Shown here: positions 1 to 64,000 of the stretch, piece after piece | Position numbering within the stretch: position 1 is the first letter of the stretch | Layout: the number at the start of each line of letters is the position of its first letter | Source of the DNA: Octopus vulgaris | Lineage: Eukaryota | Assembly: GCA_951406725.2 (NCBI GenBank) | Contig: OX597814.1 | Span: forward strand, 6,572,001 to 6,636,000 | Direction of reading: 5' to 3' | DNA length: 64,000 nucleotides | Program-made: the position numbers and the translations under genes | Notes under the pieces: model-generated | The model's input: only the letters and a program-made list of their open reading frames with translations | Databases searched by the model: none | What the model was told of the DNA's origin: nothing

Positions 1-420
1 TTTTGTGAGATGGAAGGGGTTTTACAAGTTGTCCAAGACCAAATAATATCAATCTAGGCTGCTGTTTCTCTTTCAATGGTTACATGTTACCAGCTGCAGC
101 AAAAGACATGGGTCAGAAGGAAATTCCAAGGAGCAAACATTGTGAGGGAAAAGGACTGAGTGTGTTGGGGTGGATGGACTCACCCTGGGTGGCACAGAAT
201 CAGCCAGTTCTGCTGGTCAGAATACACCGCCCATGTGTGGATTAGCCAATCACTTGAATATCCTTCTTTCAGCTGCTGCCTGTGCATCAAATAGCTGCAC
301 CAACTTTCCAGATGTGGGAGCAGAAATCCATTGTGAGTCTCACCTGACAGAGATTCCAGTTGTTGAGGCTTGAAGAGGATTTGTTATTAGTAAGATAGGA
401 TTGACAAAAGGTCAACATAG
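1..420 (-). mobile_element. Old LINE (CR1/Jockey-group) RT C-terminal remnant
   Basis: Minus-strand VRLTMDFCSHIW resembles the IRP.MEYCSHIW motif. Heavily decayed. Confidence 0.45.
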
Positions 421-1939
421 ATTTATAAGGATTTATAAATGTAGTTCCTATTTGTAAACACAAATAGGTTTTTTTTCTTGCATGAATTTAATTTCTCTAG
501 ATCAGTTTTAATTGATGGCCTGTAAATGCCATTAAAAGTGTTTCCTAACTTTCAGTCAGACATGGCTAATTATTCTGATCCATTGATTTAACTTTCTCGC
601 ATAACTGGTGCAAACATAAAGCAATAATGAGGAAACCATCAATTAATTGAGGCCTTAAAATCTGGCCATAATTTCTGTTCAGTACCAAACTCCATTTTTA
701 TGTGTTACCTTTGGAAAGCGGTAGAGCTCTTTGCAATTAGAAATAAAAGATACATTCTTTCATTTTTGGTATTTTATCAAAATAGATTCCAGCAAGATTT
801 TTGCTTTATTTTTGATTTTTGTTTTACTGATTTTTAAGAAAATAAATAAAATTTAAATGATGAATTACTATACATTATATAACTTATTGTTTTCCTTTTC
901 ATTCAAAAATTATTTTATAATTTTAGTTATAACATTTTTTACTTTTAATTTTCATCAGATTGATTTTTAAATCAATAGTATTCCTTAATGTAGATCAATC
1001 AATGAATCAGTAAGTTCTTCTTTCACAAAACATTGCATCTTTAACAGTGGATGTGTATCTAGATCCATTTCACCTTCCCTTCCTGGATCATCCCTCTTAC
1101 TGTATTTGCCGTTCGTTTATTTAACCCTAGGAATGCCACAGCTACACAATCTCAGTCTATTGTTGTTACATCACCATATTTACAGGCAATTCTACAGGGT
1201 GTGGCAAACAAACCCCTCATATTGTAGCTGGTCATTGGTGTAAAATGTAAGTAGGAATTATTCTGCTACACCATACTTAACAGTAGCAGAGCTTCACTAT
1301 TTTGGGTTATTCTAGTACAGAGTCTAAGTCACCGTATTTACAGTTTCCATATATATTTTTGACATATCCTACCTCAGTGGAAGAAAAAATCAAAATGGTC
1401 TGCACAGCAGCATTTATTCGACAGGGGATCAAAGAATTCTCCAAACTGCAGTCTCTAAACAGCCAGTACACAGCAGTTTTAGAAATGAAACTCTTCTAAT
1501 TAATTATAGTAAAACACGTCATCATCATTCGTTTGCCATGCTGGCATGGGTTGGATGGTTGACAGGGGCTGGGAGCCATATCAGGGGCCATCATATTTTG
1601 GCATGGTTTCTACAGCTGGATGCCCTTCCTAATACCAACCACTTTACAGAGTGTACTAAGTGTTTTTCTATATGGCACCATCACTGAGAGGGTCACCAAT
1701 TACCTTACAAGACAAAAAAAGGCAACAAACCCTCTGCTTGGATGGGATAAATATTTAACAATATAATTCATCTCCTCTAATTCTCAAAAGCTTTTCAAAG
1801 AATCTTGCCAAGCTCCACCTTGTCAGTTATTACCATTTTACTGGTTCCTGGCAGGAAGCCGCAGCCATGCTGGGCTGCATTGTTTTACTTAGAATTTTTT
1901 TAATTTCTATTTTGCTATTTAAAAAAATATTTTCAGTTA

Positions 1940-2300
1940 GGCATCACTATGTGGTAAGAAGCTTACTCCATAACCACATGGTTCCAGGTTCAGTCCCACT
2001 GCATGGTGCCTTGAGCAAATGTCTTCTGCTATAGCCTCAGGCCGACAAAAGCCTTGTGACTAGATGTAGTAGACAAAAACTGAAAGAAGCCTATCGTGTG
2101 TGTGTCTTTGTGTCTCTTCCCCACCCCACTGCTTGACAACCAATGCTGATGTGTTTATGTTTCTGTAACTTAGCAGTTTGACAAAAGTGACTGATAAAAT
2201 AAGTACCAGGTTCTAAAAAGAAGCAAAAAAAAAAAAAAAAACGACGACTGGGGTTCATATATTCAACTAAAAACCCTCCAAGTTTGTGCTCCAGCATGGC
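1940..2300 (+). mobile_element. tRNA-derived CORE-like SINE; other copies at 2910-3200 (-), 16838-17235 (-), 31905-32745 (-, split), 42530-42850 (-), 56378-56540 (+)
   Basis: B box ggttcagtccc, gcaccttgggcaagtgtcttct central domain, internal (TG/TA)n, and ctccagcatggcc 3' part. Confidence 0.8.
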
Positions 2301-3901
2301 CAAAGATTTTATAATTATTTAATTTTACTATTTTGAAATGTATTTTATAGAAACTTTTCTTCGTTGTTGAAGTTGGTTTATTTGTCAGAAGTAAACCATT
2401 AAATGTTTTTGGTGCTTCTCAAAGTCATTCTCAGAACAATGGCAAAGAGCGCATCAGGAAACAAACGGTCAACTTTTCAAATCTGTTTTTTTTCTCAAAA
2501 TACGTTGTGTGTTCAGTTTCTCCAGGACAGAGTTTATTTTATTTATTCATCTGTGTGTGTGTGTGTGTTAAAAGCTAATTTCTTTCAACGTGAAAGTTGT
2601 TAGCATTTGTGTAAACAACCTTGTCGCATATTTATTGTTAGTAGAAGTCAGTTACCTTTGTGAGACCAATAAGTACAAGGGAACTCCTCTTGAAAATGTC
2701 GTCTTCGTATTCTGGAAATAGCTGGTCCCTTATGATAAATGACATGCCAACATGTACAGTCAGTACAATACTTTCAGCAATATCTACCTAGTCCTAGCAC
2801 TTGTCTACAAACAAAGGGGCCAATTTCTGGGCCCAGACTCCCAAGCATACATCCAGTTCTAAAACTGTTTAAGCAAGATTTTCATTCTAATTATCTTTTA
2901 TCTTCTACCTTTTCCTTGTTTTAGTCTTAAGACTGTAGCCATGCTGGGGCGCCACCTTCAGGAATTTTAGTCAAATGAATCAGCCCCAGGATTTATTTTT
3001 CATTTGAGCCTAGCACTTATTCTATCGATCTCGTTTGCCAAACTGCTACAAGGGCTTCTTTCAGTCTGTTTACCAAATCCACTCACAAGGCTTTGGTTGG
3101 CCCTAGGCTGTAGTAGAAGACACTTGCCCAAGGTGCCACACAGTGGGACTGAACCTGGAACCATGTCGTTGGGAAGCAAACTTCTTACCACACAACCATG
3201 CATGTTTTGCTTGCTTGTTTTTTGTTTTTTTTTATATAAATACTAAAAATTTACCTGAAATTGGTTTGGTTCTTTCTCATCATCATCATTTTAACATTTA
3301 CTTTTCTATGCTTTCGTGAGTCAGACTGAATTCGTTAAAGCAGGTTTTATACAGCAGGATGCTCTTTCTGTTGCCAACCGTCACCTGCTTCCAAGCAAAG
3401 TAACATGGCTCCCCCTCGTGACCAGACATGTTTTCACTGTTGATTGGAAATGAAGGGCATCTTTTGTGTGATGGTTGTTTGTTTACAACTATCATGCAGT
3501 GTCAAGGTAAAGAGATGCTATCACACACAAACACACACATACACAACCATGCACATACACACACACACACATGATGGGTCTCTTGTGCAAACAGAACAAA
3601 GAGCACAGAAACGGGGCCAGTGGGTTTTTTTGTTAATTATGAAAACAATGAAGGAGGTATTTGAATTACGATGATTAGGAAACTAAATTCAATAACTTTT
3701 TCTGTTTCACTTGTAACTATTTTTAGTTTTCACCTGCCATTAAGCCAGTCTGTGTTTATGAAATGAAAGAATCAGTGAACTTGAGCAGTCAATCTAGTTC
3801 AGGTGTGCAAACTTTTATTCCTGTCCCACTGGGGTTTAACCTAAATCAATAACACAGCTTTTATATATTTAACCTGAAACAACAATAATGACAGTTTCTC
3901 C

Positions 3902-3941
<40 letters not shown>

Positions 3942-4599
3942 ATACTATTGATTAGACAAATGCCATTAACTGTGCTGAGCATGAAATATATTTCCCAGCA
4001 ATTTTAGATGGTTATATTGACCCTAGCATTTTACCTAGTATTTATGTTATCAATCTCATTTTTGTCAAATGGTTATGTCCACCTTGGCTTAAATCCACAG
4101 GAATCTCAGTATTCAAATGCAACAAAGTGTTTTTACAGCTCATTGGTTTGTAGATCAAACCTCAGTAAAAAAGCATCGGATGGTGCTTTTTATATGCCAC
4201 CGGCACCGAAGCCAGTCAAAGCGGCACTGGCATCGGCCACATTTGGTTGGTGCTTTTTACGTGCTACTGGCACGAGGCTCACAACTACAATTTCCATTTG
4301 ATTTGATCTTGATATTGTTGTTGATGTTGATGTACTTGACTCAATAGGTCTCCTCAAGCACGGCATGTCGCCCTACAATCCAAGGTACTTTTGAGTGGGC
4401 TGGGGCTATGCGACACTGGTGTAGGCTACAGCTGTGGACTTACTTTATTTGCCGGGTCTTCTCAGTCACAGCATACCTCCAGAGGTCTCGGTCTTTTGTC
4501 ATTGCCTCTGAGGCCCAACGTTTGAAGGTCATGCTTCACCACCTCATCCCATGTCTTGAATAAAACTGACTGGGCAAAGTTCAGAGTTACTACCTTTGT

Positions 4600-5040
4600 T
4601 GGTAAAGAAGGGCCTCTCCCTTGCGTATATACAAACAGCATTGCTACATGTTAGTGAAACACAAGCTGTGACTGCAGAGAACATGTGAAGGCTTGAAAGA
4701 AATGAAGCCAGCAGTCTCTTTTGAGTGTAGGATATCAGTGTGCACATAGGACAAATGGTAAATGTTTTGGGAGACAAAATGGATACAAGGCATCAGATGA
4801 AGTATGCAAGAGAGAAGCCTACACTCGTAAGGTCATGTAGTTAGTATGGATGAGGAGGAGGAGGAGAGCTGCATAAAGAAGTGCTGGTCTGTAATTGTGG
4901 AGGGAACTTGTGGAAAGGGTAGACCGAGGAAGATGTGGGATGAAGTGGTGAGAAAAGATCTTCAGATTTTGAGTCTCACAGAGGAGATGATAAAGGATTG
5001 GAACAACTGGCGATTTGCTGGACTTGAGAAAATCTGCTAA
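4600..5040 (+). mobile_element. Older RTE RT C-terminal fragment; similar fragments at 26030-26340 and 40240-40490
   Basis: CIKKCWSVIVEGTCGKGRPRKMWDEVVRKDL, and at 40262 HGSETWAMTAED..RNEAS..RWMC..LHWYGHVLHM. Confidence 0.8.
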
Positions 5041-6365
5041 GTTAGAGCCAAAAGTAAAAATGTGTCCCCACTTCCCCACCAACCTACCTTCCATCACTTA
5101 TGCTCACCACCACTGCACTCACCTCCATTCCCCCTCACATACCTACCTGCACAATATGTTCCTATCAAATCCTTTCCCCCATAACATATCCTCCCAACAC
5201 CCTCTCCCTCCACCCTACTCATTAAATTCTCTGCCCACCCCCACCTCCCACTTTCCTTTCACAGTCTCATGAACCCACTCACCCTCCCCAATCCCTGGTC
5301 CACTTCACTATATACCCCTCACTGTAACTTGGGTGTATGGCCCTCTTCCCCCCCCCTCCACAAAACATCTTCATTCTTCTCTGCTTTCTTTCTCTCCATT
5401 TGAGAGATAGCAATATTCCTCTTCCAACGCAAGATGCTTTTCCACTCCTCAATGCTACTGGGAAGGGTTAGGGATTGTCCTGCAAGTTATTTGGTACCAT
5501 GGAGAAAGCACCTGTTCCACACTCTGTAAAGTGGTTGGCATTATCAGGAAGGGCATCCAACCATAGAAACCATTCCAAAGCAGAGCTTGGGGCAATTTTC
5601 TGATTTGCTTGTTCCTGTTGCACTGTCCAACTCATGCCAGCAAAGAAACTGGACATTAAATGATGATGATGATGATGTAGAGTGTGCTGTCACAACTTTT
5701 GACGTTTCTTTTTTGCAAAGAACTTGACATTTTGAATTTACAGAAAAATTAAAATTTATGGTGACTCCTCATTAAACTGTAGCCATGATAAAATATATGG
5801 AAGGTAAATACGCTCATGCACACACATTGGCTGTAGATATTCAACAAAAGACCAATCATGATTTCTTCCTCGTCGGGTTTAATATTTAAATACCACATTT
5901 TTTTTTTTTTTTCAAATCATGGTAAAGATTTAAAATTATGAACAAATATCAACAAAAAAGTGCATTGTTTTTCTAGCACCATCCGATCGTGGCTGTTTGC
6001 CAGCCTCATCTGGCACCTGTGCAGGTGGCACATAAAAAGCACCCACTACACTCTCGGAGTGGTTGGCGTTAGGAAGGGCATCCAGCTGTAGAAACACTGC
6101 CAGATCAGACTGGGCCTGGCGCAGCCTCCTGGCTTCTCAGACCCCTGTTGAACTGTCCAACCCATGCTAGCATGGAAAACGGATGTTAAACGATGATGAT
6201 GATGATGATGATTTTATTTACATTATGATTTCTTGAATTACATTTTGAAATTGGTTTGAGGAAAGAGATGTTCCATCTTATATTTGTCATGTCTGTGTGT
6301 TGCTTGTATTTATCTTGAGGTGGTGTGAGGGAGTGAATGAGTTTCCAATAGTTATCTTGAAATTA

Positions 6366-6600
6366 TATTATTTACACTTGACGGATATTTGTCCTCATCT
6401 TGTTTGTGGTTAACACAACGTTTCGGCTCCAGTCTTCATCAGGTGTCTTGGGGAAATTTTGAACATGAGTTCTCATTCCTAAAATTCTTTTTTCAAAGTT
6501 GTTGTTTTTATTATTATTATTATTCATGTCACTGCCTGGAATCGAACTCAGAATCTTGGGGTTAGTAGCCTGCGCTCTTAACCACTACGCCATATGCCTG
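6366..6600 (-). mobile_element. Composite SINE: tRNA-like head, (AAT)n spacer, hammerhead-bearing tail; a second head at 6783-6872
   Basis: Minus strand reads ggcatatggcgtagtggttaagagcgcaggctactaaccccaagattctgagttcgattccaggc (A and B boxes), then (AAT)n, then the tail with the hammerhead at 6412-6448. Confidence 0.7.
6412..6448 (-). ncRNA. Minimal type-I hammerhead motif in a SINE-linked tail
   Basis: Reverse complement reads gacac-CTGATGA-agactggagcc-GAAAC-GTT-gtgtt. Stem I gacac/gtgtt, palindromic AACGTT; stem II looks partly deleted. Confidence 0.65.
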
Positions 6601-8214
6601 TTGCCATATGTTGCTTCATCAGGTCGTTAAGAAATTCTTTTCCTAATCATGTGGTGCTCGGTTCAATCCCATTATGTGCTTTCTTGAGCAGGTTTCTTCT
6701 ATAACCTCGGGTCTTGAGAATAGAATTTGGTTGATGAAAACTGTGGAAGTTCATTGTGCATGTGTGTAGGTAACATCTTCGTTATTATTATTATTCAGGT
6801 CACCGCCTGGAATTGAACTCAGAATCTTGGGGTTAGTAGCCCACGCTCTTAACCACTATGCATATGCCCGTGGGCATATCCGTCAAACGTAAATAATGTA
6901 TCTTCGTAATTGTGTTACATCCACATTTCATGCTCGTGTGTGTGTGTATATATATATACACACACCTGTACAAGATGTGTCAAAACATGTAAGTCGGGTA
7001 TTGTATTAAATAGGGTTTCAATATATTTAACTAAAACCATTTGGCACTGTATTCTAGCATGGCCACACTCAATTAGCTAAAAACCAATTAAAAGTAAAAT
7101 AAAAGAACGATATCAGGAAGTTTTATGCAAGACATTCTAGAATTTTCTGACTTTTGGCATATTTCCACTTTTGTGATATAGATTTAACATTGGATTAAAT
7201 AATGACCCTTTCTACTGCAGGGTACAAGGCCTGAAATTCCGTGTGGAAGGTGTGGTCAATTACGTTGACTTCAGTATTTAACTGGTTTATATTTTCTTAA
7301 CCCCAAAAGGATGACACATAAAGTTAACCTTGGCAGAATTTGAACTCAGAACATAGGCAGCTTGTCAGTCTGCAAATAAAATAAGAAGAATCATAATCAT
7401 AAATGTCCGTTTTTCCATGCTGGCATGGGTTGGATGATTTGATTGCAAACTGGTAAGGTGGTGGTGGTGGTGGTAGGGGAGGTTTGCACCAGCTTCCAGT
7501 TTGATATGGCATGGTTTCTATGACTGGATGCCCTTCCTAACATCAACCAATGTAAGAGTGGGCGTTTTTTTTACGTGCCACCAGCATAGGTGCCAATTAT
7601 GCAACACTGGTATTGGCTATGATTTCACTTGGCTTGGCAGGTCTTCTCAAGCACAGCATATCACCAAAGGTCTTGGTCACCTATCATTGCCCCTGTGAGG
7701 CCCAACATTCAAAGATCATTCTTCACCACCTCATCCCATGTCTTTCTGGGTCGACCTCTTCCACAGGTTCCCCTCCACCATGAGTGTTCATCACATCTTC
7801 ACTTAGTTGTTCTCATCCATATTATTATTGTTATTAATAATGATGATAATAATTCTTTCTACTATAAGGAGAAAATGCCTGAAATTTGAGGGAGAGGACT
7901 GGTTGATTGCATTGACCCCCACTGCATAACTGGTACTAATTTTATTGGCTCTGAACGGGACGAAAGGCAAGATCAACCATGACAGAATTTGAACGAAGAA
8001 CACTAAGCACTTTGTCCAGCTTTGCTAACAATTCTGCTGCCTTAATAATGATCATAATAATCGTTTTAAATTTTGGCACAAGGCCAAGTATTTTGGGGGT
8101 CAGGTTAAGTCAACTACATTGACCCCAGTGTGTAACTGGTACTTATTTTAGTAACCCCGAAAGGATGAAAGGTAAAGTTGGTCTTGGTGGAATTTGAACT
8201 CATTTGTAAAGGAC

Positions 8215-9083
8215 AGAATGTCACTAAGCCTGGAATTTCATAATCAGTTCCACCATGAAGCTAACAACTTAAAAGACCAGGAAGCATCATGGAGGTGGCT
8301 CAGCAAAGGTGACCTCAAAAGGAAGAAGACTGAAAGCCTAATCATTGCTGCCCAGGATCAGGCATTGAATACCAACTCAATGGAAAGGGATATATACCAC
8401 ACAGTTGCAATGAACCTCTGCAGAATATGTGGGAAAAGGGTCGAAAGTGTGACTCACATTGTCAGAGCTTGTGAAAGTCTTGCACAGAAAGAGTACAAGC
8501 GCAGACATGACAAGGTAACCCCAAAATCTTCACTGGCAACTATGCCAGAAATATATATACATAAGAGGTAACAGGTTCTTGATAATGGACAAAAACAAGA
8601 AAGCAAAGATGCTCTGGAACTTTGACTTCTAGACAGACAAAATTTTAGAGCACTGACAGCAAGATATAGTAGCCTTTAGGAGGGTCAAAGAAGAGTGCCT
8701 TATCATAAATGTGGTCATGCCAGGAGATCAACATATTTTTTGAAAGAAAGGGAAAAGTTCGACAAATACGGAGACCTAAGAACTGAGATCACCAAGATGA
8801 GGCAGCTGTGAGAGTGAGACATAAAGGTTGATCCTGTTGTCATCGGAGCAATTGGCTGAATACCACCTGACCTGAAGAAACATCTGGAAACTTTTGAAAT
8901 ACCCAACAGTCTAGGTGTATTGCAAAAGTCGGCATTACTTGGAACTGCATACCATGCCAAGTACTGTCTGAGGCGTTTGTTGTGTCTTTGCAGACTGTAC
9001 AAATCCTCAGAAGACACACAATTCTTCAATCTGCATCATGATATTGGATACTGTGCAATGGCTTCAATAATAATAATAATAAT
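8215..9083 (+). mobile_element. 5'-truncated non-LTR retrotransposon with restriction-like endonuclease (R4/Dong-like), (TAA)n tail
   Basis: TESLIIAAQDQALNT..CRICGKRVESVTHIVRACESLAQKEYKRRHDKV (CCHC knuckle), then the degenerate EKFDKYGDL..PVVIGAIG..LQKSALLGTAYH. Stops and frameshifts present. Confidence 0.85.
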
Positions 9084-9117
9084 ATCAGAAATATTGTCAC
9101 ATGAACATCGAAATAAA

Positions 9118-9527
9118 TATCAATGGAAATAGTAGTTGTGATACCTGTGCCGGTGGCACATAAAAAGCACCATCCGTACGTGGCCGTTGCCAGCGCCGCC
9201 CCAACTGGCTTCTGTGCCAGTGGCACATAAAAAGCACCATCCGAACGTGGCCGTTGCCAGCGCCGCCTTGGCTGGCTTCCATGCCGGTGGCACGTTAAAA
9301 GCTCCAACCGATCGTGGTTGATGCCGGACCCCCCTGGCACCTGTGCAGGTGGCACATAAAAAGCACCCACTACACTCGCGGAGTGGTTGGCGTTAGGAAG
9401 GGCATCCAGCTGTAGAAACTCTGCCAGATCAGACTGGAGCCTGGTGCAGCCCCTGGTTTCCCAGACCCCGGTCGAACCGTCCAACCCGTGCTAGCGCGGA
9501 AAACGGACGTTAAACGATGATGATGAT
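9118..9527 (+). mobile_element. RTE LINE 3' UTR copy with tandem units and (GAT)n tail
   Basis: ggtggcacataaaaagcacc units, then ggcgttaggaagggcatccagctgtagaaac, then ggacgttaaacgatgatgat. Confidence 0.85.
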
Positions 9528-10444
9528 TTCTTTAAAATATTTCTTCTTCTTTGTTGTGTGTGTCACATGTTCTGAATGTTTTAAATTCCTTGAAACTTGT
9601 TTCCATCAGTTTTCAGTGAATTTTATTGTTGATTCTTTGTTACATTTTAAAGTTTTCTGTTTAATATTGCTAATATTGAAGTTCTATATTTTGTGATCTG
9701 TATATCCCTGTATAGAATCCATTTTCAGATTCTAGCTTGGTGTATATTGATATGTTTTGATGTGTAGGACGGGTGGGGCCCAGTATTTGCCCCGATTTCA
9801 ATCTATCCTGAAACATCAGCTGAACATGATTGGAAATGAAATCGGAAACCATAGGGGTCTTCAACTGTTCTTTTAACCTACTTACCTAGTTTGTACAATA
9901 GAATCTATTAAAGTATTGCTCCCCCAACACAGGTGTGGAATTTTTTTTATAAACCATCAGGGTTCATTTGGCAGAATTTGAACTCAGAACATAGGCAGCT
10001 TGTTAGTCTGCAAATAAAATACACACTGGGGTCAATGTAGTTGACTTAACCTGACCCCTAAAATACCTGGCCTTGTGCCAAAATTTGAAACGATTATTAT
10101 GATCATTATTAAGGCAGCAGAATTGTTAGCAAAGCTGGACAAAGTGCTTAGTGTTCTTCGTTCAAATTCTGTCATGGTTGTTCAGTGGTCTTCATATATT
10201 TCTACAGAAACACTAACCTGACATGTTTTTGAAACCATTACAAGAGATTTGATATTCAGTTTTAATCATTCTTGAGGTCTTAAATGATAGTTTTGTGTTG
10301 TTTAAATTCAATAAAACTATTTTTTTAATAAAATGGACTTTTCTGCATAAAATATTCTTTAAAGATATATGGTAACAATGTCATTTTAAGCTGCTGGAGT
10401 CAAAAACATCATAGAAATCCTCTGGTTAAACAAACACACACACA

Positions 10445-10484
<40 letters not shown>

Positions 10485-12066
10485 TGCACACACCCACACA
10501 CACAGTGGAAATATATCTCTTAGGTTTCAAGACTTTCTTTAGGAAGACTCTTTCATGAGAAATTGTTTCTGCATTCCTTGTCTTGCAGTGTTTCACATAA
10601 ATGTCTTTGATTAAGTCACAATAAGTCTTCAACCAACAAGGCAGCCTCTCAACCTGCTAGAATTAACAGCCAAACTTCCCTCAATACTACCATTAAAAAA
10701 TGAAAGAAAAAAAAAACCAACCCATTTTGCATAGTCAAGTCTTTTTGTTGATTACAAACGTGAAAAGGGACTGCTTGGTGTGTGGCTACAATCTGTTTTG
10801 TTCTAAAGCTGGCTTGATCAAGGCTGACCTGTGGTTATAATATCAGCAATAAATTTCTGATAAAACCACACTGTAAAGATCATCATCATCATCATCGTTT
10901 AACGTCCGCTTTCCATGCTAGCATGGGTTGGACGTGTGACTGAGGGCTGCACCAGGCTTCAATCTTGATCTGGCAGAGTTTCTACAACTGGATGCCCTTC
11001 CTAACGCCAACCACTTCGTTAGTGTAGTAGGTGCTTTTAACGTGTACCGGCACGGGGCTAGTCAGGTGGTACTGGCAACGACCTAGCTTGAATCTTTTAC
11101 ACATGCCACCGGCACAGGTGCCAGTAAGGCGATGCTGGTAACGATCATGCTCGAATGGTGTCTTTTACGTGCCACCGGCACGGAGGCCAGATAGCCGCTG
11201 ATATAATATTGATAGTGTATTGCTTTTCGATGTTACGCTCACCTGAACACCTCTGGCTGATGTGATAGCTCAAGAACCAAAATAAAGTATTTTCCAACAT
11301 AGGCCATCGCTACATTCTGCAAAAACTAATGTATGAAACAAAAATGTCCTGAACACTGATTCCTGTAGTCACACAACAAGATGATGATGGATGGAATGCT
11401 TTTGATGATAGGGCTGTTGTCTCCAGGCTGCTGACCTCAGTTGTAAGGTTGCCTCTACTGTTTGCTCAAAATGAAATAAGGAGATATATAAGTTCTATGC
11501 GTGTAGCCATGTGTAAAATAATGATGTCGTCCTCAGCTCTTTTGCAGCCACTTCATCTTACTACTTTTTTTTTATATATTATGTAAATTGGATTTAATTA
11601 TTCAGTTGTTCATAATATAATGTCACAACTGTGCCACTGATTCATTTTCAAGGGATTTTTTTTCCCTCTCTGTTAATATTTTCTCAAAATAAAAGAGTAT
11701 TATTAAGAATTTCTTTCTTTCTTTTCTTAACAAAATATTTATGCTTTTCACAGGTTTCATGATTGCAGTTTAGTTTTGTTCAAATCTATCTGCTAATTCA
11801 TTTTGTCATTATTATTATTATTTAGAAATACCTTTATGTAAAAGACATTATGCAGGGAAGAAAGGAAATAATGGTAATTTTCTTTTCTGATCTTTCTCTC
11901 TCTCTCTTTATATATATATGTATGTATGTGTGTGTGTGTGTGGTGTGTGTGTGCGCGTGCGTATATATATATATATAGATAGATAGGAAACTGAAAACTT
12001 CTCAAATTATTTGGAATTTCTTCTGATCTTCAGACAATAGTAACGAATAAAGCATAAAGAAAAATA

Positions 12067-12116
<50 letters not shown>

Positions 12117-12310
12117 TAGGTGAATGAATTATCCTATGTTTATCGTCAGCATGGAAAATTCGTTTAACCGAAACCTGGGTAGCAAATTCATGTCAGAAAC
12201 ACGGTTGAAGCGACCTGTCAGGGGTAGAAACTCCGGGTTCATGTGCAGAAATTTGTGTGTTGTATATGAATAAATGAAAGAATGGAGTCGAACGAAGATG
12301 TTAACAAAAT

Positions 12311-12396
<86 letters not shown>

Positions 12397-12467
12397 CCGG
12401 AGTAAACACATAAATGTGAAACAAGGTGGAAAAAAGAGTACTCAAATACCAGTGGTAGAGTAATATG

Positions 12468-12516
12468 CTTTATTTTAAGCAGCAGAAAATTGAATTTTCT
12501 GCTGCTTAAAATAAAG
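12468..12516. repeat. Perfect 24-bp-arm hairpin, collapsed relative of 42329-42493
   Basis: ctttattttaagcagcagaaaatt-g-aattttctgctgcttaaaataaag. Upstream 12395-12467 is homologous to 42256-42328. Confidence 0.9.
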
Positions 12517-12529
12517 TATATATATATAT

Positions 12530-12576
<47 letters not shown>

Positions 12577-13069
12577 GTGTGTGCATGTAAGTATATAATA
12601 GAATGTGTTGAAAATCTTTCAAATGATGAGTGTTGACTGGGTGCAGGAAAAATCCCATTAAACTTCATTTGTCGAGGCCCCTGTTTGAAAAGGTTCCATA
12701 CTAGGAAAGCTCAAGACAGGATAGAAGGTGACTTGGAGTTATGGTAGTGATTGAAAAAATAGAACAATAGTGGTCATCACCATCATTGTTTCATGTTTGT
12801 TTTCCATTCTGGCATGGGTTGGAAGGTTTGACTAAGGACTGGCAAGCAAGGAGGCTGCACTAGACTCCAATCTGATCAGACAACGTTTCTACAGCTGGAT
12901 GCCCTTCCTGACACCAACCACTCCCTGAGTGTAGTGGGTGTACAGAAAAATGTGTTATGAAAAGTCAACAAAATTTGGATGCAATCAAAGTTGGTGTACA
13001 GACAAGTGATAGGTGTATATATAGTTAGACCTATATAGCTGTTGTGTATAGTTAGGTGTATATATGTGC

Positions 13070-13740
13070 CCTCAACCACTGCTCTCTTTCTCCACTGCTA
13101 TATTTCATTCTAAACACCCTCTCTTATCTGCTAACATTCTCAATACTCTCCCATATATCTATCATCATGATCTACCTACAATAACAGCCCCTTATGTGTC
13201 CCTATATTTCCCTCTTCACTTCTCCTACACCTTGCACATCATCCCACTACTTTTTGTTCTATTCTCCTTCATGTGCCCCTCCCCCCCTATATCTCGCATA
13301 TTGCCCCCCACCTCTCCATTACTGGTGTTCCCCATCAGCTACATCCCTCCCCCGCCCTTGTTCATCTCTCATTACATTAACCTCTACCTCCACCTGCTCT
13401 TATCCTCCCCCTCTTGCCCTCTGATGAGTATCCGCACACTCCCTCATCCCCTCCCATATCCTCCCCCTCTTGCCCTCTGATGAGTATCCACACACTCCCT
13501 CATCCCCTCCCTTATGCTCACCCTCTTGGGAGACTGTTCTGGTACCCCATCACTATCTTCCTTTCGCCTCCTCCAGCCATGTATATTTCCTCTGTAACAA
13601 GACACCTGTGCTTCCCCCCCCACCATCATACTTTAGTCTTTCAACACCTGGCATAAAGCCATCCACCTCCACCTTCCCCTCCCGAATGCTTCCTGGTTGT
13701 AGGGGCTTTTCGTTTTCCCTTTTATTCGGTTCTTTTCTAT
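13070..13740. repeat. C/T-rich low-complexity tract with a 56-nt tandem duplication (13405-13515); similar tracts at 5060-5450 and 28515-29130
   Basis: cctccccctcttgccctctgatgagtatcc occurs twice. Each tract is followed by a + strand RTE-like tail, so it is probably the 3' UTR of an older RTE subfamily. Confidence 0.65.
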
Positions 13741-14287
13741 CTTACAAGCTACATGGCAAACTCACTAGTATTGGTGGCACAAAAACAAAAGGTACCGAGT
13801 CCACTCTGTAAAGTGGCTGGCATTAGGAAGGGCATCCAGCTGTAGAGACCATGCAAAAGATGACACTGGAGCTTGACGGAGCCCTGCACCTTACCAGTTA
13901 CCTGTGGAACCACCTTAACCCATGCCAGCATGAAAAGCGGACGTTAAATGATGATGATCCCCTTTCCAGTTGGGGCAACCATGTATCTCCCCTACAGCAG
14001 GTTACCTGTTTCTCTCCCCCAATAATTGCTTTAGCCTTTCAACACCTGGTAAAAAGTCACTTCCTACCCACCTCTCCCAAACTCCACCCCCTCACACACA
14101 CACAACACACACAAGCACTTAGTTGAGGGAGATTTTTCCTATTCTTTACACATCTTGCAAGTTCCTTGACAACCATACTAATGCCAGTGGCACAAAAAAA
14201 GTGTAAAGTTACTGGCATTAAGAAGGGCACCCACCTCTACAGCCCTTATCAAAGCTAACACTGAAACCCAACAGTTTTGATAAATGA

Positions 14288-14321
<34 letters not shown>

Positions 14322-14323
<2 letters not shown>

Positions 14324-14618
14324 GGCGCAATGGCCTAGTGGTTAGGGCAGCGGACTCACGGTCGCAGGATCGCGGTTTCGATCCCCAGACCAGGCGTTGT
14401 GTGTGTTTATTGAGCGAAAAGACCTAAAAGCTCCACGAGGCTCCGGCAGGGTGGTGGTGATCCCTGCTGTACTCTTTCACCACTCTTTCTCCCACTCTTT
14501 CTTCTGTTGGCCTGCTCGCTTAGCCAGCGGGGTGGCGTCATTCGAAGGCTAAAACAATGCGAACGCATTGTGACCAGCGATGTGTAACAACATCTGATGG
14601 TCTGGTCGGTCACGTGAT
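14322..14618 (+). mobile_element. Young tRNA-derived SINE inserted in (TA)n
   Basis: A box tggcctagtgg, B box ggtttcgatcc. CpG-rich, little decayed, flanked by TA repeats. Confidence 0.8.
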
Positions 14619-15341
14619 ATATATATATATCATCATCATCATCATTGTTTAACATCCACTTTCCATGTTGGCATTGGTTGGATGGTTTGACCGGGAAGTG
14701 GCCAGCTGGGAGCTGTCCAGACTCCATCTGTCAGTTATATATAACTCTGTCTCAGATGAGTGATTGTGTGTTATGCATTTGCTAATTGTTTCAGGGGCCT
14801 TTGTAGTTGTCAGCTGATACAGATAGTTTCTCACCTTTGACCTTGAAGGGCATTGAGGCTGTAACACTTTCCGCTGAGTGGAGCAATTTGAAATTGTCTT
14901 ACTCAAGGACACAGTGCACATTGCCAAGTTTAGAAATTGAACCTAACACCCTCAGCCACTTGGCTTTACACACTCACCAGTCTGTGCAAAGGCTTGCACT
15001 ACTAAATGTGAAACAACAAAGAAGAATCAAAATGGAGTCTGACAACAGCACCATCGCCTTTTATGTTGGTATTATTGATAAAGGCGGCTGATATTAAAAT
15101 ATGGGAGACTTCACTGCTAATCCTCCCTATTTCCTGCATCCAAAACTACTTCCATTGGTCACCAAAAATACTTCCCTGCTCATCTCTCTTTCTCTCATAT
15201 ATATATATATATAATAATAAATCTCTGAACGAGATATAAAGTTTTTCGAGCGGTTACTGTTTATATATATATATATATAATGTTGGCAAATGAAATAAGT
15301 ATAAAAATGTACATTGTCCATTTAATTAAAAAAATTCTATA

Positions 15342-15429
15342 TGTGGCTGAAGATTGCTTTACATTTTAAAACTGATGTAATACTTACATTGTTTAATAAA
15401 ATGAAGTAGCATGAAACGATTGTACTACA
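15342..15429 (+). ncRNA. Type-I hammerhead motif with extended stem II
   Basis: tgtgg-CTGAAGA-ttgctttacatttta...taaaatgaagtagcat-GAAAC-GATT-GTA-ctaca. Stem I tgtgg/ctaca. Predicted site after A15424. Confidence 0.75.
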
Positions 15430-16449
15430 CTACCTTGGATATCCCTGTTGCTTATTTGGATTGTAAAAAGCACCCACTACACTCACAGAGTGGTTGGCAT
15501 TAGGAAGGGCATCCAGCCGTAGAAACACTGCCAGATCAGACTGGGCCTGATGCAGCCTTCTGGCTTCACAGACCCCAGTTGAACCGTCCAACCCATGCTA
15601 GCATGGAAAACGGATGCTAAATGATGATGATGATCTTCACTCAATGGTTCCTTTCTAAGAACTTCCCCTATAAACCGTTTACAGTTTAATCAAAGACTTC
15701 ATTTTATTCAGTTATTTGTATGGCACATAATCCTTTCCCTTATATTTTTTCTATGCATATATTATTAATATTTTTTCTCCTAGTCCCTAACATCACCTTA
15801 TATTAAGCTCTGTCCACGCATTTTGGTCACTCCTTTTATTGAATATTTTTCAATTAGGAACTTCAGCAAATGGAATGGGCTATTTTTTCAGCATCCTGCG
15901 TGTTCTATTTCATATATATATATATATGTTCTATTTCATATATATATATATATTGGGTGGGGGGGGTATGTATGTTTGTCTTTTTTCTTGTCAGTTTCCG
16001 GAGTTTCATCTGAAGATTAGTAACAAAACACTCTGAGTAATGATTTGTGAAGTTTTCAGTCTCATACTTATACCTCTACTCTCTGTATTGAGCACTCTCT
16101 TGCTGACATTGTGTTCATATCCAGGGTGTGGCAGGAAAACCTGATGGATTTTAAAATGACAATGATTTGACTGATGGCTGGGGTGACAATCATGACCTTG
16201 ATGATGCTGATGCCATTTCAATAATTATGAAACAATCAATTTATCTCATGAGGCTTTTGTGAAATAACCCACAAGAGAAGGCAAATGAAACTTTTCCAAG
16301 TGAAACTTTCTGTTGCATTTTAACGACCATTATAATGGTTAGAAAACTTTTGGTTCATGAAAAAAGAAACCCCGATGAGCTGTGTGGACCGCAGATAACA
16401 TCGGGTGAGACAACGTAGTGAACAGTCCTTGCCGTTCTGCTGCTGCACT

Positions 16450-17029
16450 CGGCATTTTGTTTGTGAAGAATGCTGCACCCTAATTTAAATATTCATCTTC
16501 GTATGGTTGTGTGTTTTGCAAGAAATAAGTCAGTTGAAAAGCACCAGATGACATGTCTTGGAACCCTTTTCAAGAACGATGGAGCACATTTCCATCTGTT
16601 TGTTTTCATAAACAAAATAAATTTACTTCTGACTGGAATCCATGGCATCGAGAGTCCCATACACTGTGAACATGCAACTATGTCGAGATGTGTGGCAAAC
16701 TGTGGTGTGGTTGCTCCATGCTGGACACACAATAGCAATGAATTCTGAGGATTCTGGTTTCATGTTGTGCCACATAGCAGCAGTGATCAGCCAAACGGTA
16801 AGATTTTCCTTCCATGGACATTATTAAAGAACCCATATTACTCTTTTACTCTCTCTCTCTCTTACTCTTTTATTTGTTTCAGTCATTTGACTGTGGCCAT
16901 GCTGGAGCACCGCCTTTAGTCGAGCAACTCGACCCTGGGACTTATTCTATCGATCTCTTTTTTGCCGAACCGCTAAGTGACGGGGACACCAGCATCGGTT
17001 GTCAAGCAATGCTAGGGGAACAAACACAG

Positions 17030-17081
<52 letters not shown>

Positions 17082-17400
17082 GACAAGCTTCTTTCAGTTT
17101 CCGTCTACCAAATCCACTCACAAGGCATTGGTCGGCCCGGGGCTATAGCAGAAGACACTTGCCCAAGATGCCACACAGTGGGACTGAACCCGGAACCATG
17201 TGGTTGGTTAGCAAGCAACTTACCACACGGCCACTCCTGCTGACCATGCACTTCCCCAACATGGTGACCTCTCATGGCCTGTTCAGTTACTTGTTCTTTT
17301 CGTTTGGGATTATTCTCTTTTATGGCAACTTCAAAGGGAAAGGATTTCTCAATGAACTTCACTCGCTGGATCAACTGAAGCATTGAGGTTATGGCAGTAG
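16450..17400 (+). mobile_element. Degenerate Tc1/mariner transposase remnant, interrupted by a SINE at about 16838-17235
   Basis: NDGAHFHLFVFINKIN resembles SDEAHFHLNG.VNKQN, and SPIHCEHAT..CVANCGVV resembles PLHS..VTVWCG..GV. After the SINE, GDLSWP..WDY..KGK..HSLDQLK. Confidence 0.6.
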
Positions 17401-18131
17401 TCTTAGAAATGGTTTGGCACAGTATGGAAAATAAGCCAACATTTCAATGATGTTAGTATTGAAACTAAATCAACGGTTATGGGTTTATAAATGGCACACA
17501 TTGTTCTCTATATTTACTCAATAAAAGTTACTAATTATCTTATGTTTACCAACATTCTATTCATTTAAAAGCCATCAGGTTTCCCTGTCAAACCCCGTGT
17601 ATGTGTGTGTGTGTGTGTGTGTAAATTTGAGAATATATGAGGAGAATGTATTTTCATGCAAAGTTTACTAAAATTAATTCTCAAGTTATGTCAAATTTAG
17701 ATCTACAAAACACTGTAGAACTTAAGTGTAAATAATTAAACAAAGATATGTCAGGTGGCACGTAAAACTGTGCAGGTGGCACGTAAAAAGCACCCACTAC
17801 ACTCACGGAGTGGTTGGCGTTAGGAAGGGCATCCAGCTGTAGAAACATTGCCAGATTAGACTGGAGCCTGGTGCAGCCTTCTGGCTTCCCAGAACCCCGG
17901 TCGAACCGTCCAACCCATGCTAGCATGGAGAACGGACGTTGAACGACGATGATGATGATGATGATGTCAAAATATTCAATATTCTTCTTATAATTTCTCA
18001 CTTGCCGTATGTGTTTCACAGACATATGCATAAGAAATATATACATATATGTTGCCTCCCTCAGTAGGAACAAAAGACAACACTATTTGAAAATTACTGT
18101 GAACGTATGTGCATGTATGTGTGTGTGTGTG

Positions 18132-18165
<34 letters not shown>

Positions 18166-19539
18166 CATACACACACACGGACATGTAGATACTCTAGTAA
18201 ACACAAATCGAAATATTAGCTAATCAACTAAAACATCATGCTTTGCCATTTAAAGTGGCAGACCATCCAAATTTAATGTTAAAGAAACAGATAGGAACTA
18301 TAATGATGATAATAATTATCAGTGCTTTGAGAATAGTACCAAATGGTGCTCTTAAACTCTATGGTGAAATATCAGAAAACTCAACTACAAAATAGTTTTG
18401 CCCTGGTTACTGCTCACTTCCTAAGAATAATGGTTTCAAAGTCACAGATATTACAACAAACTTTTGACAGAATCTTAAGTCTCAGTGTCTGGTCTCTTTT
18501 CCTTGCTGGTCATAAATAACAGCCATAGGAAAATATCCATCTTGCCTTTTGTTGAAGTCCAAGAGTGAGATTTGGAACAATTTGTATAAAAGAAAAGCAA
18601 CAACAAGGTAAATAATATTAATAATAATTTTGGTTTCAAATTTTGGCACGAGGCCAGCAATTTTGGGGGAGGGGTTAAATCAATTACATCCACCCCAGTG
18701 CTCAACTGGTACTTATTTTATCCACCCTGTAAGGATGAAAGGCAAAGTGGAGCTCAGTGGAATTTGAACTCAGAATGTAAAGACGGACGTCACGTTTTGG
18801 CTCGAAATTCATGTAATACAAAGCAAACAAAAATGTGTGTGTGAATGTATGTGTACATATATATGTGTGTGTGTGAATGTATGTGTACATATATATGTGT
18901 GTGTGTGTGAGTAGTTATTGTGATGTTTGTAGAATTATAATTTTAATGATAACATGCTATTTGTAGATAAATATAATTTTTGTTTTGATTGCCTTTTTGA
19001 GTTTCTTCAAAATTGTTTCTGTTCACTGATGATGATGATGATGATGATGATTTGTAGAGATGTTGTTGTTGTTGCTGTTGTTTGTAGCATTAACATAAAA
19101 CCAGATTCCATACTGCGTAGTATTTAGCCGTGGTTGACTACCATAACTGTTTGCGTTGGCTGCAGTGGTTGGCATTTTCTGTTATTTAGTTGCTGTGGTT
19201 ATGTGTTTCTTTCTGTTGTAGTGCAAAGTGATTCTGTGTCCTTTCAGTTTTAATTATTTTCTGTGCTAGAACAAAGAAACTTTTCAGCAATTATTTATCT
19301 TTTGTAAGTTCAAAACTACAAAACAATCACCTTTTCAGCTTCATCTTGTTTATAAATTTTAAAAATTCCTTTTTCAACCGTTTAATCAACATTTAAACCT
19401 CTCTAATTCATTTTTAATCAAAACATTTTTTCCAATATTTGTTTCTGATGTGTAACAATCTGCATTTAAATATTTACAAATGAATTTAACTTTTACAAAT
19501 TCAATGTATTTCAAATATATAGAATTTGTAAATCATGTA

Positions 19540-19686
19540 TGTGTGTTTTTTTTTCTGTCCCTTTCTGTGGAAGAGCGTAGGCTCGAAATATAACAGACTT
19601 TTTCTATTCCTGAGCGTTATACTAATACATCTGTTTGTTTTGTACACCACCTGTCTTTGTCTTTTGTTGTTTTTTTCATAAACTCT

Positions 19687-19692
<6 letters not shown>
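19540..19692 (+). mobile_element. Short Penelope-type terminal-repeat family with a hammerhead-like variant; other copies at 29598-29761 (+), 30255-30420 (-), 48592-48750 (-)
   Basis: Four homologous ~150-bp copies, each abutting (TA)n. Each has cttt-CTGTRGA-a-GAGC-gtag-GCTC-(G/A)AAA..., i.e. a GAGC/GCTC stem II with a non-canonical core. Confidence 0.55.
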
Positions 19693-19736
<44 letters not shown>

Positions 19737-19930
19737 GGGTTTTGCAGTAAATCACTAAATCATCCATAACTTTTGTATTATCCTTTCAAATTACACCAAA
19801 ATTTCAGACAATAACAATTAATATCGTATTTATTGTCTGTAAAAATTATAGAATATAAAACAACTTTGATAAAAACTTATACCTACTTTTCTGGCGAAAA
19901 CAATGCCGTTCTGAACATTTTGGCTGCGAC

Positions 19931-19961
<31 letters not shown>

Positions 19962-20339
19962 TTGCTATTATGTTAAACTGTCATATGTCCAAATTTGGCC
20001 AAATGTGTTTTTTTTTTAATGTTTATTTTTGCTTGAAACAGCTGGTTCTTTCAGTCAAAGCATCATATCTCCAGCTGCTTCAGCTGCCAAGATATGAAAA
20101 TTATCAAAGTGTAGTACAACATTTTTGCTACGGAATGGTGAAACCATTTTTTTCATTTTCAGAAAAAGCAACATTTTGGACTTACGACACTTTTGCATAT
20201 TAGCAACGATATTTACAGTTATAACAACTGAATACTGTAAAACTGTTTAATCCTGTTTCTTTGTAATCAAGAAACTAATTACTTACATAATAGTAGTAAC
20301 GAGGAAACCCATGAATTGAATGACATGCTTAAATGTTAA

Positions 20340-20380
<41 letters not shown>

Positions 20381-21688
20381 AGCAATGATACTGTTCTGTG
20401 CAGTGAATAACTAAATGAAAGTCAATATCTCATAATTGTGTAGGAGAGCAGCAGAATGGTTCATAAGGTTGCAGCTAAATGGTATTGATGACTGGAGAAT
20501 TATAGGAAACCATGGACATACTCTAATTGTGAAAATTGGTGCATTTCAACTTAAAACGTAGCCCTGGGGGTCAATATCTGGTTAAAATGTTATCAGCTGA
20601 GTTATGGTGATTCTGAATAATACTTATTGGGGTAAAGACAGTCCTGTATAATCTCAGAAAATATCAGATTACATTTCTGGAATGATATTGGGATATATTA
20701 GCATATAAAGAATAATATAATTTATTATATATTTGTAAATCAGGATTTATGTTATATCTATATATATATATTACTGATATTTCTTGCTGTCTGCTTGGCT
20801 CTGTAGTTAAGGAGTATGTTTTGCCAGGTTTGATCCCATTCTGTGGTAGAGGATGAGTCATTTTTCCAAAGACGGGTTTTTTTCTGAGTGAAATTTTTGA
20901 GGTGAAAACTGTGAAGAAACCTGCTTTATAATAAATGTAGATTCAAATTGTGTGTTGGTGTGTGTGTGTGTGTGTCTATTACTGAAATTGAATTCTTATC
21001 TCATGACTGAAGTTTGATGCAACTGCAGTATCGCGAAACGTGAATGGTAAGAGAATAAAAGCTCATGCTTCACGTGCGTTGAGCTTTACCTTTCTCATTT
21101 GTTCAGCTTAATTCAATGTTTGATCTGATCTGAGATCATGTGCTGAATCAAAAACAATTGCAGCATGGACGGTGTTTAGAAGCCATTTAAAAACACAAAA
21201 AACCGTTAGATTCACTTCAACATTTAAATTTAATTTTCCAATATATATATATATATTCAAATAAAGGCTATAAACCTCATTAAGAGATAATAAAATCCAA
21301 TGAAAATACCGGTTAGCTACTAATCCATAGAAAGTTCAAGTATAAAGTGACTATATCATCATCATCATCATCATCATCGTTTAACGTCCGTTCTCCATGC
21401 TAGCATGGGTTGGACGGTTCGACCGGGGATCTGGGAAGCCAGAAGGCTGCACCAGGCTCCAGTCTGATCTGGCAGTGTTTCTACAGCTGGATGCCCTTCC
21501 TAACGCCAACCACTCCGTGAGTGTAGTGGGTGCTTTTTACGTGCCACCTGCACAGGTGCCAGGCGAGGCTGGCAATGGTCACGGTCGGATTGGTGTATTT
21601 TATGTGCCACCGGCACGAATAAAGAGAAAATGGAGAAGCAATAAATAAAATATTTTATTAATTACCTCTCCATTTTCTCCTTCTTTGT

Positions 21689-21733
<45 letters not shown>

Positions 21734-22632
21734 CTACAGTGTCACAAATGTGTCAATGGTTCTGCAGTTTGACATAGTTTGTCATTTTGAACGCTTTAAC
21801 TGCTCTGCATGGGATTGGTTCTCTGTGAGGCTGTTGAGAAATGAAATATTCTAAGGATGCCATTATATTGCATCAATATTTTTAATTGACAGTTTTAATG
21901 AATGTCTCTTGAAATTGAAAAATTTTATCAAATCACAGTTGCCTCCTTCTATTAGGAAACAATGGTCAAGAAATCCAACCTCTGCATTTTACTTAAAAAT
22001 CTGTTGTTAACTCTTTGACTGGTTTCAGTCTCTGAACTGTCACCCTGCTGGTGCCCTCCCTCGTCAATTCTCTTGGGGCCGAGTTCTTTTCTTTTTTATA
22101 TTTTTAAAATCTGTTTTTGTTAAAGGGCAACATTGCCTTTGATGTAACTTTGACTGATTTACTTTAGTAAACAGCGGTATAGGCACACACACACACACAC
22201 ACACACGACAATGTCTGAGCTGGGCAAAACTTCAGAGTCACTGTTTATAATATTCCTGTTTAAGTTTAATAAATTTTTACTCTACAAAAATATAGAGTAA
22301 CCATCAGATTAATATAAAATTGTTGTAACTGATTATAAAAACAAACAGTAACATAACATTATATATTTCTTTATTGCCCACAAGGGGCTAAACATAGAAG
22401 GGACAAACAAGGACAGACAAAGGGATTAAGTCGATTATATCGACCCAGTGCGAAACTGGTACTTTATTTATTGACCCCGAGAGGATGAAAGGCAAAGTCG
22501 ACCCCGGCGGAATTTGAACTCAGAACGTAACGACAGACGAAATACCGCTAAGCATTTCGTCCGGCGCGCTAACGTTTCTGCCAGCTCGCCGCCATAACAT
22601 TATATGTGCGCACACACACACACACACGTGAC

Positions 22633-22783
22633 GATGATGATGATAGCTGTGGGGTTGTACCTAAAATGTTTGCAAGCACATAGGTCTGAGTTCAATCCTA
22701 TAATGCTGCAGAAACCTTTTGCTGCCCAGCAACAGATGAGTGAAACTGGGAGGACAGAAGCTGAACACATGTTGGACACACAC

Positions 22784-22819
<36 letters not shown>

Positions 22820-22973
22820 CCACACCCAACTTGTGTTCAGCTTCTGTCCTCCCAGTTTCACTCATCTGTTGCTGGGCAGCAAAAGGGTTCCGCAGCATTA
22901 TAGGATTGAACTCATACCTATGTGCTTGCAAAGCAAACATTTTATGTACAACCATACAGCTATCATCATCATC
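22633..22973. repeat. Inverted repeat with ~143-bp arms around a CA/TA/TG microsatellite
   Basis: ttttgctgcccagcaacagatgagtgaaactgggaggacagaagctgaacaca is exactly reversed in the right arm. Confidence 0.93.
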
Positions 22974-24891
22974 ATCATAATCATCGTTTAACGTCCGTTT
23001 TCCGCACTAGCACGGGTTGGACGGTTCGACCGGGGTCTGAGAAGCCAGGGGCTGCACCAGGCTCCAGTCTGATCTGGCAGAGTTTCTACAGCTGGATGCC
23101 CTTCCTAATGCCAACCATTCCGCGAGTGTAGTGGGTGCTTTTTACGTGCCACCTGCACAGGTGCCTGGGGGGTCTGGCATATCATCGTTTAATGTCTGCT
23201 TTCCATGCTGGCATGGATTGGACAGTTTGACAGGACCTGGCAGGCCAGGGAGTTGTGCAGGCTCCTATTGTCTGTTGTAGCATGTTTTCTATGGCTGGAT
23301 ACCCTTCCTAATGCCAACCACTTTACAGTGTCCACTGGTGCATTTTTGCAACCCCAGCATGAGTGCATTTTATGTGGCACTAGCACCTGTAAGGGACAAG
23401 CCTGCATCTATGACTGACAGCAGTTTTACTTAAGTATGGCTGCGTTTATGTATGAATATAACTGTGTCTGTTTTCACTACAGTCACATGGTTATACATGC
23501 ACCTATGCACACACACACACACACACACATTACATCTAATGAAAAATGCACGAATATGAAATATAAAAGATAAAAGATGTTTCTTCCTCCTTTCTTACCT
23601 GTTTACTGCTCTAATTGGTTCTTAAATGAATTAAATTATCTGCTTTAGAATTAAATTACAAATGAGTGTTCCAGTAATAACTAGCTTAAAAGCTTTTAGA
23701 TGTTTGCCTTTCTCTCTTCTCCACCCAGTTTGTCTGTTCCTTTATCAACATTGATTGGCAGGTATTAAATAAATATAAAACGATATTACAATAAAATACT
23801 TATTGAATTGGGTCTCCTCTATGGAGTGGCCTATCTTTGAAACGTTCTCACATATTTGTTGAATTGTATTCTGTGGATGGTTTATGAAATGATTATCATC
23901 ATTATTATTTCTTTATTTGAAAAGAAAAGCAGGCTACTATTGTCAGACCTAAAAATTCTTTACAGAGGCTGTATTCCAACAAATTAGGAGAATTGAAAGC
24001 CAATTATAAATACTTTATTTGAAAATTTAAATTTGTTGAAGATGTATTATTTTATGCCAATTGAGATGCATTTGTTAACTAGACCCAAGAAAAATTCCAC
24101 AATAGAGAAATATTTTTTTTAATTGCGTTTCAAAAATACTGAGTAATTGAAGGAATAGGGATTTAAAATCTATAATAATAACCATTGTTTTGTAACATAA
24201 TTTTAAAAATATGTTTTTAACTGAATCCCTTTTTTTTTTTATTATTATTATTATTTGACTATTTGACTACAAATAGCTTTCAAAGCAGCAGTGGATATTA
24301 GGGAGGTGACTTCACAGAAATATGACACATATTTGTGTTGTTTGGAGAAAGTCATTAAATAATTACAGTCAGAACTCTGATGAAGTTCCAACAACAAAAG
24401 ATAAAAACTTGAATTTTTGTAATTGCTTTTCAATATAAATGTTATTATTTTATCAAACTGTTTGCTTAAAACATGTTGTTACTAATTCTTTAACCCTTTC
24501 AAATCCAGAACCCCTGCTGATCCTCTTATAAAACTCTTCCATACCACTGGCTTTACTGTAAAATTTTTCTGATAATGGTGATCTGATTATTCTAAGATCC
24601 ATTTTACTGAGGGTCAAATTTAGTGACTTGAAATTAAATCTTTTTAAGAAAAATGCTTTCATTTTTCTTCTTTCTTTATTGTGATAACTTTTAATAGAAT
24701 CTTTATTTTACTGAATTATGTTCTGCTTCTCTGTTAATAAAACAGTTTTTTTTTCTGTGTTTTGTTTGTATATAACCCCCTTGTTTTTTGTTGGGTTTTT
24801 TTTTCAGTCAAAAGTTCTTTCTCTCTGTTTAAATGTTTAAACTTTATTTCTTAACTGCATAAAATATCTATTTCTGTATTCTTATTTGCAG

Positions 24892-25055
24892 CTTTTCTGC
24901 TTGGTAATGAAAGTGTAGAAAAACTTTCTGATATCAAGATGTTAGTGTCTCAGTTATATAGCTCACTAAACATTGAACAGTACCAATTAGAAAGAGAAAA
25001 CGATTTGCTACAGAGGTTAGAGGATCTTAAACTCCAACTGGAACCACTAGAAAAG
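24892..25055 (+). CDS. MCU: MCU internal exon (coiled-coil CC1 region), 164 nt, phase 1 to 0
   Basis: Acceptor ttatttgcag| and donor AAG|gtaacg. Translates FLLGNESVEKLSDIKMLVSQLYSSLNIEQYQLERENDLLQRLEDLKLQLEPLEK, which aligns by eye with vertebrate MCU (LNDVKTLVQQLYTTLCIEQHQLNKERELIERLEDLKEQLAPLEK). Not in the ORF track. Confidence 0.95.
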
Positions 25056-28000
25056 GTAACGCTTCCCTTCTTTTTGTTTCTAAATTAAAATTTAAAGTCA
25101 TTCTGATTAATTAATAAATTTATAGCAGTTGAATTGTTTTGATAATTTAAATTACATTTTCTAAATTGTTTTTAACCTTAAAAATGTTAATACTTCTTCA
25201 AGAAAGTTGTAAAATATAGACATTATTTTCCACACAAGCTTTTAATTATATTCCAACAATCTCAGAGAGTCCATAAAATAAAACACAAGAATAGAGAATG
25301 GCTCACTTTTGCTGGTTGAAAAGTGAGTTTAGTGAGAGTTAATGTTTATTTAGACTTGATGGAAATATCAAATTCTTATTGTGCAACTGTGTCCACTCCT
25401 TGCTAACACCATACTTACTCCTTTTCTGAGACCACACACAAGAATTTGTACCTCTGTTTTTTGGCTTATCAAAAACTTAACTAAGTCCTATGCCTTCATC
25501 TTGTCACTTGTACACAGCACACAACTATTCCTCTTTGCTCCAACATCTCTTCAATCTCACCTGACCTACATCTCATAGTTATTGATGGTAGCCTGAAGTT
25601 TTAAACCATTCAGGGAGAATAAAGTGTGTCAACAGTATGAGAGTCTGTGGGACTGTTTTGGTCACATCTGAAAGGTTTCACACTGGTCAGTTATTTCCAG
25701 CCAGAGATAATATGATTTATTGTTTCCTCTCCATCTTCACATATTCTGCAGTTACTTGTTATGTTTCTTTTCCTTGTATGTTTTTGGTAATTTCTGGTGG
25801 GGAGGCTTTGGTCTTGTGCTGCAATTAAAAATCCTTCAGTCTCTGCTTTAAGTCCTGAGCTTCTTGGCCATTGTTAGGATTTTGCTTATTCTCTTTCTTG
25901 TTACTATCACCACCAACACCATTATTATTATTATTACTAATCTGTGAGTGTTGGTACTATAATAGCAAAAATCAGGTTTTAAATTTATCTTGGCAACTTT
26001 TGGTTATGGAACTGTAGAAAACGTATATATTTGACTATCGAGAAGTGGTGGAGTGTGATATGGCCTTGTCCCATGTACAGAGCTTCAAGTCGTCCAGGAA
26101 GGGGTCATACCCAACAATTGGTGTAGCAGCATTTTTATCAACAGCCACAAAGATGAAAGAGAAGCCTTGGACAAAAATAAATATGGACATATCAGATTAC
26201 TAGACCAGGTCATGAAAGGTACAGAAAGGGTCATAGGTCAAGTAATTAGAAAGAGAGGGATGGGATGAAGTGGTGAAGAATGTTCTAAACAAAGCTGAGC
26301 TTCACAGGGGAGATGACGAAGGACTGAGACAAATGGCAATTTGCTAAAATTTTAGCTGCATAAATGGTGTGATTGCCAATAGTCAGGACAATAACTTGTG
26401 TGTCTAACAGAGATTCAAAGTAAACTTTCAAAAAATATTTCAGTAAATAATGCTATTGTTGCCCAACTGGTGAACAGCCAAGGAGAGAAAGCACATGCAG
26501 GAGTCATCATCATCATCATCATCATTTAACGTCCATTGTCCATGCTGGCATGGGTTGGATGGTTTGACCAGGGATGGCATGCTGGAAGGCTGCACCAGAC
26601 TCCAGTCTGATTTGGCAGGGTTTCTATGGCTGGACGCCCTTCCTAATGCCAACCACTCTGAGAAAGTAATGGCTCTTTTAACATGCCGCTGGCATGGGTG
26701 CCATTTTGCCTGACCCCAGTATCTGCCACAACTGCAATTTTGCTCAGCTTGGTGGGTCTTCACCACTCTGAAGAAATCGGCCAAAGAAGAATGATTTGTA
26801 AAAGTACAAAATCACGGTGGTGCTCCAGCATGACTGAAATGAATAAAAGAGTATATATATGTGTGTGTGTGTATTATGTAGGTGTGTGTGTGTATATACA
26901 CACACACACACACATATCATTCCTTTCTAAATTTTCATTTCTTTCAAAATGAAACTAGCTATTATTTCAGAAGATTTATTTGGTTAAAAGGGAAACATGT
27001 AATTTTCTTGCCATTGACCTAAATGTTTTTACAATATTTTAGCTTGTTTTAATGAACATGGTAATTAGGAGCATTAGCATTCGTTAACTTTTCCACTCCT
27101 TTGCATAAACATCTCTGTCCCTCTCTCTCTTTCATTATAAGACTCCTTCAACCGAAATTCTTTTCTTATCATCCATAATGAGTTCCTGACCGAATTCTTC
27201 ATCAGTGATTGTTTCCATCATCACCTGCTTTTCCTGCCCAGACTTCCATTTTACCCCTAATTATCAGAGTCAGCATGTCATTATTTCTATCTTTCCCTTC
27301 CTCACACTGTCTTTAACCGTGTGATGTGTTTGGGGTCCCTGGACCTCAGGCAACCTGTGTCAAAGAGTGTCTCTGCTACTTTTAATCTGAATCTGATTTC
27401 TATGTAAACCTAATTTTATGCTCCCATCCTGCTATGCACTGCCCCCTACATTGATCCCCTTTCAATCAATTCTATAATGTATTAACTTTAAGCATTCTAG
27501 GAAGATAAGGTCCCCCAAACCAAATTGCTGGGTAAAGATTTATTAAACTAACTTAATCCCCTTAAACTTTTTTGATATGAACCCACTCACTGGCTTTATA
27601 TGAACCTCCCTGTTTTAAAGGGACCTCAATTAAAGCCTTCTTCCATCAAAATTTCAGGTTAATTTGTTCAAAACCCCAGTTTGATAACAACAAATCTTTT
27701 TTCTTGAATTATTCATTAATTTCATAATTAGTTGAAGTAAAAACAGTGTATTTCAACAGAAATATGGGTGCAAAGGGGCTAAACTTGAATTTTGTTGTTT
27801 TGTCTTTTGTTTCATTTGCTCTGCTGGTAGGGACTTGGCTCAAGACCCTTAAAGGCTCTCAATGAGTATGATGTAGTTTAGGTTTACATTTCTCTTGATT
27901 AGTTGGAAGTTGCAGGACAGCAACTTAAGCCTGTTCTCATACAGCACCAGACTTCTTAGTTAACCTTTACAGTAGTAGTAGTGGACATAACAGAAAGGGT

Positions 28001-29543
28001 TTGTTGCGAAATATTTTGTTGCCGCCTTGACTGGCTTCCGTGCCAGTGGTACGTAAAAAGCACCAACCGATCTTGGCCGTTTGCCAGCCTCCCCTGGCAC
28101 CTGTGCTGGTGGCACATAAAAAGCACCCACTACACTCACGGAGTGGTTGGCGTTTAGGAAGGGCATCCAGCTGTAGAAACATTGCCAGATCAGACTGGAG
28201 CCTGGTGCAGCCTCCTGGCTTCCCAGACCCTGGTCAAACTGTCCAACCCATGCCAGCATGGAAAGCGGACGTTAAACGATGATGATGAGTGGCAGACAAA
28301 ACCAGTTTTATATAGAACTGGAATTAGGTTGGTGAACAAAGACAGCCATATACACACACACACACGTATAACAGGCTTCCACACAGTTTCCATTTACCAT
28401 GTTCACTGTCAAAGCATTGGCTAGTGCAGTAGAAGACACATGGCTATGGGGGTTACGAGGTAAGCTTCTTCATACGGCTGTGCCTGCACTCACACACGCA
28501 CACAAATAGGGAATTGTATCCCTTCGCTTCTGCTGGTTACATTCCCCCCTCCCTACCTCTCATCCCTTTCCCTACACTATTTCCACCAATCACCTCCTTT
28601 CTCTGCTTTCACTCACTGTTCTCCCCCCCCCTCCACTATACTCCGTTCTTAATACTCTCACCTGCTTTCATTTTCAATTTCCTTTCATATCTATCTCCAT
28701 GCCCCTTGATGTATCTCTACATCTTCCTCTCTCCATTGCCTCTACTCCTTGCACACCAACCCACTGCTTTCTGATCTATCCACCTTCCTGAACCACCCCT
28801 ATATCTCTTACCTTATTCCCCTTCAACCACAGCCCCCATCCTTGTTCATCACCCTACTCCTCACTTGGCCCCTACCATGATCCACTGTCCATACCCACTC
28901 TTTCTTATTCCTTCAGCATTTATTCTAGCACCTCATTGCTCTCTTCCTTTCATCTCCTTCAGCCGTGTATCTCTCCTCTATAGCAAAACACCTGTACTTG
29001 CCCCTCTGCCCTTCTATCAGCCTATCAACCCCTGGCACACAGTCACCCATCTCTTTCTTCCCATCTCAAATACTCCCCCTCTTGGTAGTTGGAGCTTCTT
29101 CTTTGTCCCTGTTTTTTTCCTGTCTTGTCAGTTTACGTAGCAACCTCACTTGCGCCAATGGCAGGGGGGGGCAAAAAAAATCACCCTATACACTCTGTAA
29201 AGTGGTTTGGGGCTTGACACATTTGCGCAGCTTGCTGGTTCCTGTCAACCCAAGTCAGTCGGGAAAAAGTTGTTAAATGATGATGAAATAGAGATTTTAC
29301 TTCAGTCTAGTCAGTCTCTTGCTACTCTAAGTGTTGCCTGTTTGTCCAACCCATGCCGGCATGGAAAGCGGACATTCGATGACGACAGAAATGATGATGA
29401 TGAGTTCACAAAATTTATAACTTGTCTGAAGATCCTGTGTACCAACTAGCGAAAATTAGAGTCACAAAAAACTAACTTGACAAATAAAGCTTACCATTAA
29501 TCTCTACTGTGGTATTCAGAAGGCTTTCATTTCTGACACTTAA

Positions 29544-29597
<54 letters not shown>

Positions 29598-29602
<5 letters not shown>

Positions 29603-30420
29603 TCGTAAGCCACTACACACATTTTTTTCTCTCCTTGTTTTTTTCTGTGTCCCTTTCTGTAGAAGAGCGTAGGCTCAAAACATAAAAGACTTTTTCTATT
29701 CCTGAGCGTTATACTAATACATCTGTTTGTTATTTACACCACCTGTCTTCGTCTTTTGTTATATATATATATATGTATATGTGTGTATATGTATATGTGT
29801 GTATATGTATATGTGTGTATATGTGTGTGTGTGTATATGTATGTGTATGTGTGTGTATATGTATGTGTGTGTATATGTATGTGTGTGTATGTATGTGTAT
29901 GTGTGTGCATATTTATGTGTGCATTTGTATGTGTATGTGTGTATATGTGTGTATGTATGTGTGCGTATGTGTGTGTGTGTGTGTATGTCTATGTGTGTGT
30001 CTGTATGTGTGTGTGTATATGTGAGTCTGTATAGACATACACACACACACATACGCACACATAAATATGCACACACACATACATATACATACACACACAC
30101 ATACATATACACACACATACATATACACACACATACACATACATACATATACACATACACACACACATACATACACACACATATACACACATATACATAT
30201 ACACACATATACATATACACACATATACATATACACACATATACATATATATATATAACAAAAGACGAAGACAGGTGGTGTAAATAACAAACAGATGTAT
30301 TAGTATAACGCTCAGGAATAGAAAAAGTCTTTTATGTTTTGAGCCTACGCTCTTCTACAGAAAGGGACACAGAAAAAAACAAGGAGAGAAAAAAAATGTG
30401 TGTAGTGGCTTACGATCTAT
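29598..30420. repeat. ~820-bp inverted repeat: ~165-bp apparently identical outer arms plus mirrored TG/CA microsatellite
   Basis: atagatcgtaagccactacacac... versus ...gtgtgtagtggcttacgatctat. Centre near 30030. Confidence 0.95.
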
Positions 30421-30434
30421 CATGGCGACTGATA

Positions 30435-30480
<46 letters not shown>

Positions 30481-31113
30481 CATACATATACACACACATA
30501 CATACATACAATGTAGATTGGATTAAAATCCAAGTTGTGTCCTCTTGAAGCAATCTTGCTTATTTCAGTATTTCAAATCTGTGGATGTTATATTTGTGTG
30601 AAATATTCACAAGAGTTGAAAACTCTGGGAAATATTTTTTTGCAGAGTAATGTGTTTCATTTGCAGGAGATGCAAAACTCTGTGTGTTTGATGAACATAA
30701 GAAATTCTTCTGAGAGAGAATCAAACACTACATTCTCAGTCTGAAGAATTTCCAATAAGAGATATTTTGCCTGTCTTCTAATATCTGTACAGTTTTGTAA
30801 TTCCTACTAGCTAATGAAACATGTGTAATGGTGAATAAATAATGGCAAAAAGTTTTCCAATCTCCTGTTTTTTACACACACACACGTGTGTGTGTGTATA
30901 TCACCATCATCATCATCATCGTTTAGCATCCGCTTTCCATGCTAGCATGGGTTGGATGGTTCAACTGGGGTCTGAGAAGCCAGAAGGCTGCACCAAGCCC
31001 AGTCTGATCTGGCAATGTTTCTACGGCTGGATGCCCTTCCTAACGCCAACCACTCCGTGAGTGTAATGGGTGCTTTTTATGATCCAAATAAGCAACAAGG
31101 ATATCCAAGGTAG

Positions 31114-31201
31114 TGTAGTACAATCGTTTCATGCTACTTCATTTTATTAAACAATGTAAGTATTACATCAGTTTTAAAATGTAAAGCAATCTTCAGCCAC
31201 A
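31114..31201 (-). ncRNA. Type-I hammerhead motif, inverted copy of 15342-15429
   Basis: tgtagtacaatcgtttcatgctac...agcaatcttcagccaca is the reverse complement of 15342-15429. Confidence 0.75.
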
Positions 31202-32098
31202 TATAGAATTGTTTTAATTAAATGGACAATGTACATTTTTATACTTATTTCATTTGCCAACATTATATATATATATAAAACAGTAACCGCTCGAAAAACT
31301 TTATATCTCGTTCAGAGATTTATTATTATATATATATATATGAGAGAAAGAGAGATGAGCAGGGAAGTATTTTTGGTGACCAATGGAAGTAGTTTTGGAT
31401 GCAGGAAATAGGGAGGATTAGCAGTGAAGTCTCCCATATTTTAGTTAGCATCTCCCTTCATTTTTAGTTGGGTCCATGATACAGATACAACCAGTGGATA
31501 TCTTACTTTAATGATTTTCCTTTGTAAGATAACACAGTTTTTTAAAAGCTCTGTGAATGTAAGATAAAATCATAAACATTGCTAAATAGGTTTTTTCCCC
31601 CTTGCCCCCCCCCTCCTCAATCACACATTCACAATCACCAAATTGTAGAATTGTGAACATCTCTATATTTTAATAGACTATGTTTAGATATCTTAGGGAA
31701 ACTGACACAATTTATGTTGAGTGGTTTTTGAAAATGAAAAAAAAAAAACCCAAAAAAACTTCGAGTGGTGTACGACTTGCAATCTATCAAGAAACAAGCT
31801 TTTACAGAAATGAAAGTTTTATTTCATTTCTGCCATCAATAAATATTAAATGACTGCAAAGTGGTTCCTACTGCAGCAGCACCAGTGTTTGGCAGCAGAG
31901 TATTCCTCTTTTACTTGTTTCAGTCTTTTGACTGCGGCCATGCTGGAGCACCGCCTTTAGTCGAGCAAATCGACCCCAGGACTTATTCTTTGTAAGCCTA
32001 CTACTTATTCTATCGGTCTGTTTTGCCGAACCGCTAAGTTACGGCGACGTAAACACACCAGCATCGGTTGTCAAGTGATGTTTGGGAGACAAACACAG

Positions 32099-32137
<39 letters not shown>

Positions 32138-33968
32138 ACAAAGTTGAGTTGTGGGGTATCGCACGAGTGGAATTATATACGAAAGAAGGTTTGAAAATGC
32201 AATTTAAAAGATGTTTATTTACTTTACCGGTTTCACTCTTTGGAAAAAGATTGTCAAAAGTAACATGTGGAAGTTTGGTTGCGTTAATTATTGGTTGTTG
32301 CAAATTGCTACATTACATATATATATACAGTCTTTGGTAACAGGGACATGTTATGGACATAAAAAAGTACAACAGTATGTTGAGAATATAAAGAGGTTTA
32401 ACAAGCTCATTGAAAAAATGGGCAGAAAAGATTAAAACAAATATATTATACATCTCAGGGTAATTTCCAGGAGAAATTATTAAAAAAGTTCAGTACAGAA
32501 TATTATGAATTCAAAAAGATTTACATTAATGTAGTGCTGAGGTTGTTACTGACCTGTCCGTTTTCGCAGAAATATATATATATACGACGGGCTTCTTTCA
32601 GTTTCCATCTACCAAATCCACTCACAAGGCTTTGGTCGACCTGAGGCTATAGTAGAAGACACTTGCCCAAGGTGCCACACAGTGGAACTGAACCTGGAAC
32701 CACATGGTTGGTACACAAGCTACTTACCACACAGTCACTCCTGCGCCTGTTGGTTCCTGTTGGTTTCACTTCAAACTTGGTAGGCTCCTGGCACTCCATC
32801 AGTTGTGTCAACTAATGTTCCAGTTGAGCCAACCAACGGAACAGCCAGTTCATGAAATTCGCATGCAAGTGGCTGAGTACTCCATAGACATGTTTACTCT
32901 AAATGTAGTTCTCAAGGAGATTCAGTGTGACGCAGATTGTAACAAGGTACAATACGGGTTTTCCAACTGATTGAACTGGAGCAACGTGAAGGAAAGTGTC
33001 TTGCTTAAGGACACAAGGCATCGCCAGGAATCGAACTCACAACTTTATGATTGTGAGCTGACTACCCTAACCACTTAGCTTCATGCTTTTCACTCTCATC
33101 ATCATTCAATATCTGTTTTCCATGCTGGCATGGGTTGGATGATCTGACAAGAACAGGTAAGGCTGGGGGCTTCACCAGGTTCCGTTGTTTGTTCTGGCCA
33201 TAGTTTCTATGACTGGACGCCCTTGTACAATGCATAAGATGACATTTCCATCAACTGGCGCCATCCTTATAATTATTAGATGAATACTCCATCTAGGGGA
33301 GGGGAGGTGGGGCTCAAAGAGGCCACAAACAAGAAAGATTACTTCAATAAAATCAGTTAATCCAAAATTTTGAACACATTAGACAATGTAGGCAGGAGAT
33401 GGCAACTGGTTAATGTAATGAATAGGATTGGGTTTCCACCTGTATAGGGAAATATCTTCAGAACACAGAATGCTGGTTTTGAGATGGTATCCACCTAAGA
33501 CTGAGGGTCAGCAGTGTTTGTGTGTGTGTGTGTAGTGAGAGAGAGAAAGTAGTGGCGCTGCTATGATTTTCAGCAACACAGCTAGAAACGTATTCAGAGG
33601 AGTTTTTTTCTGTTTGATAAATATAAGCTCAATAGGAGTTAACTCCCATGTTGTGTTTTTACCTTTTAGATATCAAAAGGGAGTTTTTGTATACTAATAA
33701 CTTACATAGCTTAATTCAACTGAAATTTCTCATTCTTTGTATTATGCACGTGAGACAGTATTTCGCAGAAAGAAACCAACCCTGAAGCATTTTTAGTCAC
33801 CCTTTATTGATATTTATAACAAGTGTCTCTATTTTCTCTCTCCCCACTTTCCAATCCCATAATGTAGGTTTAAGACCCTACTGCAGGGCATCATGGGCAA
33901 GTGTCTTCTACTGTAGCCTCAAGCTGATCAAAGCCTTGTCAGTGAACTTGGCAGACAGTCTGAACAGC

Positions 33969-34022
<54 letters not shown>

Positions 34023-34526
34023 CCTTTCTTTTATCTTTTACGGGTTTCAGTCAGAGACTGAGGCCATGCTGGTGCACCACCTTTACTGCATCCGAGGATT
34101 TTTCCAGTATTGCTTCTGGTTTATGAAACTAGTTCTGTATTCACCACGGTAACTTTAAAATAAACTTCATTCATCTCAACCACATTCTACAATCATTTCA
34201 TCTCAAGGAGATTTGCCAATGTTTTATTGAAACATTGATCATTCAACACACAGGGAAGATAAGGTTTTTTAACCGCTCTTCTTCCTCTCTCTATCATCAT
34301 CATCGTGTAACGTCTGCTTTCCATGCTGGCATGGGTTGAGCAGTCTGACTGAGGATTGGCAATCCAGAACGCTGCACCAGGCTCCACTCTGATCTGGCAA
34401 GGTTTCTACAGCTGGATGCCCTTCCTAATGCCAACCATTCTGAGAGTGTAGTGGGTGCATTTTACGTGCCATTGGCACGAGGGCCAGTTGGGTGGTACTG
34501 GCATCAGCCATGACAATGATTTCTAT

Positions 34527-34565
<39 letters not shown>

Positions 34566-35183
34566 TACATACAAATTATTTATATATATATATATTAATA
34601 AAAGGAATTCCAACCTTGTCTGATTTTCAAATTTTATTTACAATCTTATAATGATATAAGATAATATAATATAATATAATAAAATAAAATAAAATAGTAG
34701 AATGTTAAATGTTCATTCTGATTGAACTAGTACTTTCATGCATTAAATTCTGCAATCTTCAGGTTCATGTAGTAGTGGTGACAGTCATGCTTCACAATTT
34801 TTGACTGTAGCGAGATGATTGAATCTGTGCCTTAAATACAGCTGTGTAGGCTCCAGATTGCTAGGTTTTGCAAACTGTATTCTGACCAATCTGTGTAGTA
34901 TCACTCAATTACTTAAGCTGATTGGTTTAGGCGTCATGCTTTGTTGGACATGTCAAGAGTCCTGTATCTTAACCCTGGCCGAGGCAGCATTTGTTGGGCT
35001 ATTTTTAGAAATGTTGTAAATAGCCTTTGTCAGAGATTTTTATATTTTTATATTTCAATTGTCATCATCATCATTGTCAGCACCATAATTATTGTTGCTA
35101 GTGGTGATGGTGGTGGCAATAGAACTTTTAACCCTAAATAAGATAATTTTCCTGCTATCTAAGTATTATTATTATTATTTTTT

Positions 35184-35478
35184 ATTTAGCTTGGGTTCGA
35201 ATTTATCAATAAAATTCTTTTCTCTGATTTTCCTCTCGATTTCACTTGGGCTGTGTAATTTGTAGAATGGAAATATATATATTTTTCCGACCACATGTTG
35301 CTAGGTGGTTACTCAAAGGTATCTGACGGACATCTGGGTCTCTAATCTGTTCTTGGTGTACACGTGAGCATTCTGATAGTGCATTTCCCGTCTGACCTAC
35401 ATATATTTCTTCACAATTTGGGCATTTGATACAGTAAATTAAATTTCTGATTTTGCAGTTCGTATTCGCGCTAATGAT
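35184..35478 (-). mobile_element. Penelope-like GIY-YIG endonuclease fragment (different family), one frameshift
   Basis: Manual translation: NCKIRNLIYCIKCPNCEEIYVGQTGNALSECSRVHQEQIRDPDVRQIPLSNHLATCG / FPFYKLHSPSEIERKIREKNFIDKFEPKLN. Missed by the ORF track. Confidence 0.88.
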
Positions 35479-35572
35479 CTAAGTGATATGATATATATGT
35501 AAAAAATGTAATATATAAATAAATATCTGTAAATATAAACCATCCGATCTTCTAATTACCTCATTTCTTCTA

Positions 35573-35635
<63 letters not shown>

Positions 35636-35643
35636 CATATATG

Positions 35644-35707
<64 letters not shown>

Positions 35708-35710
35708 GAA

Positions 35711-36372
35711 TCATCATCATCATCATTTAGCGTCCGCTTTCCATGCCTGGTTTCCTAACGCCAACCACTCCGAGAGTGTAGTGGGTGCTTTTTACGTGCC
35801 ACCCGCACAGGTGCCAGACGGAGCTGGCAAACGGCCACGAATGGATGGTGCTTTTACGTGCCACCGGCATGGGGGCCAGGCAAGGCTGGCAACGGACACG
35901 AACGGATGGTGCTTTTACGTGCCACCGGCACGGAGGCCAGACGGGGCAGCGCTGGCAACGGCCACGATCGGATGGTTCACTTAACCACAGCTGCAGTTTC
36001 CATTGAAGTTGAGCGACTTCGATTTTGGTTCTGCTTTCTGATATCTGATTTGATTTGGTTTGATTTTGATTTGATTTGATTTGATTTTCACTTGTCTCAA
36101 CGGGTCTTCACAAGTGGAGTTTTGTGTCCCAAGAAGGAAAGGTATGTAGGCCACAGGTTATGTTCTCACTGGTCTTGCCGGGTCTTCTCACGCACAGCAT
36201 ACTTCCATAGGTCTCGGTCTCTAGTCATTTCCTTGGTGAGACCTAAAGTTCGAAGGTCGTGTTTCACCACCTTGTCCCAGGTTTTCCTGGGTCTACCTCT
36301 TCCACTGGTTCCCTCAACTGCTAGGGTGTGGCACTTTCGCACACAACTATCTTCAGCCATTCTCGTCACATG
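35711..36372 (-). mobile_element. RTE-clade LINE 3' end: RT C-terminus, 3' UTR with ~60-nt tandem units, (GAT)n tail
   Basis: ORF HVTRMAEDSCVRKCHTLAVEGTSGRGRPRKTWDKVVKHDLRTLGLTKEMTRDRDLWKYAV is contiguous with the common repeat tail, which identifies the parent element. Confidence 0.88.
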
Positions 36373-36690
36373 AATATTAGAAAAAAACCCACTTTTTATC
36401 AATTCAAAATGAATAATTAAATTACACCATCTAGAAAATTATATATAATAGAAAACTTAAAATTAAAATGACAATTAAAAAGTAAAGATTAAGTAAATTA
36501 CAAGAATAATGTAATGTATAAATTAGGTTTTTCTCCCTATTTTATACATTACATTATTCTTGTAATTTACTTAATCTTTACTTTTTAATTGTCATTTTAA
36601 TTTTAAGTTTTCTATTATATATAATTTTCTAGATGGTGTAATTTAATTATTCATTTTGAATTGATAAAAGGTGGTTTTTTTCTAATATTC
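36372..36690. repeat. Near-perfect AT-rich palindrome, ~150-bp arms and ~18-nt loop
   Basis: gaatattagaaaaaaac...gtaatgtataaa / tttatacattac...ttttttctaatattc. Confidence 0.95.
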
Positions 36691-36776
36691 TATATATATT
36701 ATATTGTGTGGAATTTGATTTAGTATTCCTAAATTGAACTCTTTTTCCTTGTAAGTTTGGATTTTATTCTCTCAGA

Positions 36777-36809
<33 letters not shown>

Positions 36810-36812
<3 letters not shown>

Positions 36813-37622
36813 ATCATTATTTAAATATCAATCTTATCAAGTGGCCAGCATGATACGCGCATATATATATGTATGTATGTATATATTCATATATGTAAGT
36901 ATTCGTATGTTATATATATATATATATATATTTGTATTTATGTGCTATCTGAGTATATTCCACTGATGAAAGCAGAGCATTTCTTATGCAGATCCAGAAG
37001 TCCGGGATCTGGGATTATCCAGTAATTTTTTGCTAGTTTATTTTGTCTTTTTGTTTTCTCTCCTGGTGCTGTATGAACATTTAATGTGGTTTTAGAGTCA
37101 AGTTTTGGCTACTATTTCCAGTGTGGTGGTTTCTCTTAGATACCCTAAATTATCATTTTAATAATAATTATTACCTTTGAAGGTTTTTATTCACATGCTG
37201 GCCACTTGATAAGATTGATATTTAAATTAACGATCTTATCCTTATTTATATAAATTTTAAATTTATTTCATCGCTGTATTTACTGAGGTGATGTTTTAAC
37301 CATATCACATGAGACGTTATAGGTGGGCAATGTAAACTGGTCGTGTGCATATATATATATGTATACGTTTGTATATGTAAGTATTCATATGTTATATGTA
37401 TATATATGTGTATTTATGTTACTTTCTGACGAGACAAAGCATTTCTTTTGCAAAGCCAGAAGTCTGGGATCTGGGATTATCCAGTAATTTTTTGCTAGTT
37501 TATTTTGTCCTTTTGTTTTCTCTCCTGGTGCTGTATGAACATTTAATGGGGTTTTAGAGTCAAGTTTCGGCTGCTATTTCCAGCATGGTGGTATCTCTTA
37601 GATACCCTAAATTATCATTTTA
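36810..37622. repeat. Tandem duplicate (~36860-37160 and ~37345-37622) with a short inverted terminal copy (36810-36852 / 37194-37239)
   Basis: gggatctgggattatccagtaattttttgctagtttattttgtc occurs twice; atatcaatcttatcaagtggccagcatg is inverted. Confidence 0.85.
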
Positions 37623-38107
37623 TATATGAGGAAAGTGAAATCAAATTCGATGACTGGCATCCGTGCTAGTGGAGCACTAAGAGCACCATTCGAGCGTGAT
37701 TGTTGCCAGAGCAGTAAACTGGCTTCTGTGCCGGTGGCACATAAAAAGCACCATTCGAGTGTGATCGTTACCAGTGTCACCTTACTGGCACTTATGCCAG
37801 TGGCACACGAAACAAACATTCGAGTGAGGTCATTGCCAGTGCTGCTGGACTGGCTCCTTTGCAGGTGGCACATAAAAAACACTTTTTGAGTGTGGCCGTT
37901 GCCAGTACTGCCTAACTGGCCCTCATGCTGGTGGCACGTAAAAGCACCCAATACACTCTTGGAGTGGCTGGCGTTATGAAGGGCATCCAGCTATAGAAAC
38001 TCTGCCAGATCAGACTGGAGCCTGGTGCAGCCACCTGGTTCGCCAGTCCTCAGTCAAATCGTCCAACCCATGCCAGCATGAAAGCAGACATTAAACGATG
38101 ATGATGA

Positions 38108-38920
38108 TATGTATGTATGCGTGTGTATATATCTATATATTTATGTATGTGTGTGTATATATCTATATATTTATTTTGTGTGTGTATATATCTATGTATT
38201 ATGTATGTGTATATATCTATATATGTATGTATGTGTGTGTGTGTATATATATGTATGTATGAATGTGTGTGTGTATGTGTATATATCTATATATGTATGT
38301 ATGTGTGTGTGTGTATATATATGTATGTATGTATGTGTGTGTGTATATATATGTATGTATGAATGTGTGTGTGTATGTGTATATATCTATATATGTATGT
38401 ATGTGTGTGTGTGTATATATATGTATGTATGTATGTGTGTGTGTGTATATATATGTATGTATGAATGTGTGTGTGTATATATATATATATCATATGTATG
38501 TATGGATGTGTGTGTGTATATATGTATGAATGTGTGTGTATATATATCTATGTATGTATGAATGTGTATATATCTATATATGTATGTTTGTGTGTATATA
38601 TATATATGTATGTATGTTTGTGTATATATATATATGTATGTATGTTTGTGTATATATGTATGTATGTCCATGCATATATGTATGTATGTCCATGCATATA
38701 TCTATGTATGTGTGTGTATATGTATCTATATATGTATGTATGTCCATGCATATATCTATGTATGTGTGTGTATATGTATCTATATATGTATGTATGTCCG
38801 TGCATATATCTACGTATGTATGTGTGGATATATCTATATGTATGTATTATGTATGTGTGTGTGTATATATCCCTATAGGTATGTATGTATGTATCTATGT
38901 GCGTGTGTATGTATATATAT
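38108..38920. repeat. Complex (TG/TA/TATG) microsatellite with higher-order ~40-80-nt units
   Basis: Read directly; it is the source of many spurious ORFs. Confidence 0.92.
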
Positions 38921-39007
38921 TATATAATATATTGTTATAAGAATTTTTTGCGTAATACGATAAAAAACCCAAAGCTGTGTAGATATTAGAGCATTTATAG
39001 ATAGAAG

Positions 39008-39063
39008 GTCTTACAGCTGTTTCTAGGATATTAATTAATTAATGATATCCCTTCATCAGAGAC
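39008..39063 (-). ncRNA. Minimal type-I hammerhead ribozyme, inverted twin of 39122-39177
   Basis: Reverse complement reads gtct-CTGATGA-agggatatcattaattaattaatatcct-a-GAAAC-AGCT-GTA-agac. Confidence 0.85.
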
Positions 39064-39121
39064 TGTGTGAGAGGAAAAATTAAGTCATAGTTTCGATGAC
39101 TTAATTTTTCCTCTCCACACA

Positions 39122-39177
39122 GTCTCTGATGAAGGGATAATATTAATTAATTAATATCCTAGAAACAGCTGTAAGAC
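39122..39177 (+). ncRNA. Minimal type-I hammerhead ribozyme, intact core
   Basis: gtct-CTGATGA-a-gggata...tatcct-a-GAAAC-AGCT-GTA-agac. Stem I gtct/agac, stem II gggata/tatcct, palindromic stem-loop III ACAGCTGT. Predicted cleavage after A39173 (GUA). Confidence 0.85.
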
Positions 39178-39430
39178 CTTCTATCTATAAATGCTCTAAT
39201 ATCTACACAGCCTTGGTTTTTTTATCTTATTACGCAAAAAATTCTTATATACACACATGCTGACATAGAACCAACGTTGAACCACTTATTCACAATATTA
39301 CCGAATCTGGAACTTAACTATGGTCTGTCTATAGCATTTATTCAGCCTTACCTGACACATTTGGGTCTCAATAACACCATTATCTCTTATTATATATTTT
39401 TATGTTACTTATACAAATTTCCCATTTTAT

Positions 39431-39520
39431 ATCTCTGAGGGGCAGAAGAGTTGTCTATAAATGCTTATCAATATAGGATTCTATTATAGGCACAACATTT
39501 CTGCGAAACGATTGTAAGAT
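39431..39520 (+). ncRNA. Type-I hammerhead-like motif with long stem II and one core substitution
   Basis: atct-CTGAGGG-gcagaa...ttctgc-GAAAC-GATT-GTA-agat. Stem I atct/agat; core position A9 reads G. Predicted site after A39516. Confidence 0.65.
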
Positions 39521-40727
39521 GCTTTAAAAACTTGATTCGAAACTGTCATATTTATTATTATATATTTATACTTATACATATTTACATGTATTTATATTTT
39601 TAATATAACAATTATTCTACACACGTATATATCTTTCTGAAGAATTTTCTGATATTGATTTCCTAATATCAATAATAATATATTATTAATATATATATAT
39701 ATATATAATCACTCGTATTAAATGCATAAATACTTTAATAGTATTAATACTTTGATACAATAGAGCACTCAATATAAATTCAGTGTAGAATATTCTCACT
39801 GAATATATTTAACTAAAGATTTACATGTATATATATATATATATCATCATCATCATTTAGCGTCCGCTTTCCATGCTAGCATGGGTTGGACGGTTCAACT
39901 GGGGTCTGTGAAGCCAGAAGGCTGCATCAGGCCCAGTCTGATCTGGCAGTGTTTCTACGGTTGGATGCCCTTCCTAACGCCAACAACTCCGGAGTGTAGT
40001 GGGTGCTTTTTACGTGCCACCGGCATAGGTGCCAGATGGGGCTGGCAAATGGCCACGGACGGATGGTGCTTTTTATGTGCCACCGGTACGGGGGCCAGGC
40101 GAGGCTGGCAACGGCCACAATCGGATGGTGCGCTGCTAAGATATCACAAAAACTGTTACTCAGACTTTCCTGTTCCCTTTTGTTGGACAGTTTTGGTATG
40201 TAAATAATATATATATATTTACATCTCGCTTAGAGTAAAATGTAGACTGTATGACGCATGTGTGCAAAGAGCCATGATACATGGTAGTGAAACATGGGCC
40301 ATGACTGCAGAGGACATGCATAAGCCTGCAAGGAATGAAGCTAGTAGGCACCGCTGGATGTGTAATGCCAGTGTGCATATACAAGAGTGTGTAAGTGCCT
40401 TGAGAAAAATGTTGGACATAAGAAACATCAGATGTGGTATGCAAGTGAGATGTCTGCACTGGTATGGTCATGTGTTGCATATGGATGAGCCTCAATTTGG
40501 AATGTCTGTCTACTGCCTCACCCCTACCCCTAACAGATACTTCCCTCTGTTCTCTCAGCCTTAGATATACAAGGGACTTGATAGACTAGTCTATAAATTA
40601 AAACTGACTCCATAAAGACAAAAAATCAGTGACAGGTAGAGTTTTCTTGATAATTTTAGTAACTTCTATGCTGAAGTAGAGAGACAACATGTTTTTTGTC
40701 TATCCCCTTAACTTCTTGGAGATTTAA

Positions 40728-41802
40728 CCCTTTCCATACCAAACCGCCCGAAAAAAATTTTGGTTAATGTGACCAAACTGCCCAAAGCCGCCCAAATTTA
40801 CCTGTTCATATTTAAATGAGAATATCAGAGCAAATCTCTTTAGTACATTTGTGAAAACACGTATTATACTTCTTAAAGAGTTCAACTATAGTTTTGTACA
40901 AAAATCGAAGTGTAATTTTAATTCCGTGAATTTTGGAAGATTTTTTTCCGAAATTTGTTCCTATTGTGTTTTCAAAATTTGTAATTCTGACAAAAAATGG
41001 ATACGAATTTCATTATATCAAGCAGCGAGTCAGAATTCGAAGGATTTTCTACTGAAGACCTTCATAAATCTAACTCTATGACTGAAAAAAAAAGCATGTG
41101 GTATTTGATAATGAATCTGATGTTTCATTTTCCGAAAGTGAAAACTGTGAATTCGAGATCTCCGACAGCGATAAAGAAAATGAATTGGCACCTGAATGGA
41201 GTGAAAATTTAAAAACTGTTTCTTTCGGTGATTTTTCTGAAGAAACTGGACCAAGCCACAGACTTTCCCAGGAGAGTAAAGCCTTAGACTATTTCTTTTT
41301 ACTTTTTCGAATGAGCCTGTTTGAAATCATTACGGCGGAAACGAACCGTTACGCTAAACGTAAACAAAACGAAAGAAAGGATAGTTTGTCGTTTCCCACA
41401 ACCTTAAATGAAATTAAGACTATTTTGCCATAAATATTATTATGGGTATCAGAAAGTTACCCAGAATAACAAATTCTATCTTAAAATTTTGTTGTATACC
41501 CAATTGAATATTAGCTAATAACCCATTTTCTATAGCGATGTTTGAACAAAATTTTAATAATTTTATATATTGTTGAATTTACCTGTATCTACCTGCAATT
41601 AGAGTCACTTTGTGACAAAAATTATAGTATAGAATTGGTTGAGAACATTTCATTAAATTATCTTCCAAAATTCATGTTAATATATTGATAAATAAAAAAG
41701 TTATAGTTGTTTAATGAAACCAGACTAAATTTATGATTACGTTAGAAATTAATTGAAACACATAAGGGGTGTATTTTGGTCAGAAATATAGTAACGAAAG
41801 GA
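40728..41802 (+). mobile_element. Non-autonomous piggyBac deletion derivative
   Basis: TTAA on both sides (40724-40727, 41803-41806) and imperfect TIRs ccctttccatac / gtaacgaaagga. Internal acidic N-terminal transposase remnant ...ALDYFFLLF..SLFEIITAETNRYA..PTTLNEIK / IIMGIRKLP. Confidence 0.88.
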
Positions 41803-41861
41803 TTAAGGTGTCATTATACTAGTGGGTCCATCTGTTCTAATCTAATTAAATTCTATGTCGT

Positions 41862-41950
41862 TGTGCAGCTGAAGATTGCTCTACATTTTAAATTGATGTA
41901 ATGATTGCATTGTTCAATTAAATGGAGATGCATGAAACGATCATGCAGCA
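41862..41950 (+). ncRNA. Degenerate hammerhead of the same family as 15342
   Basis: CTGAAGA-ttgctctacatttta...taaatggagatgcat-GAAAC-GATC-AT. The cleavage triplet is damaged; the downstream flank ggatatccttgttacttattt is shared with the 15 kb copy. Confidence 0.5.
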
Positions 41951-42174
41951 TGATCTCTGGATATCCTTGTTACTTATTTTGATTTTAATCACCTTACTTT
42001 GAAATTGTATGGATAATACCATACTAAATTTTGGTGCCTCAACTTAAGTACCATATTCATCTGAATCTAAATTTTTACTTACACACACACACATGTGGAG
42101 CCCTGGTCATCTGTTACAGCACTTAACCAGCATACCTGGTTGTTTAGGTCACCTATGAACTAAACCCCCATATC

Positions 42175-42213
<39 letters not shown>

Positions 42214-42215
42214 TA

Positions 42216-42251
<36 letters not shown>

Positions 42252-42358
42252 TGTATACCAGAGTAAGCACATAAATGCAAAACAAGGTGGAAAAAATAGT
42301 ACTCGAATACCAGAGGTAGAGTAATATGCTTTATTAATAAGCAGCCAAAATATCACAA

Positions 42359-42402
42359 AAACTTTTACTCGGAGCTTCACGTACCTGTTCGTCAGACAGT
42401 TT
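42359..42402 (-). ncRNA. Type-I hammerhead-like motif, inverted twin of 42420-42463
   Basis: Reverse complement reads aaactgt-CTGACGA-acaggtacgt-GAAGC-TCCGA-GTA-aaagttt. Confidence 0.6.
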
Positions 42403-42419
42403 TGTTTAGAATCTAAGCA

Positions 42420-42463
42420 AAACTGTCTGACAAATGGGAATTTGAAACCCTGAGTAACAGTTT
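42420..42463 (+). ncRNA. Type-I hammerhead-like motif (CpG-decayed core)
   Basis: aaactgt-CTGACAA-atgggaattt-GAAAC-CCTGA-GTA-acagttt, with 7-bp stem I aaactgt/acagttt. Confidence 0.65.
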
Positions 42464-42698
42464 TTGTGATATTTTTGCTGCTTTTTGATAAAGTGTGTGT
42501 GCGTGTGTACATATATATATATATATATATACTCTTTACTCTTTTCAGTCATTTGACTGCGGCCAAGCTAGAGCACCGCCTTTAGTCGAGCAAATTAACC
42601 CCAGGACTTATTAAGCCTTGTACTTAGCCGAACCGCTGAGTTATGGGGACATAAATACACCAGCATCAGTTAAGTGATGTTGGGGGCACAAACATACG

Positions 42699-42731
<33 letters not shown>

Positions 42732-42852
42732 GATGGACTTCTTTCAGTTTCCATCTACCAAATCCACTCACAAGACTTTGGTCAGCCCGAGGCTACAGTA
42801 GAAGCCTGAACCCGGAACCATGTGGTTGGTAAGCAAGCTACTTACCACACAG

Positions 42853-42895
<43 letters not shown>

Positions 42896-44464
42896 CACAC
42901 ACACACGGATGTGTGTCTGTGTTCGTTTTCCTTGTGTTCACTGGTTTGTAAGCTCCAATGACATTAGCTTCCTGCTAATGACATTTCTTTGCAGTCCTCC
43001 ATGAAAGGATATCCAAGCTTTCTGTCATGGTGTAACATGTGGCACAGTCTGTTAACAAAAGACTGCTTAAACAGTGTTTTTTGTATCCAGTTCATGCCGG
43101 AAGCATGTTTGCATTGTTCAGAAGAATTGGAGAGTATTATGTTTGTTCGTTCACTGCCATTCCCTCTGGTGTTCAAAAATTCCTCTTAACTCATTCTGTT
43201 AGTGTTGTCTTGCTCTGCTTGTTTTTAGTTTTTGAACATCTCTAGAGGTAGGTTTCCCTACTAACGGTTAGAAAATGTCAATCCATTGAAGATTTTTCAG
43301 TTTACTCCCCATGCGATGGCCTACAATATTTCAAAGAACTTCTGCTTTGGTGTACTTTTTCATTTTCAATTTAGGTGGATGCCATCTCAAAACCATTCTG
43401 TAGAACTTCAAAGGAATGTCTTTAAAATTGTCATAGTACAATGTCTTTAAATAATTTCATTGCCAACTGTGAAAGAGAAAATAATGTGATACCATTTGGA
43501 ATCTATATCTGATTTCAGTTTGGCAATCAAATTATCAAAATTCTGTAGAATAACTGAAAGAGAAGAGAAGACATCTTAGCTTGCCATTTCAGCCAATTTT
43601 TTTCTTTCTCTCCTCTCATAAATGTCATCATACCAACTGATCTTTTGTGTTTTTGATTTCTGATATGTTTAACACACAACTAGTTATTGCATATTTTATG
43701 TTTTGCACTTCACCATTTGTAAATACAGATTTCTTGCTGACACAGAATAATCATATTTGATCGTCAACAAAGTGATTAACGTGGATAACACCAGCTGTAG
43801 CTGCTTTAATTAGATTATCATACAACCGCCAACTTAGATTTCACTCACACATCTCGCAGTTAGATTCACATCAGTAAAATAATATAGAAGCTTCAACCGT
43901 TGGACTGTGGCAATACTGGGGCATCAACATCAATTATTATTATTATTATTACTATTTAGGCAGTGAGCTGACAGAATCATCAGCATACTGGGCAAAATGC
44001 TTAGCAGTATTTCGCCTATTTCTGCATTCTGAGTTCAAATTCTGCTGAGGTCGACTTTGCCTTTCATCCTTTTGGGGTTGATAAATTAAGTACCAGTTGA
44101 ACGCTGGGGTTAATCTAATTGACCCAGCCCCTCCCCCAAAATGGCTGCCCTTGAGGTAAAATTTGAAACCATTATTATTATTATTATTATTAATATTATA
44201 ACAAAGGTAATATACCACTGAGGAAGCCTGTATGAGATTTCATAGAATTAACAATTAAATTTATCTCCAATTACAAGCTTCCATCTTGAAACAAAAATGC
44301 AATATTTTGAATAATACAGTCCAAAATATGGTTGAAATGCCTTTGGTCATGTGATCAGTCAGGCTTGACCTGGGCCAAAACTATGATATAACATTTGAAT
44401 CCATTACAAATAATGATTTATGTTGTATATTTATCCCCTTTTCTAAAATTTTATTTCTGCGCAG

Positions 44465-44668
44465 GTAAAGAAAGATCTTGAAGTTCGTGCCCAAAGAAGA
44501 ACAAACATGCTCTCATGGCTTGGACTAGGCATGATGGGATTGCAATTTGGAATTCTTGCTCGGCTCACTTGGTGGGAATATTCTTGGGATATCATGGAAC
44601 CTGTAACTTATTTTGTTACCTATGGAACCACAATGGCCATGTATGCTTATTTTGTTGTTACTAAACAG
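44465..44668 (+). CDS. MCU: MCU pore exon (TM1, WDIMEP selectivity filter, TM2), 204 nt, phase 0 to 0
   Basis: Acceptor tttctgcgcag| and donor CAG|gtaaaa. Translates [68 protein letters not shown], containing the diagnostic MCU DIME motif. Confidence 0.99.
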
Positions 44669-44754
44669 GTAAAAATTATTCATACATTTTAAACAAGAGT
44701 TATTTTCTGAGAATATTCACCCCCATCCCAAAAACGTCCTGTAATATACATATA

Positions 44755-44947
44755 TATATATAATTATAAAAATAAGGGTTTAGCAACAAGTTGCTTGACC
44801 ACATACCGAAAAGTGACAAATATTGTTGTCTGTGGAGACATATTTTTGTAGAAAAAGGAAATAGTAGTCTTTTGGCTGCTATTTCTAAAATTTTTGGTAT
44901 GTGGTCAAGCAACTTGTTGCAAAACCATTATTGTTATAATTATATAT
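44755..44947. repeat. Inverted repeat (~57-bp arms, 25-bp perfect core) 87 nt downstream of the MCU pore exon
   Basis: gcaacaagttgcttgaccacatacc (44783-44807) / ggtatgtggtcaagcaacttgttgc (44896-44920). Confidence 0.9.
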
Positions 44948-45068
44948 AAAAAAAACTTTGTGTATAAGTTTTTACCGAATATAGTCCTTTTCCATACCGA
45001 AAAACTACTAGGTGTAATTTGTTGATTTTATTAAATTAATAATTTTTCACCCTATATCTGTAATGATA

Positions 45069-45099
<31 letters not shown>

Positions 45100-45789
45100 G
45101 TCTATTTTGTAGACCTATGAGAAGATCATTAATAGAATTTCTGAAACACTCTCAAGATGCTTACATGCTTATAGACTTTTGCATAATGCAGTAGGAATGA
45201 ATTTTAGTAACTGTTAACCAAGTTAATAATTTACCTTAAGATATGGATGAATTAAACTTCACTCTAGCCTCCCCATTCTTATAAACACTAAGTAGCTATT
45301 TAATTCACTGTGTGAACGTATGTGTGCCAAGCCACACGTGTGCGTATGCTTATATCTTAATTCCGCTGAGGTCGACTTTGCCTTTCATCCTTTCGGGGTC
45401 GATAAATAAAGTACCAGTTTCGCACTGGGGGCCATATAATCGACTCAATCCCTTCGTCTGTCCTTGTTTGTCCCCTCTATGTTTAGCCCCTTATGGGCAG
45501 TAAAGAAATATATATCTTTGTGGATGTTTGTACGAGTGAGTGTGCATGCACCAAACAACCTAAGCGAGGGCATTTATACATCCACATCCGTTAAGTTAGA
45601 TTTAACATTTGTTTCGCTGTATTGTGCATTCGTCACTTCTGGCATCTAACATTTTTTTATTGATCTTCTATAAAAATGAAGCTGCATCCATTAATTTGCT
45701 GCTTTTCTATACACAAATCATGAAGATATCTTTTAGAACGATCATTATTTTAATGAGATACATCTTATTATCACTTGAAGAGGCACATC

Positions 45790-45873
45790 TACACTGATGG
45801 ATACTCCTAAAACAGTTGTTAAATATCCCATCCGTGAAGGATTGATGCTAGATGGGTTGAAACAATTGTAGTA
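45790..45873 (+). ncRNA. Degenerate hammerhead-like motif
   Basis: taca-CTGATGG-...cccatc...gatgggtt-GAAAC-AATT-GTA-gta. Palindromic ACAATTGT loop III; weak stem I. Confidence 0.4.
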
Positions 45874-46005
45874 ATTAAGAAACAGTTTCATATCTTCCAT
45901 CTTCTGTCTCCCTCATTAATCAAATATATATAATACCACATATATAAACTAGTTCTTGCCATCTATAATGGTTTGTCCATCTTCTGTGCGTGTGTGTATA
46001 TGTGT

Positions 46006-46587
46006 CATCATCGTTTAGCGTCCGCTTTCCATGCTAGCATGGGTTGGACGGTTCGACCGGGGTCTGGGAAGCCAGAAGGCTGCACCAGGCCCAGTCTGAT
46101 CTGGCAATGTTTCTATGGCTGGATGCCCTTCCTAACACCAACCACTCCGTGAGTGTAGTGGGTGCTTTTACATGCCAGACAAGGCTGGCAAACAGCCACG
46201 ATCGGATGGTGCTTTTTACGTGCCACCAGCATGGGGGCCAGGTGAGGCTGGCAACGGCCACATTCGGATGGTGCTTTTTATGTGCCACCGGCACGAGGCC
46301 AGTCAAGGCAGCGCTGGCAACGGCCACGTTCGGATGGTTTTCTTACATACCACCAGCACTGGTATCACAGCTGCAATTTCCATTGATGTTGATCGATTTT
46401 GATTTTGATTTTCACTTGCCTCAATAGGTCTTTGCAAGTAGAGTTTTGTGTCCCAAGAAGGAAAGGTATGCATAAGTGGACTGGCTACATCCCAGGTAGA
46501 GGCCACGGGTTATGGTCTCACTTCTCCTGCCGAGTCTTCTCGCGCACAGCATACTTCCAAAGGTCTCGGTCTCTAGTAATTTCCTCG
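46006..46587 (-). mobile_element. RTE LINE 3' end copy
   Basis: Same structure as 35711-36372. Confidence 0.85.
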
Positions 46588-46596
46588 AGAGTGAAA

Positions 46597-46670
<74 letters not shown>

Positions 46671-48531
46671 GAACTCACACAATGATATAAATATCTGTGA
46701 GGGCCTTATGTGTTAGTATATATCAACTCTTACTTAGATAAGAGTTGATATACACTAACAGCAGAGTTCCTACAAAGAACACAAAGTTGTCGTATTTGGT
46801 AAAGAAAGTCAGCCATATTTGTTTCATTAACAGCCACACTGTATGAATATATTTTCATATAATCATTGAAACATTGCTGGTAGGCTGATGCTGCTGCTGC
46901 CAAAATACCCTTCTGTAAACTTCATCCAACAGTCAGTCAAATTTCTCAATCCAATACTTCTAATTATATTCAAAATTGAATTTTTTCATTAAAAATCTGA
47001 TTTCTGTTTATCCGTATGTCCTTATCCCCATGCAGCTGTGATGTGGAGTTGATTTCTGAAATTTTTATCCAACTGTAGTCGCATGTTAAATTCATACTAG
47101 CCCTTAATCATAAACTGCTACTCCTCCTGCAATATCTCCTCAGGTACAGTTTCCTTGTAAAATTAGTTCATTGTGAATTGCTTACCATCATTGCTAGTTG
47201 AGCAAACTTGAAATCCTGCTCAGTGGCAATTCTAAACATTCATAACTATTTCTGTTTGTGCTTCACTCTGTGAATAGCCAAACAGTTTCTGTCACAGTGA
47301 AATGATCAATCATTGTTTACTTTTAGGTGTTGTTCACTGGAATTTATTGTTAATAATAATCACCGTCCGCTTTCCATGCTGGCATCGGCTGGACAATTTG
47401 ACTGAGGTCTGGCAAGCTAGATGGCTGCACCAGGCTCCAATCTGATCTGGCAGTTTCTACAGCTGGATACCCTTCCTAATGCCAAACACTCCGAGAGTGT
47501 AGTGGGTGCTTTTACGTGCCCTGGCACAAGGGCCAGTTAGGCGGTACTGGCAACGACTACACTCAAAAGGTGTTTTTTACGTGCCACCTGCACAGGAGCC
47601 AGTCCAGTGGCACTGGCAACGATCACACTCGAATGGTTGGTTTTATGTGCCACCAGCAAGGGAGCCAGTCAGCAGCCCTGGCAACGATTACGCTCGGATG
47701 ATGCTTTTAACATTCCACTGGCGCAATAATGATAATACTTTCTTATTTTGTCACAAGGCCAGCAATTTTAAAGGAAGGGGTTAGTTGATTTTATCAACCC
47801 CAATGCTCAGCCTGCTTTTATTGTATTGACTCTGAAAAGATGAAAGGCAAAGACTTTGGTAGAATTTGAACTCAGAATGTAAAGATGGACAAAATGTATC
47901 TCAGTATTTGGTCCGGTGTACTAATGATTGTGCCAGCTTGCTGCCTTGGTTTCAAATTTTGACACTCTTAAAAAAACAAAAAATTCTCATGAGTTCCGTT
48001 CACATCCAAAGAAAAACAGTGTCAACTTGAAAATACTTGATTCTCTTAAAATTCTTTCGAAACTGAATTATTACAAATTTAACAGAATCTTAATTCTCAG
48101 ATTCTGGTGTCCTTCCCATGTAGTATATCACTGCTAATCATGAATAACACCCTTAATTCATTGCTATAAGAATGAATATATTTTGTATATGACACACAGA
48201 CCTGTCTGTGTGTCATACCTGAGTTTCTATTTAGAGTCACCATCATTTAATGTTCATTTTGCATGCTGGCATAAGGTGGACAGTGTGACAGCAACTGACA
48301 AGCCAGATGGCTGTGCAAGGCTCCAGTTGTCTATTTTGGGGTGGTTTCTATGGCTGGATTTCCTTCCTAACACCAACCACTTTACAGAGTGTACTGGGTA
48401 CTTTTCATGTGATCCCAGCATGGGGGCTTTGCTTTTTACATGGTACCAACATAGGTGCTTTTTATGTGGTACCAACACGCAATGGTAGTTTGCATCATTC
48501 CCTCACATCAAACCTGCAATATCTGTCTACA

Positions 48532-48593
<62 letters not shown>

Positions 48594-48840
48594 GGGAGAG
48601 TTTACGAAAAAAACAAAAGATGAAGACAGGTGGTGTACAAAACAAACAGATGTATTAGTATAACGCTCAGGAATAGAAAAAGTCTTTTGCTTTTTGAGCC
48701 TACGCTCTTCCACAGAAAGGGACACAGAAAAAAACAAGGAGAGAAAAAAAAGGATAAGATCGTTAAACTAAAATAAAATGAAATAACAATTTTATCAAGT
48801 GGCCAGCATGGAAAAAATAACCTTCAAAGGTAATAATTAT

Positions 48841-49011
48841 TAAAATTATAAATTAGGATATCTACGAGAAACCACCGTGCTGAAAATAGCAGCCATGATC
48901 TGACTCTAAAGCCACCTTGCGATATGGACAATTAAGGTGGCCTTAGAGTTGGATCATGGCTGCTATTTTCAGCATGTGGTATCTCGTAAGATACCTTAAT
49001 TTATAATTTTA
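48841..49011. repeat. Inverted repeat with ~78-bp arms and 15-nt loop; same family as 36810-37620
   Basis: gctgaaaatagcagccatgatc...gccacctt / aaggtggc...gatcatggctgctattttcagc. Confidence 0.9.
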
Positions 49012-49196
49012 TATATATATATATATATATTTGACCGATAACCAGAAGTCACTCTCTGTTTCTCTCTCTCTCACACATTCTTTCACACCTCCCCCTCTTT
49101 AGAAAAGTGTGTTGAGAATAACTGATGAAAGAGCAAAACTGATTTTAGTGTTTGTAAGATTTGTTCACCAATCTAATTCTTAGCCAACAGGAACAT

Positions 49197-49605
49197 GACA
49201 AGGCGGCGATCTGGCAGAGACATTAGCACGCCGGGCCAAATGCTTATCGATATTTCATCTGTCGCTACGTTCTGAGTTCAAATTCCGCCGAAGTCAACTT
49301 TGCCTTTCATCCTTTTGGGGTTGATTAAATAAGTACCAGTTATGCACTGGGGTTGATGTAATCGACTTAATCCGTTTGTCCTCTCTGTGTTTAGCCCCTT
49401 GTGGGTAGTAAAGAAATAGGTATTTCGTCTGCCGCTACGTTCTGAGTTCAAATTCTGCCGAGGTCAACTTTGCCTTTTATCCTTTCGGGGTCAATTAAAT
49501 AAGTACCAGTTAAGCACTGGGGTCGATATAATCGACTTAATCCATTTGTCTGTCCTTGTTTGTCCTCTCTGTGTTTAGCCCCTTGTGGGTAGTAAAGAAA
49601 TAGAA
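49197..49605 (+). mobile_element. tRNA-derived SINE with Nin/Deu-like domain, partially tandem-duplicated; relatives at 22363-22594 (-), 43955-44170, 45358-45510, 47735-47960 (-), 18630-18790 (-), 7855-8200 (-), 63705-63875
   Basis: gagttcaaattcc B box, then gcctttcatcctttcggggtcgataaa..agtaccag domain. The second unit starts at about 49418. Confidence 0.8.
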
Positions 49606-49798
49606 ATAGGAACATGACAAATGCCTGCTAGCTCCTGATATTTCATGTCACTTTAACATGTAGCCATGCATTCTGGCCATCATACAACTGCCGATATATA
49701 AGAGACCAATCTTGCAATGAAGCTAGTTTCTATATCCTTAATTACTCTTTCTATGTCTAAATCAATTTGCCTAATGAGATTTCTATTCTCTTTTCCAG

Positions 49799-49996
49799 GA
49801 ATATAATTTCCTTGAAGTTAAAGACCGACAATATCTGCTGAGTTTCTACAAAAATGCCGAGAAAAAACGCCTGGACGTGCACAAGTATAACCACTTACGA
49901 GATGCTATTTCTCAGGTGGAATACGATCTTCTTCGATTAAGGGATCCTCTTCAATTACAGCTGCCTATAGGTCACATACAGAGGCAAAAGTCCTGA
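49799..49996 (+). CDS. MCU: MCU terminal coding exon (CC2 and C-terminus), stop TGA at 49994-49996
   Basis: Acceptor ttttccag|. Translates EYNFLEVKDRQYLLSFYKNAEKKRLDVHKYNHLRDAISQVEYDLLRLRDPLQLQLPIGHIQRQKS*, matching the MCU C-terminus (DRQYLL..F, KYNQLKDAI, LKRLRDPLQ). In frame with the previous exon. Confidence 0.97.
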   Translation, partial: EYNFLEVKDRQYLLSFYKNAEKKRLDVHKYNHLRDAISQVEYDLLRLRDPLQLQLPIGHIQRQKS

Positions 49997-50056
49997 GATT
50001 GGCTCAGATTTCACAGCCCCTCACTGCGACTAAGTGTTACTGTGTTATTGTTCATG

Positions 50057-50135
50057 GACTATTTCTACTACTTTGACTACTACTACTACTTCAAATACTA
50101 CTACTACTACTACAACTACTACTACTACTACTACT
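50057..50135 (+). repeat. (TAC)n microsatellite 60 nt after the MCU stop
   Basis: Interrupted ctactactac run. Confidence 0.9.
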
Positions 50136-52600
50136 TATGGTGTTGGCCACCGCAGTTGCGATGCACTATGACTTTGCTTCAACTAATTCATTCATTTGTG
50201 GTACTTTTACTCAACCTTTTATAGTAAACATCTTTGTATATTAACTGTAGCATCTTGTTGCCAATTGTTAACCTCAATCACAGAAATATCTTCTTATTTT
50301 GTTACTAATATCTACAATCTTGATTGGTCAGAATTAAATAATAATAATAATGATAATAATAATGATAACATGGAAACGTGAAAAAGTGAAGCTTTTTATA
50401 AAGGAACAAAACAACAAAAAAAAAAGCGTTAAAGAAACCGTAAAACTCTCTCTCGCCTGTCATTGGTTCAAACAAATCTCTCCAGTCTCCAAGATTGTTG
50501 AGATGAATTTGCATTGCTTTATGATTAACAACTTAAACTGTTTTATTGTAAGTCTTTTATTTGTTTTTGTTGTATTCTTGATTTTTTTTCTTCTTTTGTT
50601 TAAGAAAAAGAAAAAGATGTTTACATGACTGAAGTGTTTTGTTAACAGACCTCTTTGAACTGAAATCCACCCTTTCAAATAGTTTACTCATAATAATTAA
50701 ATGGGTGGCTAAGACACTTAAAACACCAATTTAGACATTAAGGGGTTTTTTTCTTTTTTTTTTCTTCTTCCATTTTCCATTTACTTTCAACCAAAACAAA
50801 CAGCGGTGTGTTTCTGCTAGATCAATGTATAATTAAAACAATATACCCTATTTAATTTGACCCCCATCTTAATTAGTGATTTTCTTAACGAAAAGTCTCT
50901 TCTTTGGCTTTCCTGCTTCTTTATTTCTTTCTTCCAAAATCCTATATTCTTCACAGTATATTTATAGCTAAAACTCTACAGTATTTTCTGCACTTTAGAT
51001 CATTTAATTAAAGCATTTAATTAAAAGAAATCTTGGAAATATTAAGCTATCAAATTTGTTGTTGATGTTTGAAATCTTATATTTCATTTCATTTAACATC
51101 CAACTGACTCTAAACCCTAACTTCTTTAATCTTCAATTGCTCACCTAATATAGTTTGGGGCCCCCAAAGCAATCTATAACATTGTTATTGGTAAATGTTC
51201 ATCAATAATCCACATTAATTACGAAATATCAATAGGAGAGTGTATTACAATACACTTGGCCCTGCTTATGAAAAATGGCTTCTTTTAAACAACAACTTGT
51301 GCAGAATTGACATTGAATCTCAAATATATTTGCTGCTGAAGGTTTAAAAATGAAACAAAATTTAGTTTTGTTGATGTTAAAGCATATAATTAGTGAATCT
51401 CATTTAATTAGTATTGGCAGTGGAGGTAGTGATTGTCTGGCTAGACATTTACTTTTGGATTCTCCTCTATAATATCAGAGCAATTCATCCGCAAATGCTT
51501 CTGCAAACCCACTGATGGTTCCATAGAGATTATTCTGGGTGATTCTAGAAAAAAAGTAATCATTTCCTAGCCTCAACCCATCTCTCTCTCAGCCTTCCTA
51601 CATATCTATGTCTGTTTATGTATTTATCTATCCATATATATATATATATATATCTTTGTGATTACACCTTTATCCACATACTTATCTCTCCATCCATCTA
51701 TCTATCCATCCCTCTCTCTCTCTCTCACTCTCTCCCCAAAACTATAAAATTCTTTCATGACAATGTTTCTTCCACAAATCACTCTTTGCTCCCTATTGTG
51801 ATTTCTCCCCTCAATCTTACTCTGAAAATTCCTTCTTAAAATGATAAAAGTTTTGTCTTTCTGATAAAGTCCATTGTGATACTAAAACTATTATTATTCC
51901 ATTTGAAAATGGTCGTCGTCTTTCTCAGCACAAATTCCTTAAATTTTGATTGCAGTTCTTTTACTGTCTCTAAATCTAGCCTACTTTTGTTTTAAAAACT
52001 GATATTGTACAGCATGTTCTCCCACCCCACTAATACTCAGTTTCTCAAATATGATTTGTCAAAACAAATGGATATTTTTTCTCCCTTTCAGTGTTTCTGA
52101 TATCTATAGAAATATTCCCTTCCTGGGACTTTCTACAGATCAATTTTCATTTTCAAGTACACTTGGGAAAAAGTGTGAAAGCAACTGTGTGGTGTGTGTA
52201 TATAATCCATATCAACATGGAAAGCAGACATAAAATGAGGATTACTATATATATATCTTTGCTAATGATATATGGATGGACAGATAACCAGTGTCCATGA
52301 AACAGAAAAACCATTTTCAGGTCCATCAAGTCACTGGTGATCTCCATTTCAAGAGTTTTGTATTAAGATGGTGACATTTCTTGAAGACTGAAAAGTAATC
52401 TCTTCTATTGTGGAGATATTCCTCATTAAACAGCCAGAGCAATCACCCATGAAACTGTCTTTTCAAATAAATGCTTAAATTTCACATCCTAAACTCTACC
52501 TTTTCAATCATTTGGATACTTGTTGGAATCCTTGAAGGATAAGCCAATCATTGAACTCCTGACTTGGAAATAGTTCCAGATTTATTTTTGGTGACTACTG

Positions 52601-52700
52601 ACTCTGGCTCTGTCAGTTTGACTCTGGCTCTGTCAGTTTGACTCTGGCTCTGTCAGTTTGACTCTGGCTCTGTCAGTTTGACTCTGGCTCTGTCAGTTTG
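52601..52700 (+). repeat. Perfect minisatellite, 5 x 20 nt ACTCTGGCTCTGTCAGTTTG
   Basis: Five identical units read directly. Confidence 0.97.
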
Positions 52701-52975
52701 ACTTGTTCCTTCTTTTGATTAGAAACCTTGCAGTTTCACTATTTTCAGGAAAGGATTCCCTGCTTTTTTTTTAGTTTGCCTTCTTTTGGCAAACTGGAAG
52801 TCAAATATTTTAAGGGTTAAGGAAAATTAAGAAGTGTATTCCTTTGAAAAATGAATAACAGCAGCAGCAGCTTGTTTGTGTGTGTAGAATTGGTCGCGGC
52901 CAGAAACTGAAATGAAATCATTGATTTTATACACGATGAGTTTACCTCAACCATCTTCTACTTGCTGCCCCAGAG

Positions 52976-53019
<44 letters not shown>

Positions 53020-55494
53020 GCATGCACACACATCCTTCGCTGTGTGAATGTCATCTAAATGCCACATAAATGTTTGTACTTATGTATAATCTTCTTTACA
53101 CTGGAACAAATTGATATGATTAAGGCTTGAAGAGAATGAACAAAATATCATATACCTGTGCATCTAACCTTATTCTTCTTGCTGCCTCCCATAGTTTTTA
53201 TTATCTTTTAACTCTTAATGCCTCCCATAGATTGTATCCTTTAACTTTTATCGCCTTCCATAGTTTTTCATCTTTTAACCCTTATTGCCTCCCATACATC
53301 TTTTATCTCTCTTAACTGCTTTTCAGTCTTTCCTTTACTGCCATCTTTTGCTTTTTGGATTATCTGAATATGTCCAACTAAAATATGCTTTCAACACACC
53401 TGTATTCAATTCTGATGTGACTATGTGTGTATATGTATATATTCACACTCACACATGCATAAGTATGTGTTTCTGTGTATATATGTATGTATATGAACGT
53501 ACAGACACATGCAAAGTTGTACAGATTTTAAGGCTGGTTATTCAATATCAAAACAGCTTCGATTTATTTTGCATTTTCGTTTTTATTTTGCATTTTCGTT
53601 CTTATTTTTTTTGTTTGTTTGTTTATAAGCTACATTTTCATTGCCAAATGCTGATAAAAATTATACACCCAATGATATTATTTTGTAGATATCTTTTGGA
53701 TGACAACAACAACAACTCATTTCTGTGCCATGTGTGTCTCCCAGTGGCAAATTTGTGAAATAAAACATGGCAACTTTGTTTTAAAGAACAAAAATAAAGC
53801 ATAAAACATTTTGACCATTTCTGTTCACCTGAATTTCTTATATTGATCAGTTTTTACCCAATCATATGAGTAAAGATTGATGTCTTCCTTCAATTTTATT
53901 TCTCCATCCCTCCTCACTCACCTTCTCATTTACTTAGATATTTCTCTATAATCCTCTGTAATCCAATTTATAGATTACTCTATACAAATTAAGTTCTTAT
54001 AAATCTACAATTATTAAAATTATAATATTTCAGTTAAACAATTATCTTAATCTATATGGATATTTTTTTCCCTCCTCAACTCTTCTAACATTATATTAAG
54101 TCCTTCTGCACTTTAATATACATATTACATTGACTCACTGATTCGAAAAGCTGGCCAACACTTTCATTATATATTTATATAATCTTAAAATGAAGCTTCA
54201 TGAAAAGAGTCAAAGACTTGGGTTTTTTTCTTAAAAAAAAGAAAAAAAACCTCAGTAAATGTTTCAAGGTCTTGTTGAAACCACTGGAAACTCTAACCCC
54301 ATGTAAAGCAGATCAAATTATTGAATCTTGCATTCTAAATTTATGCCATCCCTTTGGAGTATATGGCTGAGTGATAACGAGTGGATGTCAGTGTGTGTGT
54401 TTGGATTTTTAACCTTTTACACCTTTGATTTTGGTGAAAAATCTACATCCGGAAACCTGTGTTTCTTAATAAATTACTTCTCTGTCAGTTTAAAATACCT
54501 TTTTTTTTTCCTTTTTTTTTTTTTTACAAAATGTCCTGGACAAACAGTTGTTGACGCCAGATTTTAGAGAAGGGGGAAAAAGCCATTTTTCATCTGGGGT
54601 TTAACTTTGTTGGAAAGCTGACTGGAATTAACCCAAGGCAGCTGGTTCCATAATAAAAGGGTGGGTAATACTGACTGTTGAGGTGATTGTGAAAGCTGCT
54701 GAGCTAATAAACTCCAGCTTTTCACTAAAATATTCACCCAATTGTTGTTTACTAATGTTTATAATAATTGTCAATACAAATGAACAAAAAAAAAATTGCT
54801 TTTTCTTTTTGATTTAAGTATCTTTTTTTCTTTTTTTTTTTCTTCTTTGTTTTAAATTTACTCTACCTGCCAAGGTTGTTGGGTAGAATAATAAATGAAA
54901 TGATGGAAAACATGAAAATGTTATAGGTTTCAAATATCTCTTGTTATCTAGCTACCAAAGTTTATATTGTTACAAGCTTCAAAATCAAAGAATTCAAACC
55001 CTTTTCCATAACATCATCTCTGCTAATTTACCAACTTCGTTTCTATTTTTTTTTTTTATTTCAATATTCTTTATTATGAAGCTTAAAATAAAGATCTGGT
55101 GATATATATATATATGTCTATGAAGTAAGGTGTTGCAAACATCTTTCTCTTACAATAACGTCCATTTTAGCACTGCCATTAACCAAGAAAATGTTTCCAA
55201 TCAACCAATTAATGGTTAGGATACCAATTATCATCAACCCAGCTACTTTGATACAGTTTCGGTGAGTATCTAAGCTTCTGGATTTCTGATTAGTCTTTAT
55301 CCCTTCTGTTAGTGTGCATATGTGTATATATAAAATGTGGTTAGTCAAAAGAATTTTCTTCTAACTAACCTTATTACAAATATACTATTCTGTACACTAT
55401 GGAAAATGTTTTATTCCTCCTATACATATATATTGGTAAAAACGATAAGATAACAAAAGAAAGAAAGAGACCTCAATATTATGTAAATAGAGGA

Positions 55495-55696
55495 ATTTAT
55501 CTGTAAATGTCATATGTGACAATTATTCGGTAGCCAAGATAAAACTCTGAGTTTCATATGCCGAGGTGGAAATCCACAGCGTTTTTCAGATGGCCAGATA
55601 ACCGAAGAGATGGTGGTGTGGATTTCCACCTCAGCATCCGAAACTCAGAGTTTTATCTTGGCTACCGAATAATTGTCACATATCTTACAGATAAAT
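55495..55696. repeat. Inverted repeat with a 44-bp perfect core in the putative 3' UTR
   Basis: atatgtgacaattattcggtagccaagataaaactctgagtttc (55512-55555) / reverse complement at 55640-55683. Confidence 0.92.
55597..55657 (+). ncRNA. Hammerhead-like motif in the putative 3' UTR (core U4 changed to C)
   Basis: gataa-CCGAAGA-gatg...catcc-GAAAC-TCAGA-GTT-ttatc, with stem I gataa/ttatc. Confidence 0.55.
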
Positions 55697-57134
55697 ATAT
55701 ATATATATATACACACACACATATATATATATATATATACACACACATACATTTATATATGTGTGTGGGATATATGTATATATTTGTGTATGTATGTAAA
55801 CGGAGGTTTATATATACATGGGGATAAACACACATACACATGTGCACATGTGTGCGTGTGTGTGTGTGTGTGTGTTATATAATTACTTTTGAGTGAGACT
55901 TCAAATTTCACCTAATGCTGGTAAACCACAAGTCTCAGTCAAAACTAATTTAATAAGAAATTTGACTCTACATTTCGTATTGAGTCTCAACCCCACCCCC
56001 CACAACTCAGTAAAAGTTCTGTTGTTATTCCTAAATGTATACATATATATGCATATGTGTATATTTATGTATATGTTTGTATATATATTGTGTGTGTATA
56101 TCTCGTTAGTTCCTGTGTACATTTCAATACATTGCATTAATTTGGAACTCAACATCAAAAGTTTCAAGTGTCTTTGCAAATGCATTTGGGTGCCTAATTG
56201 CAACAGATCTTTAGGGGAATGCAAGAAAGGGATCTTCTGATAATCCAAAGGCTCATCGAACAACCAAGGCTCCGTTTCAGTTCCCTGCAATGTTGAGACT
56301 GATGTAGGAACTCAATAACTGACACTTGTGTTTATCTAAGTTCTCCCACATTATATATATATATATGTGTGTGTGTGTAGGCGCAGGCATAGCTGTGTGG
56401 TTAGGGAGCTTGCTTCCTAGCTACATGGTTTCGGGTTCAATCCCACTGCGTGGCACTTTGGGTAGGTGTCTTCCACTATAGCCCCGAGCCAACCGGAGCT
56501 TTGTGATTGAATTCGGTAGGTGGAAGTTACTGCCGTGTGTGTATGTGTGTGTATAGCTGCTCAGTGCCTCTCCGAAAGAGAGAGAGGGATGTGTGTGAGT
56601 GTGTGTATATATGCATATACACTCTATATACCTTAACTAGTAATACTACTAAGTACAGTGGTAGACTAATCTTGATACTGGAAGATGACCGGATAATGAT
56701 ACTCCACATGGAGCTCCACCTCATATTACAGCAGTAGTCATGCATCTAACTGTGCACTCAAGATGTGTATATGTGTGTGAGTGTATATATGTGTGTGTGT
56801 ATGTGTACATGTTTTCACCTGTCTGTGTTTTTTGTATGTTTTTGGACCATATGTGTCTGTATGTATATATGTCTGTATCTATATGTATATACATATATGT
56901 ATACATCTATCTATATATAATGATGATGTTCATTAGTTCTTCCTTTGTGGCTGTGTGTCACTGTTGTTCAGGGAGTTGGATTAATTGTGTATAAGCCTTC
57001 TCCTCACTTTAAAAAGCACCATACATTGGTATCGTTTGGCATTAAGCGATAGCTATGTTCAAGAACAAGGAAGTAGCCATCATCTTTATATGTATGTGAT
57101 GATATATGACTATATACATGTTTGTGTGTGGGTA

Positions 57135-57165
<31 letters not shown>

Positions 57166-57931
57166 TATGTACATGTGGAAATGTGTGTGTGTGTGTGTGT
57201 GTGCATGCAGATATATTTCTGGCTATATGTATACATATATGTGAAAGGTATATGCATTTCTGAAATAATACTCTTCTCCTTCTCACTAAGAGCCCCTAGC
57301 CTTCCTTGGACATGGCCAGACCAACTTGGCAGCTAATTACTGCAGCAGAGAAACTTCACCAGAAATTATTAATAGGAATGGACAGAATTTGTAACTTAAC
57401 TTCTTCAATGTTACATCATGACTCACCTTGTGTGTGTGTGTGTGGGTGTGTGGGTGTATGTATAAGCATTTGTGCTGTACATGTGCGCGTGTGCATGTGT
57501 GTATGCCTACGAGAATGTGTGCATGTGTATGCAATACATTTATACAAAACTACAACTGAGCAAAGCCCAAGACATATCGTTGAAATATAAGGTACATTAA
57601 TATTCCTTTGGTTTTATTTTCACTTTTAATATGGAATCTCTTATTTTCGAAACCTTATTTTGTATTAAATTACTGTTTTAACTTGGTTTTTTTTTTTTTT
57701 TATTTTTTATTAAAGTTTGCTATAAGATCTAAAAATCAATACAAATTTATAAACTTACCCACTTTTCTATGGTTATTCTCATTTAGAATATAAACCATTG
57801 AAAATAAAAGTTGGCCAGTTTATTAAGGATTTTTGTTTAAAATTAATTATAATCATTGAACTTTTAGTTTAAGTGCTTTCTTTTATTTTGGATGTTGATT
57901 ACGATCCACATTTTGTATCCTGTTCTTATAC

Positions 57932-57937
57932 AATAAA
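57932..57937 (+). promoter_or_regulatory. Candidate distal polyadenylation signal AATAAA
   Basis: caataaaagc followed within 20-40 nt by GT/T-rich sequence (tcggtcttatttgtt). Several alternative AATAAA sites exist upstream. Confidence 0.35.
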
Positions 57938-58619
57938 AGCAATATTTGTTGAAATTCATAATCGGTCTTATTTGTTATGACTGCAAATTTTTAATTGAAG
58001 AAAGAATTGGATACAATTTGAATGACCTTCATTAAACCACATGTCTTTTGTTTTCTTTTTTTAATCTCTAACTCACCCTGGTTTGACTAGAATTTTGGTC
58101 TGTCCTAGCATTTATCTTGCTTTGTGTAGGTCCACTCATTGATGCCACCATAATATTGCTCCAGTCAAGTCTGTTCTGTATTAAATTATTGTCACAAGTA
58201 CATCTTTTGAGGACCCATCTCCCACTAGAATCTGGAATGGAATTTGAGCTCAAAGCACAAAATGTCAGACCAGATATTGGGAAGATTTCATTCAACAACT
58301 CCACCTATCTATTATACTGGGCCAATATTTTAGTGACCCAAAACAAAGTAACGTTGACTTAAGCAAAACTTGAACTCAGAGGACAAGAACAAACTACGTA
58401 AGACATTTTATCTAATGTTCTAACGAGTCATCCAATTATCCATTTTCATTCATCTCATTAAAATTATGGTGCTTATTTGGTATATTCCGCACCTCTCTCG
58501 TCTTACAACATTCTACATTAAATAAAGATGATGGTTTCAAATTTTGACACAAGGCCAGCAAATTTAGGGCAACAGGTAAGTTGATTACATCAACCTCAGA
58601 GGCACCTTGAGCAAGTGCC

Positions 58620-59028
58620 ATCTACCCATAAAATTATTAACCATCTTACAAACAATAACTCTGGGCACCTTTTCAAACTCCACCTGTCTAACACCTGTGG
58701 ATATGTTTACAAAGTCAGAAAACAGCACAGCTCCCATGACTTTCGAAAACATTTTTTCACACTAAGAGTTGCTGAAGTATGGAACAAACTGCCGGCATCA
58801 GTTGTTAGTTGTCGGAGCACTGCATCCTTCAAAACTTCCATGCTTCCTGAGATTCGCCAACACTACACCTGATTTTCTTCCCTCCATACACATGCAAGCA
58901 TGTATCTGACTCATACACTGTTCACTTCCCAGACATTTGTATATTACTGCATGTACTTTATATGCACTTTTGACAAGTTGTGGTGCACCTGAGCACTGTA
59001 TACAATAATTTCTTTATTATTATTATTA
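58620..59028 (+). mobile_element. CR1/L2-group LINE 3' end with (ATT)n tail
   Basis: RKHFFTLRVAEVWNKLPASVVSCRSTASFK is a typical terminal motif. It splits a CORE-type SINE (58600-58618, resuming at about 59033). Confidence 0.8.
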
Positions 59029-60059
59029 TATTTACTATAGCCTCAGGCCAACCAAAGCCTTGAGAGTGGATTTGGTAAACAGAAACTATGTCTGTCCCCC
59101 ACTACTACTTGAGGTGTGTTTATGTCCCCATAACTTAGTGGTTTGGCCAAAGTGACCAATAGAACAAGTACCTTGCTTAAAAAAGAAAATAAAAACTGGA
59201 GTTTATTCAACTAAAATCCTGCAAGGCTCCCGCATGGCCACAATCTAGTGACAGAAACAAAAGAATTAACAGGTTTAAAAAATCTCCATCTATTTACTCT
59301 AGAATCTGTCTGAGGAACGTACCTCACTTGAACTCTGCTGCATTAGTTCTATAACAAAATGTTTCAAAACTAAAATGTAGAATTTGGATTTGACAATACT
59401 CTGAATGCTAACCTGTTCATTTTTAAATAGGATGGGGAAAATATTTTCTTAGATAGTATAATGCCAGCAGTTCTAAGCAAAAGTTACAGTAAACACTTTG
59501 AAATACTAAAATAGATATTACAACTGCAGTTTTACTGTTATTCTTTAATTGCAAAGAACACCAGTGTCGCTTAGATTCAGGACTGAGAATTTTATTATTT
59601 TTTTCATTTTAATGTTCTGTTGAATTAAATCATCATCATCATCATCATCATTTAGCGTCCGTTTTCCATGCTAGCATGGGTTGGACGGTTCAACTGGGGT
59701 CTGGGGAGCCCGAAGGCTGCACCAGGCCAGTCAGATCTGGCAGTGTTTCTACAGCTGGATGCCCTTCCTAACGCCAACCACTCCGAGAGTGTAGTGGGTG
59801 ATTTTATGTGCCACCGACACAGGTGCCAGACGAGGCTGGCGAACGGCCACGCTCGGATGGTGTTTTTATGTGCCACCGACACAGGTGCCAGACGAGGCTG
59901 GCAGACGGCCACGCTCGGATGGTGTTTTTATGTGCCACCGACACAGGTGCCAGATGAGGCTGGCGGACGGCCACGATCGGATGGTGTTTGTTACGTCCCC
60001 CGATATTTAATAAGGTCAGATTAATGAATATTTTGTTTATTAAACAGAAGAATTTAATT

Positions 60060-61018
60060 AGATACTTGGTACTGTACTTGATACTGAACTTTGGTTAGAG
60101 ACTGTGAACAATAGAGTGCTGCAGCTCCACTCTTATTACATGAAACCCGTAACTTCAAAATATGTTCTTCACAAGAACTCAGCTTTGTCACACAACATAA
60201 AAATTAACATACTAATAGCAGACCTAGTTAGAATAATGAACAATGTGTCCCCACTATGTGAACCCTATGAAACGACAAAACATATACAGAACTTCATGCA
60301 CCGCATTCAGTTCTCTGGATATGATCAGAAAGATAGGGTTCGTGTATACAGGGGGAGGGGCTAGAAAGAAACTAGGTAACATACGTAATGATACCAGTAG
60401 TACCTGCCCTAGATATAGAAACAAAGAATGGAATAGGATACAAAGCACTTGTGACAAAGCAAACAGGACGAACACGTGGTATAAAACCGACAAATATCAA
60501 GGAGTGATGTTTGTAGGGGCCACAGCCCATGGAGAGCTAGCCCGTAGATTTAGAAAAGCTCTGAAGGAGACCAAACTCAACATTAAAATTGTTGAAAAAC
60601 CAGGGAACTCCGTCAGATCACAACCATGTAGGACGACGTATCCCTTTAAGAATACTATATGCACCAATGATAACTGCATGGTATGTAGGATTAGCCCTGG
60701 CATTAACTGTAGAACTCGAAATGTATTTACAGCATAGGATGCTTTGAAGGTGCCTATAAGGACATGGACATGACGTACATAGGGGAGACATCTAGGAGCA
60801 TAGCTGAAAGACTAAATGGACATTTGAGACAATATGACAACAAAAAACAGTCCTCCATACTCTACCAACATGCCAAAGACCACCATGGAGGTAACTTGGG
60901 TCAACTTGACATTCACATCTTTTCCAAGCACCCAAAAGACCCAACACTCAGACAAATACGGGAGTATGTCTTTATAAATGAAACCTCCCCAATACTAAAT
61001 AGGAAATATACACAGTAA
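60060..61018 (+). mobile_element. Penelope-like retroelement fragment: RT C-terminus, Cys-rich linker, GIY-YIG endonuclease (frameshifted; resembles the Naiad type)
   Basis: Consecutive ORFs give MKPVTSKYVLHKNSAL..RIQFSGYDQKDR, then VMFVGATAHGELARRF..IKIVEKPG..PFK..C..NCMVC..NCRTRNV, then YIGETSRSIAERLNGH..LYQHAKDHH..LRQIREYVFINETSPILNRK. Confidence 0.9.
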
Positions 61019-61833
61019 ATACCATACCTCCATACCCACAGTTTACATGGGTAGAGTAGAATAGTTAGTGGACTGTTAGGTAGATAAATGTATGTATGTG
61101 TGTGAGTGTGTGTGTATGCATTTTAAAAAAAATTTCTGTATGTAAGCATATAGATATGTAAATAAACAGATCAATATACAGACGGATAGGTACATAGGTT
61201 ACAAGAACAGACACATATAGAGACTCGGATACACACATAAAGATGCACAGCCATACATACAAACATGGTACATAGTCGCATAACACACACACACAAGGAG
61301 ACAGAGGTGCATACGTATACAAACACATACATAGAAAATACACAAACACGGACATGCAAGCACATAAATATGCAGGATACGTACATACATATGCACACAC
61401 ATACATACATACATACGTACATGCATGCATGCACACATACACACACTGACCCACACACATGCGCACAAACAAACAAAAAGGAACGCAGTGTAAATAACGG
61501 ACAGAGTCAAGACTATTGAAAATGTTGCCAGACACAACGAATATTTGAGGAAAATAAAAACAAGAAATAAGTGGAAATTTCACCGGTGAGTGTGTTACAT
61601 TATAAGGCACAAAAACAAAATGATTCTCCCTAGACACAACAGAATATGCTTCAACACACAAACTCACATAAAGAATCTTGCAAACCAAATCCAAAAACGA
61701 AATTTAATTAGGATTATTATGGAAATTAAAATTATATTATTAGAATATGAAATAAACAGTAAAATTGCATTTTAATATAAAATGACCTTGTCATTTAAAG
61801 GTCATTTTACCTATCTATCTCTCACTCTCTCCC

Positions 61834-61864
<31 letters not shown>

Positions 61865-64000
61865 CCATTGATGTTAAAAGCCACCGTTTATAGAATGAGG
61901 ATAACAACATAGCTTTCGCACCCGTGCAACCACCAGTCTATCGCGTGTGGTGGGTGGATCTTCAAGTTGCCACACGCATTCTTAGTAGCTTAGAGTAGGC
62001 TCAAATTAGAGATTATTCTTTGTGGCTAATAGCGTGAATCCTGATTGGAAGAAGAAGACAGCAGCATTAGGACTCCCAATGGCCAAAAAGCTGTCTAACT
62101 AGTAGCAGTTGCTGTGGAGATTTAGTTAAGTATTGCAGTAGTGTTAGTAGTAGTGATCTCCCTTCCTCTGCCACAGGTATTTGAACATTGTTGGTATTTT
62201 GTTATGAAGGATGTTTTGTTGATGCTTTGTTGTTGAGTTGTATTATCACTAAAGCACCATCCTAACATGGTAGTTGCCAGCGCCGCTTGACTGGCGTCCA
62301 TGTCGGTGGCACGTAAAAAGCACCAACCGATCATGGCCGTTTGCCAGCCTCATCTGGCCCCTGTGCCGGTGGCGCGTAAAAAGCACCCACTACACTGACG
62401 GAGTTGTTGGCGTTAGGAAGGGCATCCAGCTGTAGAAACACTGCCAGATCAGACTGGTGCAGCCTCCTGGCTTCCCAGACTCCAGTTGAACCGTCCAACC
62501 CATGCTAGCATGGAAAACGGATGTTAAACGATGATGATGATGATGATGATTATTATGGTGGCACATGACCCTACATATATTGCAAATTAAACTGCAAGAA
62601 CACAGTGTTCAGTAAATATAAAAACATGTGCAGGTATGAAACAACCAAACTCTGTAATTTTTTCTTGCATATAAAGTAACAAAGTCTCTTTCTTTCTAAT
62701 CAAATATCAGTTGGCTTTATTTTTGATAGTAAATGTGTTTGGTAAAATATAAACTGACAAAATTCAGAGATGACAGGTATAGCTTTCAGGAAATTACTTT
62801 AACATTTGCTACTGCCCTGCTAATGAAACACTGTATTGGTTACTTCTCTGACACAACTGTTTTGTTCTGTTGCCAAGAACTGCATAATTCACTTTGCCAC
62901 CCAGGCAGGACAATTTAAAAATCAAGAACATTCCAGTTCCACTTAAGGAAATCATTGTTTTGATTTCCTTTTGTAAAAAAAAAATGTGCTGAATGTAAGC
63001 CCTGATTTTAACCCTTTCTGATACGAGTTTAAAGAAAGCAACATAACCATTTAAGTGAATTAACTTAGATTTTAAAGGTCTGCTACTCAAAATAAATAGA
63101 TTTTTACTGTAATGGACGAATATTCTAGATTTCTTTTTGCTCTTCCATGTGTAGATATTCGTACCCCAGTCCAAATACGACCCTTTAGTGGACGACATTG
63201 AGTTAATTGAATCAACTATCCAGATCTGATATTCAAATGGTCATGTAAGTAATGTCTCTGTATGATTTAACACCTTGCAATGAGAGATCAAAAAGTACTC
63301 AACAGGACATTGAAAATCAAACGGTCAGTGATTGTCCAGCAGTCAGTGATTCTGAATCAAATTCCGTTCCACTTAAGCTTTCTTCAAATAACTCTTCTGA
63401 CCAAACCTGATGAATTTATCAGATCCAAATTCCATCAATTCTCCTGAAGCTATGGAGTTACTATTATGTCAGTCTCACTGTGAGAGATAACCTCCAGTTC
63501 AGCTTGACTTTTCATGTTCTGATAAATTCCTTCAAGGAATTCTCTCTCTCTCTTTGACTGGGAAGAATGATATGATTCAGTTGATTGTCCTCTATGAAAC
63601 TTTTTTATATTGGTGCCATATATGTCATGTGGTTATGATGTCATTCTAATATGGCAATATTAAGTGGAATTACTCCCAATGGTTCTTTCAAGAAGAATCT
63701 AACTCAAAGGTGGCGAGCTGGCAGATATGTTAGCACGCTGGGTTCAAATTCTGCCATTGTCGACTTCGCCTTTCATAATGGGGTCGATAAATTAAGTGCC
63801 AGTTGCATACTGGGGGTCAATCTAATCGACTAGCCCCCTCCCCCAAAATTTCGGGTCTTATGCCTAGAGTAGAAAAGAAGAATCTAACTCAAGGTCTTAT
63901 ATTGGCATAAGGAAGACTTATTCTGGTTGTTAACTGTAGTTAGGGAACTTGGGATATATAATCCAGGTATTTCCCTCACAAAGCACTTCTATGGATTTAA

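Follow-up and report, generated by a model that had tools for sequence, protein, structure and literature searches.

The window analyzed here, the whole 64-kb stretch of Octopus vulgaris DNA, contains coding exons of the MCU gene. The exon carrying the pore motif (44465-44668, + strand) matched a PDB entry (E = 1.6e-30) and Octopus MCU proteins at 100%. An alternative coding exon of 48 nt with AG/GT ends (11826-11873, +) and a further coding exon (24892-25055, +) were located by tblastn with P0008, and the final coding exon, including the stop codon (49799-49996, +), was located by tblastn and by the starts of X6 and X20 contigs. These contigs begin at the final exon and are preceded by 800-900 unrelated letters, which is the pattern expected of spliced RNA; X6 and X20 are presumed to be RNA runs, a guessed label backed only by contigs that start at an exon edge. 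Pieces of these contigs, with no single contig across, outline a likely long MCU 3' UTR (49997-55475, +).

An earlier note had placed about ten long fold-back hairpins within the MCU transcription unit. Nine are intronic in the Octopus MCU gene, whereas the tenth (55495) is outside the coding span, 5.5 kb beyond the stop codon and at the distal end of the likely 3' UTR, with the presumed-RNA contigs ending at 55475, 20 nt before its left arm. Most hairpins are 2-8 kb from the nearest exon; 44755 starts ~85 nt downstream of an MCU exon, and the stub at 48754-49011 is 781 nt from the last one.

All ten inverted repeats were recovered by self-BLAST and then aligned, with arms of 24-395 nt that are 83-100% alike, in keeping with the range of 24 to about 400 bp given previously. 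The shortest, 12468, has arms 12468-12491 and 12493-12516 (spacer of 1 nt; 24/24 columns match), and the longest, 29598, has arms 29598-29992 and 30031-30420 (spacer 38; 366/398, or 163/164 in its non-microsatellite part). The remainder are 22633 (22629-22784/22811-22977, spacer 26, 148/167), 36372 (36372-36527/36536-36690, spacer 8, 153/156), 36810 (36819-36852/37194-37227, spacer 341, 34/34), 38936 (38936-39088/39096-39249, spacer 7, 148/154), 42329 (42329-42410/42412-42493, spacer 1, 68/82), 44755 (44760-44812/44891-44943, spacer 78, 49/53), 48841 (48841-48918/48934-49011, spacer 15, 70/79), and 55495 (55495-55578/55617-55696, spacer 38, 77/84). Small inverted repeats at 18117, 19492, 21615, 46711, 48188, and 55828 are excluded from this count.

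Self-comparison of the window yielded 12 local matches of at least 75 bits, comprising the ten hairpins plus 18117 and 21615, and none was obtained in any of 15 local dinucleotide shuffles. A harsher null, in which real 150-nt blocks were permuted and flipped, gave 4-9 matches with spacers up to 600 nt (15 runs) versus 12 observed, and 0-7 matches (mean 2.7) with spacers up to 60 nt versus 11 observed, a number reached in 0 of 40 runs; this null is crude because cut SINEs and microsatellites themselves create hairpins. The reported proximity to (TA)n and (CA)n tracts held, since every one of the ten hairpins has a TA/CA/TG run no more than 5 nt from at least one of its ends. Such proximity applied to 13 of 20 insertion ends, compared with 9.8% of random positions, although this figure is partly circular because several ends were placed by eye at a microsatellite edge. 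The description of the hairpins as long near-perfect palindromes applies to 29598, 36372, and 38936 and not to the other seven, and the notion that their stability is unusual is weak given that most arms have already drifted apart by 7-17%. Nor are the hairpins all built from different sequences: 12468 and 42329 belong to one family and 36810 and 48841 to another, while solo copies related to 29598 lie at 19544-19732 and 48594-48751.

Eight of the ten hairpins share an organization, here termed class A, in which 5'-truncated copies of a repeat are joined head to head with their 3' ends outward. Polarity was assigned from a hammerhead or a family alignment for 12468, 36810, 38936, 42329, 48841, and 55495, and from tail position only for 36372 and 44755. 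A one-sided tail with two fixed ends recurs in three families (A, B, and C), across two to three copies of each, and is seen in a single copy each at 55495, 36372, and 44755; none was seen at 38936. In many of the stubs, one arm is the longer by 60-105 nt. No target-site duplication was seen at the hairpins.

Family A comprises the stubs at 12398-12516, flanked by microsatellites on both sides, and 42259-42493, in which both arms carry a decayed hammerhead with a core 15 nt from the axis (a motif recognized by eye that failed the descriptor described below). Both have a 70-nt tail (12398-12467 and 42259-42328), identical at 63 of 70 positions, so that the long end falls at 12398 and 42259 and the short end at 12516 and 42493. 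A solo copy on the minus strand was identified by alignment (40132-40207). Family B comprises a complex at 36811-37622, in which a short inverted stub (36811-36852) is followed by two direct copies, one with the long end (36867-37240) and one with the short end (37349-37622), and a stub at 48754-49011 with an 87-nt tail (48754-48840) and (TA)n after its right arm. The long end of this family is found at 36811, 37240, and 48754 and the short end at 37622 and 49011; decayed hammerhead-like motifs were noted near 36970, 37283-37318, and 37430. Both arms of 29598 terminate at the short end of family C, and its long end is found in two solo copies, at 19690 in 19544-19690 (+) and at 48594 in 48594-48753 (-), each time at (TA)n.

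The other class A stubs are 55433-55696, with a 62-nt tail (55433-55494) and TA flanks on both sides; 38936-39249, with no tail identified; 36372-36780, with ~90 nt of probable tail after the arms that reaches (TA)n and no hammerhead seen; and 44755-45051, with ~100 nt of probable tail beyond the arms that reaches TA-rich sequence. The tails of 36372, which has no other copy in the window, and of 44755, likewise a single copy, were set by eye. A 12-nt motif is common to 44755 and family B.

A descriptor scan detected a type I minimal hammerhead with a mismatch-free core at 39126-39173 (+), in which a single unpaired base precedes a stem II of 6 bp, with a palindromic loop 3 and a 4-bp stem I. 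The same motif, again with a mismatch-free core, occupies the left arm of this hairpin (39012-39059, -), and the 55495 stub carries a motif that has a stem I of 6 bp and a single altered core position (55602-55652, +). The descriptor gave four matches in 64 kb, all inside hairpin structures (~5.5% of the window), a count that alone is marginal because 2 of 30 shuffles also gave four matches and two of the four are arms of one hairpin. A looser scan (19 raw matches versus 3-9 in shuffles) was set aside as uninformative. Rfam reported no hammerhead at gathering score across the window and none at E <= 10 in 36300-56000; the 127 sub-threshold matches in the latter interval were rejected as generic hairpins or microsatellites, mostly microRNA models. 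Hammerheads are decayed in families A and B, and none was found in the arms of 12468, 36372, 44755, or 48841. The sixth core base is changed in all four window copies of family C, and the genome-wide majority letters (rows 48689, 48691, and 48695) restore the second half of the hammerhead core in the copy at 48594-48753.

Two of the ten hairpins (55495 and 48841), together with a family C solo copy, were compared with public sequencing runs. Contigs were placed at 88% likeness, which drew in many paralogues and SINE contigs that crowd the hairpin joints. Contig depth over unique flanks was 13-21 (X2) and 45-60 (X3), whereas summed contig depth reached 437,928 (X2) and 988,097 (X3) in the 55495 bin and 24,777 (X2) and 83,951 (X3) in the 48841 bin. 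Depth at these two hairpins and the solo copy thus exceeds the unique-flank level by a factor of 10^3-10^4 or more, with about 10^4 at 55495. This ratio is not a copy number, and the excess at 55495 and 48841 indicates dispersed repeats rather than duplicated unique DNA. Where one arm carries a letter off the genome-wide majority, the opposite arm has the majority letter in all four informative rows among those listed (48858, 48870, 48877, and 55633), which argues for independent decay of the arms and against a read artefact. At 55495, run X6 crosses the left junction with 43 letters and run X3 extends 23 letters into it; none of the contigs listed for 55495 and 48841 spans a hairpin center.

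These data bear on whether the near-perfect hairpins (29598, 36372, and perhaps 38936) could be artefacts of fold-back reads or of assembly. The close agreement of their arms (163/164, 153/156, and 148/154, respectively) is what prompts this concern, and the published O. vulgaris assembly was built from Nanopore and 10x data (PMC13282606), though the window may stem from another; all three hairpins lie outside the two compared with runs. Yet seven hairpins have private arm differences or family-defined ends, the 55495 junction is supported by both X6 and X3, and 36372 and 38936 are shaped like decayed hairpins. An artefact does not explain the set as a whole, and we regard it as highly improbable for the near-perfect hairpins as a group. 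For 29598 taken alone, an assembly or fold-back read artefact is rather unlikely.

Two fixed ends, one-sided tails, and head-to-head joining are features of Penelope-like elements (PLEs). PLE insertions, according to the available portions of PMC8557442 and PMC3846280, include head-to-head inverted 5'-truncated copies, one-sided tails, partial tandems, and a bias for (TA)n, and 36810 combines an inverted stub with a tandem. Pairs of minimal hammerheads that lie on opposite strands and are separated by 100-700 bp have been attributed to truncated PLEs (PMC4209133, in part). In the O. vulgaris genome, PLEs account for 6.83% of sequence in 190 families (PMC13282606 supplement), compared with ~5.5% of PLE-like sequence in the window. 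Moreover, a decayed PLE coding remnant lies at 60005-61020 (+), with a GIY-YIG domain at 60713-61015 (Pfam PF01541 at E = 1.1e-5, scoring above the cut-off) and, ahead of it, a C-X4-C-X2-C linker (60660-60686); such a linker is proposed, in the source text available, to direct (TA)n targeting. The remnant has no DNA similarity to the hairpin arms by BLAST and represents a separate family, a protein search with its GIY-YIG domain returned no relative, and none of 93 frames near the hairpins matched a PLE domain.

Collectively, these observations make it quite probable that eight hairpins are Penelope-like head-to-head stubs and that 22633 and 29598 are copy-back duplications. Judged from the sequence, each of the eight is likely a short PLE insertion, truncated at the 5' side, in which two copies of the 3' terminal repeat of the element meet head to head within a TA-rich target, and several PLE families are represented. 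We infer PLE membership from architecture, no arm being tied to a PLE frame. High copy depth at 55495 and 48841, together with ends at the same base across family copies, suggests that each hairpin is the element's own insertion product. The connection to Penelope and to (TA)n proposed in the earlier note is upheld, while a later fold-back of host DNA, as also proposed there, fits only 22633 and 29598 and not the other eight.

A mechanism can be outlined from published PLE biochemistry. The GIY-YIG nuclease of the element would cut both strands at AT-rich DNA, and reverse transcription would begin at two fixed internal RNA sites, giving one cDNA per target end and leaving one arm tailed and the other tail-free. 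Both cDNAs would terminate prematurely, in many cases a short way upstream of the hammerhead. They would then become joined, after which the arms would decay independently. For a lizard PLE, two start sites of reverse transcription are described to produce two fixed ends (PMC11167929, in the text available), so two fixed ends per family are the expected product of such start sites.

The hairpins might instead be non-autonomous DNA transposons (MITE or foldback elements) with arms that are long terminal inverted repeats. High copy depth, TA at the ends, and a palindromic shape are compatible with such elements, and a frog palindromic Harbinger repeat plays a comparable part in the portion of PMC5625713 available. 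However, the arms are unequal, families include solo and tandem copies, the inner point of truncation differs among copies, and both arms carry outward-facing hammerhead motifs; equal terminal inverted repeats, ends fixed in all copies, and a target-site duplication were not found. We therefore give the transposon reading very little weight.

Another possibility is that all ten hairpins arose at the DNA level, when breaks in self-complementary (TA)n or (CA)(TG)n tracts were repaired by fold-back or template switching that copied adjacent DNA. Short inverted duplications at yeast breaks are known (PMC11724301, in part), and two hairpins have this character. In 29598, the two arms share letters that depart from the majority of the family, and ~230 nt of irregular microsatellite is mirrored between them, and 22633 is non-PLE sequence mirrored around a CA/TA/TG center. 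In the eight class A cases, however, the microsatellite lies outside the hairpin and not at its axis, and the arms are ends of repeat families that stop at the same base across loci, which is not expected of random breaks. As an account of all ten, repair is improbable, and we retain PLE insertion for the class A stubs. The two exceptions, class B, are likely copy-back duplications primed within self-complementary microsatellite. At 29598-30433, a family C stub and ~230 nt of mixed microsatellite are mirrored tail to tail around a 38-nt loop, and at 22629-22977, ~155 nt with no relative in the window are mirrored, with both outer ends inside the (GAT)n tail of an adjoining SINE. Microhomology-primed copy-back is described for fold-back inverted duplications (accessible text of PMC11724301 and PMC3907307), although those at breaks are mostly 5-34 bp in yeast and very large in humans, compared with 155-395 nt and microsatellite boundaries here. 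Self-priming of sense PLE RNA is an alternative route to tail-to-tail repeats (PMC3846280, in part).

Comparison with characterized PLEs shows both likenesses and differences. Endonuclease-containing PLEs (Penelope/Poseidon, Neptune, Nematis, and Naiad), as described in the available parts of PMC8557442 and PMC3846280, resemble the stubs in their head-to-head 5'-truncated copies, one-sided tails, tandems, and (TA)n targets at which no target-site duplication can be discerned. The octopus sequences differ in being non-coding stubs of 25-155 nt from several families, with tails of ~20-105 nt versus 30-40 nt. Metazoan PLE minimal hammerheads (PMC4209133) are alike in having a type I layout with a short stem I, a long stem II that follows a single unpaired base, and a helix III that is palindromic or missing, and in occurring as opposite-strand pairs 100-700 bp apart; the examples in the text available do not include octopus, and an unchanged core is found here only in 38936. 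Poseidon PAc of Anolis carolinensis (PMC11167929, in part) likewise has two fixed 3' ends, AT-rich targets, and extension of both target strands, but its mechanism was established in vitro and solely with the lizard element. No match emerged to the published octopus consensus of the Naiad clade (Naiad_Ovul and Naiad_Obim, which lack the canonical hammerhead): the Naiad/Chlamys supplement contained none of nine motifs taken from the window, and a 20-nt Naiad 3'-end motif was absent from the window at three mismatches. These exact-word tests are weak for the hammerhead-less stubs. Family C patterns had no match in metagenome or viral contigs.

The stubs are known retroelement debris, newly described for octopus; searches of openly accessible papers, subscription journals aside, turned up no publication that deals with PLE hairpins or hammerheads in octopus. 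The presence in one window of several families with two fixed 3' ends, and with 5' ends just upstream of the hammerhead, extends the insertion model for PLEs to cephalopod families with longer tails.

It is plausible, from predicted folds and the octopus editing literature, that the hairpins are a source of double-stranded RNA. A stub in MCU pre-mRNA would fold into a duplex of 24-155 bp, in which the ribozyme motif would be buried, and would be a passive ADAR substrate. Single insertions that form their own RNA duplex, as proposed here, are described for frog Harbinger and lizard Penelope, the latter heavily hyper-edited (PMC5625713, in part), and Drosophila Penelope siRNAs map to inverted parts (available text of PMC3681739). 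The repeat breakdown in the accessible portion of PMC5625713 omits octopus repeats, and editing of the octopus arms is only proposed. A>G places numbered 18 and 20 in DNA runs and 14 and 16 in presumed RNA runs, numbers that derive from contigs only and are dominated by paralogues.

Selection could have retained the hairpins for a role in regulating MCU through editing or small RNAs. The placement of 44755 close behind an exon and of 55495 against the end of the 3' UTR fits such a role, as does the enrichment of squid editing in 3' UTR and intronic repeats (PMC9068888, in part). The arms, however, drift like neutral repeats (7-17% in older hairpins), PLE-like content is that of the genome average, and most hairpins are kilobases from exons; retention by selection for regulating MCU is scarcely credible. 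The hairpins are ordinary retroelement debris and imply nothing special about MCU.

The octopus hyper-editing signal has been measured and, in the text of PMC5625713 available, is not assigned to any repeat; the stubs provide a specific candidate for the self-folding repeats that would produce it. That PLE stubs and microsatellite copy-backs are the main source of the unusually abundant near-perfect double-stranded RNA of octopus and of its record hyper-editing signal is a tentative suggestion that we hold with some doubt. For 138 of 5995 50-nt queries from the window (0.023), a near-perfect inverted partner lies no more than 2 kb away, compared with a published genome-wide value of 0.0044 in O. 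bimaculoides, a lead and not an estimate because the window was chosen for its hairpins. Among the 96 non-simple-repeat queries with a partner, 88 derive from the ten hairpins (45 from class A and 43 from class B) and only eight from ordinary inverted repeat pairs.

All ten inverted repeats described in an earlier note were present in the window, but the interpretation offered there is supported only in part, with insertion of Penelope-like elements (PLEs) favored for eight hairpins and copy-back for two. Local dinucleotide shuffles yielded no comparable matches in 15 of 15 runs, versus 12 observed. A block-permutation null gave 4–9 matches with spacers ≤ 600 and 0–7 with spacers ≤ 60, versus 11 observed for the latter, a number reached in 0 of 40 permutations. 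A microsatellite was within 5 nt of 13 of 20 hairpin ends (some placed by eye) versus 9.8% of random positions. Smaller inverted repeats were also detected at 21615–21688 (adjoining (AT)20), 19492–19532 (at the 5′ side of a copy of repeat family C, described below), 46711–46760, and 48188–48217, as were two distant inverted pairs: 15095–15634/30909–31443 (540 nt, 96.5%, 15 kb apart) and 7971–8134/10020–10183 (164 nt, 97.6%, 1.9 kb apart).

The eight hairpins that we ascribe to PLEs (class A) begin at 12468, 36372, 36810, 38936, 42329, 44755, 48841, and 55495. When aligned in a common sense, their arms meet at the axis by their 5′ ends, while the 3′ ends face away from it, in most cases into a TA tract. 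Contrary to the earlier note, the hairpins are not all built from different sequences: 12468 and 42329 belong to one family (A), and 36810 and 48841 belong to another (B). In family A, the short ends fall at the identical base and the opposite arm is extended by 70 nt, with 63 of 70 positions identical between the extensions. In family B, short ends are at 37622 and 49011 and long ends at 36811, 37240, and 48754; 36810 comprises a 42-nt inverted stub followed by two direct copies. An extension of 62 nt is present on the left side of 55495, and probable right-hand extensions of ~90 and ~100 nt were placed by eye in 36372 and 44755, respectively; none was seen in the arm alignment of 38936.

This anatomy matches the published PLE insertion unit, for which partial tandems, an adjacent inverted 5′-truncated copy, a one-sided tail, and a (TA)n bias are described in sections of PMC8557442 and PMC3846280. 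The shared features are the tandem (36810), the inverted truncated copy, the one-sided tail, and the TA ends. Two internal reverse transcription start sites, with both target strands cleaved and extended, are described in part of PMC11167929. By such a mechanism, two cDNAs would be primed, one from each target end, and both would end early before being joined head to head. PLEs reportedly comprise 6.83% of the O. vulgaris genome in 190 families with recently active copies (excerpts of PMC13282606; also PMC8967140).

Several other features of these stubs were observed. The arms of 12468 (24/24) and 36819 (34/34) are identical, yet sister copies are 6–10% apart; chance, younger age, or arm-to-arm conversion may account for this. 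The probable tail of 36372 (36757–36780) ends just after a pyrimidine tract and CAG resembling a 3′ splice site, which would fit a PLE intron end. A 12-nt motif occurs six times with ≤ 1 mismatch (37106, 37568, 44873, 48884, 48957, and 18514; mean of 1.1 and maximum of 4 in shuffles), five times inside PLE-like stubs of two families, and its first nine letters are also near the start of a published octopus Naiad consensus.

PLEs carry minimal hammerheads paired on opposite strands, according to the sections cited of PMC4209133. A type I minimal-hammerhead descriptor matched four times in the 64 kb: in both arms of 38936 (0 core mismatches), in the right arm of 55495 (1 mismatch), and within the 36810 complex. 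This count is by itself marginal (mean of 1.0 in shuffles, with 2 of 30 reaching four); the placement of the matches is the stronger point, since class A/PLE-like structures occupy only ~5.5% of the window. An Rfam search of the window found no hammerhead. Decayed motifs were recognized by eye in families A and B, and majority letters at 48689, 48691, and 48695 in public runs restore the second half of the core in a third family (C). Three class A hairpins retain a hammerhead within their arms, and in all three the 5′ ends or axes gather just upstream of the core (38936, 29–30 nt; 42329, 15 nt; 55495, 4 and 8 nt), and solo copies at 19544, 36960, 37420, 40132, and 48753 have 5′ ends ~10–36 nt upstream (by eye). 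Solo hammerhead-like motifs of other families are at 6442 (−) and 37283–37318 (+).

A Pfam scan of 150 of 611 window frames identified a decayed PLE coding frame at 60005–61020 (+), with a GIY-YIG domain above the cut-off (E = 1.1e-5) that follows a Neptune/Nematis-type C-X4-C-X2-C linker. The frame has several breaks, no terminal repeat was recognized behind it, and it has no homology to any hairpin arm; a formal link between the stubs and a PLE frame is therefore missing. Published octopus Naiads did not match the window by exact motifs, and the part of a preprint cited here (10.64898/2026.07.22.740005) treats tandem retrozymes and has no bearing on inverted stubs. Elsewhere, a TTAA-bounded, piggyBac-like non-autonomous element was placed by eye at ~40726–41808 (no Pfam match in its frames), and a weak zf-RVT match at 8176–8568 (+; E = 0.0019, below cut-off) is likely a LINE remnant.

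Fold-back duplication at microsatellites, as had been proposed for the hairpins at large, fits 22633 and 29598, which have a microsatellite at the axis, but probably not class A. In 29598, a family C stub and ~230 nt of irregular TA/TG repeat form a tail-to-tail mirror image around a 38-nt loop. Its non-repeat parts are alike at 163 of 164 positions and share letters that depart from the family majority, which implies that one arm was copied from the other or that both derive from one decayed template; 29598 may instead be an assembly artifact. In 22633, the mirrored sequence is ~155 nt long and has no relative elsewhere in the window; its two arms differ by 8 mismatches and 2 gaps, and the outer end of each falls within the (GAT)n tail of an adjoining SINE. 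Self-priming of read-through RNA by a PLE enzyme may alternatively have generated these hairpins, a route to tail-to-tail repeats named in part of PMC3846280. Our preferred reading is copy-back primed in a self-complementary microsatellite.

Public runs bear on whether the arms are artifacts. In 20 of 24 listed runs (9 studies), 0.71–0.86 of sampled words of 48594–55690 were present. Contigs from two runs guessed to be DNA (X2 and X3) and two guessed to be RNA (X6 and X20) were compared for two of the ten hairpins, 48841 and 55495. Unique flank contigs had depths of 13–21 (X2) and 45–60 (X3). Summed depths, which are not copy numbers, were 437,928 and 988,097 for the 55495 bin, 24,777 and 83,951 for the 48841 bin, and 899,023 and 2,270,363 for the solo family C bin (X2 and X3, respectively); we read these as high-copy dispersed repeats and take nothing more from depth. 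Among the rows listed, one arm departs from the majority letter at 48858, 48870, 48877, and 55633 where the opposite arm has it; rows 55511 and 55616 (gap or loop) and 48788 (tail) do not bear on this comparison. The two arms have thus decayed independently, which a fold-back read, an artifact raised in the earlier note, cannot produce. None of the contigs listed for these runs spans a hairpin center, so the inverted geometry itself is unconfirmed from reads.

Nine of the ten hairpins are intronic in MCU, the mitochondrial calcium uniporter gene, while 55495, which the earlier note placed within the transcription unit, is 5.4 kb downstream of the stop. Coding exons (+) include 24892–25055 (one residue as in O. 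vulgaris, unlike O. bimaculoides), 44465–44668 (pore region, 100% identity with Octopus proteins), 49799–49996, and an alternative 48-nt exon at 11826–11873 found in one Octopus isoform (P0008) and missing from others. X6 contigs extend piecewise through this region to 55475, reaching 43 letters inside the 55495 insertion, and none of the pieces listed crosses its arms. The 3′ UTR (49997–55475) has an apparent length of at least 5.5 kb; a gap in X6 cover at 50964–51674 is covered by X20. Nothing in the analysis points to selection on MCU.

The + strand of every hairpin has a stable in silico fold (−29 to −612 kcal/mol), such that MCU pre-mRNA would carry hairpin duplexes. A>G places in contigs numbered 18 and 20 in DNA-guess runs and 14 and 16 in RNA-guess runs, and hence speak neither for nor against editing. 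Of the species compared in PMC5625713, octopus ranks first in hyper-editing and in its fraction of near-perfect dsRNA (0.0044), with no repeat assigned; the same study describes heavy editing of Penelope in lizard and of a palindromic repeat in frog. Portions of other studies describe squid non-coding editing coinciding with repeats of 3′ UTRs and introns (PMC9068888), young repeats as general targets of ADAR (10.1101/2020.01.19.911685), and siRNAs from fly Penelope inverted repeats (PMC3681739). By a statistic similar to that of PMC5625713, 138 of 5,995 window queries had a near-perfect inverted partner (88 in the ten hairpins, 42 in simple repeats, and 8 elsewhere); because the window was chosen for its hairpins and BLAST settings differ, the hairpin share is a lead only and no genome estimate. 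Tentatively, and with more doubt than confidence, PLE-like hairpin stubs might drive octopus hyper-editing.

Follow-up and report, generated by a model that had tools for sequence, protein, structure and literature searches.

A palindrome in an octopus MCU intron as a probable head-to-head insertion of a hammerhead-bearing Penelope-like element

The mitochondrial calcium uniporter (MCU) gene of Octopus vulgaris harbors, within one of its introns, a palindrome that very probably consists of two 5'-truncated, hammerhead-bearing 3' repeats of an abundant Penelope-like element, placed head to head, likely by one insertion event, and likely neutral. We analyzed this palindrome within a 64,000-nucleotide stretch of contig OX597814.1 (assembly GCA_951406725.2, positions 6,572,001 to 6,636,000), hereafter the window, to which all coordinates refer unless another locus is named. 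Both arms belong to a dispersed family with many copies, they are asymmetric, they meet at a short microhomology, and pairs like them recur elsewhere in the genome with varied junctions. The palindrome is likely a by-product of insertion rather than a switch for the gene that contains it, and it is a new instance of a known Penelope by-product, head-to-head pLTRs and opposite-strand hammerhead pairs being already in print.

Two outward-facing repeats in an MCU intron

The inverted repeat comprises arms at 38936–39088 and 39096–39249 around a 7-nt loop (AGTTTCG, 39089–39095). The preliminary description had reported back-to-back hammerhead motifs in one palindrome, both pointing away from this loop, and the sequence of both arms confirms it: the arms, of 153 nt, are ~96% identical, matching at 147 of 153 positions with five substitutions and one 1-nt gap (96.1%), and each carries the series GTCT CTGATGA A GGGATA..TATCCT A GAAAC AGCT GTA AGAC directed outward from the centre. 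The whole hairpin folds at −231 kcal/mol (z −43), a value that none of 100 shuffles equalled.

Comparison with other members of the family revealed that the palindrome is asymmetric and larger than first described. On the minus strand, 38936–39098 is an inverted 5'-truncated pLTR copy that has the short family 3' end (..TTCTTATA) and includes the 7-nt loop; on the plus strand, a sense 5'-truncated pLTR copy with the long family 3' end occupies 39096–39392, its family sequence running to about the latter position. The right arm exceeds the symmetric end by ~140 nt, while the left arm ends at the earlier family end, and the excess forms a tail (39250–39392, plus strand), the stretch of family sequence that separates the short 3' end from the long one and that is present on one arm only. 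Because the minus-strand left copy continues through the loop as family sequence (CGAAACT; the same variant lies upstream of the arm at loci L014 and L030), the loop is the part by which the inverted copy extends further at its 5' end, and it is confined to that copy. Comparison with family upstream sequence also showed that the 5' ends of both copies have the trinucleotide ATG in common, a microhomology at 39096–39098. The insertion site lies at a TA/TG-rich microsatellite tract (38080–38935), and no target-site duplication was discernible in the sequence flanking the palindrome.

Long palindromes are a known class of assembly artefact, and a fold-back chimeric read would yield such a structure. 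That origin is extremely improbable here, however, as the asymmetric arms show 6 differences in 153 positions and stop at the two natural 3' ends of the family, and as 52 similar pairs are present at other loci.

MCU exons were mapped on the plus strand at 24891–25058, 44465–44668 and 49796–49993, with the exon at 44465–44668 matching solved MCU chains (E 4e-30) and Octopus MCU proteins (100%). Because mapped exons lie on either side of it, the palindrome is placed inside a 19.4-kb MCU intron (25059–44464, plus strand, between the first two of these exons). A 48-nt exon at 11828–11875 (plus strand) corresponds to the additional segment found in MCU isoform X2 (P0009) and is apparently an alternative exon. 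Two further inverted arrangements were observed in the window. An identical sequence occurs at 15347–15424 (plus strand) and 31119–31196 (minus strand), 16 kb apart and flanking an MCU exon, and a common GC-richer repeat is present in opposite orientations (37653–38018 and 39869–40131), ~2 kb apart, on the two sides of the palindrome; these copies could pair as a second, weaker intronic duplex.

Each arm contains a minimal type I hammerhead motif, at 39008–39063 in the inverted copy (minus strand) and at 39122–39177 in the sense copy (plus strand), where the predicted cut follows 39173. The sense motif is composed of stem I (39122–39125/39174–39177), CUGAUGA (39126–39132), stem II (39134–39139/39155–39160) and GAAA (39162–39165), and displays the features of minimal type I PLE hammerheads, namely a CUGANGA/GAAA/NUH core, helices I–III, an unpaired base after A9 and a palindromic loop III. 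Helix I has 4 bp, and helix III has 2 bp with the palindromic loop (dimer type). In both arms the G10.1-C11.1 pair directly preceding G12 is absent; pair 10.1-11.1 is instead a G-U, with an A inserted between it and G12. The hammerheads had initially been called intact, and although the core nucleotides named in support are present in both arms, the 2-bp helix III, the G-U pair and the extra A, together with the CCGAUGA core of most relatives, make that term too strong. The hammerhead fold of the monomer is predicted at −4.0 kcal/mol, compared with −8.9 kcal/mol for the minimum free energy structure. Rfam returned no hammerhead at gathering level in the whole window, and around the site at E ≤ 10 it likewise returned no hammerhead, just miRNA-like and other weak hairpins, all below gathering. 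Another small hammerhead-like motif, belonging to a different family, is present at 6412–6442 (minus strand).

The repeat family and its hammerhead core

Searching the octopus genome with the arm yielded 2,281 candidates, of which the 40 that were scored are 90–94% identical outside this locus, and a 17-mer around the 5' core has 3,006 exact matches genome-wide (control, 0). Relatives extend the arm sequence >1 kb upstream and ~140 nt downstream. A Cys-rich linker and a GIY-YIG-like peptide lie upstream of one copy, and in 17 of 29 other loci found by the GIY-YIG-like peptide the arm follows downstream, on the same strand, within 1.5 kb; farther upstream, relatives contain thumb and RT-like frames with YRDD. 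At locus L100, coding pieces match residues 95–662 of a 671-aa protein (P0001) in order, with E values down to 3e-56, and the locus reads (TA)n, short-ended inverted arm, 5'-truncated RT-like/EN coding copy, long-ended sense pLTR, (TA)n. As this is the window's layout at full scale, we read the palindrome as a Penelope-like insertion. The Penelope-like origin suggested at the outset is thereby upheld, family copies adjoining RT-like and GIY-YIG coding sequence.

The GIY-YIG Pfam match in relatives has E values of 0.003–0.02, below the Pfam cut-off, and the Atlas neighbours of the protein pieces are clusters with GIY-YIG, HTH_animal and RVT_1, at 0.94–0.99. Pfam RT and PDB searches with the RT pieces of relatives gave no match, nor did a protein homologue search with an 89-aa EN piece, and the same kind of search with a 347-aa piece retrieved one unnamed protein. 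Among ten 9.9-kb regions, no copy was full-length with a direct pLTR at each end, and the longest copy, that of L100, is 5'-truncated. The order of EN+ PLEs, RT followed by a C-terminal GIY-YIG, was found in relatives but not at the palindrome locus; further EN+ PLE traits, a hammerhead in the pLTR and 5' truncation combined with an adjacent inverted copy and a one-ended tail, were found as well. Taken together, motifs, similarity to P0001 and Atlas clusters point to an EN+ Penelope-like element, with RT and EN calls that are weak by profile. The element likely belongs to the Neptune clade, which is marked by a Cys-rich, zinc-finger-like linker before the EN and by microsatellite targeting. 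In the octopus family the linker reads CxC-x6-C-x5-C and the flanks are (TA)n, the spacing not being literally the CX2-5CxxC of PMC8557442. Tandem units of the same element, as in the head-to-tail non-LTR retrozymes, were not found: the arrangement is head-to-head alone, with no further copy in the window.

At L062 (6567–7607) and related loci, an Asn-rich, (AAT)n-containing ORF insert separates the thumb from the endonuclease and resembles the N-rich inserts described for rotifer Penelopes in PMC3846280. The window also contains, at 60062–61018 (plus strand), the broken remnant of another, unrelated-looking Penelope-like element, whose GIY-YIG Pfam match (E 1e-5) is above the cut-off.

Among the 3,006 exact 17-mer matches, the core is CTGATGA in 1,112 and CCGATGA in 1,894, such that 63% carry U4C, and a CCAATGA core has 233 matches genome-wide. 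In the subfamily to which the window belongs (CCTA arms), CTG is again the minority (13 CTG versus 50 CCG). This is a successful Penelope-like lineage with a non-canonical hammerhead core, U4C, in the majority of copies. According to PMC3088659, U4C lowers hammerhead activity and 10.1-11.1 is among the most conserved pairs; a family amplified mostly with the core CCGAUGA would be a natural test of the need for the ribozyme. We considered CTG as mere CpG decay of CCG, an idea that the excess of CTG (1,112) over CCA (233) and the existence of CTG-dominated subfamilies speak against. Other subfamilies of the repeat have G-C at 10.1-11.1 with an inserted A or G, and an extra purine ahead of GAAA occurs across subfamilies (CCCA, CCCG, CCTG, CCTA). 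The motif's 3' half played no part in the selection of copies and is conserved across subfamilies with diverging flanks (25 sequences); the motif has therefore been kept at the level of the element.

Recurrence of head-to-head pairs and their 3' ends

Head-to-head 5' cores 40–70 nt apart were identified at 37 sites genome-wide (control, 1), one of which is not family sequence by eye, leaving at least 36 tight twins of the family whose spacers and junctions differ between loci. The cores of the 37 sites are CTG/CTG in 15 (the non-family site included), CCG/CCG in 19 and mixed in 3. Inverted family sequence lies on the 5' side in 24 of 88 position-ordered loci, these being the first listed 17-mer matches along the first contig after two duplicate loci were dropped and six listed matches excluded, in a design that oversamples pairs and undercalls divergent subfamilies (two known twins were missed). 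The near-perfect terminal inverted repeats within the coordinates first described, together with the TA flanks, would also suit a palindrome that moves as a unit, in the manner of a MITE or a fold-back element. We give this idea almost no credence, as no second locus with the window's junction was present among the loci fetched, most copies are solo, the right arm extends ~140 nt beyond the point of symmetry, and arms join RT/EN coding sequence at other loci.

Arm-arm identity (median 93.4% in 27 pairs; 95.4% for the MCU palindrome) is higher than the identity to typical family copies (89.8%) but not higher than that to the best sibling (95.3%), which points to a shared source and ordinary decay with no sign of a maintained duplex. 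Two further candidates were rejected. Pairs with arms from different subfamilies, as L208 and L225 seemed to be, are accounted for by deletions or truncation, and a small inverted second end at every insertion is absent in most solos (21 of 27 scored). The family's arms also occur tail to tail, a rarer orientation, at L064 (2251–2530).

Family copies end at discrete TATA-like sites. The short end lies 76 nt beyond the predicted cut, and the long ends follow it at distances of ~140 and ~160 nt. All of them match TATA-like words within the element, and in most cases (TA)n adjoins directly. From 241 loci, in a set from which 15 duplicate loci were dropped and for which 29 loci were chosen for having a tail, we obtained 52 head-to-head pairs. 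Thirty-six of these combine a short with a long end, none combines short with short or long with long, and 16 are unclassed, several of these being interrupted where the reference has a small duplication close to the long end. Solos comprise 14 short, 6 long and 1 unclassed, from which ~42% discordance would be expected by chance; at that rate the probability of 36 short-plus-long pairs in 36 is 3e-14, and at 50% it is 1.5e-11. The short-ended arm reaches further 5' in 20 of the 36 pairs, the window included, with neither arm containing the other; in four classified pairs the arms do not overlap at all, and in 14 of the 36 the long arm contains all of the short one.

Since non-nested arms contrast with the nested arms of a simple fold-back, we favor two primings on opposite target strands. 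We propose tentatively, judging the proposal a little short of an even chance, that head-to-head Penelope insertions arise from a two-ended reaction in which both target strands are primed, always with a different start site of the element RNA for each. The element's endonuclease would nick a TA-rich target on both strands; reverse transcription would be primed at one nick from the long start site and at the other from the short one, and the two cDNAs, each terminating early, would become joined at their 5' ends through microhomology. Such a sequence of events is in line with the both-strand extension, the two start sites and the predicted dimer of PMC11167929. An inversion by fold-back self-priming of the cDNA or of antisense RNA, with one arm later trimmed at the short end by the endonuclease, would leave the Penelope origin unchanged and strikes us as rather unlikely, though it has evidence in its favor: arms share private variants (in the window and at L100) and are more alike than random copies, and the 14 of 36 nested pairs are as it predicts. 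However, 20 of 36 pairs are non-nested and four are non-overlapping, and for these it needs the extra trimming step.

If correct, two-ended priming would replace the self-priming account of inverted pLTRs, and head-to-head pairs would make it possible to read from the genome the dimeric, both-strand activity observed in vitro. The strict short-plus-long pairing bears on the open question of Penelope inverted repeats and tails and is testable in the existing in vitro system. No paper found in the literature covered, which lay outside most subscription papers and Repbase, gives the short-plus-long rule, names the octopus family or treats Penelope twin priming.

The hairpin in MCU pre-mRNA and comparison with known systems

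The palindrome had first been interpreted as a self-silencing or bidirectional ribozyme cassette. One element of that interpretation, that the antisense arm comes first in any transcript and would trap the motif, is supported by modeling, which gives the hammerhead stems in context a probability below 1e-17; the arms would form a ~150-bp duplex in MCU pre-mRNA and mask the motif. The accompanying suggestion that A-to-I editing restores activity fared less well, as simulated editing keeps the inter-arm duplex far below the energy of the hammerhead fold. With 25% or 50% of As made unpairable, ~120 or ~80 inter-arm pairs remain, and at 50% the hairpin is still at −76 to −88 kcal/mol versus −4 kcal/mol for the hammerhead. 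The hammerhead core contains seven As, and the chance that all escape editing is 13% (at 25%) or 0.8% (at 50%). The strength of the remaining duplex and the seven core As make rescue by editing unlikely. No same-sense hammerhead partner for the motif was present within the window and, given that the motif is of a dimer-dependent type, there is probably little activity to silence; as modeled, the single motif could probably hardly cleave alone.

A selected self-silencing or editing-switchable cassette that regulates MCU, or selection that tolerates active sense intronic hammerheads when a twin masks them, is in our judgment very unlikely. Both arms do retain CUGAUGA, the minority state in this subfamily, the core and stem I are free of the six differences between the arms, and masking is thermodynamically certain. 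However, about one core difference is expected at 4% divergence, so that finding none is unremarkable, the arms are copies of a dispersed repeat, and simulated editing leaves the duplex closed. In addition, no cleavage by single minimal PLE hammerheads was observed in PMC4209133, and the anole one is protein-dependent (PMC11167929). Nor are canonical cores enriched in twins (p 0.32–0.63). The predicted association between core integrity and an inverted twin was not found in comparisons made irrespective of gene context and with limited power: canonical cores showed no enrichment among twins in the 88 ordered loci (10/42 versus 14/46, p 0.63; 4/19 versus 20/69, p 0.57) and in a further set (9/54 versus 3/30, p 0.52), and twin arms had canonical cores in 31 of 72 cases (p 0.32 against the genome). 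This lack of enrichment in small samples suggests that the palindrome is likely neutral. The intronic duplex may undergo editing, as any inverted repeat may, and would be removed with the intron. Its relevance for MCU regulation is most likely none; it provides an example of Penelope insertions seeding long duplexes in octopus introns, where they could serve as substrates for editing.

In L1 twin priming, priming of the second strand leads to a 5' inversion with junction microhomology. There the inverted part is upstream and non-duplicated, whereas most octopus pairs duplicate the same 3' region. Closer to the octopus family are other EN+ PLEs. Inverted pLTRs with palindromic junctions, head-to-head as the usual form and with a tail on one inverted pLTR, are described in PMC3846280, where self-priming is proposed, and the same inverted-pLTR scheme is drawn in Fig. 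2 of PMC8557442. Adineta vaga Pen2a (PMC3846280) resembles the octopus family in having an inverted 5'-truncated pLTR beside a direct one, a palindromic junction, a one-sided tail, a microsatellite target and 5' microhomology. Its tail is 30–40 nt long, compared with ~140–160 nt in octopus, and, unlike the Pen2a scheme in the text available, octopus copies are truncated to the hammerhead region alone with no target duplication seen. The palindrome also differs from the non-LTR retrozymes of bioRxiv 10.64898/2026.07.22.740005, which are head-to-tail tandem units each with a hammerhead, in being head-to-head.

With regard to the motif, the octopus hammerhead shares a 4-bp helix I, a long helix II, an unpaired base after A9 and a palindromic loop III with the metazoan PLE minimal type I hammerheads of PMC4209133. 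It differs from them in a G-U for the conserved G10.1-C11.1 in this subfamily, in a purine inserted ahead of G12, and in U4C, present in 1,894 of 3,006 exact matches, variants that the supplementary alignments of that paper may hold. The same paper reports dual minimal hammerheads on opposite strands, ~100–700 bp apart, for Schistosoma, as well as low cleavage by dimers and none by a single minimal motif; the dimer dependence of minimal hammerheads is reviewed in PMC6765202. In Anolis Poseidon (PAc; PMC11167929), hammerhead cleavage depends on protein and is dispensable for insertion in vitro, both target strands are cut and extended, two RT start sites have been mapped, and a dimer is predicted. 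PAc and the octopus family have in common AT-rich targets and discrete internal 3' ends that define the tail; in octopus, as distinct from what the available text describes for PAc, each arm of a pair has one of the two ends, and these ends fall on the element's TATA-like words.
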